Part shown: positions 1 to 64,000 of the stretch, piece after piece | How positions within the stretch are numbered: the stretch's first letter is position 1 | How the letters are laid out: each line of letters opens with the position of its first letter | Assembly: GCA_965238265.1 (NCBI GenBank) | Contig: OZ250185.1 | Coordinates: 1,949,255 to 2,013,254, forward strand | Source: Chloroflexota bacterium | GTDB lineage: Bacteria > Chloroflexota > UBA11872 > UBA12225 > JAJDUF01 | DNA: 64,000 nt | Direction: 5' to 3' | Notes under the pieces: generated by a model | What the model was told of the DNA's origin: nothing | Seen by the model: only the letters and a program-made list of their open reading frames with translations | Database searches by the model: none | Translations under genes and position numbers: made by a program

Positions 1-14
1 TGCGCCGGCTGCCG

Positions 15-1850
15 TTGATCCTGACGGGGAGCGAAGCTACTGCCGTGGGGCTTGTGCAGTGGGGGCGCCGGGAATACATCATTGCCGGCGGCCCGGGCCA
101 GTTGGGCGTGAACGAGTACGACTACGCGGCTGACCTGGTGATGGCGCAAGCCTTCGATCAGCGGACGGGGTTCTTGCGCTATAGCCGCTACGCCTGGCCG
201 CTGCTGGGGCTGGCCATCCTGGGAGCAGTTTTCCGGCCTGGTCGTGCGCTGGTGCCGGCCGCGGTGCTGCTCTATGTCGTGCTCGTGTCTGTAGGAACGA
301 ACAACCCGACAGTTCGCTTTCGCTACCCGGTGACCTGGGCGATCTATCTCCTCGCCGCGGCTGGCGCGGCCGACCTCTTCACGACGCTCCGCGCCGCGCT
401 GACGACTCCTGCCGGTCATTGGCACGGCCGGTGGCCCACGCCACCGGTCTGGCTCACAATGCGGCGTGGCCAACTGCCATTGCTTGTCGCACTGCTCGCC
501 ACGGTGGTCGTGCTGGTGGCCCTGGCTGCGGGGCGCAGTGCCTTCGCTCGTCGTCCGCTGGTGGTTCAACCCCTGGCCACACTCAGCGGCACGGGGCCGC
601 CGCTGAGTGCGCTGCTTGATGTTGCGCGTGCCAGCACGCCGCAGCTGGCACCAGCACCACGGGCCGCGGTCTTGCTTCTCGCCGCCGACCAGGCCGTTGA
701 TGTGGTGGGGCCGGCGGATGACCAGCCGGATGGCCAGAGCGATCAGGCCATCCTGCTCGCGCTTGGTCAGGAGGTGGATGGCCAGCGCGTAACCTTCGTT
801 GAACTCCGGGACTCTGCCGGTACCATTTGGGATACGACGGGGTGGTATGGCGCTCTACTCGTCTTCCAGCTTGAAGGTGGCGCGGTACTGTCGCCGCGGG
901 CTGTACCAGGGCTTTTGCCCCCGCAACTACTTCGTGGTGACCATCTTCTGCTCCTCGCCGCCGCGATGAACACGCCGGCCTTTCGCGAGGTGACTCTCCA
1001 TTTCCGCGATGGTCGAAGCCGTGCGTATCCGATTGATACAGACCCCTTGCCAGCTAGCCATGTAGCCTCTACCCAGGAGCTGACGCCGGAGCAATGGCTG
1101 GCGAGCTACTCGGCACCGGACGCTCGCGTCGCCGTCATACACCGGGAAGTGGGCATGATTATGGCGGCAAACTTGGCCCCCCACGCTGCACTGCAGTCCA
1201 TTGAGCTACCGGCCGATGACCGGGCCGCGATCCGCAAGTGGCTGCACGCTGGAACGCTGGAACGCTACGCTATCCAGTACGTCTGGGTGGGTAACTCTGT
1301 GGCTCTCAAGGGTGAAGCGGCTACCGCCGTGCGCGACCCCACCCGCCTGCGTCCGGTTCTGCTCCAGGTGCATTCTGGCGAGTGCCCGGTGCGCTGGCGG
1401 GGCTTGTTCGTCGTCGCCAGCTCCGCAGCGGCGACCGGCGCCCCGCTGGTACCGCTGACTATCCCGCACCCGCTCCGTGACGACGAGTTTCAGGGAGCGC
1501 TCCGCTTTGGCGCCGGAGCGGCCGGGCCGCTAGCGCCGGGCAGCGCAACGACGGTGTGGCTGGAAGTGACTAACCGGAGTACGCAGCGTTGGTACGGGAC
1601 GTGCAGTAGCCCGGCCTATCCGGTAGGGGTAGCGGTGGAGGGGCGGCGCTCGCCGGAGACCCCCTGGTCGCTCGCTGGGGAGGCGCTGCTGACGCACGAC
1701 CTACCGGCCGGAGGGACGGCCGAGGTGGCGGTGGAGATCACTGCCCCGCGCGAAGCGGGTCGGTACGAGCTGCGAGCACGCCTCGTCCAGCGGCCGGATC
1801 GCGTCTCGCCCACTACGCCGGCTACCGCGAGCCTGGTGGTCTCGGATTAG
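15..1850 (+). CDS. hypothetical membrane-anchored or secreted protein; the reading frame is open to the window edge, so it is probably 5'-partial. N-terminal TM helices are followed by a beta-rich C-terminal domain.
   Basis: The ORF has no stop upstream of nt 15. Hydrophobic segments are visible (LLGLAILGAVF, VLLYVVLVSV, LLVALLATVVVLVALAA). No catalytic motif was recognised. Confidence 0.4.
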   Translation: MILTGSEATAVGLVQWGRREYIIAGGPGQLGVNEYDYAADLVMAQAFDQRTGFLRYSRYAWPLLGLAILGAVFRPGRALVPAAVLLYVVLVSVGTNNPTVRFRYPVTWAIYLLAAAGAADLFTTLRAALTTPAGHWHGRWPTPPVWLTMRRGQLPLLVALLATVVVLVALAAGRSAFARRPLVVQPLATLSGTGPPLSALLDVARASTPQLAPAPRAAVLLLAADQAVDVVGPADDQPDGQSDQAILLALGQEVDGQRVTFVELRDSAGTIWDTTGWYGALLVFQLEGGAVLSPRAVPGLLPPQLLRGDHLLLLAAAMNTPAFREVTLHFRDGRSRAYPIDTDPLPASHVASTQELTPEQWLASYSAPDARVAVIHREVGMIMAANLAPHAALQSIELPADDRAAIRKWLHAGTLERYAIQYVWVGNSVALKGEAATAVRDPTRLRPVLLQVHSGECPVRWRGLFVVASSAAATGAPLVPLTIPHPLRDDEFQGALRFGAGAAGPLAPGSATTVWLEVTNRSTQRWYGTCSSPAYPVGVAVEGRRSPETPWSLAGEALLTHDLPAGGTAEVAVEITAPREAGRYELRARLVQRPDRVSPTTPATASLVVSD

Positions 1851-1987
1851 GCCCAGTCTTGAGGCCATATCATCAAGATTGCACAGACCTGTAACATCTC
1901 CGGCCCTCCCGGCCAAGTAGTTTTATAAGGCCAGGAGAAGTTGGCAGCCTCGGCTGCGAGGGCCTAGCCGGGTGACGGGAGAGGCGC

Positions 1988-2689
1988 GTGACGCGAGAGG
2001 TGGCGCACGGTGCGCCGGTGACTGTCTCGGAGACTGCCGATGACGACGCCAGAGCCGCACCACCTGTATCCAGCGGATCGTGCGGCTCTGGCGCGTCACC
2101 AGGTGCCGTCTTGGGCACCGCAATTGAGCGCGACTTTGTGAGTCTTCAGCGCGCGGTGGAGCTGCTCGTGTGGTGCTTCCTCGTGCGACAGGGTCGTCCG
2201 CTCAACCATGCGGCGCTCCGTACTACCGCGGAAGACGTACTCCAAGAGGCTATCGCCCGCGTCCTGAAGCGGTCGGCGGCGTATGATCCGCAGCGCTCGG
2301 CCCACGCCTGGGTGGTTGGGTTTGCCATCAAGGTGCTCCAGGAGCGGCGGCGGCGTGAGCTACGCGAGCAGCAGTATCTCGCTGCCGATACTGGCAGTGA
2401 TTCCCCGGGGGCAGAGCGTACTCCCGACGCACTGCTGGAGCGCGTCAGCGACCTGGCAACGACCGACCGGCAAGGGCTGCTGGAGCTGCTCGATCTCGTG
2501 AACGCTACCGACCGGCGAGTCCTCACGTTGCGGTTTGTGTATCGGCTGCGCGGGCTAGAGTTGGCACAGGCGTTGGGTATCTCTCACGGCGCCGCGCGCA
2601 CGCGGGTGAGCCGGGCGTTGAGCCACTTGGCCACTGCCTATCACCGGGCCGACCGGTTCGCTGGAGATGGCGCGGCAGAGGAGGGTTAG
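1988..2689 (+). CDS. RNA polymerase sigma-70 family (ECF) sigma factor
   Basis: A region-2-like segment (DVLQEAIARVLKRSAAYDPQRSAHAWVVGFAIKVL) and a region-4 helix-turn-helix (RRVLTLRFVYRLRGLELAQALGISHGAARTRVSRAL) are present. The gene has a GTG start. Confidence 0.8.
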   Translation: MTREVAHGAPVTVSETADDDARAAPPVSSGSCGSGASPGAVLGTAIERDFVSLQRAVELLVWCFLVRQGRPLNHAALRTTAEDVLQEAIARVLKRSAAYDPQRSAHAWVVGFAIKVLQERRRRELREQQYLAADTGSDSPGAERTPDALLERVSDLATTDRQGLLELLDLVNATDRRVLTLRFVYRLRGLELAQALGISHGAARTRVSRALSHLATAYHRADRFAGDGAAEEG

Positions 2690-2691
2690 CG

Positions 2692-3927
2692 ATGCCAGAT
2701 ACCAATGGCGTAGACCCTGAGCTACAGCGGGAGCTGGTGCTGTGCCGCTATGTGCAGGCATTTGACCATGGGGACTTGGCTGCCCTGGCCGCTGCCTTGG
2801 CGCAGGCGGCGGACGATCCGGAGCTTGACCGACAGATCATGGCGGTGAATACGGCCCTGCACAGCGAGGCGGGACTCCGGCCGTTGGCGGAGCCGGCGGC
2901 GTTCGCCGCCCGTCGTAGCCGTAATGGTGAGCTTGTTACCGAGACAGTTGGGGCCGCTGCTGCCGTCGGGCCGGACAGCCGCGCCCAACCGCGCTCGCTA
3001 AGGCCGGCGATCAATGGCCGGCAGAAAGGGGAAGAGCCGATGGAAGTTTCGAGACCGCGTTCCTGGCTGGCGTGGCTGGCCGGCCAGTGGCGCTGGCGGC
3101 TGACCGCTGCTGTAGCCGTCGTGGCGGTGCTCCTAGGGGGCGTGCTGGCGACACCGGCCGGTCGTGCGGTGGCGACGGAGCTGCTTGGGCAGTTCCGGGT
3201 GCAGAAGTTCGCGCTCATCACGGTCGCGCCGCAGGACCCGACGGCAAACTTTGCCAGCCTGGAGCAGCTTGGCACCTTACATGTGCCCGAACATATGCAG
3301 GAGGGGAATACGGAGGCAACCGGCGTTGCCGCAGCCGCGGAGCAAGTCGGCTTTACCGTCCGGCAGCCCGCACACCTCCCCTCCGGACTGTCGGCAGACC
3401 CGCAGGCCCACACGACGCTGGCCTCCACGGTGAGCTTCACCGTGGAGCGGGATAAGGCCCTGGCCTATCTGGCGGAGCAAGGTCACTCCGACATCGCCGT
3501 GCCGGAAGCGCTGGACGGCGCCACGATTCACCTGACCATATCGGCGGCCGTGCTGTTGGCCTACGGTGATGACGCTGGGCAGGTGTCTCTGGTTGTCGGC
3601 CAGTCGCCTAGCCCTACGGTGAGTGTGTCCGGCGGTGCGACGCTGGAGCAGTTCCGCTCGTTCCTGTTGAGCGTGCCGGGCCTCCCGGCCGATACGGTAG
3701 CCCAGCTGCGGGCCATTGACGACTGGACGCAGACGTTGCCGATCCCCGTACCGCAAGATGAGGCCGTCTCCCGGCACGTCACGGTTGCCGGTGCTCCTGG
3801 AGTGAGCGTGCAGGATGCCCAGACGCGACACGGGGTCATTCTGTGGCAGCGTGACGAGATGGTGTATGGAGTTGGCGGAAGCTACGGTGAGCAAGAGCTG
3901 CTGGCCGTCGCCGCCTCTCTACAGTAG
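2692..3927 (+). CDS. putative anti-sigma factor / single-pass membrane protein cotranscribed with the ECF sigma factor
   Basis: It starts 3 nt after the sigma factor's stop. There is a single TM helix (WRWRLTAAVAVVAVLLGGVLA) about 125 aa into the protein. The sigma / anti-sigma gene order is typical. Confidence 0.5.
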   Translation: MPDTNGVDPELQRELVLCRYVQAFDHGDLAALAAALAQAADDPELDRQIMAVNTALHSEAGLRPLAEPAAFAARRSRNGELVTETVGAAAAVGPDSRAQPRSLRPAINGRQKGEEPMEVSRPRSWLAWLAGQWRWRLTAAVAVVAVLLGGVLATPAGRAVATELLGQFRVQKFALITVAPQDPTANFASLEQLGTLHVPEHMQEGNTEATGVAAAAEQVGFTVRQPAHLPSGLSADPQAHTTLASTVSFTVERDKALAYLAEQGHSDIAVPEALDGATIHLTISAAVLLAYGDDAGQVSLVVGQSPSPTVSVSGGATLEQFRSFLLSVPGLPADTVAQLRAIDDWTQTLPIPVPQDEAVSRHVTVAGAPGVSVQDAQTRHGVILWQRDEMVYGVGGSYGEQELLAVAASLQ

Positions 3928-3932
3928 CGACC

Positions 3933-4988
3933 ATGGATTCACGTACCGATGGGCCGATGCCCGGCCAGGTCGGCACAGTCCCAAGTAGCGATGGTGGCGC
4001 CGACCTGGCTGGGCCAGCCGAGCGGTCGGGATGGGCCATCGAAACCGAGGGGCTGCGGAAGGTCTATGGCCGCTTCGTAGCCTTGGCAGACCTCACGCTC
4101 CGCGTCGCACCCGGTGAGGTCTTCGGCTTTCTCGGCCCGAACGGAGCCGGCAAGACGACGGCGCTCAAAATCCTGCTCGGCTTGGCCGCCGCGACGAGCG
4201 GTAGCGCGCGCGTCCTGGATCGTCCGGTTGGCGACCGGGCCGCGCGGCGGGACATCGGCTACCTACCGGAGCACTTCCGTTTTCCCGACTGGCTGACCGG
4301 CAGCGAATTCGTGGATGTCCATGGCCGCCTCGCCGGGCTGTCGCGCACCGAGCGCCGCGAACGGGTGCCCCAGGCGCTGGCCACCGTCGGGCTGACGGCG
4401 GCGGCCGGTAAGCAGCTCCGCACCTACTCGAAGGGGATGCAACAGCGCGTCGGGCTGGCGCAAGCCATTGTCCACCGGCCCACGCTGGTCTTCCTGGACG
4501 AGCCAACCTCTGCGCTCGACCCGATTGGCCGCCGCGATGTGCGTAATCTGATCAGCCGGCTCCGCGACGAGGGCGTGACGGTCTTCCTCAATTCGCATCT
4601 CTTGAGCGAGGTGGAGCTGGTGTGCGACCGCGTGGCCATCGTGAACCACGGTCGAGTGGTGCGTTCAGGGGCGTTGGCCGACTTGCTCGCCGGTGAGCAT
4701 GTGCTGCGGCTCACGGTAGACAGCGCTACCGCGGAGCTTGTGGCGGCCCTCCGCGCTTGGGGCGCCGTCGAGCGCCTGGACGAGCGGGTGACGACGCCGG
4801 AAGCGCCGGCCCGTCAGGAGCTACGGATCGTCACGTCGGGACCGGAAGTCGCCCCGGCGGTGGCCGCGGCGGTCGTCGAGCAGGGTCGTCAGCTATTCGC
4901 ATTGGTCCCCGAGCAGCACTCCCTGGAAGAGGTCTTTCTGAGTGCTCTTGGCGCCGAGGCAAGTGAAGGGGAAGACGCGACGCCATGA
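3933..4988 (+). CDS. ABC transporter ATP-binding protein
   Basis: Walker A (GPNGAGKTT), the ABC signature (YSKGMQQRVGLA) and Walker B (LVFLDEPTSALD) are all present. The stop overlaps the start of the next gene (ATGA). Confidence 0.9.
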   Translation: MDSRTDGPMPGQVGTVPSSDGGADLAGPAERSGWAIETEGLRKVYGRFVALADLTLRVAPGEVFGFLGPNGAGKTTALKILLGLAAATSGSARVLDRPVGDRAARRDIGYLPEHFRFPDWLTGSEFVDVHGRLAGLSRTERRERVPQALATVGLTAAAGKQLRTYSKGMQQRVGLAQAIVHRPTLVFLDEPTSALDPIGRRDVRNLISRLRDEGVTVFLNSHLLSEVELVCDRVAIVNHGRVVRSGALADLLAGEHVLRLTVDSATAELVAALRAWGAVERLDERVTTPEAPARQELRIVTSGPEVAPAVAAAVVEQGRQLFALVPEQHSLEEVFLSALGAEASEGEDATP

Positions 4989-5863
4989 GCCATCCCGTCG
5001 TCCTCGTCGCGGAGCTGACGGTCCGTGAAGCCGCTCGCCGGCGCATTTTCCTGGCCATCATCGTGCTCAGTCTGCTGTACGTGGCGCTCTTTGGCCTCGG
5101 GTTCGCCTTCTTGATTGAGGAGATCGAGCGGGAGGAGGCCGCCCGACCGGCCTCGGAAGCGGCACAGCAGGCCGTAGCGTTGGTGCCGCCGATCATGACG
5201 ACCCTGGGCATCTACGGTCTCAACCTCATGGCCGGTGGCGCCGCGCTGTTCTTGGGCGCCGGCACCCTCGCGGGCGAAGTGGCGTCTGGGCTAATGCAGG
5301 TGGTGGCTGCCCGGCCGTTGCGTCGCGGGGATATCGTGGTCGGCAAATGGCTAGGCTTGCTGGTCATTGCCACGCTCTACATGGCCGGAACGTTCGCGCT
5401 GCTGCTGCTCGTCGTGTGGGTACTGTCGGGCTACACGCCGCCGCTGCCGCTGCCGGCCATTGGACTGCTCCTGCTGGAGATGGCCTTGCTGCTGGCTATC
5501 GCGCTGCTGGGAAGTGCGCTCTTCTCCACGGTGACGAACGGCATCATCATCTTCATGCTGTACGGCGCGGCTTGGATCGGCGGGTTTATCGAGCAGATTG
5601 GCTCGCTGCTGCAGAGTGACGTCATGGTCAACCTGGGCATTGTCGTGAGCTTGCTGATGCCCAGCGACATCCTCTGGCGTGCGGCCTCGTTCTACTTGCA
5701 GCCGGCCCAGCTGCTCTTGCTGCAGAACGCGGCGGCGAGTGGTAGTGGCCTGCCGTTCGCCGCGAGTGCGCCCACTGCCCCGGCCATGCTGATCTGGGCC
5801 GGCCTGTACAGCGTAGCGGCGTTAGGCGGAGCTATCGCCGTCTTCAGCCACCGCGACCTGTAG
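4985..5863 (+). CDS. ABC-2 family transporter permease
   Basis: It is a polytopic membrane protein with six hydrophobic segments and is translationally coupled to the upstream ABC ATPase. Confidence 0.75.
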   Translation: MSHPVVLVAELTVREAARRRIFLAIIVLSLLYVALFGLGFAFLIEEIEREEAARPASEAAQQAVALVPPIMTTLGIYGLNLMAGGAALFLGAGTLAGEVASGLMQVVAARPLRRGDIVVGKWLGLLVIATLYMAGTFALLLLVVWVLSGYTPPLPLPAIGLLLLEMALLLAIALLGSALFSTVTNGIIIFMLYGAAWIGGFIEQIGSLLQSDVMVNLGIVVSLLMPSDILWRAASFYLQPAQLLLLQNAAASGSGLPFAASAPTAPAMLIWAGLYSVAALGGAIAVFSHRDL

Positions 5864-5883
5864 AGTAGCCAGGGGCCAGGACC

Positions 5884-5908
5884 GTCATTGCGGCGCAAGC
5901 CGCAATCC
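5884..5908. repeat. dRS3-like palindromic repeat (gtcattgcggcgcaagccgcaatcc), one member of a multi-copy family
   Basis: The inverted repeat tcattgcggc / gccgcaatcc was seen directly. Related copies occur at 11176, 17177, 30197, 40476, 40519, 59228 and 63821. Confidence 0.8.
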
Positions 5909-5985
5909 AGTACCGAGGGCCTGGACTGCGGCTGCTGCCGCAGTGACGAGACGGGAACCCTTTTACGCCATCACCCGGCGGGTCA

Positions 5986-6384
5986 TTAGCCGCAGTACCG
6001 GAACATGGAGAGCGGCCCATTCCTCGACGGATAGATGAGGGTTTCTTCTCTGGCACCTCCTCTTCCCAGGTCAAAGGAAAGGTCGGCGAGGCGAAGGTCG
6101 GAAAGGAATCCCCCCTCAATGTCGGTGATGCTCCCGCTCTCGATTCTTCGGGAAAGCTGGCGCGCCAGGTATTGCGCTAGGGAGGTATGTTGGCCTACAC
6201 CGAGACCACCTATTGGCCAGCCTTTGTCCCGCCGAATCTCTGGAGCGCGACGGTCAAATTCAATGGCCAATTGGTATGCCGTCAGGAAGGGGCGGCCGAG
6301 GTGGTGCCCGGGTGGGTTAGATTCGAGGCCTCCGAGAATCTCCCTGACGTGGTTTTCAACATGGTAGTCTTCCCAATCACTCAT
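5986..6384 (-). CDS. hypothetical protein in a lower-GC patch. It occupies the position downstream of prfA where prmC is often found.
   Basis: It is a 132-aa ORF with a TAA stop and a local GC content visibly lower than flanking DNA. No recognisable motifs were found. Confidence 0.45.
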   Translation of the reverse strand: MSDWEDYHVENHVREILGGLESNPPGHHLGRPFLTAYQLAIEFDRRAPEIRRDKGWPIGGLGVGQHTSLAQYLARQLSRRIESGSITDIEGGFLSDLRLADLSFDLGRGGAREETLIYPSRNGPLSMFRYCG

Positions 6385-6452
6385 TCCGTCCTCCAGTCAA
6401 CTGGCTGATGCGACTGTGGTGCAGGGCGGCAATCTCACGACGGGCCAAGGCG

Positions 6453-7538
6453 CTACCCGACGGCGGCGAGGCGCTCGGCTTGGTCCGCTTGAGCGAGCGC
6501 AGCGATGAGGTCATCGAGGGTGCCGTCGAGGATACTCGGCAGATTACTCGTCGTCAGGCGGACGCGGTGATCGGTCACGCGATCCTGAGGAAAGTTGTAG
6601 GTCCGGATCTTCTCGTTGCGGTCCCCGCTGCCGATCTGCGAGCGGCGGGCATCGCCGCGCGCCGCCGCCGCCTGGCGCCGCTGCTGATCGAGCAGGCGAG
6701 CACGCAATACGGCGAGCGCCTTCAGCCGGTTCTTCAGCTGCGAGCGCTCGTCTTGACAGGTCACTACCATGCTGGTGGGCCGATGGGTAATCCGTACCGC
6801 TGAATCGGTGGTATTCACGCTCTGACCGCCATGGCCTGACGAGCGGTACGTCTCGAAGATGAGGTCCTCGGGGTCAATCTGGACCTCCACCGCCTCCGCG
6901 ACCGGCAGCACGGCCACCGTGGTCGTGGATGTATGAATGCGCCCGCTGGCTTCCGTCGTCGGTACGCGCTGGACCCGATGCACACCGCTCTCATACTTGA
7001 GCTGGCTGTAGACACCGCGCCCATTCACTTGGAAGATGGCCTCTTTATGGCCACCGATCCCGGTTTCGTTGAGGTTCACAAGGTCAACCTTCCAGCGCCG
7101 GCGCTCGGCAAAGCGGACGTACATGCGGTAAAGCTCCGCTGCGAACAGCGCCGCCTCCTCGCCACCCGCACCGGCCCTGATCTCCACGATGACGGCCCGT
7201 TCGTCGTTAGGATCGGGGGGGAGCATGGCCAGCCGCAGGTCGTGGGTCACCTGCTCCACACGCTCCTCCAGCACCGCAATCTCGTCGCTTGCCAACTCAG
7301 ACAGCTCCGGGTCATCCGACTCGGCCAACACCGACCGTGCCCCCGCCAGCTCCTCATCGAGGCGACGCAGGTCACGGTATAGCGAGACGGTCTTCTCCAG
7401 ACGGCTCTGCTCTTGGCCGTATTCGCGCAGCAGCTTCGGGTTGGTGATGGTTTCGGGCGCAACAAGGAGGTCCCCAAGCTCTGCGTAGCGGGATTGTAGC
7501 TGGTCCAACTGATTAATCATGGCTACCGTTGGCGGCAT
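6453..7538 (-). CDS. prfA: peptide chain release factor 1
   Basis: The GGQ motif (SSGHGGQSVNTTDSAVRITHRPTS) is present, and the RF1-type tripeptide anticodon region (RVQRVPTTEASGRIHTS) identifies it as RF1 rather than RF2. Confidence 0.95.
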   Translation of the reverse strand: MPPTVAMINQLDQLQSRYAELGDLLVAPETITNPKLLREYGQEQSRLEKTVSLYRDLRRLDEELAGARSVLAESDDPELSELASDEIAVLEERVEQVTHDLRLAMLPPDPNDERAVIVEIRAGAGGEEAALFAAELYRMYVRFAERRRWKVDLVNLNETGIGGHKEAIFQVNGRGVYSQLKYESGVHRVQRVPTTEASGRIHTSTTTVAVLPVAEAVEVQIDPEDLIFETYRSSGHGGQSVNTTDSAVRITHRPTSMVVTCQDERSQLKNRLKALAVLRARLLDQQRRQAAAARGDARRSQIGSGDRNEKIRTYNFPQDRVTDHRVRLTTSNLPSILDGTLDDLIAALAQADQAERLAAVG

Positions 7539-7598
7539 GTGTACCTCGCTTAAGAAGTGAAGCCCCTGACCGGGAGTGCGTGCGTAAGGCTGGAGCTA

Positions 7599-8615
<1,017 letters not shown>

Positions 8616-8712
8616 CTGTGGCCGTCCTATGGCCGTTCTGTCTGCTGTGGCCGTCCTACCTACCCAAAGCGTACTCGCCGCCCGCGCCTCCTGGCGTACT
8701 ACTCACTACGTC

Positions 8713-8746
8713 AAAAGAAGGTAGAGCCGGATCAACCCTACCTTCT
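8713..8746 (-). terminator. rho-independent terminator-like hairpin following rpmE
   Basis: On the minus strand, a 9-bp stem (agaaggtag ... ctaccttct) is followed by a TTTTGACG stretch. Confidence 0.5.
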
Positions 8747-8767
8747 CCTATGGTGAACGTCGGTGTG

Positions 8768-9040
8768 CTAACCGGCGCTGGCGGTGGCCTCGTTTGCCTC
8801 GACCGCGGCTGTATCGTCGCCCGCGCCGGGCACCTCCGATGCCAAACCAAAGCGGCGATGAAAGCGCTCGACTTGACCGGCCGAATCGACGATGCGCTGC
8901 TGGCCCGTGAAGAAGGGGTGGCAAGTTGAGCACAGCTCCACCCTGATCTCCGGCCGTGTCGAGCCTGTCGTCCAAGTGTTGCCGCAGGAGCAAATGACCT
9001 TCGCGTCGTCATAGTAGCGCGGATGGATGTCCGATTTCAC
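8768..9040 (-). CDS. rpmE: 50S ribosomal protein L31, Zn-ribbon (C+) form
   Basis: The sequence VKSDIHPRYYDDAKVICSCGNTWTTGSTRPEIRVELCSTCHPFFTG carries a CxC...CxxC motif. Start was taken at the GTG (VKSDIHP); the track ORF extends further upstream, to 9085. Confidence 0.9.
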   Translation of the reverse strand: MKSDIHPRYYDDAKVICSCGNTWTTGSTRPEIRVELCSTCHPFFTGQQRIVDSAGQVERFHRRFGLASEVPGAGDDTAAVEANEATASAG

Positions 9041-9204
9041 GCTGATTACCTTTCGTCTGCGCCTCCCCGGCGATACTGTTGACACGCCAGGTATGGATTT
9101 ACCATGGTAAGTATATCACCGACCGACCGGCGCAAGCAGCCGTCAGCTATCAGCTTGCAACGGTGGCAGGAGCCACCCACGGGCTGACGGCTGATAGCTG
9201 ACGG

Positions 9205-9999
9205 CTACCGGGGCGGGGTGAGCCGGTGCAGGTCAACGACGAGCCGCTGTCCGAGACCGGCAAACGGCACGGACTGGACGGCATCGCTCCAACCGGCCTC
9301 ACGCAGCAGCGCCACGAAGAGGCCGCCGGCCTCGCGTCGTGGCTCGGCCAGCCAGAGCCATCCGCCCGGACCGAGCAGCCGGGGAACGAGCGCGGCGAGT
9401 GGTGCTACGTCGCGCTGCTCGTACAGCACGTCGGCCGCCAGGACCACGTCGTAGGGCGGCTCCAGCCACGCGCAGGGGTCGGGGCCACGCCAGCTGCCCA
9501 GCTTTGTGACGAGCGAGACGCCGGCCAGCGTCTGGACATTGTAGGCGGCGAACGCCAGGGCATCCGGCTCGCAATCCACGGCCAGCAGATCGGCGCCCGC
9601 GACGAGCGCCGCCGCGGCGGTCAGTCCCAGACCACAGCCCAGCTCCAGCACACGCTGCCCAGCGAGGGCATCGGCCGTCAGAACGGCCTCGGCGAGCACC
9701 TGCCCGGCGGGCCAGAGCTGCGCCCAATAGGGCAGCCGGTCGTCGTCGTTGGGCAGGATGGAGTCAATGAGCGAGTCGGGATCGGCTAGCCCCAGCACGG
9801 CCCACGAGCGACCGCCTACCTGCACCGGTGTTTGGCCCAGCCGGTAGCGCGCGGCGAGCCGGTCGCGCAGCGGAGCCGCACCGTATACTGCTGTCTCGGC
9901 TGAGGCCTCTGCGCGTCGCCCTGGAGCGGGAAGCGGCTCCGGCTTACCAGGGCGGCCCCACAGTCCGCGGCGGCGCCGTGCCGCCTGCCGGCTACGCAT
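9205..9999 (-). CDS. class I SAM-dependent methyltransferase (Methyltransf_16-like)
   Basis: Motif I (VLELGCGLGL), a post-I acidic residue (AVDCEPD) and the segment LEPPYDVVLAADVLYE are present. This is not the NPPY motif of HemK. Confidence 0.65.
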   Translation of the reverse strand: MRSRQAARRRRGLWGRPGKPEPLPAPGRRAEASAETAVYGAAPLRDRLAARYRLGQTPVQVGGRSWAVLGLADPDSLIDSILPNDDDRLPYWAQLWPAGQVLAEAVLTADALAGQRVLELGCGLGLTAAAALVAGADLLAVDCEPDALAFAAYNVQTLAGVSLVTKLGSWRGPDPCAWLEPPYDVVLAADVLYEQRDVAPLAALVPRLLGPGGWLWLAEPRREAGGLFVALLREAGWSDAVQSVPFAGLGQRLVVDLHRLTPPR

Positions 10000-10035
10000 T
10001 GCTCATCCTAGCCGGCCAGAGCTTCCTGTACCGAG

Positions 10036-11127
10036 GTGCTCGGAAGTAGCTCTGGCCCCGCTACCATGCTGTCTATGACCATCCAACCGCCACCATCCAT
10101 CAGCCTCGCGCCGTCGCGCCTCCGGCGTGTACACGCCGGCTTGCTGCGCTGGTATCAGGAGCAAGGCCGCCGCCTTCCCTGGCGGCAGACACGCGACCCC
10201 TATGCCATCCTAGTCGCCGAGATGATGCTCCAGCAAACGCAGGTGGACCGCGTGGTGCCCAAATACGCGGCGTTTCTGGCTACGTTTCCCACGATTGCTG
10301 CGCTGGCCGCGGCTTCGCGCGGCGAGGTGATCCGCCACTGGGCCGGGCTGGGTTACAACCGGCGAGCTGTGCATCTGCACCGGATTGCCCAGCAGGTGGT
10401 AGCGAACCATGACGGTAAGCTCCCGACCGACCCGGCCACCCTCCGGACCTTGCCGGGCATCGGCCGCTACACGGCCGCGGCCGTCGCCTGCTTCGCAGCG
10501 GAAGCGCCGGTGCCGGTGTTGGACACCAACGTCCGCCGCGTGCTGGGACGGGTCTTTCTGGATACCTGGCTCGATGACGACGGCCGGACGGAGCCGCCCC
10601 CTGAGCACACCGGTTGGCTTCTGGCCGAGGCCGCGTTGCCGCCTCAGACTGCCTACGCCTGGAACCAAGCGCTCATGGACCTCGGTGCGACCGTCTGTAC
10701 CGCCGCGCGTCCGGCGTGTCGCGTGTGCCCCCTCGCTCCGGTATGCGCCTATCGCCAACGGCTATTGGCAACCACCGAGCTAGGCCCGCTGTTCGGTGGT
10801 GCGGGCGCCGAAACGCCGGCGCGCCAGGCAGCAGAGGAATCCGGGTCATACCGAGCCGGCGCGTCAAAGGCCGAGCCGTTCGAGGGCAGTCGCCGCTGGT
10901 ACCGCGGGCGCATCCTGGCCAGCCTACGCACGCTGCCGCGCGGGGAGACGGTCGCTCTGGCCCGGCTCGGTCCGCAGCTCCGGGCGGACTTTGCGCGCGA
11001 CCACATAGGATGGCTCGCCGACCTCCTCCTAGCCCTGGCCGATGATGGGCTAGTGGAGTGCCGCGGGGGCCTGCGCGGCGCCGACACCGACGCGCTAGGG
11101 GACGTTGAGGTTGCGCTACCGGCCTAG
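10036..11127 (+). CDS. mutY: A/G-specific adenine DNA glycosylase
   Basis: The HhH-GPD domain (LPGIGRYTAAAVACFA ... VLDTNVRRVLGRVF), a 4Fe-4S cysteine cluster (CTAARPACRVCPLAPVCAY) and a C-terminal NUDIX-like domain are all present. Confidence 0.9.
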   Translation: MLGSSSGPATMLSMTIQPPPSISLAPSRLRRVHAGLLRWYQEQGRRLPWRQTRDPYAILVAEMMLQQTQVDRVVPKYAAFLATFPTIAALAAASRGEVIRHWAGLGYNRRAVHLHRIAQQVVANHDGKLPTDPATLRTLPGIGRYTAAAVACFAAEAPVPVLDTNVRRVLGRVFLDTWLDDDGRTEPPPEHTGWLLAEAALPPQTAYAWNQALMDLGATVCTAARPACRVCPLAPVCAYRQRLLATTELGPLFGGAGAETPARQAAEESGSYRAGASKAEPFEGSRRWYRGRILASLRTLPRGETVALARLGPQLRADFARDHIGWLADLLLALADDGLVECRGGLRGADTDALGDVEVALPA

Positions 11128-11175
11128 GAGTGGCCAGTGGTCATTGGCACCACGCCATGAAAATAACCGCTATCC

Positions 11176-11199
11176 GTCATTCCCGCGTGCGCGGGAATC
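11176..11199. repeat. dRS3-like palindromic repeat (gtcattcccgcgtgcgcgggaatc)
   Basis: The inverted repeat tcattcccgcg / cgcgggaat was seen directly. Confidence 0.8.
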
Positions 11200-11292
11200 T
11201 AGGGCGGGGTACCGGCGCCGGAAATGGGCCTGTGATATAGTCCTATACTCACTATGCTCTGGTGACCCGGCGGCGCAGAGTGCGGGCGCTAG

Positions 11293-11368
11293 GCCGAGAT
11301 AGCTCAGTTGGTAGAGCACGTGACTGAAAATCACGGTGTCGGCAGTTCGATTCTGCCTCTCGGCACCA
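11293..11368 (+). tRNA. tRNA-Phe (anticodon GAA)
   Basis: The cloverleaf was read by hand: acceptor stem GCCGAGA / TCTCGGC, D-arm GCTCAGTTGGTAGAGC, anticodon loop CTGAAAA, T-arm GGCAGTTCGATTCTGCC, discriminator A and a genomically encoded CCA. It closely resembles E. coli tRNA-Phe. Confidence 0.92.
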
Positions 11369-11386
11369 TTTCCCCAAGTAAGCGCT

Positions 11387-11420
11387 GGCCTCTGCGATAG
11401 ATAGCAGAGGCCGTTTGATT
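11387..11420 (+). terminator. rho-independent terminator-like hairpin after tRNA-Phe
   Basis: A 9-bp stem (ggcctctgc ... gcagaggcc) with loop gatagata is followed by gtttgatt. Confidence 0.6.
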
Positions 11421-11652
11421 CTCGTTGACGGTCGCGTACATACCCTCCTCACTGCGGTGCAGTGTGTCTGGAGGTGAGCTTATGCCGCAGCCGCAGTCAA
11501 TGCCCCTCTTCCACGCGCAGGCATCGCCGTCCAGCCTTCGCGATGGTATGTGTCGGGTTGATGTCGGTCTCCGTTGTTCCGATCAACACGAGACTTCAAC
11601 TTGCCTGACTATCCGGAATCGCAGTTGAGAGCTAAGGAGCACATAGAAAATC

Positions 11653-14600
11653 ATGAACCGCAGCGGGCAGAACATTGTTGTCGGGGCTCTCGTCCAATGG
11701 ACAGGCGCGAAAACATACGGGGTAGTCACCAACATTGATGACGGGGTAATCCATGTCCGATGGGATGAAGCAGGTCTCCCACCCCAATTTGCGGTCAGGA
11801 ACGCCCCGCTACTGCGGATTGAAGTGGGAGGTGAAGTTGTCCAACGGAGATCGACCGGGGAGATTGCAGCTGTCCAAGGCCCGGTGGACGTGGAGCCACC
11901 AACCTGGCAGTGCGTCATCACCGGTTCTGGTAGTCCAGTTAGAGCCAACGTGCCGGAGGCAGACCTGCGCCCCATACCTATCACCGATCCCGTTGACTGA
12001 TTCGAGGCGAGCCACATTGGCTCACTCCGGCAGTATCGTCTCCAGGAGGTCACACGGTGGTACCGGGCGCTGCATCTTCACAACGATCTCGTGTCCCTCG
12101 GAAATGCTCGGGTGGATATTAAGCCCCATCAAGTGGGGGTTGTGCATAGAGTAGTAACCAACTACCCTCACCGCTTCCTGTTATGCGATGAGGTTGGTTT
12201 GGGAAAGACGATTGAAGCAGGGATGGCACTTAAGGAACTCCGGACCAAAGGCGGTGCCCAGCGGGTTCTAGTCATTGTTCCGCCTAACCTGGTTCGTCAG
12301 TGGCAGTTCGAGATGAAGACGAAGTTCAATGAGATTTTCTCAGTGCTGGACACCAACACTGTCCAGTTTTTGAGGAATCAAGGCCAGGTGGGTAATCCCT
12401 TCACCTACTCGGACAGTGTTCTATGTTCCGCAGCATGGGTTGCCCATCCGAAATGGGCGAAGTTGTGCGCCGAGGTGGACTGGGACCTCGTCATCGTAGA
12501 TGAGGCCCACCACGCCCGGAGCCGTCGTTCCGGAAACCGGGTCCAGACAACGCGCCTCTACCGGTTGGTCAGAGATCTGACGACACCGGAGCATATCACC
12601 CGAAGGGGAATGCTCTTCCTTACCGCAACGCCAATGCAGCTTGATACCCATGAACTCTATTCCCTGGTAGAGCTCCTTGACCCCGCACTCTTCCCTTCAG
12701 AGAAACACTTCGAACAGCACCTTCAAGCGGTGCCCGGCCTTTCTCAACTTGTCGAGCGCCTCCACATGCACGGATTCCCGTTCCCGGAAGAGGATCCTGA
12801 CGAAACGGTCGAGCAGGTTTCCGAGTGGCTTGGTTTGGGTGTGGATATAGCGCGCCAGCGGCTCTCTGCCGGAGAAGAGGCGCGGGAGGCACTTGCCAAC
12901 GAGTTGGCCGATCATCACCTCCTCAGTGAAGTGTTGATTCGGAACCGCAAGGCTGTGGTGGGCGGATTCATGCCTCGTGTAGCCCATCGTTGGGAGGTTG
13001 ACTTAACACCCGAAGAACGCGCGGCGTTGCGAGCCGTAGAGGATTACGTCCAGTATGGATTTCAACTTGCCGAGGGTGCCAACAACAGCGCTGTGGGATT
13101 CGTTATGGTCATTTTTCAGAAGTTGATGGCATCCAGCATTGCTGCCATCAGGGAGTCGTTAGGCAGGCGCAGGCAGAAAATCCGAACTGCCCTCGCAAGC
13201 CCGCAGTCGTCTGCGGGTGCTACTCAACTAGAGGAGAGACTGGATGATGACGACAATGCGGGTGATGTCGTCGAGATCCCCGGCGTCGCGGCTGACATGG
13301 TGAACGAGGAGCTATTCCTGCTAGACCGAGCCATCAACACCCTTGACCTAGTGAACCGCGACTCCAAATCTTGCGTACTTGTCGAGCGGCTAGCCGAGTT
13401 GTTCGATGAGCACCCTGACGAGAAGGTGCTCGTATTCACTCAGTTCCGCGAGACCCAGAGACATTTGGGAGAACTGCTCACTGCCAGAGGTTGGGGTGTT
13501 AACGTCTTTCATGGTCAAATGAAGCCTGGAGACAAGGACGACGCAGTGGAAGGTTTTAGGAACGGTGTGGGGCCCCAAGTGCTCATAAGCACCGAGGCTG
13601 GTGGTGAGGGTCGGAACTTCCAATTCTGCCACCTGCTCGTCAACTACGATCTGCCGTGGAATCCTATGCGAGTCGAACAGCGTATCGGTCGAGTGGATCG
13701 TATCGGCCAGGACCATACGGTCAGTATCTTCAACCTCTGGGTCAAAGACACCATAGAGGAGCGCGTTCTCGACGTGCTGGAGAATCGAATTAGAGTGTTC
13801 GAGGAAACCGTAGGGGGTCTTGATCCTATCCTCGGCGAGGCCGAGAACGACATACGGAAAATCATGCGTATTGCTGATGAAGAACGGGAAAAGCCCTTGA
13901 GGAGTTTGGCAAGCAGTTGGAAGGGCAGGTCCGCCGCGCCCGGGATGCAGAGGGGAAACTTGGCGACTTCATCATGGACACGAAGTCTTACCGGCGACAA
14001 CTCGCCGAGCGCATCGCCGGGCAGCCTTCACCGATCAACAATGATGATCTTGATAGGTTTATAAGAGAGCTTCTCGCCAGTGTACGCACCTACATCAAGC
14101 GAAATGGTGATTTTTATGAGCTGACCTTCCATGGCGAAATTCTTGACACCTTAAGGACACATTTCGCCGGCGGACCCAAGCGAAAGGCGGTGTTCCGACC
14201 TGACCGCCGTCCCGACTCGGATGATGTCGAGTTTGCGGCATTCGGCCATCCGATCGTGGACGCAATAGTTACACAAGTACTTGATGAGGGCTACGAGGGA
14301 GTGACAGGCACCCGCCGCATTCCTGCTGGCGACGATCTCGCCCCCCAGTCTGGATGGCTCTTCACCTACCAGTTCACTATCCCTGGTCCGCAGTCCACCG
14401 AACGTCTCGTGCCGGTCTTCATGCACGACAATGGTGAAGTGGATGTGGAGACAGGACACCACATCGTGCAACGTGCCTATCGGTTTGACAGGAATGAGCA
14501 GGAGATGCACCCTTCCGAGATTCCCGACAACCTCCGCGAGATTGAGCCACAGGCGAATCGGTTTGCCAATGCCGAGAGGGAAGCGGCCCAGCAGCAGGCT

Positions 14601-14915
14601 GAGACTCAGGCCGCCGAGCGTTTCAACCGGGAAATCGCTCGTCTTGAGGCATGGTTCGACTATCGGGAACGCGCCGCCAGTGACCGTGTGGAGGCTACCA
14701 GCGCTACCCTGAATCGACTCCGCGAGAGCGATGACGAGTCGCAGCGCCAAATTTTGCCCGTCTGGGAGGCTAATCTCCGACGGGACAAGGAACTGCTCGG
14801 TAATCTCACCGAAGAGCGTCGCCGCCGGATTGATGAAGCTGAGAGATATCGTCACCCTCAAGTCGATTGGGTGCTGAAGTCGCTGGGCCGCATTGAGGTG
14901 GTGGCTCCCAACTAA
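11653..14915 (+). pseudogene. rapA: RapA/HepA-like SNF2-family ATPase (RNA-polymerase-associated protein homologue). It is disrupted by an in-frame TGA at 11998-12000 and by a frameshift near 13886-13893. It lies in a lower-GC islet directly 3' of tRNA-Phe.
   Basis: ORF 11653..12000 has a tandem Tudor/KOW-like N-terminal domain (VGALVQWTGAKTYGVVTNIDDGVIHVRWDE) comparable to the E. coli RapA N-terminal domain. After the TGA the same frame continues into the ATPase core: [37 protein letters not shown] (compare E. coli RapA [37 protein letters not shown]), a DEAH box (LVIVDEAHHARS) and helicase-C motifs (QRIGRVDRIGQ). The C-terminal 330 aa continue in a different frame (ORF 13917..14915) after the homopolymeric run gggaaaag. 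Confidence 0.8.
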
Positions 14916-14999
14916 CGGGACTCGGCGGCCTGACGCTTTCACTACCCGACCCGGCGGATAGCTTCCCATCCTCTGCTGCGGCGAGTTGGCCGCGCTTGC

Positions 15000-15668
15000 T
15001 CATTCTGCCGCCATGGTCGGTGCCGACCGTGCCCACCGGATGGCAGCGGCGATAAAGAACAGGCCCATGGCCACGAGAAACGCGCCAGCGAGACCGACAA
15101 CGAACCGGTAGACCTCAGCGTCGAAGAGCTGCTGTCCGGCGATGAGGAGCAATGCGATCAGCACGTACCAACCGAAGTCGGCCGCGATATGGCCAATATA
15201 AAAGGCGCCCAGTGCCAGGTTCCCGCCGCGGTGGAGCGCCAAGGCCGTGTAGCTGGCGCCGACCGTTGCCCACCAGAGCACCCAATAGGGATTACTCACG
15301 CTCACGACGATGCCCGTGAGAATAGGCAGGGCCGCAGCCGGGGCGGCTTGCGCCTCGCCAAGGTGAACGGCGCCAGTCCAGGCGGCCCGCGCAAGATCGG
15401 CTCCCAACACGATCAGGGCGATGCCACCGAGCGCCGCAATCGTCCGCAGGACCGTAGGGTGTCGGATCGCCCGTGCCAGCCCCCGGGCCAGGGCCAGCAC
15501 CACGAGCAGTTCGAGCAAGGCGTGTCCGAGCACGAGCAGCGGCGCCGCCCAGAATCCGGTGCGGGCGACATCGCCGATCACCGCTGTGAGTAGGGGTCCC
15601 GGTGCGACGGCGCCGGACAAGCCTACGAGCAGTGAGGTGGCGAAAAGGCCCCAGGTAGCTCTCATCAT
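15000..15668 (-). CDS. LysE/RhtB-family amino-acid exporter
   Basis: It is about 220 aa with six TM segments and an N-terminus typical of LysE-type translocators. Confidence 0.65.
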   Translation of the reverse strand: MMRATWGLFATSLLVGLSGAVAPGPLLTAVIGDVARTGFWAAPLLVLGHALLELLVVLALARGLARAIRHPTVLRTIAALGGIALIVLGADLARAAWTGAVHLGEAQAAPAAALPILTGIVVSVSNPYWVLWWATVGASYTALALHRGGNLALGAFYIGHIAADFGWYVLIALLLIAGQQLFDAEVYRFVVGLAGAFLVAMGLFFIAAAIRWARSAPTMAAE

Positions 15669-15699
15669 TCGTCTGCTATCGTCCCTCGCCGTTGGGTGT

Positions 15700-15860
15700 G
15701 CCGACGCATCAGGCGACGGCCCGTCCCATCGTCACTCCGGCGAAAGCCGGAGTCCAGTAGCCGGGGGAGGTGGATTCCGGCTTGCGCCGGCACGACGGCC
15801 TCCCTATGGCCCCCCCGCTGCGGCAGGGGGACGGCGCTTCCCTCCCCGCCACACCACTAT
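15700..15860. repeat. mosaic intergenic repeat element, composed of a tcactccggcgaaagccggagtcc hairpin, a ggtggattccggcttgcgccgg hairpin and a G-rich module (cccccccgctgcggcagggggacggcgcttccctcccc)
   Basis: The same modules recur at 18600-18690, 31818-31868, 56190-56240 (reverse-complement orientation) and 63850-63910. Confidence 0.75.
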
Positions 15861-15943
15861 CCTGTCTATCCTGCTCATCCATGTTTGAGTCGTGGTGGCT
15901 GCTAGAATGGCCGCGCCGCCTTGTCCCATAAGGAGGTAGCACA

Positions 15944-17131
15944 TTGACGAGCAATGATCCGCTGCGTATCGCCGTAGTCGGCTGTGGGGGGATGGCTGGC
16001 TCCCATCTTCGCGCGTACCGCGAGCTGGCGCAGAAAGCGCCGGGCCTCATCACGGTGAGCGCGACGTGCGACGTGGACGAGGCCCGCGCTCGCCGCGCCG
16101 CTGCCGAGGTTGCCGAGTTCCAGGCGCAGGCGCCGCGTGTCTATACCGACTACCGGCAGCTCCTCGACGAGCACCGACCACCAGCGGTTGACCTGATCGT
16201 GCCGCATAATGTCCACCACACCCTCGTAGTCGAGGCCTTCGACGCTGGCGCCCACGTGCTGCTGGAAAAGCCGCTCGCCGTCAGTATTGCCGCCGGCCGG
16301 CGGCTCTTGGCGGCGCACGAACGGGCGTGTGAGCGGTCGCCCCTCGTCCTGGCAGTGGCCGAACAGTACCGGCGCACACCGGAGGCCCGGGTGACTTGCT
16401 GGGCAATCCGGGATGCGGGCCTCATCGGTGAGCCGCGGATGATCTTCTCACAACGAGTAAATCTCAGCATAGGCCTGATCGTCGGGACTGCCTGGCGCCA
16501 CGACCGCCTCCTATCCGGCGGTGGTTGGGTGCTCGACGGCGAGGTACATACGTTCGACCTCTTTCACAATATGTTCGGTCGTATTGCCGAGGTCTATGCC
16601 GCGGTACGGACCTTCGAGCCGACCCGCTACGCAGACCCGCAGACACTCAGCGGCCCCACGCCCTCCGACGTTGAGGACGCCGCGATGGCCGTGTTGACCT
16701 TCGAGAGCGGGCTGTTGGCCAACTTCACCTGGACCCAGGCTGCCCCGGGAAAGGCGTTCCAGCGGCGCCGCTACTATGGCAGCGACGGCTCACTGGACCA
16801 GGATGGCTTGCACCGGCGCGATGGCACTACCTTGGGCATTGCCGAGGTGCAAGAGCAGTTCCTAGAGTTGCTCACCCCGGAGCAGAAGGAGACATTATTT
16901 CCCTACGACACCCGAGACCCGGTCCTAGTAGAAATCGTGGATTTCGTCCGCGCCGTGCGTGATGGCACCGTGCCGGAGGTAGACGGCCACGAGGCGTTAG
17001 CGGCGATGGCAGTGAGCGAGGCTCTGTACGAGTCGGCCCATGCGGGTACGCCGGTCAAGGTAGCCGATGTCCAAGCCGGCCGCGTCCGGGCAGCGCAGCG
17101 TGACATTGACGCGCACTGGGGCTTGCTGTAG
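15944..17131 (+). CDS. Gfo/Idh/MocA-family NAD(P)-dependent oxidoreductase
   Basis: An N-terminal Rossmann fold (LRIAVVGCGGMAGSHLRAY) is present, and the length and C-terminal domain are typical of the family. Confidence 0.8.
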   Translation: MTSNDPLRIAVVGCGGMAGSHLRAYRELAQKAPGLITVSATCDVDEARARRAAAEVAEFQAQAPRVYTDYRQLLDEHRPPAVDLIVPHNVHHTLVVEAFDAGAHVLLEKPLAVSIAAGRRLLAAHERACERSPLVLAVAEQYRRTPEARVTCWAIRDAGLIGEPRMIFSQRVNLSIGLIVGTAWRHDRLLSGGGWVLDGEVHTFDLFHNMFGRIAEVYAAVRTFEPTRYADPQTLSGPTPSDVEDAAMAVLTFESGLLANFTWTQAAPGKAFQRRRYYGSDGSLDQDGLHRRDGTTLGIAEVQEQFLELLTPEQKETLFPYDTRDPVLVEIVDFVRAVRDGTVPEVDGHEALAAMAVSEALYESAHAGTPVKVADVQAGRVRAAQRDIDAHWGLL

Positions 17132-17176
17132 CCCAGCATGGTAGTACCACTGATCTAGGCTCTGTTGACATTCCTC

Positions 17177-17261
17177 GGTCATTCCCGCTTGCGCGGGAAT
17201 CCAGGGCGGGCGCGATGGCTACGGCCCCAGGTGCCTGGATTCCGGCCTCCGCCGGAATGAC
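17177..17261. repeat. composite repeat made of two dRS3-like hairpins in opposite orientation (ggtcattcccgcttgcgcgggaatcc ... ggattccggcctccgccggaatgac)
   Basis: Seen directly. The architecture resembles the elements at 59228-59302 and 40476-40582. Confidence 0.8.
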
Positions 17262-17305
17262 GGGAGGGGACACCATGAATGACACTCCTACCTGGTGGTC
17301 AGGTG

Positions 17306-18463
17306 CTAACTACCCCCGGCCTCGTGGAGGAGCCGGTGGAGCTTGGCAGCGCTGCGCTCCCATGTGAACCGCGCTGCTTGTGCCGTCCCGCGCTCGATAA
17401 GCGTGGCGCGTAGCTCCGAGTCGCCGAGACAGCGAGACAGTGCATCGGCTAAGGCTGCTATGTCGGTTGGCTCCACCAACAGCCCGGCGTCGCCGACCAC
17501 TTCCGGTAGAGACGACACCCCCGAGGCCACGACGGGACAACGACAGGCCATCGCTTCGACACAGGGCAGGCCAAAGCCTTCATAGAGCGAGGGGTAGGCC
17601 AGCGCGACCGCTCCGGCGTACAGCAGACGCAGCTCGCTGTCGTCAGCGTCCTCGATCAGCCGGAACGAGTCGGTCATCTCGTGGTCTTGCACCGCCCGCT
17701 GCACCTCGGCATAGAGCCAGCCACGGCGACCGGCATGGACGAGCAAGACGTCTTCGCCGGTCTGCTCGCGTAGCAGGCGCACGGCCGCGATCAGTCGGGG
17801 CAGGTTCTTGCGCGGCTGTACCGTGCCTACCGAGAGGACGTAGGGACGGTCGAGTCTGCGCCGGCGGCGCATCGCTCCCAGAGCGGCAGGGTCGTCCACC
17901 GGCCCGAAGATCGGATCGGCGGCCGAGAGGAGGACGGCAGTCTTTTCCGCCGGTACTCCCAGGAGTGCCATGGTGTCTTGGCGCGTGTGCTCCGAGTCGG
18001 TGAGTACCAACGCGGCGGCCCGCACGGCCCGTGGCACCGCCGCTGTGAGGAAGGCGACCAAGCCGGGATCGTGCGTCTCCGGATAGTGCAGGAATGAGAG
18101 GTCGTGGATCGTGACAACCCCCCGCGCGCGTAGCAGCGGCGGGAGCACGAAGTTCGGCGAGTAAAACACCGCGCTGCCGGGGGCGCAGAGGTCAGCCCAG
18201 AGGGGTACTCGCCAGCGATGCCACAAGACGTTCAGCAGGCGCTCCGGGACGGGCAAGCGCCGCAGGGCTACCGTGCCCTCCGTCCCCGGCTCTACGTGTG
18301 GCGTCAAGGAGTCTCGCAGTGACGGGGGGACGGCCCCCGCATACAGCAAGGTGTAACTGTCGCCCGCTGCGGTGTGAATGAGCGCCTGGACCAGGGATCG
18401 GGTGTAGCGACCGACCCCGGCAGCCTGCCGCACGGCTGGGGTGTAGTCAATAGCGATCTTCAC
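17306..18463 (-). CDS. glycosyltransferase family 4 (GT-B fold, group 1)
   Basis: C-terminal GT4 motifs are present (LYAGAVALAYPSLYEGFGLPCVEAMACRCPVVAS). Start was taken at the GTG of VKIAIDYT; the track ORF extends 70 codons further into a repeat region. Confidence 0.8.
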   Translation of the reverse strand: MKIAIDYTPAVRQAAGVGRYTRSLVQALIHTAAGDSYTLLYAGAVPPSLRDSLTPHVEPGTEGTVALRRLPVPERLLNVLWHRWRVPLWADLCAPGSAVFYSPNFVLPPLLRARGVVTIHDLSFLHYPETHDPGLVAFLTAAVPRAVRAAALVLTDSEHTRQDTMALLGVPAEKTAVLLSAADPIFGPVDDPAALGAMRRRRRLDRPYVLSVGTVQPRKNLPRLIAAVRLLREQTGEDVLLVHAGRRGWLYAEVQRAVQDHEMTDSFRLIEDADDSELRLLYAGAVALAYPSLYEGFGLPCVEAMACRCPVVASGVSSLPEVVGDAGLLVEPTDIAALADALSRCLGDSELRATLIERGTAQAARFTWERSAAKLHRLLHEAGGS

Positions 18464-18718
18464 GATGCATTGTCTCGTACACGAGTCTCCGGCTCCCAGG
18501 GGCGGTGCCGGATAAGCAAGGGGCGATGTGAGCCACAGAGCACACGGAGCGCACAGAGGATAGCAGCCCCGGACAAGCGCCCGTCCCCTGTGGCTTGCCA
18601 TGGGTGGGACCGCCCCCCTATGGTCCTCCCGCTGTGCAGGGGGACGGTGCTTCCCTCCCCTGTGCGTCAGCACGGGGGAGGGCCAGGGTGGGGGCCACTA
18701 ACCACTCGCCACACGCCC

Positions 18719-19702
18719 CTACTTCGTGTGCTTGCTGATGAGGAAGACGGGCAGCCCGGTCACGATTAAGCCCCAGAAGCTAATCGAGCGATCCACCAAC
18801 GCCACGCCGAGGGCCACCTCCGGCGCGACACTGAACAGTGCCAGCACCCCTACCATGCCGGTCTCGACAGCGCCCAAGCCGCCCGGAGTCGGGACGACGA
18901 GCAGCAGCGAGGCGGCAGTCAGGACGAAGAGTACCGGCCCGATGGACAGCGGCACGTGGAGCGCATGGAGCACGAAGAACAGACGGCCGGCCTCCGCCAG
19001 CCACGCGAGGAGGGTGAGCGTGCTGACAACGGGCAGGTCCTGAAACGAATGGAAGACACCGTGCTCGAAGCGCGAATAGTAGGCTTGGATCCGCGCGCTG
19101 AAGAAGCCGATGACGCGCGGGCCACCGTACCGCAGGGCCAGCACGCCGGCGATGAGGATGAAGAGGACGACGGACGCGAGCAGCGCTAATTGCGCCAGCT
19201 CGGTGCCCACGCGGCCCCGCAACACCAGCAGCCCACTCAGCGCCAACAAGAGGACGAGCACCAGCACGTCAATGACCCGCTCCGCAAACACGGTACCCAT
19301 CGCGCGCGAGAACGACACGCGGTCGGTGCGCTTGAGGAGATAGCCTCGATATGCGTCGCCAAGCTTCAGCGGAGCGATACTGTTGACAAACCAGGAGAGG
19401 TAGATAATCTCAGTCAGCCGCGCCACGGACAAGTAGGGGTGCCCTACGTTGCCCAGCAGCCGGCGCCAGCGCAGCCCCCGCACCGGGAACGTGCAGATAT
19501 ACGAGCCAATCGCCAGCAGATAGAACCAGGGGTTGGCGTTGGTGATGCTCGCCCAGGTGGCATCGAGATTCACGTCGGCAGCGCGGATGACCACGACCAG
19601 GACTGCCAGCCCGACGACGAAGGAAAGAGCCGTGCGGACGTTCAGCAGCCGACGCGCCCAGCTAGTGGATTCGTCGGCCGGCGCTTTGGTTTCTGAGGTC
19701 AC
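18719..19702 (-). CDS. flippase-like / lysylphosphatidylglycerol-synthase-TM-domain (PF03706-like) integral membrane protein
   Basis: The polytopic membrane domain begins WARRLLNVRTALSFVVGLAVLVVVI. Start was assigned to the GTG whose codons overlap the upstream gene's stop (GTGA). The track ORF's 160-aa N-terminal extension overlaps the neighbouring gene and is low-complexity. Confidence 0.6.
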   Translation of the reverse strand: MTSETKAPADESTSWARRLLNVRTALSFVVGLAVLVVVIRAADVNLDATWASITNANPWFYLLAIGSYICTFPVRGLRWRRLLGNVGHPYLSVARLTEIIYLSWFVNSIAPLKLGDAYRGYLLKRTDRVSFSRAMGTVFAERVIDVLVLVLLLALSGLLVLRGRVGTELAQLALLASVVLFILIAGVLALRYGGPRVIGFFSARIQAYYSRFEHGVFHSFQDLPVVSTLTLLAWLAEAGRLFFVLHALHVPLSIGPVLFVLTAASLLLVVPTPGGLGAVETGMVGVLALFSVAPEVALGVALVDRSISFWGLIVTGLPVFLISKHTK

Positions 19703-21225
19703 GCCCGCGCTCCCGAACGGTGGCTGGCTGTCGTCCTGCTCCCTGGCCGCAGACGGGAGGCGGCTGGCGCTGTCGTCTGCTCCGGAGCGGACGCTGCGTT
19801 CTCCAACAGGGCCAGCAGCAGGCCGAGTAGCACACCCACACCCTGGACGAAGAGCATGTCGAAGATGCTGTGGATCGAGTAGGCCGTCAGGCCGCCCAGG
19901 ATACCCACCGCCAGCGCCCGCAAGGCGCGGTCGTGCCGGTTGCGTAGCGCGCGTCGTCCCAAGCACACGATTGCCAGCACGAGCACGAGATAGGCTCCGA
20001 GACCGAGCAGGCCCGCCTCCGCCGCGATGTTCAGATAGAGATTGTGCGCGTGGCCCAAGGGTTGCTGCCAGTTGGCGAGCGCAACCTCCGGGTAGTAAGC
20101 GTCGTAGTTCCCAACGCCGATCCCCGTCAGGTAGTTGTCCTGGAACATACGCAGGCCGGCGTGCCATTGCGAGAGCCGCTCGAGCACCGACCAATTCTCC
20201 GGGGTCACCGGGGTGCTCACCACTGTCCGCACGTTGACGGCGGACAGGGCGGCGTCCAGCGCCGGTTCCGTGAATTGGCCCGGCAGCGCCAGGCCCGCGA
20301 CGATAGCAAGCAAGAGCACGGCAGCGCCGAGGGCCAGAGTGATGCGTCGCGTGGCGCGACTGCCCAGCAGCAGGACCAGCAGCACGGCGCCGGCCAGGCC
20401 GAGCAGCCCTCCGCGCGACAGCGAAGCGAGCAGCGCGCTACCCAGCACGACTACCACTAGGCCGGTACACGAGCGGATCCACGGCAGTCGCGCTTCCAGG
20501 TCGCCGAACGCCCAGAGCGCAAAGGCGATGGGGAAGAACAGGACCAAGTAGCCGGCAAACGGGTTGGGCTGGCCGAACGTGCCGTGCGCCCGCATCAGCA
20601 CGTCGTTGACCAGGAAATGCGCCGGCCCAATGCGGCCGAGCGTCTGCACCAGCCCCACCGCTGCCTCGGCCGTGGCCGCTATCAGCAGACCGCCCACCAC
20701 CCACCACCGCCAACAGGTGACGCGCAGCAGTGCCACCGTCACTCCGTAGACCGCGAACAGCTCTACCCACTTGATGACTTCCTCCAGCGAGGACTCGATG
20801 TCCTGAGAGCGCAGGATACTCAACATAAGTACGGCGAGCAGCGCGAGACCGGGCAGGAGCAGCAGCGGGCGCGGTAAACCGCGCACCCGGCGCAGCGCGA
20901 GCACCGCAGCGGCAACGTACAGCAAGACCAGCACTTCCGTCACGCTGACTCGGAATTGCCCTAGCGTCGTTGCAACGAGCGACTGGAAGGGCACCGACCA
21001 AGCGAGTAGGAACACGCCAACCAGCGGCTGCACCAGCAGCAGCAAGAGCACAAGCACGCCAGCGAGAGCCACGGCGGACAGCAGCGGTGGGGCAATGGCA
21101 ATCGCGCTGCCGAGAGCGAGCAGCCCCACAGCGCCCCTGATGCGGGCCCACGGCGTAGACCGGGCGCCGAACGCCGGCCGGGTGCCTTTTCGGATGCCTC
21201 GATACGATGTCGCCAGTAGGCTCAC
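19699..21225 (-). CDS. O-antigen ligase / Wzy-like polysaccharide polymerase family membrane protein
   Basis: It has more than ten TM segments and a Wzy_C-like core (LASLSRGGLLGLAGAVLLVLLLG ... GIGVGNYDAYYP ... HAHNLYLNIAAEAGLLGL). Confidence 0.75.
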   Translation of the reverse strand: MSLLATSYRGIRKGTRPAFGARSTPWARIRGAVGLLALGSAIAIAPPLLSAVALAGVLVLLLLLVQPLVGVFLLAWSVPFQSLVATTLGQFRVSVTEVLVLLYVAAAVLALRRVRGLPRPLLLLPGLALLAVLMLSILRSQDIESSLEEVIKWVELFAVYGVTVALLRVTCWRWWVVGGLLIAATAEAAVGLVQTLGRIGPAHFLVNDVLMRAHGTFGQPNPFAGYLVLFFPIAFALWAFGDLEARLPWIRSCTGLVVVVLGSALLASLSRGGLLGLAGAVLLVLLLGSRATRRITLALGAAVLLLAIVAGLALPGQFTEPALDAALSAVNVRTVVSTPVTPENWSVLERLSQWHAGLRMFQDNYLTGIGVGNYDAYYPEVALANWQQPLGHAHNLYLNIAAEAGLLGLGAYLVLVLAIVCLGRRALRNRHDRALRALAVGILGGLTAYSIHSIFDMLFVQGVGVLLGLLLALLENAASAPEQTTAPAASRLRPGSRTTASHRSGARA

Positions 21226-21267
21226 GTTGCCTCGCTACCTGTAGCCCGGATTCTGCATACGATGGCC

Positions 21268-22260
21268 CTAGGGAGCCGGACGACGGGCGTACTCGGAGTC
21301 GCGCGTCGCCCGAAACCAGGCAATCGTCCCCGCCAGCCCCTCGCGCAGCGGCACCAGCGGCTCCCAGCCCAACACCGTGCGTGCCCTGGTGATGTCCGGA
21401 CAGCGCCGGCCGGGGTCGTCCCGCCGCACCGGATCGGTTTCCTGGACCGGCTGCTGCGTGATTGGGGACCGCGATCCGGCCACCTCGACCACCAGCGCCG
21501 CAAACTTGCCTATTGTCCACTCGTCCGGGTTGCCGAGGTTGAATACCTCGCCGCGCGCTGCGGCCGCGGGCGCCGCGATGACGCGCAGAATGCCGGCGGC
21601 CAAATCGGTGACGTAGCAGAAGCTCCGCGTCTGTTCGCCGGTGCCGATCACGACAAGTGGCTCACCGGCGAGGGCGCTGCAGATGAAACTTGGCACGACG
21701 CGACCATCGTAGTGGCGCGTGCGTGGCCCGTAGGTATTGAAAATCCGCACAATCCGCACATCCAGATCGTAGCGACGGCCATAGGCCATCGTCAGCGCCT
21801 CACCGTACCGCTTGCTCTCGTCATAGCAGCTACGTAGGCCGATGGGGTTCACGTGGCCCCAATAGGTCTCGCGCTGCGGATGCTCTTGGGGATCGCCATA
21901 GACCTCCGAGGTCGAGGCAAAGAGGAACCGACTGCCATGCTGCTGCGCGAACGCGAGCAGGTGCTCGGTGCCGCGCGCGTTGACCGCCATGATCTCCAGG
22001 CTCAGACGCCGGAAATCTAACGGACTGGGCGGGCTGGCCAGATGGAGAATCCAGTCCATGGGGGGCAGGTCAGCGGGCAACGCCTGGCTGACATCGGCAT
22101 TGACGAACGTAAAGCCGGGGCGGTCGGTCAGCGCGGCCACGCTCGCGCGAAAGCCGGTGAGCAGATTGTCCAGACACCAGACCTCGTGCTCGTCGGCAAG
22201 CAGCACCTCACAGACGTGGGAGCCAATCATACCGGCGCCACCGACGACGAGCACACGCAT
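21268..22260 (-). CDS. UDP-glucuronate decarboxylase (UDP-xylose synthase) / NAD-dependent epimerase-dehydratase
   Basis: MRVLVVGGAGMIGSHVCEVLL is followed by the YxxxK catalytic motif (YDESKRYGEAL), and the length is typical of UXS. Confidence 0.85.
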   Translation of the reverse strand: MRVLVVGGAGMIGSHVCEVLLADEHEVWCLDNLLTGFRASVAALTDRPGFTFVNADVSQALPADLPPMDWILHLASPPSPLDFRRLSLEIMAVNARGTEHLLAFAQQHGSRFLFASTSEVYGDPQEHPQRETYWGHVNPIGLRSCYDESKRYGEALTMAYGRRYDLDVRIVRIFNTYGPRTRHYDGRVVPSFICSALAGEPLVVIGTGEQTRSFCYVTDLAAGILRVIAAPAAAARGEVFNLGNPDEWTIGKFAALVVEVAGSRSPITQQPVQETDPVRRDDPGRRCPDITRARTVLGWEPLVPLREGLAGTIAWFRATRDSEYARRPAP

Positions 22261-22262
22261 TG

Positions 22263-25200
22263 CTAGGTACTCTCCGGCGCGTCAGGTGGTGGCACCGTCG
22301 CCTGTGTGGTGGGTGGTGTGTGTTGCATGAGCACGACCAACAAGCCCGCACTAGCCCAGCAGACGTAGGCGAGGTCCGGTAGGAAGTAGGAGTTGTCCAC
22401 TAGCCCGTGTACCACAAAGTTGGTGAGGCTGCCGGCCAGCCCCAGCGCAAGCAGCTGCGAACGGTACGCGACGCCATCCTTCCGCAGCAACAGCCACACG
22501 CTGCGGCCTCCAGCCGCGAGCAGCCAGCCGAGCGCAACGATGCCCATTATACCCCCGCGCAGCCAGTAATCGAGGACCAGGTTGTGGGGGTGCGAGACGA
22601 ATGGCTCCCGCCAGGCGACACCCTCGCGATACGCCGGATAGGCGTAGAGAAACCCGTCCGGCCCTACGCCAAAGAGCGGATGATCCAGCCCCATCCGCAG
22701 CGCAGCCTGCCAGAGCTGGAGACGCAAAGCCATCGTGCCACCAAGCGGGTCCCCAACGCTGCTCAACCGCTCCACGCGCGTCGCCAAGCCAATCCCCAAG
22801 GTGAGGACGATGACGATGGCCACGACCGAGACGATGAGTGTCCAGCGTCCGGCAGCGTCCCTGAGCCGCCGCGCCAAGTGACGCCGCCAGGTGTTGCCCC
22901 TGATCGCGAGCAGGCCGATCAACACCACTCCCACGCCGACCGCGCTGGCCAGCCACGCTCCACGCGAAAACGAAAAGAGGAGTGCCGCACCGATGATGCC
23001 GGTGCTCAGAATCGCTACTCCTAACCGCCAGCTCTGCACTATCTTAGCGCCCATCGGCTTGTGCCGCCCCGGCGTGTCTGCTCGCCCGCTGTCGGTATGG
23101 AGGAGCGCCAGCGCGACAGCGAGGGGAAGCAGCCGTCCCAGGAAGAGCGCGAGGTGGTTGGGGCTGCTAGAGAGACCGGCGAGCCGCACGACGCCTTCCG
23201 CTTCGATGAGGCGCTGGCCGGCTGCTCCGAGGGCCAGCGCTGCCGCTCCGGCAACGATACCGGCGGCTACCAGCGCCCAGGCCAGCCGGGCCGGGTCGCC
23301 GCGCTGCCGGAACAGGGTCACGATGAGTACGAGCAGCAAGGCTGGCTCCAGCACCACGACCCGTAGCTCGCGCAGCGCCACCGCCGGCACCTGCGCGCCA
23401 ACGGTGGCCACGGTCGCCGCGACGATCAGCAGCACGGCCGGCCCCCCAAACGCCCGCGGCCACCGCGGCCAGCGTTCGTGCCACACCGCGCGCGCCACGA
23501 CGGCGGCGGCCGTTGTGATCCAGAGTAGCTCCGTCAAGGTCACGCGCCCCAGCCCAAGCTGCACGGCATGGGCGTGCCAGGGCAGCGACAGGATGAGCAG
23601 ATACACCCCGGTACGCGGGCGCCACAAGACGAGCAAGCCGATAGACCCGGCGCAGGCCAGCCCGGCCTTGCCATCGGGCAGCAGGAGCATGGCCGTCGCG
23701 GTGGCCAGGGCCATTGCCAGCGGCCCTCGGTCCGTGCTCCACCACCGGCGCAACAGGCCAGCGGGCGCGTGAGCCACGAGAGCTGCGAGCGGCCCGGTCA
23801 ACGGGTGTAGGGGCACGGCATGCTGCGCCCCTACGAACGCATCGGTGTCTCCTACCATCCCCGGTTGGCCCAGGAGCGGCGCCAGCAGTGGAGCGAGGCT
23901 GCGCCGCAGCCGGCCACGCACTCGCCAGAGCAGCGCTATGAGCGCCGCGCACCACACGCCGCCCGTGAGGAGATACGGGCCGAGGGGGCGAGCGCGGCCG
24001 ATCAGGATAGCGTCCACGCCGATAGCCGGCCCCAAGGAATCAGCCGCCTGCCGGCCCGTCACTACCAGCTCTAGCTCGTGTAGACGATCCGGTAGGCCCG
24101 TAGCAATCGGAATCCTCTGCTGAGATAGAGTCTCTGGCCGATATTGATCGAGCAGCGCCCGACTGGCCGGGCCGGCCGGGAGCCGATTGGCCAACGTCGG
24201 TACCCCATCAATGGTCACTTCGGCGATGCCACGCCCCGGCCCCAGTGGCCCCAGCAGCACCACGTCCGTGCCGCGGAACGTGAGGCGGAGCGTCGTGCCG
24301 GCGATGGGGCCTTCCCAGTACCGCTGTCCGCTGGCGGCCGGGTCGAAGGTGTATTGGCCGGCGCCCTCGATCAGGATGTCCGCGTGGGACTCCTCGTGCC
24401 AGCCCAGCCCGAGAGCGGCAACGGCGGTCGCCGCTTGCAACGAGTCGTACAGGGGGCGCGGCCGCCAGTCGGTATCGAGCAGCGCAAAGAACCCCGTCGG
24501 GTCGTCGGGATGGACGCCCGGATAGCGGAGTACCCACAGCGCCATGACGCCGACGAAGGGCCACTCGTCCCGCGCTCGCGCCAGCGCGCGAACGGTCGAG
24601 CGTCTCTGCTCGGCCACGGAAAACGACCCCCACGGTGAAGGACGCCCTTGCCAGCCGGGCGGTAGCGCGTTCCAGCCGAACTCCGAGACCCAAATCGGCT
24701 TGGACCCGTCCCCCCACGCTTCCATCAAGCGCCGCGTGAGTACCAGGCGGGGAAAGTTCGTGCGTTCGGGCGCGATACGATGGTCGTCGGCATCGGTCCA
24801 GAGACCGTAGGCCATCACCGAGGCAATATCGAAGTGAGCTTTTGCCCCATGCTCGTACATGCGTTCGAGAAAGGCGAGGTCGTCGAGGCCCCGGTCGCCG
24901 CGTTCGAGTGTGGGCGCAAGGCCGGCCGCCAAGACGCGGATCGTGGGATCGGCTTCCTTTGCCCGCCGATAGGCACTGCGTAGTAGCTCGACATACGCAG
25001 CGGGATCAACCGGGCGGTCACCCCACTCATGGTTCAGATTCGGCTCGTTCCAGATTTGGATGTGGGTGATCCGGCCCCGGTAGCGCGTGACAAAATCGTA
25101 AACGAAGTCGCCGTAGTCGAGGTAGTTCAGCGGCGGGTGGGTCCCGCTACTGTCGGGAGGACGCGCCCATTCGGGGGGACGATCCAGACGAGCGATGATC

Positions 25201-25586
25201 CGTATGCCCTGGCTCCGGGCCGTGTCTACGATGTGGTCGTACTTGTCCCAGGTGGAGCGGCCGGTCGTCTCGTGCGTGTATTGCCCCTTGCGCCGTTCCA
25301 GATCAGTCCAGAGGAATTCCTGGCGTATCCAGCGGACGCCCGCCTCCTGAGCCAGTCGCAATGATCGCGTCACTCCCTTGGGCGTTTCCAGCTCCAGGCG
25401 CGTATTGACGCCCAACTGCGCCACGGCGCGGTCCGCAATCGGCGCAGCCGGCAGGCCATAGCCGACCCCATCCTCGACAATGAGATGATGCAGCAGCAGC
25501 CCACCCGCAGCGCTGGCCAGCGCCAGTAACCAGAGGACGCCGGCGCTGAAGCCGACTACCCGCATACGCCGGCGATATTGACCCAC
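22263..25586 (-). CDS. large fusion protein: signal-anchor, then a clan GH-A (GH5-like) glycoside hydrolase domain, a beta-sandwich region, and a C-terminal polytopic Wzy/O-antigen-ligase-like membrane domain
   Basis: The GH5 signature THIQIWNEPNLNHEWG lies in the N-terminal 400 aa. The C-terminal roughly 500 aa have more than ten TM helices and a Wzy_C-like segment (FSFSRGAWLASAVGVGVVLIG ... HPHNLVLDYWLRGGIMG). Confidence 0.7.
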   Translation of the reverse strand: MGQYRRRMRVVGFSAGVLWLLALASAAGGLLLHHLIVEDGVGYGLPAAPIADRAVAQLGVNTRLELETPKGVTRSLRLAQEAGVRWIRQEFLWTDLERRKGQYTHETTGRSTWDKYDHIVDTARSQGIRIIARLDRPPEWARPPDSSGTHPPLNYLDYGDFVYDFVTRYRGRITHIQIWNEPNLNHEWGDRPVDPAAYVELLRSAYRRAKEADPTIRVLAAGLAPTLERGDRGLDDLAFLERMYEHGAKAHFDIASVMAYGLWTDADDHRIAPERTNFPRLVLTRRLMEAWGDGSKPIWVSEFGWNALPPGWQGRPSPWGSFSVAEQRRSTVRALARARDEWPFVGVMALWVLRYPGVHPDDPTGFFALLDTDWRPRPLYDSLQAATAVAALGLGWHEESHADILIEGAGQYTFDPAASGQRYWEGPIAGTTLRLTFRGTDVVLLGPLGPGRGIAEVTIDGVPTLANRLPAGPASRALLDQYRPETLSQQRIPIATGLPDRLHELELVVTGRQAADSLGPAIGVDAILIGRARPLGPYLLTGGVWCAALIALLWRVRGRLRRSLAPLLAPLLGQPGMVGDTDAFVGAQHAVPLHPLTGPLAALVAHAPAGLLRRWWSTDRGPLAMALATATAMLLLPDGKAGLACAGSIGLLVLWRPRTGVYLLILSLPWHAHAVQLGLGRVTLTELLWITTAAAVVARAVWHERWPRWPRAFGGPAVLLIVAATVATVGAQVPAVALRELRVVVLEPALLLVLIVTLFRQRGDPARLAWALVAAGIVAGAAALALGAAGQRLIEAEGVVRLAGLSSSPNHLALFLGRLLPLAVALALLHTDSGRADTPGRHKPMGAKIVQSWRLGVAILSTGIIGAALLFSFSRGAWLASAVGVGVVLIGLLAIRGNTWRRHLARRLRDAAGRWTLIVSVVAIVIVLTLGIGLATRVERLSSVGDPLGGTMALRLQLWQAALRMGLDHPLFGVGPDGFLYAYPAYREGVAWREPFVSHPHNLVLDYWLRGGIMGIVALGWLLAAGGRSVWLLLRKDGVAYRSQLLALGLAGSLTNFVVHGLVDNSYFLPDLAYVCWASAGLLVVLMQHTPPTTQATVPPPDAPEST

Positions 25587-25592
25587 CAGGTC

Positions 25593-26741
25593 TCACCAGC
25601 CGCGGCGGGCAGTGGCCGCCCGCTTGACCGCGAAGTACACCTGGCGCGGTGCGAAGTCCGGCTCGACCATGCGGAAGTAGTACTCGGACTGTGCCGGAGT
25701 AATGTCTCCAACCTGCCGGAAATACCAGATCATGATGGCGCCCACCCAGGGCCACTCGCGCCGCGCGTGGAGCACCCCCTCGACCGTCCATTCCGCCTGC
25801 TGCTGCTCGGTAACTCGGCGCCAGATCAGTTGCTCCGGCGGCATGGTCGTTGGTGAAGCGTTCCAGCCATATTCATTGAACCACACCGCCTTCTCGCTAT
25901 CACCGTGGCGCACCATCACGTCACGCAGCAGGCGCACGCGCTGGAAGTTGAGCGTGTCGGCGCGCGGTGGCTCCGTCGGCGGCCGATCCATCCCGTAGGC
26001 GTTGGCCAGCATGATGTCGAAATAGGGTTGCGCGCCGGATGCGTAGAGCTGGTCCAGGTATTCCAGCTCGTTCAGATTGAACGGGCCGCGCTCGAGGTTG
26101 ATAGCGAGCGGAGCGCAGAGCACCACGGCGTTGGGGTTGGCGGCCTTGGCCCGCGTATAGGCGATACGCAGCAGGTCGGCGTAGGCGTCCGGGTCTACTC
26201 GCCCGGTCCACTCTGCGCCGAGGTTTGGCTCGTTCCAGATCTGAAAGTGCTCCACCCGGCCGCGGTAGCGGTTGACCGTAGTCGCTACGAAGTCGCCGAA
26301 ATCATCGAAGTCGTCGGGCGGATGACTGTGGCGCTCTTGATCCGAGCGTGCCCACGCCGGCGGCCGATCCAGCCGCGCAATCACCTTCAGGCCGTGCTGC
26401 TCGGCGAGGGCGACAAGCTCATCGAACTTTGCCCAGGTGACCTGGCTATACTTCGTGTCCCAATACTGACCTTTGCGGGGCTGCTCGATCTCTTCCCACG
26501 GAAACTGCTGCTTGATCCAACCGATGCCGGCGTCCCGGATCATCCGTAGGGAGAGGTCCTTCTTCCAGTCTTCGACCTCCTTGTGGAGGAAGGTGTTGAC
26601 ACCCCAGGGGTTGCCGCCGGTATAGGGAATGGCGCGCTCTACCGGCGGCTCCTCGGTGATCGTACACGCGCTGGCGAGCGTCGCGGCCGTACACAGGCCA
26701 GCGACCTGTCCGAAGCGGCGGCGGGACACTCCGACACTCAT
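25593..26741 (-). CDS. secreted or lipoprotein clan GH-A (GH5-like) glycoside hydrolase, a paralogue of the N-terminal domain of the upstream fusion gene
   Basis: A signal peptide with a lipobox-like sequence (LCTAATLASACTI) is present, the GH5 signature is VEHFQIWNEPNLGAEW, and the domain order matches 22263..25586. Confidence 0.75.
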   Translation of the reverse strand: MSVGVSRRRFGQVAGLCTAATLASACTITEEPPVERAIPYTGGNPWGVNTFLHKEVEDWKKDLSLRMIRDAGIGWIKQQFPWEEIEQPRKGQYWDTKYSQVTWAKFDELVALAEQHGLKVIARLDRPPAWARSDQERHSHPPDDFDDFGDFVATTVNRYRGRVEHFQIWNEPNLGAEWTGRVDPDAYADLLRIAYTRAKAANPNAVVLCAPLAINLERGPFNLNELEYLDQLYASGAQPYFDIMLANAYGMDRPPTEPPRADTLNFQRVRLLRDVMVRHGDSEKAVWFNEYGWNASPTTMPPEQLIWRRVTEQQQAEWTVEGVLHARREWPWVGAIMIWYFRQVGDITPAQSEYYFRMVEPDFAPRQVYFAVKRAATARRGW

Positions 26742-26750
26742 GCTGCCTGC

Positions 26751-29330
26751 TCAGGATGCCAACGGTGGGCCGTTGACGATTGCGCCCTCCGCGGGGAACG
26801 CGGGGAACGCGACATTGAGCACTTCCTCCATATGCTCCACGAAGACAATCTCCAGCGCCTCCTGCACGTCCTCAGGCACGTCGAACAGATCCTTGCGATT
26901 GCGCGCTGGCAAGACAATGGTGCGGATGCCGCCGCGATGAGCGGCCAACACTTTCTCTTTGAGGCCACCGATGGGCAAGACGCGACCGCGCAGCGTGATC
27001 TCCCCGGTCATCGCGACATCGGCCCGCACCTCCCGTCCCGTGAGGGCTGAGATCAACGCCGTGGCCATCGTGATCCCGGCCGATGGGCCATCCTTCGGGA
27101 TTCCCCCGGCCGGCAGGTGCATATGAATGTCTCGGTGCTCGGCGAAATCCTTGTCCAGCTGTAGCCAGCGCCGCCGCGAGCGCGCAAAGCTCAACGCTGC
27201 CTGCGCCGATTCGCGCATCACGTCGCCGAGTTGACCGGTCAGGATGAGCTTGCCCTTGCCATCGAGCAGGCTCACCTCCACCGGCGCGAGATCGCCACCC
27301 GCCGGGGTCCAATACACGCTTGTAGCAACGCCGACCTGCGCGCCTTTGTCGGCAAGCTCCTGCCGAAAGCGGGCCGGGCCGAGGTACGTCGCCAATTCCT
27401 GCGTGCGGACGCGGAGCGGCGCCCCGTTGGTGCTCGGTGTCCGTGCAGCCTGCTTTGCCGACGAGTCCGACGGGCTTGCACCACCTGGGCGCTCGTCGGC
27501 AACCTCGGTTGAGCCGTTCGTAGCTTCTTCTCGCTCGGCGACGTTACGCGCAATCTTGCGGCAGATCGTGGCCAATTCCCGTTCCAGGTTCCGCACCCCG
27601 GCTTCCCGTGTATATTCGCGGATCAGGCGGCGGATGACCGGCACGCCAATCCGCACCTGGTCGCGCCGGAGGCCGTGCTCCTCCAGCTGGCGCGGCACGA
27701 GAAAGCGCTTGGCGATTTGGACCTTCTCGGCCTCGATGTAGCCGGGCAGCTCGATGACCTCCATCCGGTCCTGCAATGCCGGGGGCACCGGGTCCAGAAT
27801 GTTGGCCGTGGTAATGAACATCACCTGGGACAGATCGTAGGGCACCTCCAGATAGTGATCCGAGAATGTGTGGTTCTGCTCGGGGTCGAGCACTTCGAGC
27901 AGGGCCGAGCTGGGATCGCCCCGGAAGTCCATGCCGAGCTTGTCCACTTCGTCCATCATGAAGACCGGGTTCATGGTGCCGGCCTGGCGCATCGCCTGGA
28001 TGATCCGTCCCGGCAGCGCGCCGATGTAGGTACGGCGATGCCCGCGTATCTCCGCTTCGTCGCGGATACCGCCCAGCGAAAGCCGGACGAAGGTGCGTCC
28101 CAATGCGCGCGCGATTGACTGGCCGAGACTCGTCTTGCCCACACCCGGCGCTCCCACAAAACAGATAATCGGGCTACGAGTGTCGGGAGACAGTTTGCGG
28201 ATCGCCAGATACTCCAGAATACGCTCCTTGACCCGTTTGAGACCGTAGTGCTCGGCGTTGAGGAGCCGTGCGGCGCGACGGATGTCGAGCTGATCCGTCG
28301 TGCGTTTCTGCCAGGGCACGGCCAGGAGCCAGTCCAGGTAGGTGCGGATGATGCCCGTTTCCGGGGATGCCGGTGGCATCATCTGGAGCCGCCCCAGCTC
28401 TTTTTTGGCTCGCTCGGCGACGGCCTGGGGCATCCCGGCGGCGGCGAGGCGCTCGCGCAGTTCCTCGTTTTCTCGTGCTTGGGCGTCCGTTTCGCCCAGC
28501 TCCTCCTGGATCGCCTTCAGCTGCTCACGGAGAAAGAACTCGCGCTGGCCTTCGTCAACGTCCTGGCTGCGCTCCGATTGAAAGCGAGTCTCCAGCTGTA
28601 GGAGGTCCCGTTCCTTCTCCAGCAGGCGGTGGATGGCTATAAGTCGCGCCTGTGGGTCGAAAGTCTCTAGCAGCGCTTGGCTCCGGTCGAGCGGCAAGTC
28701 GAGGGCGGCCGCGATGATATCGGCGAGCCAGCCGGGACTGTCCGTGTTCATCGCCATCACGTAGGCGTCATCGCTCAACTTGTCGCTGAGTTTGACGCAC
28801 TCCTCAAAGAGCTTGAGTACCACCTGTTGCTCGGCTGGGTCAGCCTCCGCCGTCGCTTCGTTCTGCGGCGCTTCATCTTCCTCAATGGGTTCCACCTCGG
28901 CCTCGATGAGCGGGCTGAGGCGGCGGAAGCGACGGACTCTGACGCGCCGCTCTCCCTGGACCAGGATGCTAGTACGGCCCTCCGGCAGCTTAAGCTCGCG
29001 TCCGATGATGGCCTCTGTGCCGACCTCGTACAGGCCTTGGTGTCCCGGCTCGTCTTCAGCGCCATCACGCTGAGTGAGCACCAAGATGCTGCGGTCACCG
29101 GCGAGGGCACGCTCGATAGCCCGTAGGGACCGCTGCCGGCCCACTACCAGGGGCGACACCACGCGCGGGAACAGGACTTGGTCCCGCAGCGGCAAGACCG
29201 GCAGGATGACCGTCTTGACCGGCTCCGCTTCGTCGGCCGGTGGACCGGCTGTCGGCGGCGCGTCCGGATCGGGCGCCGCTTGCTGCTGGTGCTCGGTGTC
29301 ACTGGGCTTGCTCGATGCGTTCATTACCAT
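26751..29330 (-). CDS. lon: ATP-dependent Lon protease
   Basis: The N-terminal domain ([14 protein letters not shown]), Walker A ([15 protein letters not shown]) and the protease Ser-Lys dyad region ([19 protein letters not shown] ... [11 protein letters not shown]) are all present. Start was taken at MVMNAS; the track ORF has a 74-codon upstream extension. Confidence 0.9.
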
Positions 29331-29346
29331 TCCAGTACCTGTGTAT

Positions 29347-30054
29347 CTAGGCGTATTGTGCCGTGCTAGGGCGAGCGGCGCACCGCTGCTCAACCCGCTG
29401 CAGCAGCCGTCGCGGCTCATGCTGAAGGATCTCGGGGAGCGCAGACTCCGGGAGACCGGCTCCCAGGACGACGTTCCGCGCCATAGTGGGGGTGAGATAG
29501 TCGCCGGGCCGGTGCCCATCGCTATCAACGATGAGCTTCGCGCCAAGCTCACGCGCCAGCCGCGCCACGTGCCCGTTCGTCATGCCGTGGCCGGGTTTGG
29601 CGGAAAGCTCCAGGTAGACGCCGTGCTCACGCGCGAGCTGCACGTCCTCAGCGGCAATCAGCCCGGGGTGCCCCAGGATATCCACGTCCGGGCAGACCAC
29701 TGCGGCGCGATTGGTGCCCGCCACCACCGGCTCCGTGATGGATTCCCCATGCACCACCACCACAGCCGCGCCCGCCCGCCGTGCCCGCGCTGCCGCCGGG
29801 GCGATGGCCTCCGGCGGCAGGTGGGTCAGCTCAACACCTGGCAGGCAGCGAATGTCCCAATACCGCTCTGCCTCGGCGCAGTCTGCGGCCAGCGAGGCGA
29901 GCAGTTGCTCGATACCGCCACTGCCGACGTGGTCGGTGATAGCAATGGCCCCATAGCCCTGCACGTGGACGCGGCGGATCAGCTCAATGGGCGAAAGGGC
30001 GCCGTCGCTGAGGAAGCTGTGCGTATGAAAGTCGTAGATCGGCTCATCCGTCAT
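29347..30054 (-). CDS. PHP-domain metal-dependent phosphoesterase
   Basis: [21 protein letters not shown] is followed by AIAITDHV. Confidence 0.75.
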
Positions 30055-30196
30055 TGGCGCACCTCATATAGATTCTATAGCACGGCCTGCCGTCCGGTGT
30101 CCGCCTCACCCCCGGGGCCCTCTCCATCGCCAAGCGATAGAGAGGGGGAGTCTGCCGGAGACGGGCAGGGGTGGAAGGGTAGCCCGCGCGCCGCCC

Positions 30197-30221
30197 GTCA
30201 TTCCCGCGAAAGCGGGAATCC
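30197..30221. repeat. dRS3-like palindromic repeat (cgtcattcccgcgaaagcgggaatcc)
   Basis: A perfect 10-bp inverted repeat was seen directly. Confidence 0.85.
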
Positions 30222-30304
30222 AGGCCGACCGGGGTGCCATGCAGCGCACCATCTCCGTGCTCTCTGTGTGCTCTATGGCGAAAAAACCTTCCAGGGCCGC
30301 TGAC

Positions 30305-31639
30305 CTAGGCGTGTCGGAGCTGTGGCCGGGCGGCCAGGAGGGCGAGTGTGCAGATGATAGTGAGACTGCCGCCAAGGGCCACCGCGACCGGCGCGCCCCA
30401 GGCAGCAGCGATGATCCCAGCCGGGACCGTCCCCAGCGGCATCAAGCCCATCAGGAGCAGGTAGATGCCGCTCACGCGGCCCCGCAGATTGTCCGGTGCA
30501 AGCTCCTGGACGACGGTGCCGTTGAGGGTGGTGAACGCTGATCCGGCGGCCCCGACAACAGCGAGCGCCAGCAATGCCACCGGGAGCCAAGGCGCCACAC
30601 TGAACACGATCAAGAAGACCCCATTCGCCACCGCGACCAGCACGGTGGCGAACTGCTTGCGCCGAATACCACCGCGACGTGAGGCGAGGAGCATAGACCC
30701 GGTCAAGGCGCCTATCCCCATGCTGGCGTACAGCAGTCCCAGCCCCCCCGGCCCAATGGAGTAGACATCTCGCGCAAAGGCGGGCAGCAGGGTCATGTAG
30801 GGCATCGCCAGCACAATCGGCGCAACAGCCAGCAGGAGCTGGAATAGCAGCGGCTTGGTACGGAAGCAAAACTCCAGCCCTTCCCGCAAGTTGGCGAAGA
30901 CGCCGGCGCTGGCCCGGCCAATGCGCTTGGGGCCGGGTATCCGCATCTGCAAGACATTGCCGATGGCCCAGAGGTAGGACAGGCTTTGGAAAGCAACACA
31001 CCAGCCCACACCGGCTACGCCCATGATCACACCAGCCACACTCGGCCCGAGGACGCGACTCAAGCTCTGCGTGGTCGAGAACAGGGCCAGCGCGTTGGTC
31101 AGCTTTTCCCGCCCCACGATCTGAGGAACGAGCGCCTGCCGGGCCGGGAGCTGGATCGCAATAGCGATTCCGTGGAACGTGCTCGCAATCAGGATATGCG
31201 TGACGGTAATGCGGTCACTGAAGATCAGGAAGGTAATCAGGGTGGTGATGACAAAGAGGCCTATCTGCGAGGTGAGGATGATGAGCCGCCGGTTGACTCG
31301 GTCGGCCAGCACGCCGGCAACGGGCGCCAGCACGAGCATGGGCGCTGCCCGACAGAACCCGGCCACTCCGAGGAAGAAGGGCGAGCCGGTGAGGTCGAGG
31401 ATCAGCCAGCCAATGGCCACGTGCTGCATCCAATAGCCCATCGAGGTGATACTGTTGCCCTGCCACAGGAGCCGGTAGTCACGCACGCGCAGCGCGTCAA
31501 AGGTCGGGCCGGCCCAACTCGCCAGGTTACGCCGGAGCCGCCGGAAGCCGAGCGCGCCCTCCTCGGCAGACGACTGGGACCAAGGGGGCAGCGTTGCCGG
31601 TTCTTCGACGGCGGCCGCCGGCGGTGGATCAGTCTTCAT
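30305..31639 (-). CDS. MFS transporter
   Basis: It has twelve predicted TM segments and an overall MFS-like organisation. Confidence 0.7.
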   Translation of the reverse strand: MKTDPPPAAAVEEPATLPPWSQSSAEEGALGFRRLRRNLASWAGPTFDALRVRDYRLLWQGNSITSMGYWMQHVAIGWLILDLTGSPFFLGVAGFCRAAPMLVLAPVAGVLADRVNRRLIILTSQIGLFVITTLITFLIFSDRITVTHILIASTFHGIAIAIQLPARQALVPQIVGREKLTNALALFSTTQSLSRVLGPSVAGVIMGVAGVGWCVAFQSLSYLWAIGNVLQMRIPGPKRIGRASAGVFANLREGLEFCFRTKPLLFQLLLAVAPIVLAMPYMTLLPAFARDVYSIGPGGLGLLYASMGIGALTGSMLLASRRGGIRRKQFATVLVAVANGVFLIVFSVAPWLPVALLALAVVGAAGSAFTTLNGTVVQELAPDNLRGRVSGIYLLLMGLMPLGTVPAGIIAAAWGAPVAVALGGSLTIICTLALLAARPQLRHA

Positions 31640-31800
31640 AAGTCACGCCTAGGCGGCGAGGGTCACACGCGCAGTCTGTGCAGTCACAGGCCCCCAGACC
31701 GGAGGCAAACGGGAGCGCAGGTAGGCCGCGCTCCGTAGATTATAGTGGTCAAACCTCACCCCCGGCCCTGACAGGGGTAGGTATGGGCCAAGTCGTAGGG

Positions 31801-31868
31801 GCGCAGCATGCTGCGCCCGTCCCCCTGCGGAGCGGGGGGGCATGGATTCCCGCTTTCGCGGGAATGAC
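31801..31868. repeat. mosaic repeat: the palindrome gcgcagcatgctgcgc, a G-rich module (cgtccccctgcggagcggggggg) and a reverse-orientation dRS3-like hairpin (ggattcccgctttcgcgggaatgac)
   Basis: Seen directly. Confidence 0.8.
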
Positions 31869-31880
31869 CGGGAAATTAAC

Positions 31881-32732
31881 CTAGCCGCCGCGCAGCCGCG
31901 GCAGGCCGGCTGCGTGCCAGGCGGCGTTGAGCACGTCATACGACTGCCGGGCGGCAGCGAGGGGATCGTAGTCTGGCCGGGCCTGGACCTGCTTGCTGAT
32001 TTCTACCGTAATCGAGCCGGTGTAGCCCGCCGCATCCATCGCCTTGAGGTACCGCGCATAGTCCATCTCCCCCTCGCCAGGGATCAGGAACTCGTAGTCG
32101 GGCACCACGCCGCGCTCGTCCTTGACGTGGGTGTGGACGCTCACCGGGGCCATGGGCGGTACGGTTTCCTCGATGCTCATGCCCTGGACATTGAAGTGAC
32201 TAATATCAAAGTTCACTTTCAGCCACGGTGAATCAACCTGGTCGAGCAGCCAGAGCGTCTTGTTTGGTGAGTTCAAGCCCTGGCCAACGTGCGGCTCCAG
32301 CGCGATCACCACGCCCTGAGACTCGCCGTAGCGCGTAAGTTCGCCCAGCCGCTCGACGGCCAGCGCCTTATCGTCCTCCCAGCGCTCCGGCGCGCCGCCG
32401 GTGGCGGTATTCAGCGGTGGTGGCCCATCAGCCCCGGCTAAGTCCACGGCGAGGTCTACCGTCGCTTGCAGGCGAGCGAGGTTCTGCCGGTACTCAGCTT
32501 CAGGTGTGAGCACGGGGACGTGTCCGGCAATCGCCGGGAGGTCTACTTGGTAGTCGTCGTAGAGCTGGCGAATTGCGCGTCGGGCCGGAGCGTCGAGAGT
32601 GGACAACTCGGTTACCCAGCCCGGGATGACAGTCAGTTCGACAGCCTCGAATCCCAGCTTGGCGAGATATGGAATCGCCACTGCGGCCGGCAAGGTCGGC
32701 ATGCCCCAGGTGCTATAACCGAGCTGCATCAT
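31881..32732 (-). CDS. sugar phosphate isomerase/epimerase (xylose-isomerase-like TIM barrel)
   Basis: The length and motif distribution (E...D...H...E metal ligands) are typical of the AP_endonuc_2 / TIM-barrel family. Confidence 0.6.
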   Translation of the reverse strand: MMQLGYSTWGMPTLPAAVAIPYLAKLGFEAVELTVIPGWVTELSTLDAPARRAIRQLYDDYQVDLPAIAGHVPVLTPEAEYRQNLARLQATVDLAVDLAGADGPPPLNTATGGAPERWEDDKALAVERLGELTRYGESQGVVIALEPHVGQGLNSPNKTLWLLDQVDSPWLKVNFDISHFNVQGMSIEETVPPMAPVSVHTHVKDERGVVPDYEFLIPGEGEMDYARYLKAMDAAGYTGSITVEISKQVQARPDYDPLAAARQSYDVLNAAWHAAGLPRLRGG

Positions 32733-32896
32733 GGTGACGTACTCCTTCCATTGGGCGCCAGCGTTGGCACGACTGAGATCATAGCAGGATGCGGTGCTGT
32801 TAAGCGGACTACCCGGCGATAACCACCAGCGCAGTGGCTACCTATCCGCGCTGAGAGCCGGTGATTGGTGACAGCTTGATATGGTATAAGTAGGCT

Positions 32897-33109
32897 ATGA
32901 CGACGACATCCCCACCACTTGACCCCGAGTCCCTGGTGGCTCGCATCATCGGCGAACTGCAAGCGACCCCTGGCGCTCAGACGCTGTTGCTGCGCGCCTT
33001 GCTCACCAACGAGTTTCGGGGTATGCCGCTACGCTTGGAGCGTATCGAGGCCGATGTCCGCGAGCTTACGGCTCGCAGGAGGCGCATCGAACCCACATGG
33101 GGCGCTTAG
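32897..33109 (+). CDS. hypothetical small protein (70 aa), the first gene of a two-gene lower-GC cassette
   Basis: The ORF has a promoter-like TATAAG 6 nt upstream of its ATG, and its stop overlaps the ATG of the next ORF. Confidence 0.4.
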   Translation: MTTTSPPLDPESLVARIIGELQATPGAQTLLLRALLTNEFRGMPLRLERIEADVRELTARRRRIEPTWGA

Positions 33110-33561
33110 AAGCCGACCTCGCGGTCCTCAAGGTAAACATGCCGGATGAGAGGCTCTATCGATGGATTCGCTCGCTTCTCATATGCAGACTTGACCTGCG
33201 CCGGTCACGGGTGATGCAGAGTCCGGTGTCGGACACCAGCCCCGAGCTGTACGAGCCAGTTGAAGAAGCCTTTGACAATGGTGTCATCACCGACGCGCAG
33301 GAAACCCGCATCAGTACGACGGACATCATTCTTCGCGCCCAACGCAAGGCTGACCGCTCCCCGGTCTGGGTGGCCGTCGAAGTCTCCAACGACATCAGCC
33401 AACGCGACATCGAGCGGGTGCGGCAGTCCGCCGATGCCCTGAGCGTCGTACTCCAACAGGACACCATGGCGGTCGTTGCCGGCTATCGCCTCCATTCCCA
33501 GGACCAGGAGCGAGCGCGCAAGGCTGAGGTGGTTGCGCTCGTCATCGGGGAGAACGGATAG
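33097..33561 (+). CDS. hypothetical protein (154 aa), possibly a PD-(D/E)XK-like (Uma2/DUF820-like) fold
   Basis: The segment PVWVAVEVSNDISQRD resembles the PD...EV(L/V)SPS core of Uma2-type putative endonucleases. The match is weak. Confidence 0.35.
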   Translation: MGRLEADLAVLKVNMPDERLYRWIRSLLICRLDLRRSRVMQSPVSDTSPELYEPVEEAFDNGVITDAQETRISTTDIILRAQRKADRSPVWVAVEVSNDISQRDIERVRQSADALSVVLQQDTMAVVAGYRLHSQDQERARKAEVVALVIGENG

Positions 33562-33896
33562 ACGCCCTCGGGAACACGGGTCAAGTGCGGCTGACATGGT
33601 TAGGCCGGCCCTTCCCCGTGCTGGCGCGGGCCTGACCGGCCCATGGCCACAGCGCCTAGAAAGCAGGGAGCGACCCGCCAAAGCCACAGGTGGAGATCGT
33701 CATGCTGATGATGACGAGGAGGCCGATGCCGGTCAGGATGGCGGCGGACCACCGCCGCCGACCGCGGTCGGCGCGGCCCGTTCTGGGCAGGGTATTGGCG
33801 GTCCGGGCAGCCCGCGCCCGTCGCTTGCTGGTAGTGGAGCGCTTGCTTCGTGGCATGATGGTATCCCGACTCCCTGATGCACGCGGCGGACATGAG

Positions 33897-34631
33897 TCAC
33901 CGGCGCGGTAGGGCCCGCAGCGTGCGACGCATGCGTAACAAGCCCCTGATGTCGGCTATGGCGGTAGGTACGATGCTGACGCGCGAGTCCAAGTCCTCCA
34001 CCCACTCGACGGGCACCTCAGCGATGCGGTACCCCAGATGCTCGGCGAGGAGCAACAGCTCGGTGTCGAAGAACCAGCTGGTGTCCTCGATCAGCCGCAG
34101 CAACTCATCCGCGGCACGGCGCGTAAGAGCCTTGAAGCCGCACTGCGCGTCGGAGAAATGATGCCAGAACAGCACCTTAATCAGCAGATTGTACCCCTGC
34201 GACAAGACCTCTCGCCTGACAGAGCGGCGGATGCGCGAGGCCGGCATCAGGCGCGAGCCAATCGCCACGTCATGGCCTTGTCGTAGCGCATCGAGCAGGA
34301 GGCGGAAGGCCAGCAGATTCGTCGAAAGGTCCACGTCCATATAGGCCACGAGGTCGGAGTCCGTGGCCCGCCAGGCGTGCTTGAGTGCCCGGCCCCGGCC
34401 GCGTTGGGCTAGGTAGAGGTAGGCAACGTCGGCGTATTCTTGCGCCAGGGTTTGGGCTTCGGCTGCCGTAGCGTCGGTCGAGCCATTGTCGGCAATGATG
34501 ACGCGGCACTCATAGCCGGCAGCCGCCGCGACGTGCTCGTTCAGAAAGGCGCGGAGGATCAGCACCTGCCGCCGGAGCGTAGCGGCCTCGTTGAGCACCG
34601 GGATGACTACGGAGACGGTCAGCAGGTCCAT
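33897..34631 (-). CDS. glycosyltransferase family 2 (dolichyl/polyprenyl-phosphate sugar synthase-like)
   Basis: VSVVIPVLNEAATL is followed by IIADNGSTD and a DxD-like YMDVDLS segment. Confidence 0.85.
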   Translation of the reverse strand: MDLLTVSVVIPVLNEAATLRRQVLILRAFLNEHVAAAAGYECRVIIADNGSTDATAAEAQTLAQEYADVAYLYLAQRGRGRALKHAWRATDSDLVAYMDVDLSTNLLAFRLLLDALRQGHDVAIGSRLMPASRIRRSVRREVLSQGYNLLIKVLFWHHFSDAQCGFKALTRRAADELLRLIEDTSWFFDTELLLLAEHLGYRIAEVPVEWVEDLDSRVSIVPTAIADIRGLLRMRRTLRALPRR

Positions 34632-34759
34632 GGGCTAGTTCCGTATAAGCGCGCGCCGCTACTCGATGTTGCGCCGGGAGAGCTTCCGCGATCCAGGACG
34701 GTCGCCGCGATTATAGCAGCGGTCCGCTTGCCTCTCTCCTGGCGAGGATCGCTCCTGTC

Positions 34760-34996
34760 ATGGGGATGCTAGACTGGAACATGGGGAGCATACGCATGGA
34801 TAGAGTGGAGAAGTCTCGGCCGGCGTGGTTAGTTGCGTTGTTGGAAGAGTTGCACACACCCCTTTCGGCCGCGGACAGGGCAGCACTACACGAGGCCGGC
34901 CGGTGTATGGATGCCCACCGGGTCAAGCTGGGTCCCGGAGCCAAAGTCCCGGAGATGGTTCGAGCCGAGCGCGGTACCGGCTATGAGGGCGTTTGA
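34760..34996 (+). CDS. putative antitoxin, partner of the downstream PIN-domain gene
   Basis: It is a small ORF whose 3' end overlaps the start of the vapC-like gene by 14 nt, which is typical toxin-antitoxin organisation. The assignment rests on context only. Confidence 0.35.
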   Translation: MGMLDWNMGSIRMDRVEKSRPAWLVALLEELHTPLSAADRAALHEAGRCMDAHRVKLGPGAKVPEMVRAERGTGYEGV

Positions 34997-35441
34997 GACG
35001 TACCGGCACATCGTCCCCGACACCAGTGTAGCTGGGAAATGGTACTTGGACGATGAATCGCTCGTTCAGCGGGCCCGGCTGCTTTTCAGATCTGTCGAAA
35101 CTGGGGAGATGCGTGCTATTGTGCCGTCCTGTTTCTGGTACGAACTTGGTGGCCTCGTGCGCTGATCGGAGCGACGGCGGCGGATATCAGGTACTGCGGC
35201 GGACAGGATCATGCGCGATATTCAGCGCTTGCGTCTGCCTGAGCTTGACTGCCATCTGCTCCTCGTGGATGCACACGATGTATCGCGCGCCTTCGACGTA
35301 TCGCTCTATGATGCTTTCTTTCTTGTCACGGCTACCCTGACAGACTCGGCCCTCATTACAGCCGACTTGCCCCTTTATGCTAAGGCGCAAGTGACCGGAA
35401 ACGTCTACTTACTACAGGATGTTCCCCTGCCAACGGAGTAG
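34983..35441 (+). pseudogene. vapC: VapC-like PIN-domain toxin interrupted by an in-frame TGA (35163-35165)
   Basis: The N-terminal half of the PIN domain (MRAFETYRHIVPDTSVAGKWYLDDE) sits in ORF 34833..35165, and the C-terminal half (LLLVDAHD ... YDAFFLVTATLTDSALITAD) in ORF 35211..35441. Both halves are in the same frame and are separated only by the TGA. Confidence 0.65.
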
Positions 35442-35470
35442 TGTGACTGCCGCTGCCGCAGGATGGCGCT

Positions 35471-37339
35471 CTAGCTGGTAGCGGGGCTGGGAACCGGGGC
35501 TTCGACGTAGTCCGGCTCATCTTCGCTGGTGCTGAATCCGGTGGTATAGAGCCGGAAGTAGTAGCCCTCCGCGGCCAACAGCCCTGCGTGGGTGCCCTGT
35601 TCCACGAGCCGGCCGCGATCCAGCACCAAAATCCGGGTGGCGTTCTTGATCGTCGAGAGGCGGTGGGCAATGATGAGCGCCGTGCGATCTTGCATCAGCC
35701 GGTCCAAGCCCCGTTGAATCAGTAGCTCCGTCTCCGTATCTACCGACGAGGTGGCCTCATCGAGAATGATGATCCGCGGGTCAATGAGCAAGGCGCGTGC
35801 CAACGAGATGAGCTGTCGCTGCCCCCCCGACAGGTTGCCGCCCCGCTCTTCGACAATCGAGTCATAGCCGTCCGGTAGCCCGGCGATAAATGGATGCAGC
35901 CCCACGAGCTTACTGGCCTGCACAATGTCCTCGTTGGCGGCCTCCGGCCAACCATAGGCGATGTTCTCGCGGACCGTGCCGGCAAACAGGAACGGCTCCT
36001 GGAGTACCAACCCGATCTGCCGGCGCAGGCTCTTCTGGGTAACTGCGCGCACATCGTGCCCATCAATCAGCACGGCGCCGCTCTCCACGTCGTAGAAGCG
36101 CATGAGGAGACGGATAATCGTACTCTTGCCGGCCCCGGTGCGCCCGATGAAGGCGAAGCGGTCGCCAGGATTGACCGTGAATGACAAGTCTTCGAAGACG
36201 GGTACCTGGGGATGGTAGCCGAAGCCCACGTGGTCGAACTCGATGTGCCCCTTCACCACTGGCAGCGTGCTGGCGTCGGGGCGATCCGCGACCTCGATCT
36301 TGGTCTCCAGCAGACCAAAAATGCGCTCGCCTGCGGCCATGGCCGCTTGCAGCACGTCAAACCGCGTAGTGAGGTCCCGGATCGGCTCGAAGAACCGGGT
36401 GATGAACAGCATGAAGGCCGTCAGCACGCCGATGGTCAGCTCGGAGGCGGCATCACCGAGGATCCACTGCCCGCCTACCCAGAGCAGCAGCACCGTGGCG
36501 GCGGCATCCAGCAGGTCCGTCACCGGGAAGATGCCCGCGTGTGGGCCGATGGTAGCGTAGGTGGCCTGGAGATTATGGTCGTTCACAATATCGAACTGGG
36601 CTGCATTGCGCTCCTCGCGGCGAAAAGCCTGCACAATACGCATCCCCACAATGTTCTCGGCGAGGTTGGCGTTCATATCGGCCATGGCCAGCCGCAGCCG
36701 CCGGTAGGCGTTCCGGCCGTACTTGGCAAATAGGCGGGCAATCACGTACATCACCGGCAAGACCGTGAACGTCACGAGGGTGAGCTTCCAGCTCATGCTC
36801 GCCATGACCGCAATCGTCCCGACGAGCAGGACGAAATCGGCGATGGTGCTCGTCAGGCCTTGCGTCAGCACTTCGTTCAGTGCCGTGACGTCGGACGTTT
36901 GCCGCGAGATGATCTCACCGACTGCGGTCCGGTCGTAGTAGCGCAACGAGAGCGACTGCAAGTGCGTAAACAGGCGGCTGCGAATATCGAGCAAGACCCG
37001 CTGTCCTACCCAGGAGAGCAGGTACGTTTGGGCGTAGGAAACGGCCCAGAAGACGACCAGCGAGGCGAGAAACGCGAGGGCCGTTGTATTCAGGATGCCC
37101 AAGTTGCCGGGCCGGTCGTCCGTCCCGATACCGTGATCAATGGCAATCTGCAACAGCCACGGCTGCGCCAGCATCGTGCCCGAGACGACCACCACAAGGA
37201 GGAACGCGAGGGCCATCCGGCGATGATACGGGTACAGCAGCCCACCGAAGCGGCTCAGGACATCGCGGTCGGTCAGGCGGCGCGCGTTCGGATCATAGTC
37301 CGGGAGGTCAGCGTAGAAGTTCATCCAGCGGCCGCCCAT
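35471..37339 (-). CDS. ABC exporter, fused permease and ATPase (ABCB-type), subunit 2 of a heterodimeric pair
   Basis: An N-terminal 6-TM domain is followed by Walker A (GRTGAGKST), the signature (LSGGQRQLISLARAL) and Walker B (IILDEATSSVD). Confidence 0.9.
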   Translation of the reverse strand: MGGRWMNFYADLPDYDPNARRLTDRDVLSRFGGLLYPYHRRMALAFLLVVVVSGTMLAQPWLLQIAIDHGIGTDDRPGNLGILNTTALAFLASLVVFWAVSYAQTYLLSWVGQRVLLDIRSRLFTHLQSLSLRYYDRTAVGEIISRQTSDVTALNEVLTQGLTSTIADFVLLVGTIAVMASMSWKLTLVTFTVLPVMYVIARLFAKYGRNAYRRLRLAMADMNANLAENIVGMRIVQAFRREERNAAQFDIVNDHNLQATYATIGPHAGIFPVTDLLDAAATVLLLWVGGQWILGDAASELTIGVLTAFMLFITRFFEPIRDLTTRFDVLQAAMAAGERIFGLLETKIEVADRPDASTLPVVKGHIEFDHVGFGYHPQVPVFEDLSFTVNPGDRFAFIGRTGAGKSTIIRLLMRFYDVESGAVLIDGHDVRAVTQKSLRRQIGLVLQEPFLFAGTVRENIAYGWPEAANEDIVQASKLVGLHPFIAGLPDGYDSIVEERGGNLSGGQRQLISLARALLIDPRIIILDEATSSVDTETELLIQRGLDRLMQDRTALIIAHRLSTIKNATRILVLDRGRLVEQGTHAGLLAAEGYYFRLYTTGFSTSEDEPDYVEAPVPSPATS

Positions 37340-37341
37340 GA

Positions 37342-39321
37342 CTAGCGCTGCTCCTTCCGCACGCCATCGCCACGTGCCGGGTCCCCGTTCGAGGCCCCGT
37401 CATGGGGCGTTGCGTTTTCCTCTTCCGACTGCCGGCGAGCGGCCAGGTACTCCTCCTGGTCGCGCATCTGTACCTCATAGATCTGCTGGTAGGGGCCGTC
37501 TTGGCGGATGAGCGCCTCGTGTGTGCCGCGCTGGACGATCTTCCCCTGCTCCATGACCAGCACCTGATCGGCGCGTTTGACGGTCGAGAGCCGATGGGCG
37601 ATGACGAACGTGGTCTTCCGGCTCATCACTTCCTGGAGCGCCTGCTTGATGCGGTATTCCGTCTCCATGTCTACGCTGGAGGTCGCATCGTCCAGGATCA
37701 GGATGCGCGGCTCGACGAGGATGGCGCGGGCCAACGATACCCGCTGGCGCTGGCCACCGGACAGCATCGCGCCGCGGTCGCCGACCTGAGTCTCGTAGCC
37801 GTCGGAAAGACTCGAGGCAAAGTGATGCGCCTCGGCGTGCGTGGCAGCGCCCTCTACGGCCGGCAGCTCAGAGTCCGGTCGCCCGTAGGCAATGTTGCTA
37901 CGCACGCTCTCCGAGAAGAGGAACGGGTCCTGGGGCGCGACGGTCATGTGCTGACGCAGGCTTCTGATCGTGACATCACGCACGTCATGACCGTCAATGA
38001 GCACCCGTCCGCTCGTGGCGTCGTAGAACCGGGGGATGAGGCCGGTCAGGGCGCTCTTACCGGCGCCCGTCTCGCCGACCAAGGCGACGACTTCGCCTGG
38101 CTTGGCCACGAGATTGATGTCTTGCAGCACCGGGATACCCGGCTCGAACTCGAACGAGACGTGCTCCAGGCGGACTTCACCCTCGATCTCGCCTAGCTCG
38201 CGAGCGCCCTCCTGATCATGGACCTCCGGGATCGTATCGAGCACTTCGAAAATGCGCCGCGCGGAGGCGCCGGCACCGGCAACCATGCTGATGATCCAGC
38301 CAAATCGGCGACTCGGCCCAATCAGGCGGTTGAGGAGGAACTGGAACCCGATCAGGAGACCAATGGTCACCGTACCGTCGAGTACGAGCCGGCCGCCCCA
38401 CCAGATGACGAGGATGGCCCCTAGCCCGGCAATGGCCATGAGTAGCGGCTGACGCTGCGCCATAGCACGCGCCAGCCGGATAGCGCGCTGGAACAGCTCC
38501 TCGGTGGTTTGCTGGAACTTGGCGATCTCGCGTGGCTCCTGCGCGAAGGCTTTCACAACGCGCACGCCGGTCGCGTTTTCGGCCATGATGCCAGTCACCG
38601 TGCCGTAGTGCTGCTGCACCTGGCCGTAGAGCGGGCCGGCGATGTTCCCAAAGCTGAGGCCGGCCCAGATCATCAGGGGTAAGGTCACGAGCGCGAGCAG
38701 AGTCAACTGCCAGTTCCAGAAGAACATCACTCCCAGCGTAATGAGGTAGGTCCCCGCGGCCACGACAAAGCCCGTCGTGCCGTGGCCCATGAAACGCTGT
38801 ACCGCCTCCACGTCGGAGGTCGCGCGGGCGATGAGCTGCCCGGTATCCGCGCGATCCAAGTAGGCAAACGACATCCGCTGCAAGGCCGCATAGACCTCCT
38901 TACGGATATCGCGCGCGGCGCGCGCCTCGTAGACGTGGAAGAGCGAATAGTAGCCGTAGCCGATGATCGCTTTGGTGAGGAACAACCCGGTCGCGATCAG
39001 CAGTGCCTTGGTGAGCACGTCCGGGTTACCCGCGGCGATGCCGTCATCAATCGCCCACTGGATTTGCCTGGGAATAGCCATGTCCATGGAGATGGAGACG
39101 AGCCAACAGGCATAGCTGATCGCGATAAGGTGCCAGTAGGGACGGAGATACCCCAGCACGCGGAGGATATCCCGCCACGAGCCAGCACCACCGGAGCCAA
39201 GTGTGAGCGAGCGGGGCACCCGCGTGCCCGACCCGGTGCGGCCGAAGCCGCTACCCATACTTCCGGAGCCAAAGCCGATCATGCGTTCTCTACCGTAATC
39301 CCGGCTTGCCGGCTGCCACAA
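37342..39321 (-). CDS. ABC exporter, fused permease and ATPase (ABCB-type), subunit 1
   Basis: Walker A (GETGAGKSA), the signature (LSGGQRQRVSLARAI) and Walker B (LILDDATSSVD) are present. Confidence 0.9.
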   Translation of the reverse strand: MWQPASRDYGRERMIGFGSGSMGSGFGRTGSGTRVPRSLTLGSGGAGSWRDILRVLGYLRPYWHLIAISYACWLVSISMDMAIPRQIQWAIDDGIAAGNPDVLTKALLIATGLFLTKAIIGYGYYSLFHVYEARAARDIRKEVYAALQRMSFAYLDRADTGQLIARATSDVEAVQRFMGHGTTGFVVAAGTYLITLGVMFFWNWQLTLLALVTLPLMIWAGLSFGNIAGPLYGQVQQHYGTVTGIMAENATGVRVVKAFAQEPREIAKFQQTTEELFQRAIRLARAMAQRQPLLMAIAGLGAILVIWWGGRLVLDGTVTIGLLIGFQFLLNRLIGPSRRFGWIISMVAGAGASARRIFEVLDTIPEVHDQEGARELGEIEGEVRLEHVSFEFEPGIPVLQDINLVAKPGEVVALVGETGAGKSALTGLIPRFYDATSGRVLIDGHDVRDVTIRSLRQHMTVAPQDPFLFSESVRSNIAYGRPDSELPAVEGAATHAEAHHFASSLSDGYETQVGDRGAMLSGGQRQRVSLARAILVEPRILILDDATSSVDMETEYRIKQALQEVMSRKTTFVIAHRLSTVKRADQVLVMEQGKIVQRGTHEALIRQDGPYQQIYEVQMRDQEEYLAARRQSEEENATPHDGASNGDPARGDGVRKEQR

Positions 39322-39716
39322 CGCAGGCAGCTGCGCCGGTCCCTTTGGTCGGCCGCAAGACGATGGAGGAGAAATCTCATTGCTGCGCTATTGGTGAGCA
39401 CCAGCGATGGTACCACGCTCCAACCCTAACGGCCACGTCAAAGTCGGCCGGCCAAGACGAAGCACTGTTTATTGCCAGCACGCGGCGCTGACTGGGGTAG
39501 GTTTTTCAGCGGGAGGCGGGTTGGGCCTACCCCCCGGCCCCCTCTCCACACGAAAACCTATACCTGTCAACTATGGTCTCCCCGCTCCGCAGGGGGACGG
39601 TCTCTTCTCTTTTCCATTTGATTGTGCAGGCCTGGCACGTCACTGTCGTGTACGCTCAGAGTCGGAGCGGCTGGCCCGCGGCACGAAACCGGCCGCCGAA
39701 GGCACAGGAAGCACCG

Positions 39717-40418
39717 ATGCCGGACACCTCCCCCGAGGCTGACCAGTGGATGCAGTCTGCATCGGTACAGGCCGGGCTGGCCGCGCTGCGCCGCCACGTT
39801 GAAGGCCACCGGCGCGGCCGCATTTTTGCCCTCTCTGCGCCATCGGGAGCTGGCAAGGACAGTGTGATCGAGCGGCTGAAGCAGGACAAGGTGGCAATCA
39901 GCTATACGTTGCACACGACCACGCGCCGGCCACGGCCCGATGAGATTGACGGCGAGCACTATCGCTTTATCACGCCGGATGAGTTCTCTGCCGAGCGCGA
40001 CCGTGGCGGTTTCCTGGAGTGGGCAGCCTACCTCGACAGTTGCTATGGCACGCCGCGTGCGCCGGTGGAGCAGGCGCTGGGGCATGGGGAGGATGTGCTG
40101 GTCAAGCCCGATGTCCAGGGCGCGATGCAAATTCATGCCCTGTATCCTGATGCCGTCCTGATTTTTTTGGCGCCGCCGACGACCGCTGTGCTGGTCTCCC
40201 GGCTGTCCGGCCGCGGCACCGAGAGCCACGCGGAGCGGCGGCGCCGCGTCGAACGATCACTGGCGGAGATTGCTCATATCCCGCAGTACGACTATCTGGT
40301 CATCAACCACCATGGACGGCTCGACGACACCGTGGCCAAGGTCAAGGCCATTATCGTCGCCGAGCAACAGCGCGTGCGCGCAGTGCCGCACCTCCCGGCC
40401 GGCCGCCGCGCGAGGTAG
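39717..40418 (+). CDS. gmk: guanylate kinase
   Basis: The P-loop (SAPSGAGKDSV) is present and the family core continues through the TTRRPRPDEIDGEHYRFI segment. Start was taken at the internal ATG (MPDTSP); the track ORF begins upstream inside a repeat region. Confidence 0.9.
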   Translation: MPDTSPEADQWMQSASVQAGLAALRRHVEGHRRGRIFALSAPSGAGKDSVIERLKQDKVAISYTLHTTTRRPRPDEIDGEHYRFITPDEFSAERDRGGFLEWAAYLDSCYGTPRAPVEQALGHGEDVLVKPDVQGAMQIHALYPDAVLIFLAPPTTAVLVSRLSGRGTESHAERRRRVERSLAEIAHIPQYDYLVINHHGRLDDTVAKVKAIIVAEQQRVRAVPHLPAGRRAR

Positions 40419-40446
40419 TAGTATTCACATGGATGGACGGTGGATA

Positions 40447-40582
40447 GGGGCACGATGAATCGTGCCCTGGCGGTCGTCATTCCGGTTTGTGCCGGAATCC
40501 ACATCCTCCTCCCATCTCGTCATTCCGGCCTTGAGCCGGAATCCAGCGGCGGGGCATGGATTCCCGCTTTCGCTGGAATGAT
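40447..40582. repeat. composite intergenic repeat: the hairpin gggcacgatgaatcgtgccc, followed by three dRS3-like hairpins (gtcattccggtttgtgccggaatcc; gtcattccggccttgagccggaatcc; ggattcccgctttcgctggaatgat)
   Basis: Seen directly. The stems differ from one another by complementary, paired base changes. Confidence 0.85.
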
Positions 40583-40633
40583 GGGCGGCGCGGCATATTG
40601 ACATCCCGTTGACATCGCAGGGAGGCAAAGTAC

Positions 40634-41911
40634 GTGGCAATCCTAGCCATCAACGGCGGTAATCCGGTCCGCACAGCGCCCTGGACACGCTGGCCCCGCG
40701 CCGACGAGCGTGCCCTGGAGTTGGTCACTGCGGTCCTACGCAGCGGGCACTTGAGCGACGATGGGCCGATGGAGCGGCAGTTCGCAGCCGACTTCGCGTC
40801 CTTCTGCATGGCGGCGCACGGGGTCTGCGTGATGAACGGCACCGTCTCGCTGCGCGTAGCGCTCGAAGCCGCGGGCGTGCAGGCGAGAGACGAAGTGATC
40901 GTGCCCGGCCTCACCTGGGTCGCCACGGCCGGCGCGGCCGTGGACATCAACGCCGTCCCGATCTTTGTTGACGTTGATCCCGAGAGCCTGTGCATGGACC
41001 CCGCGGCGGCGGCGGCAGCGATCACGGAACGCACGCGGGCGATCATTCCCGTCCATCTCTCCTGCGCCGTCGCCGACATGGATGCCTTGCTGGAACTGTG
41101 TTGTGGGCACAACAGGTTGCGCCCCGACGATGAGCGGATTTGGCTGATTGAAGATTGCGCCCACAGTCACGGGGCACAGTGGCGCCGGCCCGATGGCAGC
41201 GTGCGGGGCACGGGTTCGATGGGGGACTTCGGCTCGTTCAGCTTCCAGTCCAGCAAGGCCCTTTCGACCGGTGACGGGGGCATTATCCTGACCTCGGACG
41301 AGGAGTTAGCCGACCGCTGCTGGTCGCTTCGCAATGTCGGCCGGCCGCGCCGCCCCGGCCAGACACCGGGCTACGGGAACAACTACCGGCTCACCGAATT
41401 ACAAGCGGCAGTGCTGCGAGCGGGCCTCGAACGGCTGCCGGCCGAGATGGCGCACCGACAGCGGAACGCCGACTATCTCACCCGCGGTCTAGCCGACCTG
41501 CCGGGCCTCCGGTCCCTCGCCCGCGACCCGCGGCTGGTCCGTCAAGCATTCTACGGCTACATCATTCGCTATGACGCCGAGGTGTTCTGTGGCGTGCCCA
41601 AGGCGACGTTCCTGAGCGCGCTCAAGGCCGAGGGCATCTTCTGCGCCCCCGGCTACCTGCCGGTCTACGAGCAAGAGCTGTGGCAGATTGACCGCCGCCG
41701 CTTTCCCTTTGCCAGTCGGTACGATCCGGCAGCGGACGATTACGACCCACCGCACTGCCCGGTAGCGGAGCAAGCGTCGCACAACGAGGTCATCGCGCTA
41801 CCGCAGCCATTGCTGCTCGGCTCACAGCCTGATATGGATGATGTGCTCGCGGCCCTGACCAAGCTGGTCGAGCACCGTGCGGAGCTGGTCAGCGCAGCGG
41901 CGGCGGCCTAA
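40634..41911 (+). CDS. DegT/DnrJ/EryC1/StrS-family PLP-dependent sugar aminotransferase
   Basis: The fold-type I aminotransferase core is present with a PLP-lysine region (FSFQSSKALSTGDGG). The gene has a GTG start preceded by GGAGG. Confidence 0.85.
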   Translation: MAILAINGGNPVRTAPWTRWPRADERALELVTAVLRSGHLSDDGPMERQFAADFASFCMAAHGVCVMNGTVSLRVALEAAGVQARDEVIVPGLTWVATAGAAVDINAVPIFVDVDPESLCMDPAAAAAAITERTRAIIPVHLSCAVADMDALLELCCGHNRLRPDDERIWLIEDCAHSHGAQWRRPDGSVRGTGSMGDFGSFSFQSSKALSTGDGGIILTSDEELADRCWSLRNVGRPRRPGQTPGYGNNYRLTELQAAVLRAGLERLPAEMAHRQRNADYLTRGLADLPGLRSLARDPRLVRQAFYGYIIRYDAEVFCGVPKATFLSALKAEGIFCAPGYLPVYEQELWQIDRRRFPFASRYDPAADDYDPPHCPVAEQASHNEVIALPQPLLLGSQPDMDDVLAALTKLVEHRAELVSAAAAA

Positions 41912-42018
41912 CCGCCGGCCACTTTGCTCCTCACATCCCGGCCCCTCTCCACTTGTGGAGAGGGGGAGTCCGCTGCAAGCGGGCGGGGTGAGGAGCGCCC
42001 CGACACGGCACGACGCCG

Positions 42019-44376
42019 ATGACAGCCACGAACGACCAAGGAACGCCTCCGGGTGCCGTACCCGAGTTCGAGGCAGTCGCGGTGGCCGTGGCCGCGTCCT
42101 GGTCCCACGACCCGCCGCGCTTCACCTATACCGTGCCGGAGCACCTGCAAGGGCGCCTCCGGCCGGGCCATCTCGTGACGGTGCCGTTCGGGGAGCGTAC
42201 CACCTACGGCCTCGTCACCGCGCCCGTGACGGAGCGGCCCGACTTCGCGCTCCGCGACGTAGAGCGCCTGCTGCACCCGGCACCGCTCGTATCCCCTACC
42301 TACCTGGCCCTGGCCAACTGGCTAGCAGACACCTACGTTGCGCCCGCGTTCAGTGCCGCCCGGCTCATGCTACCGCCCGGCTTGGAAACCTGGCTGCATC
42401 GCTTGCTTGATGTTGAAAACGGTAAAGCCTCGCGCCTCGTGCTGCTGCCCGATGTGGAAACCTGGCTGCATCGGGTCTTGATGGTCACTGACCAAGCCCC
42501 CGACCAGGCGAGCAATCGCTGGCGCGAGGCACACCGTCGCTGGTTCGAGTTACTGCGCCGCGGCCGTCCGGTGCGGTGGCAGCGGGCCTGCGCCGTTGTC
42601 GGCAGTGCGGCTGCGCGCCGCCTGTACCGTCACTGGGCCGAGCGCGGCTGGCTAGTCAGCACATACGAAGTTGTCCTCCCATCGCTACTCGACGATAGCC
42701 TCGACCGGCGAGCGAGCGGCGAGATGACTGCCGCGGCCCCCTTCCCGGTCATGCCAAAGGGCGATAGCCACGAGGTCAGCGTGCTCCACGCCGCGCTGCC
42801 GCAGACCCGGTTCGTGTACTACCGGACGCTGATTCGCAGCTGTGTCGAAGCTGGGCAGCAGGCCCTCTTGCTCGTCCCGGACCGCCGGCAGATCACCCCG
42901 GCGCTCGACCGGCTTCAACTCGACGATCTCCGCGTAGCAACCTGGCATGGGCAGCAAGGGCAGAAGGAGCGCTTGGAGCACTGGGCGCGTGCCCAGTCCG
43001 GGACACTCGACCTCGTTGTAGGGCTGCGGTCGGCGCTCTTCGCACCTTTGTCGCGGCTTGGTGTCATCATCGTCGAGCAGGAGCATGACGACTCCTACGC
43101 CTACAAGAGCGAATCGCCGCGTTACCGCGCTTCGACGGTAGCCGTAGAGCTAGGCCGGCTGACCGGCGCCCGCGTCGTCCTGGGGAGTGCCACCCCGGAT
43201 GCTGCCACCTACTTGCAGGGGCGCCGGGGGGTGTGGACGCTCGACCAGCCGCCGGAAAGGGACACACCGCGGTCTGTCGAGATCGTTGACCTGCGCCGCG
43301 AGCGCACGGTAGGCCGGCGCGAGCTGTTGAGCCGCGCGTTGCACCAGGCGCTCGGCGCAACGCTGTCGTCCGGCGAACGCGCCATCCTCCTGCTGACCCG
43401 CCGCGGGGCCGCCCACTCGCTGCGCTGCCGCGATTGCGCTTACGTCCTGCGCTGTCCGCGTTGCGCGACGCCGGCGGCGGTCCACGGGGAGCGTTCGCCC
43501 GCCAGGGGGCGTCTGCTATGCCACTACTGCGGTTCGGCCTTGCAAATCCCGGCCCTCTGTCCCCAGTGTGGCGGTACGCGGCTGCGGGCGCAGGGGCCGG
43601 GCACCCAAGGGCTGGAGACCGAGCTACGGACCCTGTTTCCGCGCACGACGGTCTTTCGCTGGGATGCCGATACCGTCTGGCCGCCAGGTGGGCCGGCTCA
43701 GGTATTGGCGGCCTTTGCCCGCGGGGACATTGCCGTCTTGGTCGGTACCCAGGGTCTCCTGCGGATGCCGGGCCGCGTCGCCGCGCCGCTGGTGGGGGTC
43801 GTTGACGCGGATACCGGGCTGCACCTACCCGACTTCCGCGCGGCCGAGCACGTCTTCCGCAGCCTGCTGGGCGCTGCCGCCCTAGCGGAAGGCACGAATA
43901 CCCGGCCGGGCCGGGTGCTCGTGCAGACGCGCGAGCCACAGCACTACTGCCTTCGCGCCTTCTTGCTCCCGCGGCGAGCGCCGTCCGGCCCCGGCGCTGC
44001 CCTTGACCCCGACGACCTCCGCGCTGCCTATGCCCGCTTCATGGCGGCCGACGCCGTTGATCGGCGGGAGCTGGGGTATCCGCCGTATGGCGTCTTGTGG
44101 CGGCTGCTGTATCTGCATCGGTTGGACACTACGGCCGAGCGGGAGGCGACGCGCTGCGCGACTACCCTGCGAAACGCCGCCGCGGAGCAATCTACTCCCG
44201 CTGCCGCCACAGACGAAGTGGAGGTCATCGGCCCGGCGCCAGCGTACATTCGCCGCCTGCGTGACCGCGCGCGCTGGCACGTGCTGTTGCGCGGGCCACG
44301 CCACCGGCTGGCCGAGCTAGTGGCCCACGTGCCTCGTGGCTGGACCATAGACACTGATCCGACCACCCTGCTATGA
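42019..44376 (+). CDS. priA: primosomal protein N' (PriA) homologue with degenerate ATPase motifs
   Basis: The N-terminal 3'-end-binding domain and the PriA Cys-rich zinc-binding region (CRDCAYVLRCPRCATPA ... CHYCGS ... CPQCGG) are present. The Walker A position reads LHAALPQTRF instead of GxGKT, and Walker B reads VEQEH instead of DEEH. Confidence 0.85.
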   Translation: MTATNDQGTPPGAVPEFEAVAVAVAASWSHDPPRFTYTVPEHLQGRLRPGHLVTVPFGERTTYGLVTAPVTERPDFALRDVERLLHPAPLVSPTYLALANWLADTYVAPAFSAARLMLPPGLETWLHRLLDVENGKASRLVLLPDVETWLHRVLMVTDQAPDQASNRWREAHRRWFELLRRGRPVRWQRACAVVGSAAARRLYRHWAERGWLVSTYEVVLPSLLDDSLDRRASGEMTAAAPFPVMPKGDSHEVSVLHAALPQTRFVYYRTLIRSCVEAGQQALLLVPDRRQITPALDRLQLDDLRVATWHGQQGQKERLEHWARAQSGTLDLVVGLRSALFAPLSRLGVIIVEQEHDDSYAYKSESPRYRASTVAVELGRLTGARVVLGSATPDAATYLQGRRGVWTLDQPPERDTPRSVEIVDLRRERTVGRRELLSRALHQALGATLSSGERAILLLTRRGAAHSLRCRDCAYVLRCPRCATPAAVHGERSPARGRLLCHYCGSALQIPALCPQCGGTRLRAQGPGTQGLETELRTLFPRTTVFRWDADTVWPPGGPAQVLAAFARGDIAVLVGTQGLLRMPGRVAAPLVGVVDADTGLHLPDFRAAEHVFRSLLGAAALAEGTNTRPGRVLVQTREPQHYCLRAFLLPRRAPSGPGAALDPDDLRAAYARFMAADAVDRRELGYPPYGVLWRLLYLHRLDTTAEREATRCATTLRNAAAEQSTPAAATDEVEVIGPAPAYIRRLRDRARWHVLLRGPRHRLAELVAHVPRGWTIDTDPTTLL

Positions 44377-44458
44377 TCTTCCGCGTTGCCCAGGCGACCG
44401 GGCAATGTCAACAGAGTCTAGTACCCGATCTCCCAGTGGCTAATCTAGGGCAAGCGCT

Positions 44459-45091
44459 ATGGCAATCCGACCGATCCTGAACGAAGGCCATCCACTGCTG
44501 CGCCAAAAGGCGAAAAAAGTACGCCGCATTGACCCATCTATGCGGCGCCTGGTTGACGATATGTTCGACACGATGCACGAGGCGGACGGTCTCGGTCTGG
44601 CCGCGCCGCAGGTCGGCGTGCCCTTGCGGCTCATCGTGATCGAGCATGAAGGCGAGCGCTACGTCCTGTTCAACCCGGAGATTACCCGTCAGCGTGGCAC
44701 GGTGGCTGATGATGAAGGCTGCCTGAGCCTGCCGCGGTGGTTCGGTCCGGTCGTCCGCAGCGAGCACGTCACCGTCAAGGGGCGTGACCACACGGGCAAA
44801 GCCGTCCGCCTCAAGCTGGAGGGCCTCCTGGCGCGCGCGATGCAGCACGAAGTGGACCACCTCGACGGCATGCTGTTCGTGGATCGGGTCGAGGACCGTG
44901 CCCAGCTACGCTACGTGGACCCAGCGCAGGAAACCGGCCCGCAGTCCCCGGCTACCCATGCTACCGGCGCTGCGGATGGAGTAGCCGGCGATCAGCCGCC
45001 CGCTCGCGCTTCCGAGCAGCAGGAGAGCGCCGACGACCCGGACGGCACAGCGCCCTCGGACGAGCCGGATCAGCAAGCGGCCGCGTCGTAG
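44459..45091 (+). CDS. def: peptide deformylase, with a roughly 45-aa acidic C-terminal extension
   Basis: Motif 1 (GLAAPQVG), motif 2 (EGCLSLP) and motif 3 (HEVDHLDG) are all present. Confidence 0.95.
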   Translation: MAIRPILNEGHPLLRQKAKKVRRIDPSMRRLVDDMFDTMHEADGLGLAAPQVGVPLRLIVIEHEGERYVLFNPEITRQRGTVADDEGCLSLPRWFGPVVRSEHVTVKGRDHTGKAVRLKLEGLLARAMQHEVDHLDGMLFVDRVEDRAQLRYVDPAQETGPQSPATHATGAADGVAGDQPPARASEQQESADDPDGTAPSDEPDQQAAAS

Positions 45092-45216
45092 CGCGCCGCG
45101 CCTCACCCCCTGGCCCTTCCCCTGACCAGGGTAGGTGCGGGCGGCATCGTAGGGGCGTCCCTTGTGGGCGCCCTCATCCCGGCCCTCTCCCGCTGGGAAA
45201 GGGGGAGGCCGCCGGA

Positions 45217-46275
45217 GTGGGGCGGGGATGCGGCAAAGCCGTCACCGGAGGAGAAAGAAACTTGCTGACTACGGCGACACCGGCACCGCCGCCGAGCCGC
45301 CCGGCTCGGGCTGTCTTCATGGGCACGCCCGACTTCGCCGCCGTCATCTTGCGGCGCCTGCTGCAACGGCCGGACCTGGTGACGGTGGCAGCAGCGGTTA
45401 CTCAGCCGGATCGCCCGGCCGGGCGGGGACGTCGTCTTGAGCAACCGCCGGTGAAAGTGGAGGCGGCGCGCGCTGGCGTCGAGGTGGTCCAGCCCGTGAG
45501 TGTCCGCCGCCCACGGTTTGCGGAGTGGCTACAACGCTTGGCGCCCGACCTGCTGCTTGTAGCGGCGTATGGGAAGATTCTGCCGCCGGCAGTCCTGGCG
45601 ATACCGCCGCGCGGTGCGCTCAACGTGCATGCGTCGCTCTTGCCCCGCCATCGCGGTGCCTCACCGGTGAGTGCTGCCCTGCTCGCCGGCGACACAGTGA
45701 CCGGCGTCTCGCTCATGCTCATGAACGAGACGATGGATGCCGGCCCGGTCCTGGCCACGGCCGCAGAGCCGATTGCTCCCGATGACACCACCGAGACGCT
45801 GACGGCCCGGTGGTCCTCGCTGGGCGCTACGCTGCTCCTCGACACCCTCCCGCCGTGGCTTGCCGGCGCGGTGACGGCACAGCCGCAGGACAGCGGCCAA
45901 GCCACCTACTGCCGCCCCCTGCGGCGCGATGATGGCCGGCTGCTCTGGGACGAGCCGGCCGAGCACCTAGCCCGCCAGGTGCGGGCAATGATCCCGTGGC
46001 CCGGCGCCTACACCTATTGGGCCAAGCGCCAGCTCAAGGTGTGGGTGGCCCGGGCGCTCCCTATGGATGTCGACAGCCCAACGCCGCCCGTGCCCGGCAC
46101 GGTCGTCGAGCAGGGCCGCAGACCGGCGGTGGTGTGTGGCGAGGGCCTCCTAGCCCTGGACCAGGTGCAACTCGCCGGACGGTGCCGGATGGCCGCAGCA
46201 GACTTCCTCCGTGGACAGCGTGCCTTTGTCGGGGCACGGCTCTCCGCCAGCGACCCCAGCTCATTGCAGCGGTAG
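45217..46275 (+). CDS. fmt: methionyl-tRNA formyltransferase
   Basis: FMGTPDFAA is followed by the formyltransferase core (NVHASLLPRHRGASP). The true start is uncertain: the ATG at 45217 gives a 34-aa leader before FMGTP. Confidence 0.85.
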   Translation: MGRGCGKAVTGGERNLLTTATPAPPPSRPARAVFMGTPDFAAVILRRLLQRPDLVTVAAAVTQPDRPAGRGRRLEQPPVKVEAARAGVEVVQPVSVRRPRFAEWLQRLAPDLLLVAAYGKILPPAVLAIPPRGALNVHASLLPRHRGASPVSAALLAGDTVTGVSLMLMNETMDAGPVLATAAEPIAPDDTTETLTARWSSLGATLLLDTLPPWLAGAVTAQPQDSGQATYCRPLRRDDGRLLWDEPAEHLARQVRAMIPWPGAYTYWAKRQLKVWVARALPMDVDSPTPPVPGTVVEQGRRPAVVCGEGLLALDQVQLAGRCRMAAADFLRGQRAFVGARLSASDPSSLQR

Positions 46276-46817
46276 GGGGGGGCCATGACTCCCCTTCCCT
46301 GCCAGGGAAGGGGTCGGGGGTTAGGTGCAGTACGGCTTATCCCTACTTGACGCCGAGCGCCGGTTCGTCTTGCCAGGTCGGCGCGACGTGAACAGTAGCG
46401 CCGGGTGTCGGGGGCTGCCGGCGGCCCGCGTGCGTCGTAGTGCGTATGGGTGGGCGAGCGGTGGGGTGTCACGGTCAGGTAATACACCGCCGGCTCGTCA
46501 CCGGCGCAGCTGACGCGGTGCTTTTCGTGTGGCCAGGCAACGACGGCCTGACCGGCCGTGGCGATCACCGTCTCGTCCTCGATCTCGAAGCGTACCGCGC
46601 CTGAGCGCAGCTGACCGGTGCTTTTCGTGTGGCCCAAGACGACCCACACCTCGATGCCGCCGGATTCTTCGTGGCTGTGGAAGCTCCCTAGCTCCGCGCC
46701 CGGTTCGGTGCGAATGAACCGCGCCCGCACCTCGGGGACGGCCACGGCCGTGCCCATCGGGTCATCGCGCCAATCGAACGTTCTGGCTGGCATAGTCGAA
46801 ACTCCTTCCCTCACCAA
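46014..46817 (-). CDS. cupin-domain protein; the 3' boundary is doubtful
   Basis: The first 130 codons form a cupin-like beta-barrel (GIEVWVVLGHT ... VRFEIEDE ... AVYYLTV). The ORF then runs for another 130 low-complexity codons and overlaps the 3' end of fmt by about 260 nt, which suggests a frameshift or an over-extended ORF. Confidence 0.45.
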   Translation of the reverse strand: MVREGVSTMPARTFDWRDDPMGTAVAVPEVRARFIRTEPGAELGSFHSHEESGGIEVWVVLGHTKSTGQLRSGAVRFEIEDETVIATAGQAVVAWPHEKHRVSCAGDEPAVYYLTVTPHRSPTHTHYDARGPPAAPDTRRYCSRRADLARRTGARRQVGISRTAPNPRPLPWQGRGVMAPPYRCNELGSLAESRAPTKARCPRRKSAAAIRHRPASCTWSRARRPSPHTTAGLRPCSTTVPGTGGVGLSTSIGSARATHTLSWRLAQ

Positions 46818-46857
46818 AACCCATCCCTACTACGTCAGGACGCAACATGTTGCGCTG

Positions 46858-48280
46858 CTACATATGGATGGCGCGCCCCTCGGTCGCCAGGGCGGCTTCC
46901 TTGACCACCTCGCTCAATGTTGGATGCGCGTGGACCAGGCGACCTAGCTCGTTCGTCGTGCCTTCGAGGAGCTGCACGGCGCCGACCTCGGCCAGTAGCT
47001 CCGTGGCCTCGGGGCCAATGAGGTGCGCCCCCAAGACCTCGCCATACTGCGCATCGGCTACGATCTGGGCAAAGCCATTGTGGTCGCCCAGCGCCAGCGC
47101 CTTGCCCGATGCCTGGAGCGGGAACGTGCCGACCTGCACCTCGTATCCCTGCTCGCGTGCTTGCGCCGCGGTGAGGCCCAGGCTGGCGATTTGCGGATGG
47201 GTGTAGACCGGCTTGGGCATGTTGACGTAATTGAGCGGCTCGGGTGCCTCGCCGGTAATCACCTCGACGGCGATTTCGCCCATGGCCATGGCCACGTGGG
47301 CTAGAGGGAGCTTCCCCGTCACGTCGCCGATAGCGTAGATTCCGGGGACATTCGTGGCCATCCGGTCGTCAACCGTGATCCAGCCGCGGTCGAGCTGCAC
47401 ACCAACCTCTTCCAGGCCGATGTTTTCCGTGTTGGGGCGGACACTCAGCGCCACAATCGCGCGATCAGCGGTCAGCTCGCGGCGTTCGTCGTTTTGGGTG
47501 AACACGATCTGCGCTTGGCCAGCAACCGCCTGGACGGACTCCACGCGCGAGCCGGTCTCGACCTTGATGCCCTGCCGTCGGAAGGAGCGCTGCAACGCCT
47601 CCGCGAGCGTAGGCTCCATTTCGGGTAGCAAGTGCGGCTGCATCTCCAGGATCGTCACCTCTGCGCCATACGCGCGGGAGAGGTAGCCAAGCTCGCAGCC
47701 GATGATCCCACCGCCAATCATCACCACGGACTCAGGCAAGGTCTCGGCGACGATGGCCTCCTTGTAGGTCATCACGACCTCGCCGTCAACCTCCATCCCT
47801 GGGAAGACCAGCGGCCGTGCGCCGGTCGCCAGGATCACGTTGCGGGCGGCTAGTTCTTGCTCGCCGTCGTCCGTAGCCACGACGAGGCGGTCGCGGGCTG
47901 CGAGGCGCCCGTTGCCGTACACGAGGTCCACCTTGGCCCGCCGCAGGAGGAATTCGACGCCTTTGGTGAGGCGCCCGACGACCTGGCGGCTGCGGGCTAC
48001 CGCCTGCGCGTAGTCGGTGTGCAGATTGTCCACGACAATGCCAAAATCGTCCGCGTGCTGCAGCGTGGTGAGGATGTCGGCGCCGCGCAACAGGGCCTTC
48101 GACGGGATGCAGCCCACGTTCAGGCAGACGCCGCCCACATATTCACGCTCGACAATCGCGGTGCGTAGTCCCAGCTGCGCTGCCCGTAGCGCGGCGACAT
48201 AGCCGCCGGGACCGGAGCCGAGAATGACCACATCGTAGAGCCTGCCCCTGGCCTGACCAGGGGGATCGGTATTAGCCACC
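46858..48280 (-). CDS. lpdA: dihydrolipoyl dehydrogenase (E3)
   Basis: The FAD motif (YDVVILGSGPGGY), the redox-active disulfide (GGVCLNVGCIPSK) and the C-terminal HAHPTLSE motif are present. The start position is approximate, because the track ORF runs on into the upstream repeat region. Confidence 0.9.
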
Positions 48281-48289
48281 GTGCTTACT

Positions 48290-48540
48290 CTTCCTTTCTC
48301 ACCAGGGCTGCTGGTAGGGACGCAGCACGCTGCGCCCTGACGCATGACCCGGCGGTCGCCCCCTTCCCCAGCGGGAGAGGGCTAGGGTAGGGATGAGACA
48401 GGTTGGACCTAACCCCCGGCCCCTTCCCTCCAGGGAAGGGGAGTCCGCGCAACGATCAGCCGCCCCTTCCCTTCAGGGAGGGGGTTGGGAGTAGGTGCGC
48501 CTCTCCACACGAAAACCTGCCCCTATGAGCTCTTTATCCT
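48290..48540. repeat. intergenic cluster, about 250 bp, of GC-rich hairpin modules (gcgcagcacgctgcgc; cccttccccagcgggagaggg; ccccttccctccagggaagggg; cccttcccttcagggagggg; cctctccacacgaaaacc)
   Basis: Seen directly. Related modules occur at 39490-39600, 41930-41990, 45095-45215 and 46270-46330. Confidence 0.7.
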
Positions 48541-48558
48541 CTCGTGTGCCGGCCCTGG

Positions 48559-49830
48559 TCAGGCCGGCGTCCGGGGGAGGCCTAAGTCGAGGAGCAGCAA
48601 CGGGTTCTCCATGATCCGCTTCAGCTCGACCAGGAACGCCACGGCGTTCGCTCCGTCGCCGACACGGTGGTCAACTGACAGCGTTACGCGCATGATGTCG
48701 GCGATAACGATCTCATCAGCGCGGACCACCGGCTGACGAATGGCCGCGGCGACCGCCAGGATGGCCGCCTGGGGCGGGTTGATGATCGCGGAGAACTCCT
48801 CTACGTCCCGCGTCAAGGCGCCCATATTGCTGATGGTAAAGGTGCCGCCCTCGAAGTCCTCGGGCCGATTACGGCCGCCGCGCGTGCGCTCGATAAGCGC
48901 CTTCGTCTCGGCGGCAAGCTGATAGACCGACTTGGTATCAGTGTCATGCACAATGGGTACCACCAACCCGTCGTCGAGCGACACGGCTACCCCCACATGC
49001 ACGCGCCGGAACCGGCGCACTTTGCCGTCTATGAACCAGGCGTTGAGGTCAGGGACGTTGCGGAGCGTGCGTGCGACCCCGGCGATAACCATGTCGTTGA
49101 GTGAGGGCTGTGCTGCCTCATCCGGCGCCAGCGCCGCCAGCTGCTTTCGCAGCGCCAGGACGGCGCCCATGTCAATCGGCACCGTCACGTAGAAATGCGG
49201 CGCCCCCGGCTTGCTGAGTGTCATGGCACGGGCAATCGCGGCCCGCATCCTGTTCAGCTCGATGTCGGCGTACTCGGGTCCTGCGGCCTCGGCCGGGACC
49301 ACCGCTGGTGCAGCGGGTGCCGCTGCCCGCGCGGCCTCAATGTCGCGGCGCTCGATCCGCCCCAGCGGGCCACTGCCGGTGATACGCGCTAGATCGAGGC
49401 CATGCTCGGCCGCGAGCCGCCGCGCCAACGGTGAGGCGCGCACGCGACCGGCCGGCGCTGCCGGGGCCGCCTCCGGGGCCGGCGCCTCAACCGCCGCGCC
49501 ATTGCTCGCGGGGGCCTCTGCGGGGGCGGCTGTCTCTGGGGCCGGCGCCGCGCCGATCTTGATGTTCAGCGCCGCCAAGTCTACGGCCTCGCCCGGCTGG
49601 GCGACGACAGCGATGGCTTGCCCCACCGGGACTTCCTCGCCCTCCTGCGCGACTATCGTATGCAGGATGCCATCGTCGAAGTTCTCGACTTCGATGGTGA
49701 CTTTCTCCGTCTCGATTTCCGCGACCTTCTCGCCGCGCGTGACCGCGTCACCCTCCTGCTTGAGCCAGCGGACAATCTTGCCCTGCTCCATGTCAAAGCC
49801 CATCTTGGGCATCATCAGGGTTTTGGCCAT
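48559..49830 (-). CDS. dihydrolipoamide acyltransferase (E2) of a 2-oxoacid (pyruvate) dehydrogenase complex
   Basis: The lipoyl domain (IETEKVTIEVE), the E3-binding domain and the catalytic motif (DHRVGDGA) are present. Confidence 0.9.
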   Translation of the reverse strand: MAKTLMMPKMGFDMEQGKIVRWLKQEGDAVTRGEKVAEIETEKVTIEVENFDDGILHTIVAQEGEEVPVGQAIAVVAQPGEAVDLAALNIKIGAAPAPETAAPAEAPASNGAAVEAPAPEAAPAAPAGRVRASPLARRLAAEHGLDLARITGSGPLGRIERRDIEAARAAAPAAPAVVPAEAAGPEYADIELNRMRAAIARAMTLSKPGAPHFYVTVPIDMGAVLALRKQLAALAPDEAAQPSLNDMVIAGVARTLRNVPDLNAWFIDGKVRRFRRVHVGVAVSLDDGLVVPIVHDTDTKSVYQLAAETKALIERTRGGRNRPEDFEGGTFTISNMGALTRDVEEFSAIINPPQAAILAVAAAIRQPVVRADEIVIADIMRVTLSVDHRVGDGANAVAFLVELKRIMENPLLLLDLGLPRTPA

Positions 49831-49896
49831 AATAAGTTCTCAGCCCTTAGGAGAAGTTGCCGGTAAACGGTGCATGGTCAACGGTGGAACGGTGCG

Positions 49897-50874
49897 CTAA
49901 CGTAACACCTCGCGCACGGCCTGGACGATGTGGGCGGCGGTGGGAATGATGGCCGCTTCGAGATTGAAGGCGTAGGGCATCGGGACTTCGGCCATTGCGA
50001 CCCGGCGCACTGGCGCATCGAGGAAGTCGAACGCGCCTTCCGCAATGGTCGCAGCGATTTCGGCGGTCATCCCACACGACCGCCAATCCTCGCCAGCGAC
50101 GACGGCCCGCGTGGTCTTCTCGACGGAGCGCACGATGGTTGCGGTGTCCAGTGGTCGCAGCGTGCGGAGGTCCACAATCTCGGCCGCAACGCCCTCTGAC
50201 GCCAGCGCGTCGGCCGCCTTGTGGGCCTCCACCAACATGCGCGACCACGCCACAATCGTAACGTCACGCCCCTCGCGCTTGACCTCGGCCTGACCGAACG
50301 GCACGACGAAATCGCCCTCCGGTACCTCCCCGCGCTCGCGGTAGACGGCCGTGTGCTCCAGGAAGATCACCGGATCGTCGTCGCGGATAGCGTTCTTGAG
50401 CAGTCCCTTTGCGTCGTAGGGCGTACCCGGCGCGACGACCTTCAGGCCGGGCACGTAGGCAAAGTAGGCATCGAAGTTCTGCGAGTGGGTCGCCGAGAGG
50501 CTGCCGAAACCATTCGGCGTGCGCACAACGATGGGTATCTTGATCTGCCCGCCAAACATGCTGTAGATTTTGGCCGCGTGATTGACGATCTGGTCCATCG
50601 CCAGCAGGCTGAAGTTGACCGTCATCAGCTCCGCGATGGGGCGGAGGCCCCCCATTGCGCCCCCAATGGCCATTCCGACGATGCCGGCTTCGGCGATGGG
50701 CGTATCCAGCACGCGGTCGAGGCCGAATTGCTCGGATAGGCCGCTGGTGATCCCGTAGGTGCCGCCGTAGGCATCATCGGAGATGTCCTCGCCCAGGATG
50801 CAGACCTTGGCGTCACGCTCCATCTCCTCCAGGAGCGCATCGTGGAGCGCTTCCCGCACGGTAATCTCCGCCAT
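49897..50874 (-). CDS. pdhB: pyruvate / 2-oxoacid dehydrogenase E1 beta subunit
   Basis: The transketolase-like beta subunit begins MAEITVREAL. Confidence 0.9.
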   Translation of the reverse strand: MAEITVREALHDALLEEMERDAKVCILGEDISDDAYGGTYGITSGLSEQFGLDRVLDTPIAEAGIVGMAIGGAMGGLRPIAELMTVNFSLLAMDQIVNHAAKIYSMFGGQIKIPIVVRTPNGFGSLSATHSQNFDAYFAYVPGLKVVAPGTPYDAKGLLKNAIRDDDPVIFLEHTAVYRERGEVPEGDFVVPFGQAEVKREGRDVTIVAWSRMLVEAHKAADALASEGVAAEIVDLRTLRPLDTATIVRSVEKTTRAVVAGEDWRSCGMTAEIAATIAEGAFDFLDAPVRRVAMAEVPMPYAFNLEAAIIPTAAHIVQAVREVLR

Positions 50875-50907
50875 CACCCGCTCCCTGACTAGCCGAAGCT
50901 GCACTCT

Positions 50908-51933
50908 CTAATCGTCACCGCTGCGATGCAGCTTCGGCAAGGCACCGGTGGGTCGGTCGGCCGAGTCGTAGCCCGGTACCGGTGTCGAATAGACGTATTC
51001 GTATGCGGCCTCAGCCGCCGGCTGAGGACTCTCGGCGGCAAACTTGGCGGCCTCCTCAACCTGGCGGTCCACGCGCTTGCGGATCAGCGCCAGGTCTTCG
51101 TCGCCGATGCCGTTGCCTTCGATCAGCCGCTGGCCGAACGTCTCGATGGGATCGCGCTCGCGCCACGGCTTTACGTCGTCTTCCGTGCGGTAGATCTCCG
51201 GATCGGCGGTAGAGTGACCGCGATAACGATAACAGAGCGCTTCCAGGAAGACGGGTCCGCCACCGGAGCGGGCGTGTTCGGCAACGTCCGCGACCGTATC
51301 GTGCATGGCCAGCACGTCCATCCCGTCCACACGCTTGCTCGGCATGTACGGCTCGGCCTTGCGATAGATCTCGGTCACGGCCGAGGCCTTCTGTAGGTGC
51401 GTCCCCATGCCGTATTCGTTGTTCTCACAGATGAACACCACCGGGAGTTTCCACAGCGCGGCCATATTGAGCGCTTCGTAGAACTCGCCCTGATTGGTCG
51501 AGCCATCGCCGAAGAAGCAGCACACGACGCGATCTTCCTGCAGCTGTTTGGCTGCCCAGGCCATGCCCGAGGCCAGCAACAGGTGTGCGCCGACGATGGC
51601 CCAGCCACCCCAAAGGTGACGCCGCACATCCGCGAGATGCATCGAGCCACCGTGACCCAGGCTTGAGCCGGTGGCCTTGCCATACAGCTCCGCCATCACA
51701 GCGTTAGGATCCATGCCGCGCGCCAAGGCGTGACCGTGGTCCCGGTAGTGGGTGATGACGTGATCGGTGCCCCGGAGGGCAGCGATGGCGCCTACGGCTA
51801 CGGCTTCTTCGCCAACGTAGAGATGGCAGAAGCCGCGGATATGGGCTTGGAAATAGGCCTCGGCGCTGGCTTCCTCGAACCGCCGGATGAGGTACATCTG
51901 GCGGTACAGTTCCAGCAGCCGATCTTTCTGCAT
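50908..51933 (-). CDS. pdhA: pyruvate / 2-oxoacid dehydrogenase E1 alpha subunit (TPP-binding)
   Basis: The TPP motif (GDGSTNQGEFYEALN) and the segment YRYRGHS are present. Start was taken at the internal ATG (MQKDRLLELYR). Confidence 0.9.
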   Translation of the reverse strand: MQKDRLLELYRQMYLIRRFEEASAEAYFQAHIRGFCHLYVGEEAVAVGAIAALRGTDHVITHYRDHGHALARGMDPNAVMAELYGKATGSSLGHGGSMHLADVRRHLWGGWAIVGAHLLLASGMAWAAKQLQEDRVVCCFFGDGSTNQGEFYEALNMAALWKLPVVFICENNEYGMGTHLQKASAVTEIYRKAEPYMPSKRVDGMDVLAMHDTVADVAEHARSGGGPVFLEALCYRYRGHSTADPEIYRTEDDVKPWRERDPIETFGQRLIEGNGIGDEDLALIRKRVDRQVEEAAKFAAESPQPAAEAAYEYVYSTPVPGYDSADRPTGALPKLHRSGDD

Positions 51934-52102
51934 CCGGGCCTTCCTCCTCGCATTGGACCGAGACGGCAGCAGAAGACGACGCCTCACCCGGCGCTGCTCG
52001 GCGCCCGTACCCCATTGTAGCAAGCACCCTTCCCCCGGTACCACTTGGAGCGGCTGTCGAGCCAACGCGAGGTCGTCATCGCCGCCATGGGCGCTTAACC
52101 GC

Positions 52103-53755
52103 TCATCGCAGGGGGCTGCTCGGCCGGTAGAGCGTGTAGCCGTACACACCCTGCGGGCGCCTGACGCGCAGCATCAGCTCCCAGCCGCTAGGGGCCAGGG
52201 CACGTGACCGCTGGTCGCCCAGGTACTCTGCCTGAGCAAGGTGTAGGCCCGCGGGCGGGGCGGGGAAGGGTGGCGCCGACGAGCGCGGCAGGTCATCTTG
52301 CCAGGTAATGGGCAAGGATTCCGTGACGATCCGCATGCGTAGGCAGCTATGGCGACTACCGAGACCAACCACCGTGAGCGGTCCGTCCTCGGATAGCGTC
52401 CGGAGCGCGTCTACCATAGCGGCACACCCGACTCCGCTCTCCGGACCGGCTTGGTATTCCCACCGCTCGTTCGGGCTGACTTCGGCGTTGGCCGGGTCCA
52501 GGCTCCATCGCGTGGCCAGGAGGAGCGCTGGGGCTACCACGAGGCTGGCCGTTACCAACGCCGCGGCGACGGCCAGCGCCGGTTGGCTGGCGCGCAGACG
52601 ACGCCAGCGCTCGACGAGTTGTGGGGTGAGCGTCGCCGCCGCGACAATCCACAGCGCCACCGCCGGCCATATGGCCGGTGCTGACCCGCGACCGCCGAGC
52701 AGGTCTATGAGGCCGGCCGTCACGGTGAGGAGCGCTGCCGCTACCGCGCACCCCTTCGCGGCCGTCGTACCGCGTCGCGCGACGAAGTAGGCCCCGATCG
52801 CGAGGGCCACCCAGCCGCCAACCGGCAGATCGAATACCAGCGTCCAGGCGAGGTTCCGCGCGACGAGCAACGCCTGGAAGATGCGTAGGTAGCCCACACC
52901 GACTATCGCGGCAACCACCGCCAGGCCCGCGAGTAGCCCCAGCAGGCCGCGTCGCGCGCGCACATACCCTGCTAGGACCTCACCGAGCGTCCCAGCCCGG
53001 CTGCGCCACACAACCGCAGCAAGCAGGAGCAGCGGGATCGCCGCCGCGATAGCGCCGTGCAGCAGTCCGGCGAGCACGAGCAACGCCAGACCCGGCAGCG
53101 CGAGTAGCCATCTCGTAGGCCCACCGAACACCACTCCTATGGTGTTCGTGGGCCGACGACTTTGCCACTGATAGGCGTGTACGGCGCAGCCGACGGCGAG
53201 CACGAGAAAGAGGGTCGCAGTCGAGACCGGCAGGGCCAGGCGGTCGGCGATGACGGCCAGCGGCGCAATGGCGTAGGCATGTGCAGCGACACTGGCCGCT
53301 AGGGGGCCGGCGAGTACACGCGCAACCCACCAGCAGGCGACGATGGTCGCCAGTCCGGCGATGGCGCTGGCCAGCCGTCCACGCTCGATGGCCCCCGGCC
53401 CTACGCCGAGCAGGCGACGCCACACGACCGCCGGGCCAGAAGCTCTCGCGCCGGGGCCGTAGGTCGCCACGGCTTGCGGTGGGTCCGAAGATTGGGTATA
53501 GGCCAGGATAACAAGCTCTGATTCGCGGTGGATCGGCTCTAGGCGGTCATACAGGCCGGCGAACCGCAGGAGTCCACCAAGCAGCAAGGCCAGTCCCAGC
53601 AGGAGCGCCGGCTGCCATTGAGCCAGGCGACCCGGCAGGGCTGCATCACCTACTGCCCCAGCGGATTGTGCAGCCCCGGCGGTAGGATTGTTCACGGTGT
53701 TCTGTCGCGGTGCGGCGGCGGCTGGCACCACCTCACTATCCATCGGATTGTGCAA
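52103..53755 (-). CDS. polytopic integral membrane protein, possibly a PMT/ArnT-like (GT39/GT83-type) glycosyltransferase. Its 5' end contains tandem copies of the recurring GATTGTGCA motif.
   Basis: It has more than ten TM helices and lies immediately downstream of a secreted GH-A hydrolase. The family assignment is only by resemblance of topology. Confidence 0.4.
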   Translation of the reverse strand: MHNPMDSEVVPAAAAPRQNTVNNPTAGAAQSAGAVGDAALPGRLAQWQPALLLGLALLLGGLLRFAGLYDRLEPIHRESELVILAYTQSSDPPQAVATYGPGARASGPAVVWRRLLGVGPGAIERGRLASAIAGLATIVACWWVARVLAGPLAASVAAHAYAIAPLAVIADRLALPVSTATLFLVLAVGCAVHAYQWQSRRPTNTIGVVFGGPTRWLLALPGLALLVLAGLLHGAIAAAIPLLLLAAVVWRSRAGTLGEVLAGYVRARRGLLGLLAGLAVVAAIVGVGYLRIFQALLVARNLAWTLVFDLPVGGWVALAIGAYFVARRGTTAAKGCAVAAALLTVTAGLIDLLGGRGSAPAIWPAVALWIVAAATLTPQLVERWRRLRASQPALAVAAALVTASLVVAPALLLATRWSLDPANAEVSPNERWEYQAGPESGVGCAAMVDALRTLSEDGPLTVVGLGSRHSCLRMRIVTESLPITWQDDLPRSSAPPFPAPPAGLHLAQAEYLGDQRSRALAPSGWELMLRVRRPQGVYGYTLYRPSSPLR

Positions 53756-53770
53756 GCCGGCGTCGTCAGG

Positions 53771-56143
53771 TTAGCTTGCTGCCCGCGGGGCGGCCAATGG
53801 CGAGCCGGCAGGCACGCCCTCTTCCACCAGGATGAGCGGCGAGCCGCCGACGTAGTAGTAGCCCGGAGGGTCCCCGCCGAACAGGTCGAAGTGGCGCGAA
53901 GCGGCTGCTAGCTCAATGGACCAATACGCCCGGCCATCAACGGTGACGGGCCGGATGATCTTCGCCGCGCCGTCCTTGCTGACGAGCCAGCCATGTACGC
54001 CCACCTTGGGCACCAGCACCGTGATCGGGGTGCCGGCGCCGTTCCATAGCACGGTTGAGCGTTGGATGCCGCCGGCAATGGCACGCTCGAAGATGCCGGC
54101 GTGAACGTGCCATGTGAACCGCGGTGTGTACTGGGACCACCTCGCCACCGGATCATCGGCCCGCTCTAGCACCTCCAAGCCGCGTGGCGTGGCGTTACCC
54201 AGGAAACGGGCGACCGTCTGGAAGGCGGTGAACGCCGGCCGTTGCCGCGACGCCGCGACGTTATTCGGATCATCGTGGAAGCGCACCAGGCCCCAAAGCT
54301 CATCGAACTGCCGCCCACCAAGAGCTGGGTACCTATCGTCCTGGAGCGCGTGGAAGAACATCCGCTCGTAGCCGGCCAAGCGGCCCAACGTAAGTGCCTG
54401 GATGACGAAGGAGGCCTGCTCATCCATCGTGATGCGGAAGCCGTCATTGGCGATCTGTGTATCCCACCCCGGCACGTTGGCGTCATCGAACGGCATGGCG
54501 TTGAACTCGGCCAACCAGATGGGCTTGCCGGCGAGGCCGATGTCAGCGAGCCGCTGCGCGAAGCCGCTGCGGTTGGGCGGTAGCAACGCCACCTCGCCGC
54601 CGCCGTGTACACGATCCCACAGATCATGCGGATTCCGGTAAATGTTGAGCGCGAGGGCGTCGAAGAAGCCACCGTTCGCCGGCGCTGCCGGGTCGGCCTT
54701 GACCTGCGCCATGAACGCCGCAAACCACGGCAGCCGTTGCTCGCCGCCTTCCTGCATGTCGCGGTGGTAGCTGTACGGTGCGACGATCACCTGCGCGTTG
54801 GGATTGCCCCGCTTGGCCGCAGTGTAGGCTGTCTTCAGCAGTTGGTAGTACTGCGCTGCCGAGCCGGCAAACGTCGAGTAGATCGCATTGGGGCCGGAGG
54901 GGGGGATTTCCACTTCGTTCCAAATCGCCCAATGGTCAATCGTACCCGCACACTCGCGGGCAATTGCCGCGACAAACCGTGCCCACTTCGCCATATCGGG
55001 CACGCTATGTGTGCCGTCTGCCGGATTGGTGGCTGCGAAGTCGGGGGTGCCGATCAGCAGGCCCAGCATTTTGACGTTCGCGGCCTTCAGTCCGTCGTTG
55101 ACCCACGGACAGCCACGGATACCGCTGAAGTCGCCATCGGATCGCTCGGCGCCGGACCAGAAGATGACCGACCGGGTCCAGCCCGCGCCGCTCTGGGCCA
55201 GAAAACCGGAGGCTGCATAGCCATCGTTGACGCCAAGCCAATCGGCGCGTACTTGCGCCGCCGGGGGCGCGTGCGGCTCCGCCGCCTGCGGCGGTGGGGC
55301 CGGTGCGGCCGTAGGAGCCGGTGGCGCTGGCCTTAGCGCGACGCTGGTCGCCGCCTCCGGCTTGAGCGGCGTTGCCGCCCACGTGGGGAAGAGGCCGGCT
55401 TCCTTGGCGAGGCCCCCGCCAAGCACAATCGTCACCGTACCCGCTGCCGCCCACGGCACGTCCTGCTGCCAATACTGGAACGCGGCCCGCTGCCCGCGCA
55501 CGACGACCACGTGGCCGTAATCCTTGATCCCCATCGGGAAGCCGTGGTGGTTCAGCCATTGCGGGTTGGCCAGGAATCGCCCTTCCAGCGCTTGCCGGGC
55601 GGCGCGCATCGTCGCACTGTCGCTGGCCCGGGGCGCGAAGATCGTTGTGAGGTGATTCTCGGTGATACTGCCGGGGCCACTGAAGGGTCGTCCCTGGTCG
55701 CTGGACCAGTCAAAGCTGGACGGAATCTGCTTGAAGGTCTCCAGCCACTCGTCCCGACCGGCGGCGTGGAGCAGGTCGAAGACGTTGGCCAGGCTCATGG
55801 TGCCGGTGATGGTATTCCATTGCAGCAGTGCCCGCTGGGTGACCTGATAGGTAAACGGGCCGTCTTGGTAGGGGTGGGAAGCGGGGTAGCCCAGCGCCGC
55901 GATCCCACCGAGCGCCGTGAATTGGCTAAAACAGGGGCAGCTGGTGGTATCGCGGATGGCAAACCCAAAACCGGCCGGGTGGTCGCCGCGGGTCTGGGTG
56001 TAGAAGTGACCGTCGGCCAGGGCGAAGTCGTCACCCGCGGACTGCGCGGCAGCGGGCGCCACGGCCAGCAGTGCAGTGAGCAACAGCGCCGCCAGCAACG
56101 CTCCGACGAACGGCAGTCGGCGGACTATTCTGCCCCAAGCCAT
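53771..56143 (-). CDS. secreted clan GH-A glycoside-hydrolase-like protein (790 aa)
   Basis: A signal peptide (LLAALLLTALLAVAPAAAQSA) is present, together with the motif IDHWAIWNEVEIP, which fits the GH5 N-E-[PV] signature. Confidence 0.6.
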   Translation of the reverse strand: MAWGRIVRRLPFVGALLAALLLTALLAVAPAAAQSAGDDFALADGHFYTQTRGDHPAGFGFAIRDTTSCPCFSQFTALGGIAALGYPASHPYQDGPFTYQVTQRALLQWNTITGTMSLANVFDLLHAAGRDEWLETFKQIPSSFDWSSDQGRPFSGPGSITENHLTTIFAPRASDSATMRAARQALEGRFLANPQWLNHHGFPMGIKDYGHVVVVRGQRAAFQYWQQDVPWAAAGTVTIVLGGGLAKEAGLFPTWAATPLKPEAATSVALRPAPPAPTAAPAPPPQAAEPHAPPAAQVRADWLGVNDGYAASGFLAQSGAGWTRSVIFWSGAERSDGDFSGIRGCPWVNDGLKAANVKMLGLLIGTPDFAATNPADGTHSVPDMAKWARFVAAIARECAGTIDHWAIWNEVEIPPSGPNAIYSTFAGSAAQYYQLLKTAYTAAKRGNPNAQVIVAPYSYHRDMQEGGEQRLPWFAAFMAQVKADPAAPANGGFFDALALNIYRNPHDLWDRVHGGGEVALLPPNRSGFAQRLADIGLAGKPIWLAEFNAMPFDDANVPGWDTQIANDGFRITMDEQASFVIQALTLGRLAGYERMFFHALQDDRYPALGGRQFDELWGLVRFHDDPNNVAASRQRPAFTAFQTVARFLGNATPRGLEVLERADDPVARWSQYTPRFTWHVHAGIFERAIAGGIQRSTVLWNGAGTPITVLVPKVGVHGWLVSKDGAAKIIRPVTVDGRAYWSIELAAASRHFDLFGGDPPGYYYVGGSPLILVEEGVPAGSPLAAPRAAS

Positions 56144-56266
56144 ACAGTCTTCTCCAAAGCCCCCACCCTAACCCTCCCCCGTTGCGACAGGGGAGGGAAG
56201 CGCCGTCCCCCTGCCGCAGCGGGGGGACCATAGGGGGCCCGGCCTCTCTGCGACCGGATCACGGCA

Positions 56267-56593
56267 TCAGCGGCTAGCCGGGGGATCGAGCGGTTCGACG
56301 AAGACTTCAATCGTCCCGCCGCACGCCAAGCCGATGTCCCAGACCATATCGCGCGTAATGCCAAACTGGAGCAGCTGTGGCTGGCCGGTCCTCAGCACGT
56401 CGAGTGACACGTCAATGACGGCCGGCTCGACGCAGCCACCGCTCACCGATCCGGCAAACTCGCCGTGAGAGCCGACGGCGAGCTTGCTCCCGGTGGGTCG
56501 CGGCGCCGACCCTTGGGTGTTGACGACGGTTGCGACGGCGACGCTGTGCCCGGCTTGGCGCCAGCGCTCGATGTCGGCGAGTAGGTCACGCAT
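56267..56593 (-). CDS. XdhC/CoxI-family protein, N-terminal domain only (108 aa)
   Basis: LADIERWRQAGHSVAVATVVNTQGSAPRPTGSKLAV matches the N-terminal XdhC_CoxI domain. The Rossmann-like C-terminal domain is absent. Confidence 0.7.
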   Translation of the reverse strand: MRDLLADIERWRQAGHSVAVATVVNTQGSAPRPTGSKLAVGSHGEFAGSVSGGCVEPAVIDVSLDVLRTGQPQLLQFGITRDMVWDIGLACGGTIEVFVEPLDPPASR

Positions 56594-56716
56594 CAGTCCT
56601 CCTCATAGGTGGTACCGCCCGGCTACGGAGTAGGTTGCCCGGTAGCGGGCTGCGTTGGGCTACAGCGCCTAGTGCCCGCCTCTGGCTTGAACAGGGGTCT
56701 GCACCACTGACCTCCA

Positions 56717-58138
56717 TTAGGATTGTGCAGACCTGGCGGGCAGTGGTGAGCGGCGCCCACGTACCGTTGCCATCACCTCGCAGAGCCGGTCGAGACTTTC
56801 CAGGTTATGCGCCGGCAGGAACTCGTCAACGTAGGGCAGCGCCGCTTGCAGCCCACGGGTCAAGGGCCGGTAGCCGGGCATCCCGAGCAGCGGATTGAGC
56901 CAGAAGAGCCGGTAGCTTGCCCGCTGGAGGTAGGCCACTTCTTGCCGGAGCTGCTCCACGTCGCCACGATCCCAGCCGTCGCTGATGAGTAGTACGAGTG
57001 CGCTCCGACCGAGCACGCGCCGTGCCCAGTGGCGATTGAAGTGGCCTACTGAATCGCCTATGCGGGTACCACCGGACCAGTCGTGGACAACGTCCGATAC
57101 CGCTGCCAGCGCATCGTGAGGGCGGCGCTGGTGTAGTTGGTGCGTGATATTGGTGAGGCGGGTGCTGAACACAAACGCTTCGACCCGCGGCAATTGCTGG
57201 CGCGCAGCATGAAGGAATTGCAGCAACATGCTCGAATAGATGCTCATGGAGCCGCTGACGTCGCAGAGTAGGACGAGTGGACGCGGCTTCTCCGCACGAG
57301 CGCGTTTTTTCCAGGTGACAAGCTCCCCGCTCGTGCGTAGACTGTGCCGGATACTCCGCCGTAGGTCGAGGCGGCCCCGCACCGAGGGCCGCAGCCGGCG
57401 CGTCAAGCGCGGCGCCAGGCGCATCCCCAGCCGGGTCATCAGCTGCTGGACAACGCGCTGTTCGTGCCGATCAAGGTCGCTGAAGTCACGCCGCCGCAAG
57501 ACTTCCGCGGCACTATAGGTACCACTGCGATCCACGCCGTCAACTTCGTCGGCAGCTTCCTGCGACCCGTCCTCGCTGACGCCGTCCTCGCTCTGACCGG
57601 CAGCCTCCACCGCCAAGCGGCGCAGCTGCTCTTGCTGCTTGCTGCCAGCCGGCGTGCCGTCGGTATCGGGGTTGCTAATGTCGCCGCCCGCCTTCTTCAG
57701 CTCCGAAGTCGCTTCGCCATTGGTGGAGTCTGGGAGCGTCCCCGGATCAACGCTATAGCCCTCGGCCAACCGGGGACCAAAGAACTGGGCAAACACCAGG
57801 TCGAATCGCGCCTGGTCCTGATGTTGGGTCAGCAGGGTTACTTGCGCCGTGTGGTAGAGGTCATCCCGGCGCCGCAAGCCCGTGTGCTCGACCGCTTGCA
57901 GCAGGCTCGTGGCCTGGCCCGGCGCCACCGCCACGCCTGCCCGGTGGAGCGCACGGGCAAAGCGCACCAGATGCTTCATCAGCGCACTGCCGGCCGCCGC
58001 ACTGCCGGCTTCGAGTGCCAGGACATCGCTCGATAGCTCCGGCGGTAGGCAAGGGTGCAGTTGAATGGCAGTGGTCAGCGGTCTGTCCGGGCCACCGGCC
58101 ACCGGCCACCGGCCACTGACGTTGTGCGTTTCTGGCAT
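56717..58138 (-). CDS. VWA-domain protein (CoxE-like)
   Basis: The MIDAS motif (LLCDVSGSMS) is present and the gene is adjacent to a MoxR ATPase. Confidence 0.8.
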   Translation of the reverse strand: MPETHNVSGRWPVAGGPDRPLTTAIQLHPCLPPELSSDVLALEAGSAAAGSALMKHLVRFARALHRAGVAVAPGQATSLLQAVEHTGLRRRDDLYHTAQVTLLTQHQDQARFDLVFAQFFGPRLAEGYSVDPGTLPDSTNGEATSELKKAGGDISNPDTDGTPAGSKQQEQLRRLAVEAAGQSEDGVSEDGSQEAADEVDGVDRSGTYSAAEVLRRRDFSDLDRHEQRVVQQLMTRLGMRLAPRLTRRLRPSVRGRLDLRRSIRHSLRTSGELVTWKKRARAEKPRPLVLLCDVSGSMSIYSSMLLQFLHAARQQLPRVEAFVFSTRLTNITHQLHQRRPHDALAAVSDVVHDWSGGTRIGDSVGHFNRHWARRVLGRSALVLLISDGWDRGDVEQLRQEVAYLQRASYRLFWLNPLLGMPGYRPLTRGLQAALPYVDEFLPAHNLESLDRLCEVMATVRGRRSPLPARSAQS

Positions 58139-58139
58139 G

Positions 58140-59165
58140 TCAGCTTCCCGTGACGGCGTTGACGAGGCTCTTGAGCCGCTGGCCCCGGATATGGGCCATG
58201 TCTTCTTGGTGCTTCACCAGGGTACCGAGAGTGGCGTCGGCGTCATCGTAGCCGACCCGCCGCACGCCTAGCTCCACCAAAGCGCCGGCCCAGTCGAGTG
58301 TTTCGGCGATCCCCGGGACTTTGTACAGCTCTTCCTCGCGCAGGGCCTGGACAAACGCCGTGACCTGCCGCGCCAAGGTGTCGGCGATGTCGGGTACCCG
58401 CGTTTCCACGATGCGTAGCTCTTTCTCGAACGTGGGGTACTCGATCCAGTGATAGAGACACCGGCGCTTCAGCGCGTCGTGCAGCTCGCGCGTGCGGTTC
58501 GACGTGATAACGACACGCGGCGGCTTATCGGCGTGGATGGTGCCGATCTCCGGCACGGTGACTTGGTAGTCCGCCAGCATCTCCAGCAGGAAGGCGTCCA
58601 GCTCGTCGTCCGCCCGGTCTATCTCGTCTACCAGAAGTACCGGGGGCGCGTCGTCGGCACCGGTCTCCAGCGCCTGCAAGAGCGGTCGCCGCACCAGGAA
58701 CTCGGGGCTGAAGAGGTCCTTCAGCCGGCTCTCCTGCGCGCTCCCTTGCGCTTCCAGGAGTCGGATGTGGAGCATCTGCCGGCTGTAGTTCCATTCGTAG
58801 ACCGCCTGGTGGATATCCAGCCCCTCGTAGCATTGCAGCCGGATCAGTCGCCCTCCCGTCGCGGTAGCCAGCACCTTGGCCACCTCGGTTTTGCCAACGC
58901 CCGCTTCCCCTTCCAAGAGCAGCGGCTTGGGCAGCCGCATCGCCAGGAAGATCGCCGTGGCGAGCGCGCGGTCGGTCACGTAACGCTGGCCGGCGAGCGT
59001 ATCCTGCACCTGCTCGATGGACTCGGGCGTCGGCGGAAGGGGGGCGGAGGTGGTAGCTTGGGGCGACGTAACATCGGCTTCACTCGCATTCATGGTGGCC
59101 ACTGTACCAAATCTACACCCACTCGCCGATCCACCAGCTAGGCGCCGTTGACATTGCCCGGTCAT
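58140..59165 (-). CDS. MoxR-family AAA+ ATPase (CoxD-like)
   Basis: Walker A (GEAGVGKTEVAK) and Walker B (LLVDEIDRA) are present, and the length is about 320 aa. Confidence 0.9.
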   Translation of the reverse strand: MTGQCQRRLAGGSASGCRFGTVATMNASEADVTSPQATTSAPLPPTPESIEQVQDTLAGQRYVTDRALATAIFLAMRLPKPLLLEGEAGVGKTEVAKVLATATGGRLIRLQCYEGLDIHQAVYEWNYSRQMLHIRLLEAQGSAQESRLKDLFSPEFLVRRPLLQALETGADDAPPVLLVDEIDRADDELDAFLLEMLADYQVTVPEIGTIHADKPPRVVITSNRTRELHDALKRRCLYHWIEYPTFEKELRIVETRVPDIADTLARQVTAFVQALREEELYKVPGIAETLDWAGALVELGVRRVGYDDADATLGTLVKHQEDMAHIRGQRLKSLVNAVTGS

Positions 59166-59227
59166 GGCCGCGCCATTTCCCCGTTATTGCTCTGAAAATA
59201 GCCCCATCCGCCACGCCCGCCCTATCC

Positions 59228-59302
59228 GTCATTCCCGCGTAAGCGGGAATCCAGGGCCGGCACGCCGGCTGCGGCCCTTGGCCTGGATTTCGCCGGAATG
59301 AC
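59228..59302. repeat. composite repeat: the dRS3-like hairpin gtcattcccgcgtaagcgggaatcc, followed by the half-element ggatttcgccggaatgac
   Basis: Seen directly. Confidence 0.8.
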
Positions 59303-59318
59303 GCAATCGGATACCGTC

Positions 59319-59723
59319 CTATCGTTGGTCGTCTGCGCTTGAGTCTGCGCTCGCTGCCCTTCTGATCTTGCCGAGCGCCATTTCGATCAGGCCAACGGCA
59401 GCGATGCCGACGATGACGTGGGCCGCGAGCACGGCCATGTAGACCTGTCCACTCGTCCACAGGCCGAGGAACAGCGTGAGGCCGAGGGCAAAGGGTAGCA
59501 GGGGCCACCACCAAGCGATGCCGGCCGGGCCGCCGAGCGCCTGGGCGCCGGCGCTGGCTGCCCGCCGCGTCCACGGCCCGAGCACGACACCGGCCAGCAC
59601 GACGGTGCCCAGACCGAACAGCAGATGCAGCCAGTGCCACAAGTCGCCGCCGACGTTCCCGGTAAGGAGGCCCAAACCCAGGAAGAAGGTAGCGATAGCC
59701 ACGATCCGCAGAACTATTCCCAC
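59319..59723 (-). CDS. small hypothetical membrane protein (four TM segments)
   Basis: The ORF is hydrophobic. No family was recognised. Confidence 0.4.
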   Translation of the reverse strand: MGIVLRIVAIATFFLGLGLLTGNVGGDLWHWLHLLFGLGTVVLAGVVLGPWTRRAASAGAQALGGPAGIAWWWPLLPFALGLTLFLGLWTSGQVYMAVLAAHVIVGIAAVGLIEMALGKIRRAASADSSADDQR

Positions 59724-59912
59724 ACGTCAGCTCCTCTCAGTGGTGACAACTCCGCGCAGCAGTGTCCGACGCCGGCCTACCTTAACAAGGTTGGCGGAGA
59801 GCGTCAACGTGCCGGGGTCCTCCCGTCCGCCCCGAGTCAGCCGCTTGATGGTATGGTGATGCACACTTGGCGGTCGGGAAGCCTGGAGCAAGACCTGAAG
59901 AATGGAGCGGCT

Positions 59913-61046
59913 ATGAAGATAACGAACGTTACCGCTTACCCGGTACACGATGGGAAGGATGCGCTCTTTGTGGTCGTGGACACGGACGCCGGCCTCAGCG
60001 GCGTGGGTGAGGCCGGGGCGACACCGCAGCTGCTCGCCATCGCCGCCTACGTCGAAGGCCACCTCAAGCCGTTCCTGCTCGGTGAAGACCCGTTTCGCAC
60101 GGAGCACCTGTGGCAGCGGATGTTCCGCGGCGGCTTCTTCCCCGGCGGCGTCGTGGTGTCGAGCGCCGTATCGGCCATAGACATTGCGCTGTGGGACATC
60201 AAGGGCCAGGCGCTAGGTGTGCCCGTGTATGAGCTGCTGGGAGGCCGCGCCCGTGACCGGGTCGTGTGCTATCCCCATAACGGCGGTGGCAGCGTCGAGG
60301 CGCTGGTCGAGAGCTGCCTACGCACGAAGGAGCAGGGCTGGAAGTTCGTCCGCTTCAGCCCGAATACTGCGGGCGATCTGTTCGAGCCGGCGCGGGCCGT
60401 GCGCGAGTCGATTGCCATGGTCGAAGCGGTACGCAATGCCGTCGGCGACGACATCGAAATCTGCTTCGATGTCCATACCCGGCTGGACCCCGCCGATACG
60501 ATCCGGTTCTGCCGCGCGGTCGAGCCTTACCATCCCTTCTTTATCGAAGACCCCATCCGCAGCGAGAACGCGGCTTCATTCCACCACTTGCGCCGCCATG
60601 TGTCGGTCCCGCTCGCAGCGGGCGAGCAGTACGCCAGCAAGTGGGAGTTCCGCGAGTTGATCGAGAACGACCTGATTGACTACGCCCGCACCGATCTCTG
60701 CATCGTCGGCGGGATTACGGAAGCCAAGAAGGTCGCCGGCTGGGCCGAAACTCACTACATCAAGCTGGCCACGCACAATCCGCTGGGGCCGGTTTCATCC
60801 GCCGCCTGTCTCGCGCTCAATCTGGCGAGCAACAACGTTGGTGTGATGGAGCAGCCCCAGAAGCCGGGTACGGCGCTGACCAACGTGGTGCCGGTGCAGA
60901 TGACCTGGGAAGACGGCTACCTGCTCCCGCCGGAGCGGCCGGGGCTGGGTGTGGTATTCGACCGCGAGGCGGCTGCGCGCCTGCCCTATCGCCCCGGAGC
61001 ACGATCCCACCTCCACCGCGAGGACGGCTCTTTCACCAACTGGTGA
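59913..61046 (+). CDS. enolase-superfamily enzyme (mandelate racemase / muconate lactonising enzyme; D-galactonate / D-mannonate dehydratase-like)
   Basis: MKITNVTAYPV starts the N-terminal capping domain, and metal ligands lie in the barrel (DVHTRLD, EDP). Start was taken at the ATG at 59913. Confidence 0.8.
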   Translation: MKITNVTAYPVHDGKDALFVVVDTDAGLSGVGEAGATPQLLAIAAYVEGHLKPFLLGEDPFRTEHLWQRMFRGGFFPGGVVVSSAVSAIDIALWDIKGQALGVPVYELLGGRARDRVVCYPHNGGGSVEALVESCLRTKEQGWKFVRFSPNTAGDLFEPARAVRESIAMVEAVRNAVGDDIEICFDVHTRLDPADTIRFCRAVEPYHPFFIEDPIRSENAASFHHLRRHVSVPLAAGEQYASKWEFRELIENDLIDYARTDLCIVGGITEAKKVAGWAETHYIKLATHNPLGPVSSAACLALNLASNNVGVMEQPQKPGTALTNVVPVQMTWEDGYLLPPERPGLGVVFDREAAARLPYRPGARSHLHREDGSFTNW

Positions 61047-61165
61047 TGCTAAATTGACCATGTGCGGCGGCGGCCCACTCACTGCCAAGGAAGGGGAGTC
61101 CTGATGCTCGGTCGGCTAGGGGCCGCCTGCTTGGCAGGTAGGGGGAATAAACAGGGCTGGACAGG

Positions 61166-62218
61166 ATGGGAGAGAAGAACGAGACGGTGAAGGTGACCAA
61201 GAGACGGGTAGCGATGGGTGTAGTGGCGCTAGTGGCGCTGCTAGTAGTGGGGTGTGAGTCGGAGGGGACCGCGCCGGCTGCGAAGCCGGGCGGTGAGGTG
61301 GCGCCGGTGGCGCCGACGGCTGTGCCTCCGAAAGCTACGGCGACGATGGACACGGCACTGTCAGTGGTGAAGTATGTGTCTTGGTGTAGCTCGCTCACTA
61401 GCTCGCTCACACGGGACGAGAATAGCGAACAAGCGACGGTTACTTACGGGGAGATTAGGGGAATCTTCGCTAGTGCGTTGAAGGAGTATCAGAACGTCGT
61501 CCCGCCAGATGACCTGCGATCATACCACGCGGGTATGCAGTCTACGTTGCAGCTTGCGCTTGGCTCGATCAAGGACTTCCCAGACAGTCAACAAGTCGGG
61601 TTCGAGGCGCTAGGATGGGCACTGTTGGTTGAGGCGGCACAAGAAGCTGCTGTGGAGACTATACCCGCAGCGCTTCGAGGCAGGCTTGAAGATGCTGGAT
61701 GTATGCATTTAGTTTCTAGCGAGGGGGATGGTGAAGAGTTTACGACGGCGGCTTCTACCTCAGAGCCGACGCCAACCCCTGTTCCTGTGGGTGTGTCTGC
61801 GAGTGCGCCCGACGGATGGAAAATCCGCGTGAACGGTACTCTGTGAGGAGACCAGGCGCAACTCACGTTGGTTGCTTACAAGCGGCAGAAAAACCACAAC
61901 TATCGAGTGCCTACGCCCGAAGCTGGAAGGCAGTTCGTACTTGTGCATGTCACCATGCAACGAGATGGTGCCAGCCCTGATCGTCCGAATACCGGAGAGT
62001 TCGGGATTTTCGGCGATGAGAAGGTGATCTACAACACCGAGTTCCATGGGGATGAAGTAGTACCAGAAAGTCTGATATCTGCAAACAGGGTGCTACAAGG
62101 AGGCTCGGTGAGTGGCAATCTGCTTTTTTCCATCCCCCTATCCGAGAAGGGACAGCTAACTTTGCTGTACGGTGACAGTGAGTATCTCTTCGCTTTCGAG
62201 ACACCTAAAGAACAGTAG
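61166..62218 (+). pseudogene. lipoprotein with a DUF4352-like domain, interrupted by an in-frame TGA (61844-61846); lower-GC DNA
   Basis: A lipobox (LLVVGC) is present. ORFs 61166..61846 and 61868..62218 are in the same frame, and the peptide reads continuously across the stop (GWKIRVNGTL*GDQAQLTLVAYK). Confidence 0.6.
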
Positions 62219-62300
62219 CCCACTAGGCTGCGGGGTAGCTGGTGGGTGGTGGATTTCGCCGCAATGACGGGTCTGGGTGGCGGCCACTCACCACTCACCA

Positions 62301-63740
62301 CTAGCCACTGATCAGGGCGCTCGCGGGCACCTGCACGACACTGCTGGCCCCCCGGTCGAGCATGAAGAGCGTCCCCTGGCTGTCTACGGCCAGCGCGGTG
62401 ACGCGGAAGAACTGTCCGGGGCCGTAGCGAGCCGACTGGCGCTGCGCGAGCAGCTGGCCCTCTGCCGAGTATTTCGCAACCCACTTCTCGCTAGTGACGT
62501 AGACGTTCCCCGCGGCGTCGGTGGCGACGGCGGTCGGAGCGACCGGCTCGGTCTGCGGGTCGAGCGGGTCGGTGTTGATCTCCCAATGTAGGAGCGGGTG
62601 GCCGCTCGGCGAGAACTTCTGGATGCGGTTGTTGCCGCTGTCCGCGACATAGATGTTGCCCGCGGCGTCGAGCGCTAGGTCCCGGGGCCAGAGCAGCTGG
62701 CCGGGGTCGGAGCCTTGGCCGCCCCACACTGCCAGCGGTTCGCCGGTGGGGGATAGCTTCTGGACCCGATGTCCCCAGTACTCGGCGACGTACAGGTTAC
62801 CGTGCGTATCCACCGCCACCGCCGTCGGATGATCGAACTGCCCCGGTTCCCGCCCGTAGGCCCCCCATTGCGCCAGCGGCTGCCCGGTTGGCGAGAGCTT
62901 CTGGACCCGGTGGCCCCAATAATCGGCGACGTAGATGTGGCCCTGGGCATCCACGGCGACGCTTCTGGGGCCGCGGAATTGCCCCGGCCCATCGCCGCTT
63001 GTCCCCCACACCGCGAGCGGTTGGCCGGCAACTGAGAGCTTCTGGATGCGGTCGTTATCGTAGTCCGCGACGTAGACGTGTCCGGCTGCGTCTACCGCGA
63101 TTCCCCGTGGGTCGTCGAACTCGCCCGGAGTGTCTCCGAACTCGCCCCAAGCTAGGGTCGGGCCGGTCACCAGCGGGAGCGCAGCGCGGTGCAGGCTCGT
63201 CACTCCCAGCCCGAATTCCCGCTCCCAAGCGGCCGGTTCATAGACCAGGGCGCCGTAGTTGCGCCAGCCGATGCCGAACAGTTCAAGGTCGGCGACCGAC
63301 TGGATGTGCAGCAGCCGGGGCACGGCGTCGGCGCTGGGCCATTGCACGAGGTAGAGCAAGGCGCCGTCCTTTAGCAGCCCGGCCGAGAGCCAAGGATCGC
63401 CACGCCGCAAGTCTTGAAGCTCCGACAGGGTGACTTCCGTCCGGTTCTCCCAGTTGACCTGCCGTCCGGCCAGGGCACGAGTGTCACCTACCCAGTGCAG
63501 GGTCTCATCGTCGTCGGCGACCCAGAGGTGTGGCGTGCCCTGGAGGGAGACGACCGCGCCAGCGGTGAGTGCCGGCTCGTGGGCTACATCGGCCCATACG
63601 GCCGGCACAGGCGCCAGACTGATGCTCAACAACGTCAGTAACCCGACGATCACGCTGAGACCGCGCCGGTTAGCCGGCATACTGAGCCTGGGGCCGGTCG
63701 AGCGTGTGCCGCGGCGGTAGGAGCGCATGATGTTCCTCAC
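62301..63740 (-). CDS. NHL-repeat (six-bladed beta-propeller) protein with an N-terminal signal/anchor
   Basis: Motifs of the form YVAD(Y/S)xNxRIQK(L/F)S recur six times. Confidence 0.85.
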   Translation of the reverse strand: MRNIMRSYRRGTRSTGPRLSMPANRRGLSVIVGLLTLLSISLAPVPAVWADVAHEPALTAGAVVSLQGTPHLWVADDDETLHWVGDTRALAGRQVNWENRTEVTLSELQDLRRGDPWLSAGLLKDGALLYLVQWPSADAVPRLLHIQSVADLELFGIGWRNYGALVYEPAAWEREFGLGVTSLHRAALPLVTGPTLAWGEFGDTPGEFDDPRGIAVDAAGHVYVADYDNDRIQKLSVAGQPLAVWGTSGDGPGQFRGPRSVAVDAQGHIYVADYWGHRVQKLSPTGQPLAQWGAYGREPGQFDHPTAVAVDTHGNLYVAEYWGHRVQKLSPTGEPLAVWGGQGSDPGQLLWPRDLALDAAGNIYVADSGNNRIQKFSPSGHPLLHWEINTDPLDPQTEPVAPTAVATDAAGNVYVTSEKWVAKYSAEGQLLAQRQSARYGPGQFFRVTALAVDSQGTLFMLDRGASSVVQVPASALISG

Positions 63741-63820
63741 CCCTCAGGATTATGGCGGGCGGCGAGCGTGCCGTAAAGCAGATGTTCTTGCTGTCATCGG
63801 CACGAAAATAACACCCATCC

Positions 63821-63910
63821 GTCATTGCGGCGGAAGCCGCAATCCACGTTCCCCTGCGGAGCGGGGGGCATAGGGGGCCGTCATTCCCGCGCACGCGGGA
63901 AGGTGGATTC
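63821..63910. repeat. mosaic repeat: the dRS3-like hairpin gtcattgcggcggaagccgcaatcc, the G-rich module cccctgcggagcggggggcataggggg, and an imperfect gtcattcccgcgcacgcgggaaggtggattc hairpin
   Basis: Seen directly. Confidence 0.8.
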
Positions 63911-64000
63911 ACATTGGAAGTGCAACACGTCGTTCCAGAAGACTTCCGCGGGCGTCCGGTCGCCCAGACACTTGCGGGGCGTATGATTGTACAACGGCAC

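Follow-up and report, generated by a model that had tools for sequence, protein, structure and literature searches.

Repeats of the CGTC-1 family have been described as an 8-bp stem with a 4-nt loop and a CCA tail, arranged mainly as head-to-head dimers and equal to the Neisseria repeat dRS3 (Di Nocera et al. 2013, PMC3733652). The one partner with which they have been linked experimentally is Ssn, a GIY-YIG DNase that acts on single-stranded DNA only and not on RNA. In its target, NTS, cleavage depends on the three bases that precede the palindrome, and binding on the C that directly follows it (Chenal et al. 2025, PMC11893778).

We analyzed a window of 64 kb of chromosomal DNA from an uncultured Chloroflexota bacterium, with a GC content of 65.5% (a preliminary description had put the genome at ~68%), in which hairpin repeats of four kinds, modules (a) to (d), recur. 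An exact search of the window for ATTCCSGC-N3-8-GCSGGAAT returned seven matches, against 0.00 expected from 100 dinucleotide shuffles, and an outer-anchor search without a pairing requirement found 13 full copies of module (a). The total comes to 17 copies: 13 intact, one degenerate, two without the 3' arm and one cut by an IS30-family element. All 17 lie in the 11.4% of the window called as non-coding. The preliminary description had listed at least 14 copies; 12 of the 14 sites are hairpins, the one placed at 15718 actually lying at 15730, but those at 59285 and 62251 lack the 3' arm, have the junction CGTCATTSCGGCGAAA^TCCA and cannot fold, and three copies had been overlooked (5922-5948 (-), 15771-15797 (-) and 63879-63901 (+)). 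Its mosaic of intergenic hairpin families is borne out. However, modules of any kind occupy about 14 of the ~22 gaps of at least 100 bp, not nearly every gap above 100 bp, and the single repeat system that it envisaged is rather a set of at least four separately described or describable classes in common spacers. The intergenic hairpins are real and belong to already described repeat classes, chiefly the CGTC-tagged dRS3/NTS repeat.

Table 1 Repeat modules located in the 64-kb window.
Module	Positions	Strand	Features
(a)	5883..5909	+	variant ATTGCGGC; left half of head-to-head dimer; 46.5 bits
(a)	5922..5948	-	variant ACTGCGGC; right half, dimer with 5883..5909; 45.8 bits
(a)	11175..11201	+	variant ATTCCCGC; tail CTA; 5' extension GAAAATAAC; mutY/tRNA-Phe spacer
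(a)	15730..15756	+	variant ACTCCGGC; left half of head-to-head dimer
(a), degenerate	15771..15797	-	CGTCGTGCCGGC...GCCGGAATCCA; right half, dimer with 15730..15756; 25.6 bits
(a)	17177..17203	+	variant ATTCCCGC; tag GGTC; left half of head-to-head heterodimer
(a)	17236..17262	-	variant ATTCCGGC; right half, heterodimer with 17177..17203
(a)	30196..30222	+	28-nt Neisseria NTS consensus, 0 mismatches
(a)	31843..31869	-	variant ATTCCCGC; tag GGTC; tail overlaps module (b) tail
(a)	40475..40501	+	variant ATTCCGGT; closing pair T.G
(a)	40518..40545	+	variant ATTCCGGC; loop 5 nt; left half of head-to-head dimer
(a)	40557..40583	-	one stem mismatch (CCAGC/GCGGG); tag CATC; right half, dimer with 40518..40545
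(a)	59227..59253	+	Neisseria NTS consensus, 1 mismatch; 54.6 bits; left half of heterodimer
(a), remnant	59284..59303	-	3' arm absent (CGTCATTCCGGCGAAA^TCCA)
(a), remnant	62250..62269	-	same 3'-arm deletion as 59284..59303; GCGGC stem variant
(a)	63820..63846	+	variant ATTGCGGC; 5' extension GAAAATAAC
(a), truncated	63879..63901	+	IS30-family insertion inside 3' arm
(b)	15797..15833	-	CGTC, CCCCTGC, 3-4 nt loop, GCGGGGG, (G)(A)CCATAGG
(b)	18613..18646	-	fused with module (c) 18653-18694; same composite as 56160-56239
(b)	31818..31845	+	between module (d) and module (a)
(b)	39571..39599	-	
(b)	56204..56239	+	fused with module (c) 56160-56197
(b)	63847..63879	+	tag CGTT; between two module (a) copies
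(c)	18653..18694	+	BoxC/PIT/TMECO-type: CCCTCCCC, loop, GGGGGAGGG, CCA, GGGTGGGGG
(c)	30104..30148	-	
(c), half copy	39526..39547	-	purine blocks only
(c)	41929..41966	-	CCCCCTCTCC ACAAGT GGAGAGGGG CC GGGATGTGAGG; inside larger nested fold, z = -6.75
(c)	45172..45205	-	
(c)	46291..46325	+	
(c), cluster of three	48359..48495		48359-48392 (+), 48408-48441 (-), 48463-48495 (+)
(c)	56160..56197	-	second loop TTA
(d)	23807..23834	.	palindrome, GTAG on both strands; inside 1107-aa Wzy_C ORF
(d)	31795..31818	+	GTAG + GGGCGCAGCATGCTGCGCCC
(d)	45149..45173	+	variant GTAGGGGCGTCCCTTGTGGGCGCCC
(d)	48314..48337	+	

By sequence, module (a) is the CGTC-1 REP family, that is, Neisseria dRS3 and the NTS/SRM (Ssn-related motif), the target of Ssn. 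Two copies (30196 and 59227) are within one mismatch of the 28-nt Neisseria NTS CGTCATTCCCGCGMAVGCGGGAATCYRG, and an exact 30-mer is also present in N. gonorrhoeae and Azospirillum records. The match to the dRS3 core reported earlier is confirmed and extends across the entire oriented NTS. As implemented here, the degenerate SRM pattern of Chenal et al. places constraints on the loop and therefore recovers only 3 of the 13 copies.

The hairpin has an 8-bp stem starting from A-T, flanked by an unpaired CGTC tag on the 5' side and an unpaired CCA tail on the other; the loop is 4 nt in 12 of the 13 full copies. Across these 13 copies, 103 of 104 stem cells are paired, with one T.G pair. Two-sided changes affect three of the eight stem pairs (UA/CG, CG/GC and GC/CG), and none of 500 shuffles matched the observed covariation score, which upholds the compensatory change proposed for these stems. 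Using patterns that imposed no complementarity, we found complete Watson-Crick pairing at the five inner stem positions in 214 of 223 and 174 of 184 copies from other organisms' loci. The further claim that structure rather than primary sequence is under selection stands only in part: the stems do covary, but there is little or no variation in the tag GTCA, in the tail TCCA or at most stem positions, so that sequence counts along with shape. For SsnA, altering the palindrome while retaining the hairpin abolished activity (Chenal et al. 2025, PMC11893778). A fully compensated GCGGC/GCCGC stem, carried by three copies, sets the window apart from CGTC-1: it is absent from all 407 copies in the other loci sampled and from 2.9 million viral contigs, and none of the Ssn enzymes tested is known to accept it.

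Module (a) pairs form five head-to-head dimers, two tandem arrangements and no tail-to-tail arrangement in the window, in agreement with the inverted pairing, reminiscent of miniature elements, that had been noted. This bias rests on few cases, and all orientations occur among close pairs in other organisms' loci. The dimer at 5883-5948 folds with z = -6.7. Dimers 17177-17262 and 59227-59303 have their spacer in common (83% over 53 nt) and are copies of each other, so both halves were copied together. In strain L333 (99.86% identical), the site matching 63879-63901 holds an intact head-to-head dimer, the sixth.

We compared the repeats among related genomes. MutY is 78-88% identical to its counterparts in six Chloroflexota MAGs (next best matches, ~50%), and synteny covers 21 kb at ~70-95% nucleotide identity per block, mostly 80-90%, both of which support a Chloroflexota host. 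In orthologous spacers of genomes about 85-90% identical, the module sets differ or are absent; for example, the whole ~165-nt insert with the 17236 copy is missing from L122 and L124. The window holds 17 module (a) copies in 64 kb versus 8 in 117 kb in the relatives, a density ~4x theirs in the syntenic region, which indicates expansion after divergence. In contrast, no copy was gained or lost over ~33 kb between strains 99.5-99.9% identical. Since, in addition, four of the 17 copies are damaged (one by the IS, three by decay or loss of an arm), the family may be inactive now.

The other modules also recur as had been described. Module (b) has six copies and four exact pattern matches (three sites, one palindromic and matching on both strands) versus 0 expected, and looks like a lineage-specific CGTC-type variant. 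Its copies show a strand-consistent T.G. Module (c), with nine full copies and one half copy located, is on its block composition a BoxC/PIT/TMECO triplex-type motif, whose second loops read CC, TC, TT, CCA, TTA or CTA. The palindrome of module (d) occupies four sites (5 pattern matches versus 0.08 expected) and is, as judged from its tag, a GTAG-tagged REP.

With moderate confidence, we favor the reading that four palindromic repeat classes share these spacers and that module (a), as CGTC-1/dRS3/NTS, is a putative Ssn-nuclease target. The most likely mode of action would be that suggested by the characterized systems of Neisseria, N. elongata, N. wadsworthii and Wolbachia. Once the DNA is single-stranded, the tagged strand would fold into a hairpin, and a ~95-aa single-domain Ssn-family GIY-YIG nuclease, encoded elsewhere in the genome, would bind it by sequence and shape and nick a few nucleotides upstream of the CGTC tag; the repeats would thus mark single-strand cleavage sites in foreign DNA uptake, replication or repair. 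They also seem to form a selfish or domesticated population, with head-to-head dimers as the main form in which it spreads. An NTS, a ~95-aa PF01541 GIY-YIG gene and an inverted NTS, tags outward, occur together in 95 of 119 metagenome loci, which is not an independent estimate because the search pattern included part of the GIY motif; loci L048, L111, L003 and L330-L332 have the same layout. No GIY-YIG gene was found in the 64-kb window, in the related loci L121-L126 or in ~9 kb past the window ends on same-species contigs. Of genomes with >200 SRMs, 81% encode SsnA, which favors its presence a priori. The data show directly what the element is, how its stems covary, how its dimers are arranged, that it keeps to non-coding DNA and that it turns over among relatives; by analogy, we infer that the nuclease is encoded in this genome and cleaves or mobilizes module (a) copies. 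The candidate functions listed in the preliminary description lacked this single-strand DNase, the sole experimentally shown partner.

The repeats could instead be relics of a past expansion whose dedicated enzyme is gone, with copies that persist or decay passively and act only through recombination, slippage or IS insertion. Di Nocera et al. (PMC3733652) proposed that CGTC families, having no dedicated enzyme, are possibly heading to extinction, and SsnA is absent from 19% of SRM-rich genomes. Also in line with relics, the window has no repeat-specific nuclease or transposase, its copies are stable across the 99.5-99.9% identical strains, and decayed copies are seen at 15771, 40557, the two arm-deleted sites, and in L122 and L124. 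We nevertheless regard this explanation as unlikely: 13 of the 17 copies retain a perfect or near-perfect stem, tag and tail, the excess over the relatives implies post-divergence expansion, and the lineage-specific stem variant is fully compensated.

It is less likely still that the hairpins act in RNA as terminators, attenuators or mRNA 3'-end stabilizers, as has been suggested for REPs generally. The copies at 5883, 11175, 17177 and 62250 closely follow a gene or separate two convergent ones, and the T.G pairs of modules (a) and (b) would suit RNA. However, a terminator scan of 5000-19000 (14 kb) called none of the seven module (a) copies there terminator-like, and its sole call beside a gene end follows tRNA-Phe. 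All 13 intact copies continue into CCA or CTA and G+C-rich sequence with no T-run, and orientation is independent of transcription, as shown by 30196 (+), whose two neighboring genes are on the minus strand, and 40557 (-), whose neighbors are both on the plus strand. The Rho-independent terminators proposed earlier are also at odds with copies between divergent genes, in promoter regions (15730 and 59227). SsnA is inactive on RNA (Chenal et al. 2025, PMC11893778), and terminator activity was not seen for BoxC/PIT elements in E. coli.

Mobilization of module (a) as a REPIN-type element by a RAYT (IS200/IS605-type tyrosine transposase) is very improbable despite the REPIN-like inverted dimers and the GTAG-tagged REPs in the same spacers: in the species surveyed, the repeats beside RAYT genes are GTAG-tagged or long TIRs, never CGTC-tagged (PMC3733652), the window lacks a Y1 transposase, and the gene found enclosed by CGTC-tagged repeats in other genomes encodes a GIY-YIG nuclease. 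The RAYT association suggested earlier is documented for GTAG-tagged REPs, here module (d), and was explicitly not found for CGTC-tagged ones. We give equally little credence to the repeats being mainly attachment or target sites for site-specific recombinases or IS, since, although dRS3 is reported as the target of a specific phage recombinase and the IS30-family element lies exactly in the 3' arm where L333 keeps its dimer, 1 of 17 copies is occupied, no recombinase adjoins the others, and a target role leaves the conserved tag, tail and copy number unexplained.

We take REPINs and RAYTs to be GTAG-tagged REPs (Nunvar 2010; Bertels & Rainey 2011). There, as here, tagged hairpins seem to be copied as inverted doublets, and module (d) shares the GTAG tag and G+C-rich palindrome, whereas module (a) is tagged CGTC and the window has no RAYT. 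As in Neisseria intergenic mosaic elements (NIMEs) and E. coli BIMEs, spacers consist of several repeat families in direct succession and whole composites have been duplicated, but the partner modules differ: NIME RS elements and BIME IHF or L motifs were not seen here. With BoxC/PIT/TMECO (Holder et al. 2015, PMC4666352), module (c) shares a C/T block, a loop, a complementary purine block, a 2-3 nt loop and a G-rich block (CCCCTCTCC-ACAAGT-GGAGAGGGG-CC-GGGATGTGAGG versus E. coli CCCTCTCCC-TGTG-GGAGAGGG-CCG-GGGTGAGGG), as well as an association with variable loci. The likeness lies in these blocks, whose sequences vary (CCCCTTCCC, CCCTCCCC), and module (c) is frequently joined to module (b) or sits inside a longer palindrome.

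Our favored reading, module (a) as a putative Ssn target, draws on two closer likenesses. With NTS (PMC11893778), module (a) shares two conserved features, GTC ahead of the palindrome and C behind it, at the positions for cleavage and binding. The NTS-ssnA-NTS geometry also matches the head-to-head dimers, although these enclose 16-45 nt and NTS-ssnA-NTS units enclose a gene; Chloroflexota are unmentioned in the main text of that paper. With CGTC-1 (PMC3733652), it shares the unpaired CGTC tag, the 8-bp stem beginning with A-T, the 4-nt loop and the CCA tail; in both, subfamilies differ by complementary changes in the stem, dimers are mostly head-to-head, and the repeats are intergenic with GTAG REPs alongside. 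CGTC hosts in that survey were Proteobacteria, Chlorobi, Bacteroidetes, Spirochaetes and Thermotogae, and Chloroflexi had GTAG only, whereas here the known dRS3/NTS repeat, CGTC tag included, is densely represented in an uncultured member of the Chloroflexota.

We compared module (a), the CGTC-tagged hairpin that recurs in the intergenic gaps, with published REP families. Di Nocera et al. 2013 (PMC3733652) sorted REPs into GTAG-tagged and CGTC-tagged superfamilies. Their CGTC-1 family, which is Neisseria dRS3, has an unpaired tag at one end that is sometimes TGTC or CCTC, an 8-bp stem opening with A-T pairs, a 4-nt loop and an unpaired CCA tail, and it occurs mainly as head-to-head dimers with the tags outside, tail-to-tail pairs being rare (PMC3733652). 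All testable defining features of CGTC-1 are present in module (a). Among its 13 intact window copies, the tag is CGTC in 10, GGTC in two and CATC in one; the first stem pair is A-T in every copy, and the second is T-A in 11 and C-G in two. The loop has 4 nt in 12 copies and 5 nt in one, and the tail is CCA in 12 and CTA in one. The dimers also agree, in small numbers, with five head-to-head, no tail-to-tail and two tandem pairs. The aligned consensus is cCGTC-ATTCCsGC-gaaa-GCsGGAAT-CCAgg, with the tag positions G, T, C and A, five stem positions per arm and the tail positions T, C, C and A nearly or fully invariant.

Chenal et al. 2025 (PMC11893778) defined NTS, the oriented 28-nt dRS3 form (CGTCATTCCCGCGMAVGCGGGAATCYRG). 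It is matched without mismatch at 30196-30223 and with one mismatch at 59227-59254, and the remaining copies depart from it in the loop or stem variant. The dRS3-core likeness noted in the preliminary description is one of identity. The exact 30-mer is also found in N. gonorrhoeae and Azospirillum records. Strict dRS3 (ATTCCC-N8-GGGAAT) fits five copies exactly, at 11179, 17181, 30200, 31846 and 59231, and does not fit the CCGGC and GCGGC stem variants. The degenerate pattern for the Ssn-related motif (SRM) in the same paper, run as a regular expression, returned two unrelated matches and just three true window copies, because it demands A/T at one loop position.

An exact search for ATTCCSGC-N3-8-GCSGGAAT gave seven matches in the window against 0.00 expected. 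Anchoring on the outer stem only, with the inner stem unconstrained, recovered 13 full copies, and a covariance model built from these added four more, listed in the table. All 17 lie in sequence scored as non-coding (11.4% of the window), at a density of about one per 3.8 kb, and the 17 copies per 64 kb compare with 8 per 117 kb in relatives. The repeats noted in the preliminary description are confirmed. Fourteen sites had been proposed for this module, 12 of which are true hairpins and two arm-deleted remnants; three copies had been overlooked. The two arm-deleted copies belong to different stem variants and carry an identical 3'-arm deletion (CGTCATTSCGGCGAAA^TCCA), a form not seen among about 240 loci from other organisms. 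This common deletion may reflect recurrent slippage across the hairpin, from the loop AA to the arm AA. Some copies are also preceded by a conserved 5' extension before the tag, yGAAAATArC-N7-9- (11158-11174, 59193-59226 and 63803-63819, and in the related genomes L121 and L122), which is nearly missing upstream of copies from other organisms (1/221 and 1/180).

Further module (a) copies in the window, and repeat content of the mutY to tRNA-Phe spacer in the window and related Chloroflexota genomes (L121-L126)
Feature	Position or genome	Basis or content
Module (a), degenerate	15771-15797	covariance model
Module (a), 3' arm missing	59284-59303	covariance model
Module (a), 3' arm missing	62250-62269	covariance model
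Module (a), abrupt stop	63879-63901	covariance model
mutY to tRNA-Phe spacer	window and L122	CCCGC module (a) copy; one mismatch in L122
mutY to tRNA-Phe spacer	L123	GCGGC module (a) copy
mutY to tRNA-Phe spacer	L121	module (b) and dimer
mutY to tRNA-Phe spacer	L126	module (b) only
mutY to tRNA-Phe spacer	L125	modules (c) and (b)

In the 8-bp stem of module (a), 103 of 104 cells are paired, three pairs have changed on both sides (U-A/C-G, C-G/G-C and G-C/C-G), and the observed covariation score was matched by 0 of 500 shuffles. Since the window copies had been recovered partly by their pairing, we repeated the covariation test on loci of other organisms, retrieved with patterns that make no demand for complementarity. 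Watson-Crick pairing holds at all five inner pairs for 214 of the 223 copies from metagenomes and for 174 of the 184 from viral contigs, and arms of mismatched classes, such as CCGGC/GCGGG, are almost absent. The compensatory change reported earlier is real. The added claim that structure rather than primary sequence is under selection holds only in part: the stems vary between a small number of discrete types and most positions are fixed, indicating constraint on both sequence and shape. The GCGGC/GCCGC stem is found in three window copies and three copies in relatives, and in 0 of 407 copies elsewhere and no viral contigs; it is a lineage-specific compensated stem variant.

The window averages 65.5% GC and carries ordinary chromosomal genes, including prfA, mutY, rpmE, tRNA-Phe, ABC transporters, glycosyltransferases, Wzy-type ligases and 2-oxoacid dehydrogenase subunits. 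Its MutY is 78-88% identical to that of six uncultured Chloroflexota genomes, the next matches being near 50%. Synteny with these six relatives extends over 21 kb, with block identity of about 70-95%, mostly 80-90%, and contigs of the same species in ENA assemblies are 99.5-99.9% identical to the window. A high-GC relative of Neisseria, at first suggested as host by the dRS3 core, is rejected on the MutY matches and this synteny, which place the window in Chloroflexota. The 2013 survey recorded CGTC repeats in five phyla apart from this one and, for Chloroflexi, GTAG repeats only (PMC3733652), and the Ssn paper of 2025 does not name Chloroflexota in its main text (PMC11893778). The CGTC/NTS repeat class is now extended to Chloroflexota.

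Seven genomes share an orthologous spacer between mutY and tRNA-Phe, each with its own module set. The spacer between the convergent genes at 17131 and 17306 measures 174 nt, with a dimer, in the window; L122 and L124 have about 10 nt there, and two other relatives have inserts of kilobase size. In L121 (13780-15810) the insert measures 2.1 kb and is probably a restriction-modification cassette, carrying a 407-aa ORF that resembles a DNA methyltransferase as well as small upstream ORFs; in L126 (13334-15565) it measures 2.2 kb, and its right end codes for a C-terminus matching that in L121. The spacer is an insertion hot spot. Comparison of the filled site (17132-17305) with the empty one in L122 and L124 gives an insert of about 165 nt, which exceeds the dimer; no target-site duplication was called there, the candidate 6-7-nt CAGCATG / CAGGTG being too weak. 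The spacer before prfA also varies, from 20 nt to about 890 nt across genomes. A low-GC segment (0.59) at 11369-15000 adjoins tRNA-Phe and encodes a SNF2-family helicase, with RapA and DISARM DrmD-like matches, and a 332-aa protein of unknown type. Of the six related genomes, L125 alone has it, and in strain L326 the helicase is split by an IS1595-family element. The segment looks like a small genomic island, possibly related to defence.

The six copies of module (b) follow CGTC-CCCCTGC-(3-4 nt)-GCGGGGG-(G)(A)CCATAGG, with the tag CGTC in five and CGTT in one. The stem has 7 bp (CCCCTGC/GCGGGGG), with the T.G pair on the tagged strand in every copy, and the tail contains CCA in four of the six. 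Module (b) has a tag, short loop and CCA-type tail in common with the CGTC superfamily, but the A-T first pairs that mark CGTC families 1-4 are missing; it is a candidate extra CGTC-type family. It was found only in this lineage (the window and relatives), viral contigs giving no match and plasmids only chance-level partial matches. A module (b)-module (c) fusion, a composite of about 90 nt, was found twice.

Module (c) was collected by a direct search for pyrimidine/purine hairpins; two stricter triplex-motif regular expressions returned one copy. Nine full copies have the three-block layout of BoxC/PIT/TMECO, in which a C/T block, N3-6, a complementary purine block, N3 and a second purine block follow one another (Holder et al. 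2015, PMC4666352). The blocks are similar variants of the E. coli consensus, with short second loops and some loops of up to 13 nt. Folding was computed for ordinary hairpins; module (c) may also form the intrastrand triplex for which the BoxC/PIT/TMECO motif is named. That motif, too, was linked to variable loci, and it showed no terminator activity (PMC4666352). Module (d) has a G+C-rich palindrome behind a GTAG tag at four sites (5 matches against 0.08 expected) and bears the hallmark of RAYT-type REPs; the window ORFs scanned include no Y1 transposase (RAYT). One of the four sites, at 23807-23834, is a perfect palindrome with the GTAG tag (GTAGGGGCACGGCATGCTGCGCCCCTAC). It lies within an ORF of 1107 aa that has a Wzy_C O-antigen-ligase domain in its C-terminal part, so that either the REP is intragenic and in frame or two genes have been read as one ORF.

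Neighbouring modules from different classes adjoin or share 1-3 bases at 15797, 31818, 31843-31845, 63846/63847 and 63879, as in the run of modules 31795-31818, 31818-31845 and 31843-31869, the CGTC tag of one beginning at the last base of the preceding module. This arrangement suggests insertion beside existing repeats or duplicated composites. Rfam returned only tRNA-Phe above threshold in the window, and weak miRNA-family matches on the 48.4-kb palindromes were set aside as chance. Near rpmE (L31), a palindrome at 8735-8775, GTAGGGTTGATCCGGCyCTACCTTCTTTTGACGTAG, is kept in all six relatives; it has no Rfam match and may have a regulatory role. The repeats of 141-nt period at 62592-63110 lie in the gene of an NHL-repeat beta-propeller protein and reflect its protein repeats.

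NTS is the site of SsnA, a 94-aa GIY-YIG protein that requires the DNA to be single-stranded for binding and cleaves it a few nucleotides upstream of the site; cleavage depends on the three bases ahead of the palindrome, and binding on the C behind it (PMC11893778). SsnA homologues across bacteria are flanked by NTS-type motifs, and SsnA is encoded by 81% of SRM-rich genomes, which serves as our prior (PMC11893778). In other organisms we found a cassette of NTS, a GIY-YIG gene (PF01541) of about 95 aa and an inverted NTS, with the tags pointing outward. It is present in L048, L111, L003 and L330-L332 and in 95 of 119 metagenome loci, a fraction that is not independent evidence since the pattern that retrieved these loci, NTS followed by a piece of the GIY motif, already favours the gene. 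Module (b) and the GCGGC stem, the markers of the lineage, occur in 0 of the 119, and none can therefore be assigned to the lineage of the window. The NTS-flanked nucleases have a mean column identity of 68% in hosts of 43-74% G+C. A protein database search with the SsnA alignment gave at least 8000 matching clusters; source names among the matches listed include Nitrospirota, Planctomycetota, Syntrophales and Proteobacteria, and two long-contig matches were traced to genomes of about 57% GC. In L330 and L331, from a metagenome genome of about 58% GC, the NTS-flanked ssnA lies within a peptide-type ABC transporter operon, with the gene for the substrate-binding protein on one side and those for the permeases on the other. 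A viral contig (L011, about 10680-10800) carries a tandem array of the left half of NTS with a 20-nt period (CCCATCCGTCATTCCCGCTT).

Regular-expression searches of six-frame translations and tblastn, with an NTS-flanked GIY-YIG ORF and an approximate YhbQ sequence as queries, found no GIY-YIG gene in the 64-kb window of this ~4.3-Mb genome or in the six relatives, and no ssnA was present in the flanks reached from same-species contigs. Five pairs of window copies lie close together on opposite strands, all with outward tags and only 16-45 nt between copies, and a sixth head-to-head pair is intact in strain L333 of the same species. The dimers at 17177-17262 and 59227-59303 have a spacer in common, indicating that the dimer was duplicated as a unit. 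Close pairs in other organisms occur in every orientation, so the head-to-head bias in the window is suggestive only. The best-supported reading is that module (a) would be the recognition hairpin of a candidate Ssn-type single-strand nuclease and that the family might have spread as dimers.

The main rival holds that the family is a relic whose enzyme is now gone. This agrees with the presence of decayed copies and with the stability of copies between strains of the species, where no gain or loss of module (a) is seen over about 33 kb. Module (a) might also serve as an insertion target, which is illustrated once. The window diverges from the 99.86%-identical L333 exactly within the copy at its right end (GCGGGAA|GGTGGATTCACATTGG), and its last 99 nt, read on the minus strand, give the C-terminal end of an IS30-family transposase (...NHTPRKCLGDRTPAEVF...), indicating that the IS inserted in the 3' arm of the hairpin; at this site L333 has the intact dimer followed by a TPP-enzyme gene. 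Mobilisation by a RAYT, proposed in the preliminary description, is a further rival, but it is documented for GTAG and not for CGTC repeats (PMC3733652). A Rho-independent terminator, likewise proposed, or another RNA element is not supported: no module (a) copy has a T-tail, the 13 intact copies all ending in CCAGG or similar; a 14-kb scan (5000-19000) called none of its seven copies, the sole call adjoining a gene end being after tRNA-Phe; and copy orientation is independent of transcription, some copies lying between divergent genes.

If this genome encodes an Ssn nuclease, the two would form a new enzyme/site pair, with a specificity possibly altered for the GCGGC stem or module (b), and the Ssn family is of practical interest for cutting single-stranded DNA. 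A more far-reaching reading, which we consider improbable as a whole, is that the head-to-head CGTC/NTS dimers are non-autonomous, gene-less NTS-ssnA-NTS cassettes copied by a GIY-YIG single-strand nuclease, that the cassette crossed phyla (the same 28-30-nt site being present in Neisseria, Azospirillum and the Chloroflexota here), and that module (b) forms another CGTC-type family, specific to this lineage and served by an Ssn paralogue of its own. Were dimers copied in this way, GIY-YIG nucleases would drive a REPIN-like class of bacterial mobile DNA.

These repeats reveal no new kind of element, each of modules (a)-(d) belonging to, or adjoining, an already published class. What is new is the host phylum, the local density, the lineage-specific stem variant and the candidate extra CGTC-type family. 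Among known systems, the relation of the gene-less dimer to the nuclease cassette resembles that of a REPIN to the RAYT gene.

Follow-up and report, generated by a model that had tools for sequence, protein, structure and literature searches.

An orphan DrmD-like SNF2 gene, apparently freshly inactivated, in a horizontally acquired islet between tRNA-Phe and lysE of a Chloroflexota bacterium

The window analysed here, a 64,000-nt stretch of a Chloroflexota genome, contains a 3.5-kb islet of horizontally acquired DNA that separates tRNA-Phe from lysE; the content of this spacer varies among close relatives. The sole gene of the islet encodes an SNF2 protein of 1087 codons when its pieces are joined (11653-14915). 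The islet probably carries a solitary SNF2 gene derived from the DISARM phage-defence system, newly turned into a pseudogene and once serving an accessory role related to defence. Since its nearest context-informative relatives are SNF2 subunits of DISARM operons, it is better labelled "orphan DrmD-like SNF2" than RapA. For the window itself the result is mostly bookkeeping, a real islet with defined edges whose dead gene is an accessory one, lost recently, rather than a damaged core rapA, and the case is one of ordinary gain and loss of an accessory gene. The three near-identical strains at this locus, one with the gene intact, one with it point-mutated and one with it disrupted by an insertion sequence, also show clearly how an uncultured lineage loses an accessory gene. 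The features of the locus, in window positions, are:

10036 to 11127, forward strand: MutY-like adenine glycosylase (HhH-GPD), an ORF, conserved left flank of the insertion site
11293 to 11368, forward strand: tRNA-Phe(GAA), from ARAGORN, with an Rfam tRNA score of 73 bits
11386 to 11413, forward strand: terminator-like hairpin and T-tract 3′ of the tRNA, from a terminator scan
11442 to 11457, forward strand: left copy of an imperfect direct repeat, ACCCTCCTCACTGCGG, from junction alignment and BLAST HSP overlap
11458 to 14981, forward strand: inserted islet, 3,524 bp, GC 56.7%, from the homology break against empty sites
11653 to 11997, forward strand: pseudogene piece 1, tandem Tudor-like N-terminal domain, residues 1-115, from the ORF and an AF2 model
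11998 to 12000, forward strand: lesion 1, in-frame TGA for CGA (Arg116), from the sequence and comparison with sibling contig L001
12001 to 13888, forward strand: pseudogene piece 2, linker, SNF2 ATPase lobes 1 and 2 and helical insert, from Pfam
13886 to 13892, forward strand: lesion 2, GGGAAAA tract 1 nt short, −1 frameshift, from alignment with L001
13890 to 14915, forward strand: pseudogene piece 3, C-terminal domain (residues 747-1087) and stop, from translation and tblastn
14965 to 14981, forward strand: right copy of the imperfect direct repeat, CCCATCCTCTGCTGCGG, from junction alignment and a significance test
15000 to 15668, reverse strand: LysE-family exporter, an ORF, conserved right flank of the insertion site

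Base composition sets the islet apart from its surroundings. In 400-nt windows GC is 53-59% across about 11200-14800 as against 65-73% on either side, and the lowest-GC 3.26-kb window in the 64 kb starts at 11301 (0.561; mean 0.655, standard deviation 0.024). With the insert edges set by comparison with relatives, GC is 0.567 in the insert, 0.678 in the left flank and 0.664 in the right, and third-position GC (GC3) of the SNF2 gene is 0.62 compared with 0.77-0.83 in six neighbouring genes. A sequence-only reading of this stretch had described a low-GC islet 3′ of tRNA-Phe, and both windowed GC and GC3 bear it out. The reading had also proposed looking for the absence of the islet in related genomes. 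The MutY gene served as the query that located the sister-species loci L085-L088, and in two sister species (L085 and L086, with MutY 86% and 84% identical) the MutY-tRNA-Phe-LysE site is indeed empty, with only 415-640 bp from MutY to LysE and no SNF2 gene, as expected of an islet acquired horizontally beside tRNA-Phe. A third sister species, L087, has other cargo in the spacer, a 256-aa protein and a DUF2513 protein. The flanks themselves are stable: Pfam HhH-GPD/HHH matches the identical MutY gene of L001, Pfam LysE matches the orthologues in L001 and L085-L089, and tRNA-Phe occupies the same position in L001, L006, L085, L086 and L087.

Alignment with the empty sites places the edges of the insert. 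Homology to L085 and L086 is lost at 11460 and regained at 14964-14969, and the hairpin behind the tRNA is kept in the empty-site genomes, where it belongs to the host backbone and not to the insert. The foreign DNA had been thought to start at the end of the tRNA; its actual start lies about 90 nt downstream, past the terminator hairpin, and its edges are 11458 and 14981. The SNF2 pseudogene fills most of the insert, with a leader of 195 nt before it and a tail of 66 nt behind it. The direct repeat at the junctions is 16-17 nt long and agrees at 13 of 17 positions; the repeat is single-copy in the empty sites, where BLAST HSPs of the two flanks overlap on L085 at 9455-9474, and an equally good match to the left junction is given by only 0.17% of the 20-mers in the window.

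The adjoining tRNA gene, the imperfect junction repeat and the foreign composition of the DNA recall tRNA-associated islands, whose sites likewise vary among relatives, and the different cargo in L087 marks the spacer as a hotspot. On these grounds the islet could be what is left of an island once inserted at tRNA-Phe by an integrase, with the integrase and all other cargo now gone, which we regard as unlikely. Neither an integrase nor a fragment of one was found in the ORF list or by Pfam, and a search for a repeat of the tRNA-Phe 3′ end returned none, leaving only the imperfect junction repeat, which is not tRNA-derived; on both absences the earlier reading agrees with the ORF, domain and repeat searches. 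The insert is moreover essentially one gene with short untranslated ends, set beyond both tRNA and terminator, and the L087 cargo has different junctions, at 11375 and 15000. A tRNA lies within about 1.2 kb of the gene in 0 of 59 other homologue loci (L015 comes nearest), tRNA-Phe being found only in the same-locus L006; the family as a whole is thus not tied to tRNA genes.

The three open reading frames noted in the islet are indeed pieces of one gene. Pieces 1 and 2 share a frame with one TGA between them, and piece 3 lies in the −1 frame, where tblastn returns 99% over residues 746-1087 (frame 3). Piece 2 retains the motifs GLGKT (residues 182-186), DEAH (283-286) and QRIGRVDRIGQ (676-686). 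At position 11998 the window has T and L001 has C; Arg116 is kept in at least 90% of 50 homologues, and P0001, P0241, L088 and L089 have Arg at this position. At the second lesion the intact alleles read GGGGAAAA in L001 and GGGAAAAA in P0241, the latter inferred from protein, and the protein at this site is EEREKALEE in P0241 and EERGKALEE in P0001. Compared with the homologues, both lesions are derived states, and the description of a single-gene cargo consisting of a degraded SNF2 ATPase is confirmed by the TGA and the 1-nt loss relative to intact orthologues. The CGA-to-TGA change at conserved Arg116 would cut off the N-terminal domain and the loss of one nucleotide in the G/A homopolymer tract would shift the frame before the C-terminal domain; in the window the ATPase core is cut off from both. 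Because dN/dS of the gene is 0.15 and the ATPase motif residues are invariant across 50 homologues, the gene was constrained until the recent lesions. Set against the intact, constrained genes of L001, P0241, L006 and L089, these disabling lesions identify what appears to be a pseudogene, and in the window genome it would no longer have a function.

Two other explanations would restore a functional product. Programmed recoding, in which read-through of the TGA and a −1 ribosomal frameshift together yield the full-length protein, could draw on the in-frame stop and on a shift site that is a slippery-looking G/A run. It is hardly credible: in all close relatives the ORF runs through without a break, with CGA at the first place and an 8-nt tract at the second, no RNA element was detected, and two distinct recoding events in one gene of one strain are implausible. 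Alternatively, the gene may be intact in the organism and the TGA and 1-nt deletion errors of the record. The frameshift lies in a GGGAAAA homopolymer tract, related records bear long-read-style contig names, and L001, 99.936% identical over 23,264 bp, has the SNF2 gene intact at the same locus. The frameshift taken alone might be an assembly error of the homopolymer tract. As an account of both lesions, error is improbable. The window and L001 differ at 15 places, 14 substitutions that resemble normal strain variation and one indel, which is lesion 2 itself and the only one among 23,264 aligned bases; both disabling changes fall in one gene, and the nonsense change, a C-to-T substitution, is not of the homopolymer kind. 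Seven of the 15 differences lie inside the SNF2 gene, which takes up 14% of the alignment (binomial p about 0.002, hand calculation).

Loss of the same gene is also seen elsewhere in a structurally unambiguous and independent form, which shows that such loss really occurs. In sibling L088 an IS1595 element stands in place of 227 bp of the SNF2 gene, and the L047 homologue is interrupted by an IS5-like element, which has terminal inverted repeats and is flanked by a target-site duplication. Comparison of the alleles thus indicates a fresh pseudogene in the window strain and, apparently, an independent IS1595 loss. With intact and IS-split siblings on one side and empty or other-cargo sister sites on the other, the islet is real and its decay recent and recurrent. 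The earlier description of an old, decayed island has the age wrong, since a 99.94%-identical strain has an intact gene under a dN/dS of 0.15. When the window lineage is compared with L006, the SNF2 gene has a dS of 0.24 and six flanking genes have 0.39-0.61; the lower value would fit a mobile gene exchanged later, but could partly reflect base composition instead.

The fold of the encoded protein is that of RapA along its whole length, as judged from modelling: tandem Tudor-like barrels at the N-terminus, a two-lobed SNF2 core and, at the C-terminus, a long domain of helices and strands. The best match among solved structures is E. coli RapA (HepA; PDB 6BOG, 4S20, 8T0L), in sequence with 211 bits, where eukaryotic SNF2 proteins reach about 90, and in fold with a Foldseek E of 1e-41 over about 1140 aligned columns, where other SNF2 proteins have about 580. 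The Foldseek alignment, at a structure-based identity of only about 22%, spans the N- and C-terminal domains through to the C-terminus, the two regions in which the sequence-only reading had asked for an alignment. In the AF2 model residues 13-107 form two five-stranded beta-barrels (pLDDT 81-89), likened to the tandem Tudor-like barrels of RapA, and the C-terminal domain has mixed pLDDT; RapA cut short at its N-terminus aligns over about 115 columns fewer than the full-length protein. The alignment to the NCBIfam RapA profile starts at residue 23, which pairs with profile position 20, and Pfam Tudor_RapA models do not match the protein. On the intact allele Pfam finds SNF2-rel_dom (79 bits) and Helicase_C (86 bits), together with a weak RapA_C (PF12137) match of 15.1 bits, below the cut-off of 26.8, that covers 334 of 360 profile positions. 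The near-identity to E. coli RapA claimed for the motif I region is seen in the alignment. The islet protein differs from RapA in being about 120 residues longer, and its gene is accessory, mobile and patchy in distribution, unlike a stable core gene. The proposal of a RapA-type protein accordingly stands for the architecture and fails for orthology, the NCBIfam RapA (NF003426) score of 371 bits lying under the curated equivalog cut-off of 576. The earlier reading had suggested a second rapA copy; its premise, that rapA is a universal core gene, is background and not something read from this DNA, and the 64-kb window has no other SNF2 gene.

The genomic context of the relatives points to DISARM. 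In 19 of 83 related loci DrmA (949 bits), DrmB (270) and DrmC (163) lie directly downstream of the SNF2 gene, whose identity to the islet protein is 42-58%, often with a C5 methyltransferase and Vsr upstream; textbook class 1 DISARM has instead the N6-adenine methyltransferase DrmMI (class definitions in bioRxiv 10.1101/2021.12.28.474362). Among the relatives with at least 59% identity, none has a Drm gene within 6 kb. In a neighbour-joining tree of 71 sequences, built without support values, this solo clade falls inside a DISARM-linked grade and has the DISARM-linked L028 (58% identity) at its base, and the clade thus appears to branch from within the SNF2 subunits that hold the DrmD position in DISARM operons. 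The islet protein shares with DrmD the SNF2-rel_dom and Helicase_C core, and its C-terminal region aligns to most of the DrmD and BrxHI profiles. Its NCBIfam DrmD (NF038317) score of 339 bits is under the curated cut-off of 610, as are those of the DISARM-linked clade (302-359 bits), whose pattern of profile scores is the same; because true DISARM-linked members fail too, the cut-off does not discriminate within the clade. In PADLOC, whose corresponding models are DrmD and BrxHI/BrxHII, the scores are 363 for BrxHI and 278 for DrmD, and the PADLOC HmaA model matches the ATPase core with 241 bits. The islet differs from class 1 DISARM in that its 64-kb window has no DrmA, DrmB, DrmC or methyltransferase (tblastn with DrmA, DrmB, DrmC, DrmMII and Vsr gave nothing), as is the case for every clade locus with at least 59% identity, and from DrmD in that the copy is inactivated. 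DrmABC may still lie elsewhere in the genome.

These relationships also bear on whether the gene could be the lineage's own housekeeping RapA orthologue with an atypical composition, neither foreign nor defence-related. The full-length RapA-like fold with its Tudor-like N-terminal domain, the purifying selection and the consistently solitary position of the gene among housekeeping neighbours would all suit such an orthologue. It is nonetheless quite unlikely, given the shortfall against the equivalog cut-off, the absence of the gene at the same locus in L085 and L086, its repeated loss in near-identical strains and its nesting among DISARM subunits with a distribution across phyla. Its location is different in every genome, with neighbour genes in the solo clade unrelated from one genome to another, and its GC is below that of the host flanks in 65 of 70 loci (mean 5.7 points). 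A homologue on the sister chromosomes was not recognised among the best 120 protein matches and best 80 genome loci, which is indirect evidence.

Taken as a DISARM-derived accessory gene, the intact islet gene would encode an ATP-driven motor like RapA and DrmD that translocates along or remodels double-stranded DNA. Its accessory role would most probably have been related to defence against mobile DNA and not to housekeeping recycling of RNA polymerase. Its spread would have involved horizontal transfer and homologous recombination via the conserved flanks, and its repeated loss would follow from its being dispensable or costly. The N-terminal Tudor-like domain of E. coli RapA contacts RNA polymerase, and the RapA-like N-terminal domain modelled here would also fit an RNA-polymerase-linked role. 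Both DrmD and ArmA are described as RapA-like Swi2/Snf2 proteins (PMC13463889). The tested function of DrmD is given as N/A in a review table (PMC11232893), and the literature surveyed contains no experimentally assigned role for it. The wider question is therefore what links RapA in transcription to DrmD in phage defence, for which a large, conserved and mobile clade that has kept a RapA-like architecture and shed its DISARM partners offers a natural test; it might reveal whether the motor is useful alone, and whether it works via RNA polymerase.

A more far-reaching proposal, which we hold to be rather unlikely, is that the solo clade is an autonomous one-gene system descended from DrmD of DISARM. 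The Tudor-like domain, of the type that docks on RNA polymerase, would bring the motor to invading or transcribing DNA, where it would act without DrmABC, methylase or nuclease; a cost to the host would then account for the repeated inactivation by point mutation and IS elements even between strains more than 99.8% identical. HmaA, the one known single-gene SNF2 anti-phage protein, is likewise a stand-alone member of the SNF2 family, but it needs its C-terminal NOV_C nuclease domain (PMC11232893). Neither Pfam nor the AF2 model shows, in the islet protein, a nuclease or any other effector domain that would explain autonomous defence. The solo clade accounts for about 45 of the retrieved loci and many more metagenomic proteins, at 59-93% identity, and extends over Chloroflexota, Latescibacterota and Spirochaetota; relatives at 62-66% identity from Latescibacterota and Spirochaetia metagenome-assembled genomes (MAGs) are nested among Chloroflexota sequences. 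Many members of the clade come from MAGs whose names suggest sponge symbionts.

The fall in GC content next to tRNA-Phe coincides with an insert whose ends can be placed by comparison with empty sites. In 400-nt windows GC is 53-59% across ~11200-14800 against 65-73% on either side, and the lowest-GC 3.26-kb window of the 64 kb starts at 11301 (0.561; mean 0.655, sd 0.024). Host relatives were located through the MutY-like gene of the left flank and their loci then compared. The sister species L085 and L086 (MutY 86% and 84% identical, respectively) carry MutY, tRNA-Phe and LysE with the site between them empty. Window homology to the empty sites ends at 11460 and restarts at 14964-14969, the two flank HSPs overlapping by 14-20 nt of empty-site sequence, and junction alignment finds a sequence that is single in the empty sites and present in two copies in the window. 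An equally good match to the left junction is found for only 0.17% of window 20-mers. Because the homology breaks and the repeated junction sequence fall there, the insert is assigned to 11458-14981, a length of 3,524 bp with 56.7% GC compared to 67.8% and 66.4% in its flanks. The same junction is occupied by the gene in L006 and L089, same-locus relatives at 93% protein identity. The low GC after tRNA-Phe and the three ORF pieces noted in the sequence-only reading are present as described (windowed GC, ORFs, ARAGORN and Rfam), and the islet it proposed is real. The features of the islet are as follows.

Features of the islet and its left border (window positions)
11293-11368, + strand: tRNA-Phe(GAA), by ARAGORN and Rfam
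11386-11413: hairpin, then T-tract (terminator scan)
11442-11457: left junction copy, ACCCTCCTCACTGCGG
11653-14915: SNF2 reading frame, in three pieces
11653-11997: piece 1, in the same frame as piece 2
11998-12000: TGA dividing pieces 1 and 2, the single in-frame stop
from 12001: piece 2
from ~13890: piece 3, in the -1 frame
14965-14981: right junction copy, CCCATCCTCTGCTGCGG

The insert starts ~90 nt past the tRNA and outside the hairpin of that gene. ORF and Pfam searches of the insert gave no integrase, and searches of its ends gave neither a repeat of the tRNA 3′ end nor terminal inverted repeats, in agreement with the sequence-only reading on the first two points. Origin as a decayed integrase-type tRNA island, for which both the integrase and a tRNA-derived att site are missing, is accordingly unlikely. 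A tRNA gene lies within ~1.2 kb at 0 of 59 other homologue loci, the exception being L006, which is the same locus, and proximity to tRNA-Phe is thus a peculiarity of the window lineage. The Rfam search for non-coding RNA in the leader and insert returned the tRNA only, and a promoter scan gave a single weak site (11625-11654), no better than chance expectation.

A search with the joined translation of the three pieces identified P0001, an uninterrupted 1087-residue protein encoded on the near-identical sibling contig L001 (ENA ERZ25766727), which is colinear with window 1653-24915 at 99.936% identity. The two differ by 14 substitutions and one indel in 23,264 bases. The SNF2 gene makes up 14% of the alignment yet holds 7 of these 15 differences (binomial p ~0.002, hand-calculated): two synonymous changes, three amino-acid changes, one nonsense change and one single-base loss. 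The nonsense change converts CGA in L001 to TGA at 11998; the affected Arg116 shows at least 90% conservation across 50 homologues and is Arg in all other close alleles examined. The single-base loss leaves GGGAAAA at 13886-13892, one base short of GGGGAAAA in L001. Another intact allele, P0241, reads EEREKALEE at this position, which would correspond to the 8-nt tract GGGAAAAA, and the 7-nt tract of the window is thus the odd one out. Comparison of the window lineage with the L006 orthologue (93% identical) gives dN/dS of 0.15 for the gene, and hence purifying selection until very recently. Judged from these alleles, both lesions are recent and derived, so that the degradation claimed earlier is upheld, by the TGA and the tract loss alike, while the suggestion of an old, decayed island gives way to recent decay. 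Sequencing error is possible for the homopolymer lesion taken alone; as the source of both lesions it is improbable, since the 23 kb compared holds only one indel. Programmed recoding is refuted by the close alleles, all of which are intact and uninterrupted, and retains next to no weight.

In the window copy the TGA yields a 115-residue N-terminal fragment; a re-initiated product, if any, would be missing the N-terminal domain and, because of the frameshift, also the C-terminal one. Eleven of the 15 differences between window and L001 are bunched in 4.2 kb (10564-14719), with three in the MutY-like gene (10564, 10686, 11069), one intergenic (11149) and seven in the SNF2 gene; the other 19 kb has four. 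The piece-3 ORF at 13917-14912 matches the public protein P0251 (NCBI and ENA) exactly, gene callers likewise having had the gene fragmented.

Disruption of the gene recurs among its relatives. In L088, a second sibling 99.8% identical to the window, a 1.9-kb IS1595-family element (L088 12365-14308; DDE_Tnp_IS1595 and Zn_ribbon_IS1595) lies inside the SNF2 gene in place of the 227 bp found at window 12427-12653; this inactivation arose independently and could not be artefactual. The L047 homologue is interrupted by an IS5-like element of ~960 bp (L047 7117-8074) that has GAGCCTATCCTAA inverted repeats at its ends and a duplicated CTTAG target, the homologue halves of L073/L074 (OZ220464.1) are ~12 kb apart, and the homologues of L030, L071, L078 and L081 are in several pieces as assembled. 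On OZ220464.1, Vsr-like and C5-methyltransferase-like proteins are encoded just downstream of the N-terminal half. P0250 (897 aa) was rejected as a truncated allele, the L089 translation being intact and the gene caller having picked a later start; it and the similar P0245 were left out of the count of disrupted genes.

Profile searches with the joined protein, including models of RapA and of the DISARM subunit DrmD, gave the scores below.

Profile matches of the joined protein
Pfam SNF2-rel_dom: 79 bits
Pfam Helicase_C: 86 bits
Pfam RapA_C: 15 bits, below threshold though covering 334 of the 360 positions in the profile
NCBIfam RapA: 371 bits, cut-off 576
NCBIfam DISARM DrmD: 339 bits, cut-off 610
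PADLOC BrxHI/BrxHII: 363 bits
PADLOC DrmD: 278 bits

The top PDB sequence match is E. coli RapA (211 bits), with eukaryotic SNF2 proteins at ~90 bits. An AlphaFold model built from 50 homologues (pLDDT 73) has two five-stranded barrels at the N-terminus (residues 13-107, pLDDT 81-89), a two-lobed motor, and a C-terminal domain with a long coiled-coil and a β-strand at its end. With Foldseek, the alignment of this model to RapA covers ~1140 columns (E 1e-41 to 1e-31), ~115 fewer for N-terminally truncated than for full-length RapA; all other SNF2 structures match it over a ~580-column core only (E ~1e-20). In the homologue alignment every SNF2 ATPase motif of the intact protein is conserved, and the intact protein appears to carry the complete RapA-like domain set. 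The RapA-type architecture recognized in the sequence-only reading is thus borne out, as are the islet and the degradation of its gene; its identification as a rapA copy is not, since the protein scores below the curated cut-off and falls outside the RapA orthologue family, and the gene is instead an orphan of DrmD type.

The connection to DISARM, an anti-phage system, comes from a one-genome-per-species scan in which 583 relatives were found, the best 80 kept and all surrounding ORFs clustered. At 19 loci, a SNF2 protein 42-58% identical to that of the window is followed directly downstream by three genes that PADLOC assigns to DrmA (949 bits), DrmB (270) and DrmC (163), often with a C5 methyltransferase and a Vsr endonuclease upstream. 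Such loci encode DISARM systems in which the SNF2 gene occupies the DrmD position. Their SNF2 proteins are also sub-threshold (RapA 337-339 bits, DrmD 302-359 bits), the same scores as those of the window protein, and the curated thresholds therefore cannot separate the two. DrmD and the related ArmA have been described as 'RapA-like Swi2/Snf2' proteins (PMC13463889). Class 1 DISARM is defined as drmD, drmMI and drmABC (bioRxiv 10.1101/2021.12.28.474362). The operons of these distant relatives combine a component of textbook class 1 (DrmD) with one of class 2 (DrmMII). A DrmD-type SNF2 gene with DrmABC, a C5 cytosine methyltransferase and Vsr is seen in L033, L050, L052, L053, L060, L062, L068 and L077 (~1-15200 in each).

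The deeper branches of a neighbour-joining tree consist of the DISARM-linked sequences, and all relatives at least 59% identical, including the window gene, form a derived clade. No Drm gene was found within 6 kb of any member of this solo clade or elsewhere in the 64-kb window. In each genome its members lie among a different set of unrelated housekeeping genes, and when 3,156 neighbouring ORFs at 82 loci were clustered, no conserved partner emerged beyond the local synteny of related genomes. Many solo-clade proteins (P0009, P0016 and others; 1127-1132 residues) have a ~40-residue C-terminal extension past ...RIEVV that the window protein and P0003 do not; P0004 and P0018 give a weak HTH_3 match.

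The gene is lower in GC than its flanks in 65 of 70 loci (mean 5.7 points, maximum 16), so that a low-GC islet characterizes the family as a whole. Latescibacterota and Spirochaetia MAGs contribute sequences that are 62-66% identical and nested among those of Chloroflexota, an identity too high across phyla for vertical descent. Record titles suggest that several hosts (Poriferisodalis, Spongiisociaceae) are sponge symbionts. The SNF2 gene (11653-14915) is ~92% identical in nucleotides to its L006 counterpart (6001-9282), with a dS of 0.24 between the two lineages that lies below the 0.39-0.61 of six flanking genes, prfA/RF1 among them; this suggests exchange of the islet allele after host divergence, although composition may also affect dS. 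Known plasmids, phages and IMG/VR contigs yielded no close relative: the best of the plasmid matches, which are haloarchaeal, reach ~30% identity, no phage matched the SNF2 protein, and IMG/VR relatives are at most ~39% identical, mostly in the ATPase core only. That the gene is a native housekeeping RapA is quite unlikely in view of the empty sister-species sites, the varying gene locations, the contrary base composition and tree placement, and a spread that crosses phyla. The islet itself represents ordinary gene flux; what merits follow-up is the solo DrmD-like clade.

The intact protein is predicted to be a DNA-dependent ATPase and double-strand translocase. Its role would most probably be accessory and conflict-related, given its descent from a DISARM subunit, its mobility and its frequent loss, and it may work by itself or together with partners whose genes lie elsewhere. 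By analogy with RapA, the Tudor-like N-terminus could interact with RNA polymerase. None of this applies to the window copy, which is broken.

The spacer between tRNA-Phe and LysE is an insertion hotspot. In L087, a sister species with MutY 80% identical, it holds 2 kb of other cargo (L087 9599-11214), a 256-residue protein without family match and a DUF2513 protein, with junctions corresponding to window 11375 and 15000, unlike those of the SNF2 insert. A second small variable spot of defence type (window 17131-17306) lies ~2 kb away from the SNF2 islet, with the GFO_IDH_MocA gene on one side and the GT4 glycosyltransferase on the other. Sister species have a type II methyltransferase there (L085 12368-13591; L086 12540-13763; L087 13500-15530), which in L087 adjoins a restriction enzyme of type II (PADLOC REase_II, 250 bits); in the window and in L001 the spot is empty. 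Apart from the islet, a single 1-kb bin of the window falls below 60% GC (0.589), and it holds a 226-codon ORF without Pfam match at 61166-61846.

What the first reader, a model, noticed from the sequence alone, without database searches (positions are those of the whole stretch)
11998..61846. Three lower-GC genes are each interrupted by exactly one in-frame TGA, with the peptide continuing in the same frame
Three genes show the same pattern. In the rapA-like gene the TGA is at 11998-12000, giving PITDPVD*FEASHIG ... IKPHQ. In the vapC-like gene it is at 35163-35165, giving FWYELGGLVR*SERRRRISG ... LLLVDAHD. In the DUF4352 lipoprotein it is at 61844-61846, giving GWKIRVNGTL*GDQAQLTLVAYK. In all three the domain architecture runs straight through the stop with no frameshift. 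All three interruptions are TGA, and all three genes sit in lower-GC, apparently acquired DNA. The host clearly uses TGA as a stop: the ABC ATPase ends with an ATGA overlap at 4986-4988. Two explanations are possible. One is three independent nonsense mutations, with the TGA bias expected from G/C mutational pressure. The other is acquisition from a donor lineage that reads TGA as a sense codon (code 4 or code 25-like). The possibility of natural read-through is a third, less likely reading. No convincing bacterial SECIS hairpin follows any of the three sites.
Basis: seen in the sequence. Interest (0 to 1): 0.65.

Follow-up and report, generated by a model that had tools for sequence, protein, structure and literature searches.

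The report
Three Arg-to-stop pseudogenes, not recoding
The three in-frame TGA codons are real, but each is an ordinary arginine-codon-to-stop mutation in a dispensable accessory gene that is decaying in this Chloroflexota population, not a sign of an alternative genetic code.

Summary
TGA sits in frame at 11998, 35163 and 61844, inside an SNF2 helicase gene, a PIN (VapC-like) toxin gene and a DUF4352 lipoprotein gene. All three genes have about 56-57% GC, against 66% for the rest of the window.

The recoding interpretation is not supported. In intact homologues the stop position is Arg in all three genes, never Trp or Gly. The codon is CGA in strains more than 99.7% identical (genes 1 and 3) and in a related species (gene 2). 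Each TGA is therefore one C-to-T transition from CGA.

The stops arose at different times. Gene 1's is seen only in this genome. Gene 3's is in some strains. Gene 2's is in every close strain examined.

Each gene is also broken independently elsewhere:
- PIN: a 252-bp deletion in a sister species.
- DUF4352: a 1-bp deletion in a strain that still has CGA.

TGA ends 12 of 44 called genes. Forty other genes (15,213 codons) carry no in-frame stop. No SECIS or other downstream structure was found.

One oddity remains: all three being CGA-to-TGA is unlikely under a simple mutation model (4-16% per event), and CpG hypermutation does not explain it.

The parts
11653..14915 (+). SNF2-family (RapA/DrmD/BrxH-like) helicase gene. 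In this genome it is a pseudogene with two lesions. The intact form is 1087 aa.
   Evidence: Pfam finds SNF2-rel_dom and Helicase_C. P0001 is an intact 1087-aa version, and the strain contig L001 is 99.94% identical in DNA. L010 is also intact.
11998..12000 (+). Premature TGA in the SNF2 gene, derived from CGA (Arg116).
   Evidence: Strains L001, L010 and L012 have C at 11998. The column is Arg in 112 of 115 homologues, inside a conserved P-x-x-R-F motif.
13886..13888 (+). A 1-bp deletion in a G run (GGGG in the other strains, GGG here) that shifts the SNF2 gene from frame 1 to frame 3.
   Evidence: Because it lies in a homopolymer, a long-read assembly error cannot be excluded.
34983..35441 (+). 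PIN-domain (VapC-like) toxin gene, 152 codons, interrupted at codon 61.
   Evidence: Pfam PIN scores 28.2 bits against a cut-off of 23.6. Intact 152-aa orthologues P0124 and P0125 lie at the syntenic site between the GT2 and ABC genes, and so does L014.
35163..35165 (+). Premature TGA in the PIN gene at an Arg position.
   Evidence: Relatives have CGA (L014) or CGG (L002, L003). The same TGA is present in the independent assemblies L006 and L007.
34760..34996 (+). Intact 78-aa upstream ORF that overlaps the PIN start by 14 nt. It is presumed to be the antitoxin partner.
   Evidence: ORF list. It is called as a gene in L003, L006, L007 and L013. It matches no family, so the antitoxin role rests on position only.
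61166..62218 (+). DUF4352 lipoprotein gene (lipobox LVVGC), 351 codons, interrupted at codon 227.
   Evidence: Pfam DUF4352 scores 32.1 bits against a cut-off of 25.9. The intact 354-aa orthologue P0121 lies downstream of the same MR_MLE gene.
61844..61846 (+). Premature TGA in the DUF4352 gene, derived from CGA (Arg).
   Evidence: Strain L009 (99.7% identical) has C at 61844. L004 and L005 have CGA. L008 shares the TGA.
32897..33561 (+). A fourth disrupted gene. A coiled-coil-repeat protein is split by a frameshift into 70-aa and 154-aa ORFs. It shows that gene decay here is not specific to TGA.
   Evidence: It is a single 214-250-aa ORF in L002 and L003. The frameshift is shared by the window, L006 and L007.
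11293..11368 (+). tRNA-Phe(GAA) immediately upstream of the low-GC SNF2 segment.
   Evidence: ARAGORN, Rfam and the GC profile.

Best explanation
The three in-frame TGAs are three separate Arg-to-stop nonsense mutations, each a C-to-T transition at a CGA codon. They lie in three unrelated, dispensable accessory genes of a Chloroflexota bacterium: an SNF2 helicase, a PIN toxin and a DUF4352 lipoprotein. The host reads TGA as stop, so each gene now yields a truncated product and is a pseudogene, or at best a leaky hypomorph. The mutations arose at different times in the lineage. The PIN stop is the oldest and is shared by all close strains sampled. The DUF4352 stop is intermediate and is present in some strains. 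The SNF2 stop is the youngest and is seen only in this genome. These lower-GC genes use CGA about three times as often as the rest of the window, which raises their exposure to this route. Shown: the ancestral codons, the strain polymorphism, the independent lesions and the use of TGA as a terminator. Inferred: loss of function, and the absence of meaningful read-through.
For: Residue and codon at the stop position:
- Gene 1 is CGA in three strains at 99.85-99.94% identity, and Arg in 112 of 115 homologues.
- Gene 2 is CGA in L014 and CGG in L002 and L003.
- Gene 3 is CGA in strain L009 and in L004 and L005.

Different ages of the three stops:
- The gene 2 TGA is in L006 and L007.
- The gene 3 TGA is in L008 but not L009.
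- The gene 1 TGA is absent from L001, L010 and L012.
- One sample (ERZ25071043) has gene 1 intact but genes 2 and 3 stopped.

Independent decay of the same genes:
- A 1-bp deletion in gene 1 of the window.
- A 1946-bp IS1595-family insertion in gene 1 of L012.
- A 252-bp deletion in gene 2 of L015.
- A 1-bp deletion in gene 3 of L009.

Differences between strains are concentrated in these genes: 7 of 15 fall in gene 1 (binomial P = 0.002), and 7 of 25 fall in gene 3 (P = 0.002).

TGA acts as a stop in this host. It ends 12 of 44 called genes, including priA, lon and the ATGA-overlapped ABC ATPase gene. Forty other genes (15,213 codons, 71 of them CGA) have no in-frame stop.

CGA makes up 1.38% of codons in the three genes and 0.47% elsewhere. 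No Rfam family matches near the sites and no downstream structure exceeds shuffled controls.
Against: - All three events being CGA-to-TGA is improbable under a simple model. The expected share per nonsense event is 4-13% for ts/tv weights of 1-10, and 16% with transitions only, giving a joint probability of 0.4% or less.
- CpG hypermutation does not rescue this. CpG transitions are 19 of 44, against about 36% expected, and the CpG odds ratio is 1.09.
- Genes 2 and 3 in this window carry no second lesion, so residual function through leaky UGA cannot be excluded.
- Both 1-bp frameshifts cited as independent lesions lie in homopolymers and could be long-read assembly errors.
- The gene 1 TGA is seen in one assembly only.
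Confidence: 0.88

Rival explanations
1. The genes were acquired from a donor that reads TGA as a sense codon (code 4, TGA = Trp, or code 25, TGA = Gly), and the TGAs are relics of that code.
For: Only the lower GC of the three genes and the fact that all three stops are TGA.
Against: The homologous residue is Arg, never Trp or Gly. Each gene has exactly one TGA, while the three genes together keep 22 ordinary TGG Trp codons. Strains 99.7-99.9% identical have CGA at the same site. Genes 2 and 3 are syntenic in related species. All close homologues come from Chloroflexota-type contigs and were recovered as intact standard-code proteins.
Confidence: 0.01
2. The TGA alleles are leaky hypomorphs rather than nulls. 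UGA is read at a low level by near-cognate tRNA-Trp or tRNA-Arg(UCG), the latter through a G-U pair at codon position 1. A CGA-to-TGA allele would then still yield some full-length, partly wild-type protein and be tolerated better than TAG or TAA alleles. This would explain why only Arg-to-TGA alleles are seen and why two of them persist across strains.
For: Three of three being CGA-to-TGA exceeds the 4-16% expected share, with no CpG mutational hotspot. Genes 2 and 3 have no second lesion in the window. TGA is the minority terminator here. In yeast, read-through of UGA inserts Trp, Cys and Arg (PMC4150775).
Against: The sample is three post hoc events. The following bases (T, T, G) and downstream folds give no read-through signal. 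The stop is not conserved in relatives. The same genes are destroyed outright by an IS element, a deletion and a frameshift in relatives, which indicates dispensability rather than retained function. The Arg-insertion data come from eukaryotes, not bacteria.
Confidence: 0.07
3. The interruptions are sequencing or assembly errors in a long-read metagenome assembly.
For: The gene 1 TGA and its frameshift are seen only in this assembly. The frameshift lies in a GGGG homopolymer, a typical long-read error site.
Against: The gene 2 TGA recurs in L006 and L007, from samples ERZ25068966 and ERZ25071043. The gene 3 TGA recurs in L008, and the truncated product P0126 is recorded on a 2.74-Mb contig. 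Substitution errors are rare in consensus assemblies. Gene 1 also carries three further window-specific substitutions.
Confidence: 0.03
4. This lineage carries a UGA-reading suppressor tRNA charged with Arg, which makes TGA partly synonymous with CGA.
For: Arg is at all three sites.
Against: There is no in-frame TGA in 40 other genes that contain 71 CGA codons (Fisher P = 0.012 for 3 of 22 against 0 of 71). TGA terminates 27% of genes. The only tRNA in the window is tRNA-Phe. The whole genome could not be scanned.
Confidence: 0.02

Closest known systems
Bacterial pseudogenes formed by nonsense and frameshift mutations in horizontally acquired or accessory genes
   Same: Single inactivating point mutations sit in non-core genes of atypical composition. 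Intact orthologues exist in close relatives. Different lesions hit the same gene in different strains. Substitutions are elevated in the affected genes.
   Different: Nothing essential differs. The only peculiarity is that all three nonsense events took the CGA-to-TGA route.
CGA-to-TGA (Arg-to-stop) transition, the classic nonsense route known from human disease genes and from 5-methylcytosine hotspots in E. coli lacI
   Same: It is the same one-step C-to-T change at the first base of CGA.
   Different: Those cases are driven by deamination of methylated cytosine. Here neither CpG depletion nor an excess of CpG transitions is seen, so a methylation hotspot is not supported.
TGA-recoded lineages (code 4 in Mycoplasmatales and relatives, code 25 in Gracilibacteria and Absconditabacteria)
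   Same: Only the presence of in-frame TGA inside otherwise continuous genes.
   Different: The residue is Arg, not Trp or Gly. There is one TGA per gene. TGA is a working terminator. The sites are polymorphic with CGA among near-identical strains.
Degenerating toxin-antitoxin modules (vapBC type)
   Same: A PIN toxin is inactivated while the small upstream partner ORF stays intact. The toxin is also deleted in a sister species.
   Different: The upstream ORF matches no known antitoxin family, so its role is inferred from position only.

Membership tests
Alternative genetic code with TGA as sense (code 4 or 25) | In-frame TGA aligns with conserved Trp (code 4) or Gly (code 25) in homologues. 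| tested here: not met
   Arg is at all three positions: 112 of 115 homologues for gene 1, and every available homologue for genes 2 and 3.
Alternative genetic code with TGA as sense (code 4 or 25) | TGA is not used as a terminator. | tested here: not met
   TGA ends 12 of 44 called genes, including priA, lon and the ATGA-overlapped ABC ATPase gene.
Alternative genetic code with TGA as sense (code 4 or 25) | Multiple in-frame TGAs per gene, replacing TGG or GGN. | tested here: not met
   Each gene has exactly one TGA, and the three genes together keep 22 TGG codons.
Alternative genetic code with TGA as sense (code 4 or 25) | Loss of release factor 2 and presence of a tRNA with anticodon UCA. 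| not testable with these tools
   The window holds only prfA (RF1) and tRNA-Phe.
Selenoprotein gene (UGA = Sec) | A SECIS hairpin immediately 3' of the UGA, and Cys or Sec in homologues. | tested here: not met
   There is no Rfam hit. The downstream folds have z-scores of -0.11, +0.53 and +0.36 against shuffles. Homologues have Arg.
Programmed stop-codon read-through | The stop codon is conserved across orthologues and has a stimulatory context or structure. | tested here: not met
   Orthologues and sister strains have CGA or CGG. No structure was found.
Nonsense-mutation pseudogene | Intact orthologues carry a sense codon one substitution away from the stop. | tested here: met
   CGA is in L001, L010 and L012 (gene 1), in L014 (gene 2), and in L009, L004 and L005 (gene 3).
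Nonsense-mutation pseudogene | The stop is a derived, lineage-restricted state. | tested here: met
   The gene 1 stop is seen in the window only. The gene 3 stop is in the window and L008 but not L009. The gene 2 stop is in all close strains but not in related species.
Nonsense-mutation pseudogene | Further independent lesions or relaxed constraint in the same gene. | tested here: met
   The lesions are a 1-bp deletion, an IS1595 insertion, a 252-bp deletion and another 1-bp deletion. Differences between strains are enriched in genes 1 and 3. Caveat: the two 1-bp deletions lie in homopolymers.
Nonsense-mutation pseudogene | No full-length protein is made. | not testable with these tools
   This needs proteomics or a reporter assay.

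The most novel reading that the evidence does not exclude
In this TAG-preferring Chloroflexota lineage, UGA may be a weak terminator that is partly decoded by near-cognate tRNAs, including tRNA-Arg(UCG). CGA-to-TGA alleles would then be hypomorphic rather than null and would persist preferentially. That would account for all three nonsense alleles taking a route expected in only 4-16% of nonsense events, and for two of them being shared across strains.
Probability: 0.07. Interest if true: 0.5.

Novelty: already known. Interest (0 to 1): 0.12.

Why it matters
The result closes a tempting false lead. In-frame TGA in low-GC genes of a high-GC genome looks like a footprint of code 4 or code 25 donors, but here it is ordinary gene decay. 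In practice, these three loci and the frameshifted gene at 32897-33561 should be annotated as pseudogenes. The case also shows that checking the homologous residue together with strain-level polymorphism separates recoding from nonsense mutation quickly. The remaining CGA-to-TGA excess is worth only a genome-wide pseudogene census.

Tried and rejected
- GC3-based and codon-usage scans for other in-frame stops were noisy. Antisense frames look coding in a 66% GC genome, and the three low-GC genes score poorly. Their only real candidates were normal boundaries between adjacent genes, for example TAA at 53771 between a secreted 790-aa protein and a membrane protein. I replaced these scans with a gene map transferred from near-identical strains. 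It leaves no room for further split genes apart from the frameshifted gene at 32897-33561, and 40 other genes have no internal stop.
- CpG-methylation hypermutability, tried as the cause of the CGA-to-TGA bias, is not supported.
- Looking up P0122 by exact sequence found no contig. Looking up the antitoxin-like ORF added no new strain.
- NCBIfam and PADLOC gave no family for the PIN, DUF4352 or antitoxin-like proteins.
- The SNF2 protein resembles RapA, DrmD and BrxH but scores below every curated cut-off, and no partner defence genes lie nearby. I did not file it under DISARM or BREX.
- A literature search for TAG-dominant stop usage in Chloroflexi found nothing relevant.
Full report
**Observation.** TGA is present at 11998-12000, 35163-35165 and 61844-61846.
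- Gene 1 has SNF2-rel_dom and Helicase_C domains.
- Gene 2 has a PIN domain that spans the stop.
- Gene 3 has a DUF4352 domain after the stop and a lipobox (LVVGC) near its N-terminus.
- With the stop restored to a sense codon, the three genes have 56-57% GC. Forty other genes in the window average 66.4%.
- tRNA-Phe lies just upstream of gene 1.

**The residue at the stop position.**
- Gene 1: the best homologue, P0001, is an intact 1087-aa protein with ...ITDPVD-R-FEASHIG.... Across 115 full-length homologues the column is Arg in 112, Gln in 2 and Lys in 1, within a conserved P-x-x-R-F motif.
- Gene 2: the intact 152-aa orthologues read GGLVR-R-SERRRR.
- Gene 3: the orthologues read IRVNGEV-R-GEQAQ.
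- No homologue has Trp or Gly at any of the three positions. That removes the code 4 and code 25 reading.

**The ancestral codons.**
- Contig L001, which encodes P0001, is 99.94% identical to window 1653-24915, with 14 substitutions and one gap. It has C at 11998, giving CGA.
- Strains L010 and L012 also have C at 11998.
- At the gene 3 site, strain L009 (99.7% identical) has CGA. The more distant L004 and L005 also have CGA.
- At the gene 2 site, the related species L014 (OZ241866.1, about 89% DNA identity) has CGA. L002 and L003 have CGG.
- Each stop is therefore one C-to-T transition away from an attested CGA.

**Timing and independence.**
- The gene 2 TGA is shared by L006 and L007. These are independent assemblies from other samples, 99.7-99.8% identical to the window.
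- The gene 3 TGA is shared by L008 but not by L009.
- The gene 1 TGA is absent from all three other strains.
- Sample ERZ25071043 carries gene 1 intact while genes 2 and 3 are stopped.
- These are three events of different age on one lineage, not a property inherited from a donor.
- Genes 2 and 3 also sit at the same syntenic positions in relatives with 85-90% identity: gene 2 between the GT2 gene and the ABC exporter genes, and gene 3 after an MR_MLE enolase-superfamily gene. They are long-term residents.

**Independent decay of the same genes.**
- In the window, gene 1 also has a 1-bp deletion in a G run at 13886-13888.
- In strain L012, the same gene is interrupted by a 1946-bp IS1595-family element with terminal inverted repeats, which replaces 227 bp of the gene.
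- In species L015 (OZ244848.1), 252 bp of the PIN gene are deleted.
- In strain L009, which keeps CGA in gene 3, a 1-bp deletion in a T run truncates the C-terminal end of the DUF4352 domain.
- Differences between strains pile up in these genes: 7 of 15 in gene 1 and 7 of 25 in gene 3, each with binomial P of about 0.002. A recombination tract could contribute to the gene 1 cluster, because four more differences lie just upstream at 10564-11149.
- Caveat: both 1-bp deletions are in homopolymers and could be long-read assembly errors. The IS insertion and the 252-bp deletion are not open to that doubt.

**TGA is a stop in this host.**
- Of 44 genes called in the near-identical strains, 27 end in TAG, 12 in TGA and 5 in TAA. 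The TGA-terminated genes include priA, lon and the ABC ATPase gene with the ATGA overlap.
- A gene map transferred onto the window leaves only short intergenic gaps.
- Forty other genes (15,213 codons, 71 of them CGA) have no internal stop of any kind.
- The only other broken gene is a frameshifted coiled-coil-repeat gene at 32897-33561.
- Disruption in the window is therefore not exclusive to TGA. There are three nonsense lesions and two frameshift lesions.
- No Rfam family other than the tRNA is present. The 80 nt downstream of each TGA fold no better than shuffled sequence, with z-scores of -0.11, +0.53 and +0.36. This rules out a SECIS element or a read-through stimulator.
- The release factor gene in the window is prfA (RF1). 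RF2 could not be examined.

**The remaining oddity.**
- I enumerated every single-base route to a stop codon in the three restored genes. CGA-to-TGA accounts for 4-13% of routes with transition/transversion weights of 1-10, and for 16% if only transitions count.
- The strain polymorphisms give 44 transitions to 18 transversions, a weight of about 5.
- Three of three therefore has a joint probability of about 0.1-0.4%. If one conditions on the stop being TGA, it rises to about 1-12%.
- CpG hypermutation does not explain the result. CpG transitions are 19 of 44, against about 36% expected from composition, and the CpG odds ratio is 1.09.
- Part of the explanation is exposure. CGA makes up 1.38% of codons in these genes and 0.47% elsewhere.
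- A speculative addition is that UGA alleles are tolerated best because UGA is leaky. In yeast, read-through of UGA inserts Trp, Cys and Arg (PMC4150775).
- With three post hoc events I treat this as unexplained but minor.

**Comparison with known kinds, and verdict.**
- These are ordinary bacterial pseudogenes, made by the classic CGA-to-TGA transition in dispensable accessory genes of atypical composition: a stand-alone SNF2 helicase resembling RapA, DrmD and BrxH but below every curated cut-off, a VapC-like toxin, and a DUF4352 lipoprotein.
- The source is an uncultured Chloroflexota bacterium known from several long-read MAGs.
The donor-recoding interpretation is refuted.
- Novelty: already known. 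Interest: low.

Noticed in passing
window 32897-33109 and 33097-33561 (+): A fourth disrupted gene. The two ORFs (70 aa and 154 aa) lie in different frames. In relatives L002 and L003 they form a single 214-250-aa protein with a variable heptad-like repeat (DVRELKGDV...). The frameshift is shared by strains L006 and L007.
   Followed up: partly
whole window (44 called genes): TAG is the dominant natural stop codon (27 TAG, 12 TGA, 5 TAA) in a 66% GC genome, where TGA dominance would be the usual expectation. A literature search found nothing on this for Chloroflexota.
   Followed up: partly
window 5863-5909, 11173-11225, 15763-15803, 17175-17227, 30187-30246, 40469-40509, 40553-40592, 59225-59277, 62243-62289: A family of REP-like palindromic elements (core GTCATTCCCGCG...GCGGGAATCCAGG) is scattered through intergenic gaps on both strands.
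   Followed up: no
L012 4631-6576 (corresponds to window 12427-12653): In one strain, a 1946-bp IS1595-family element replaces 227 bp of the SNF2 gene. It carries Zn_ribbon_IS1595 and DDE_Tnp_IS1595 ORFs and terminal inverted repeats GGGAATTACATACAGAACTTGAC.
   Followed up: partly
window 63901-64000; L008 13926-14037 against window 15719-15833: Collinearity with strains L008 and L009 stops at window 63901. At that breakpoint, about 115 nt of L008 resemble window 15719-15833 in reverse orientation (85% identity). This suggests a small repeated element or a rearrangement point.
   Followed up: no
window 46233-46263 and 46343-46793: There is a dense cluster of differences from L007 (12 substitutions within 31 bp). 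The cupin gene is only 91% identical to L006, although its flanks are about 100% identical. This looks like a recombination patch or a hypervariable segment.
   Followed up: no
window 11653-14915 with tRNA-Phe at 11293-11368: The SNF2 protein scores best against the BREX BrxHI and DISARM DrmD models in PADLOC and against RapA in NCBIfam, all below the curated cut-offs. It stands alone next to a tRNA gene in a 55-59% GC segment, with no partner defence genes nearby.
   Followed up: partly
window 61221-61229: Strain L008 has a 9-bp in-frame deletion in the signal-peptide region of the DUF4352 lipoprotein gene. The 223-aa product P0126, recorded on a 2.74-Mb contig, has the length this deletion would give. 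It is a further polymorphism in this decaying gene.
   Followed up: partly
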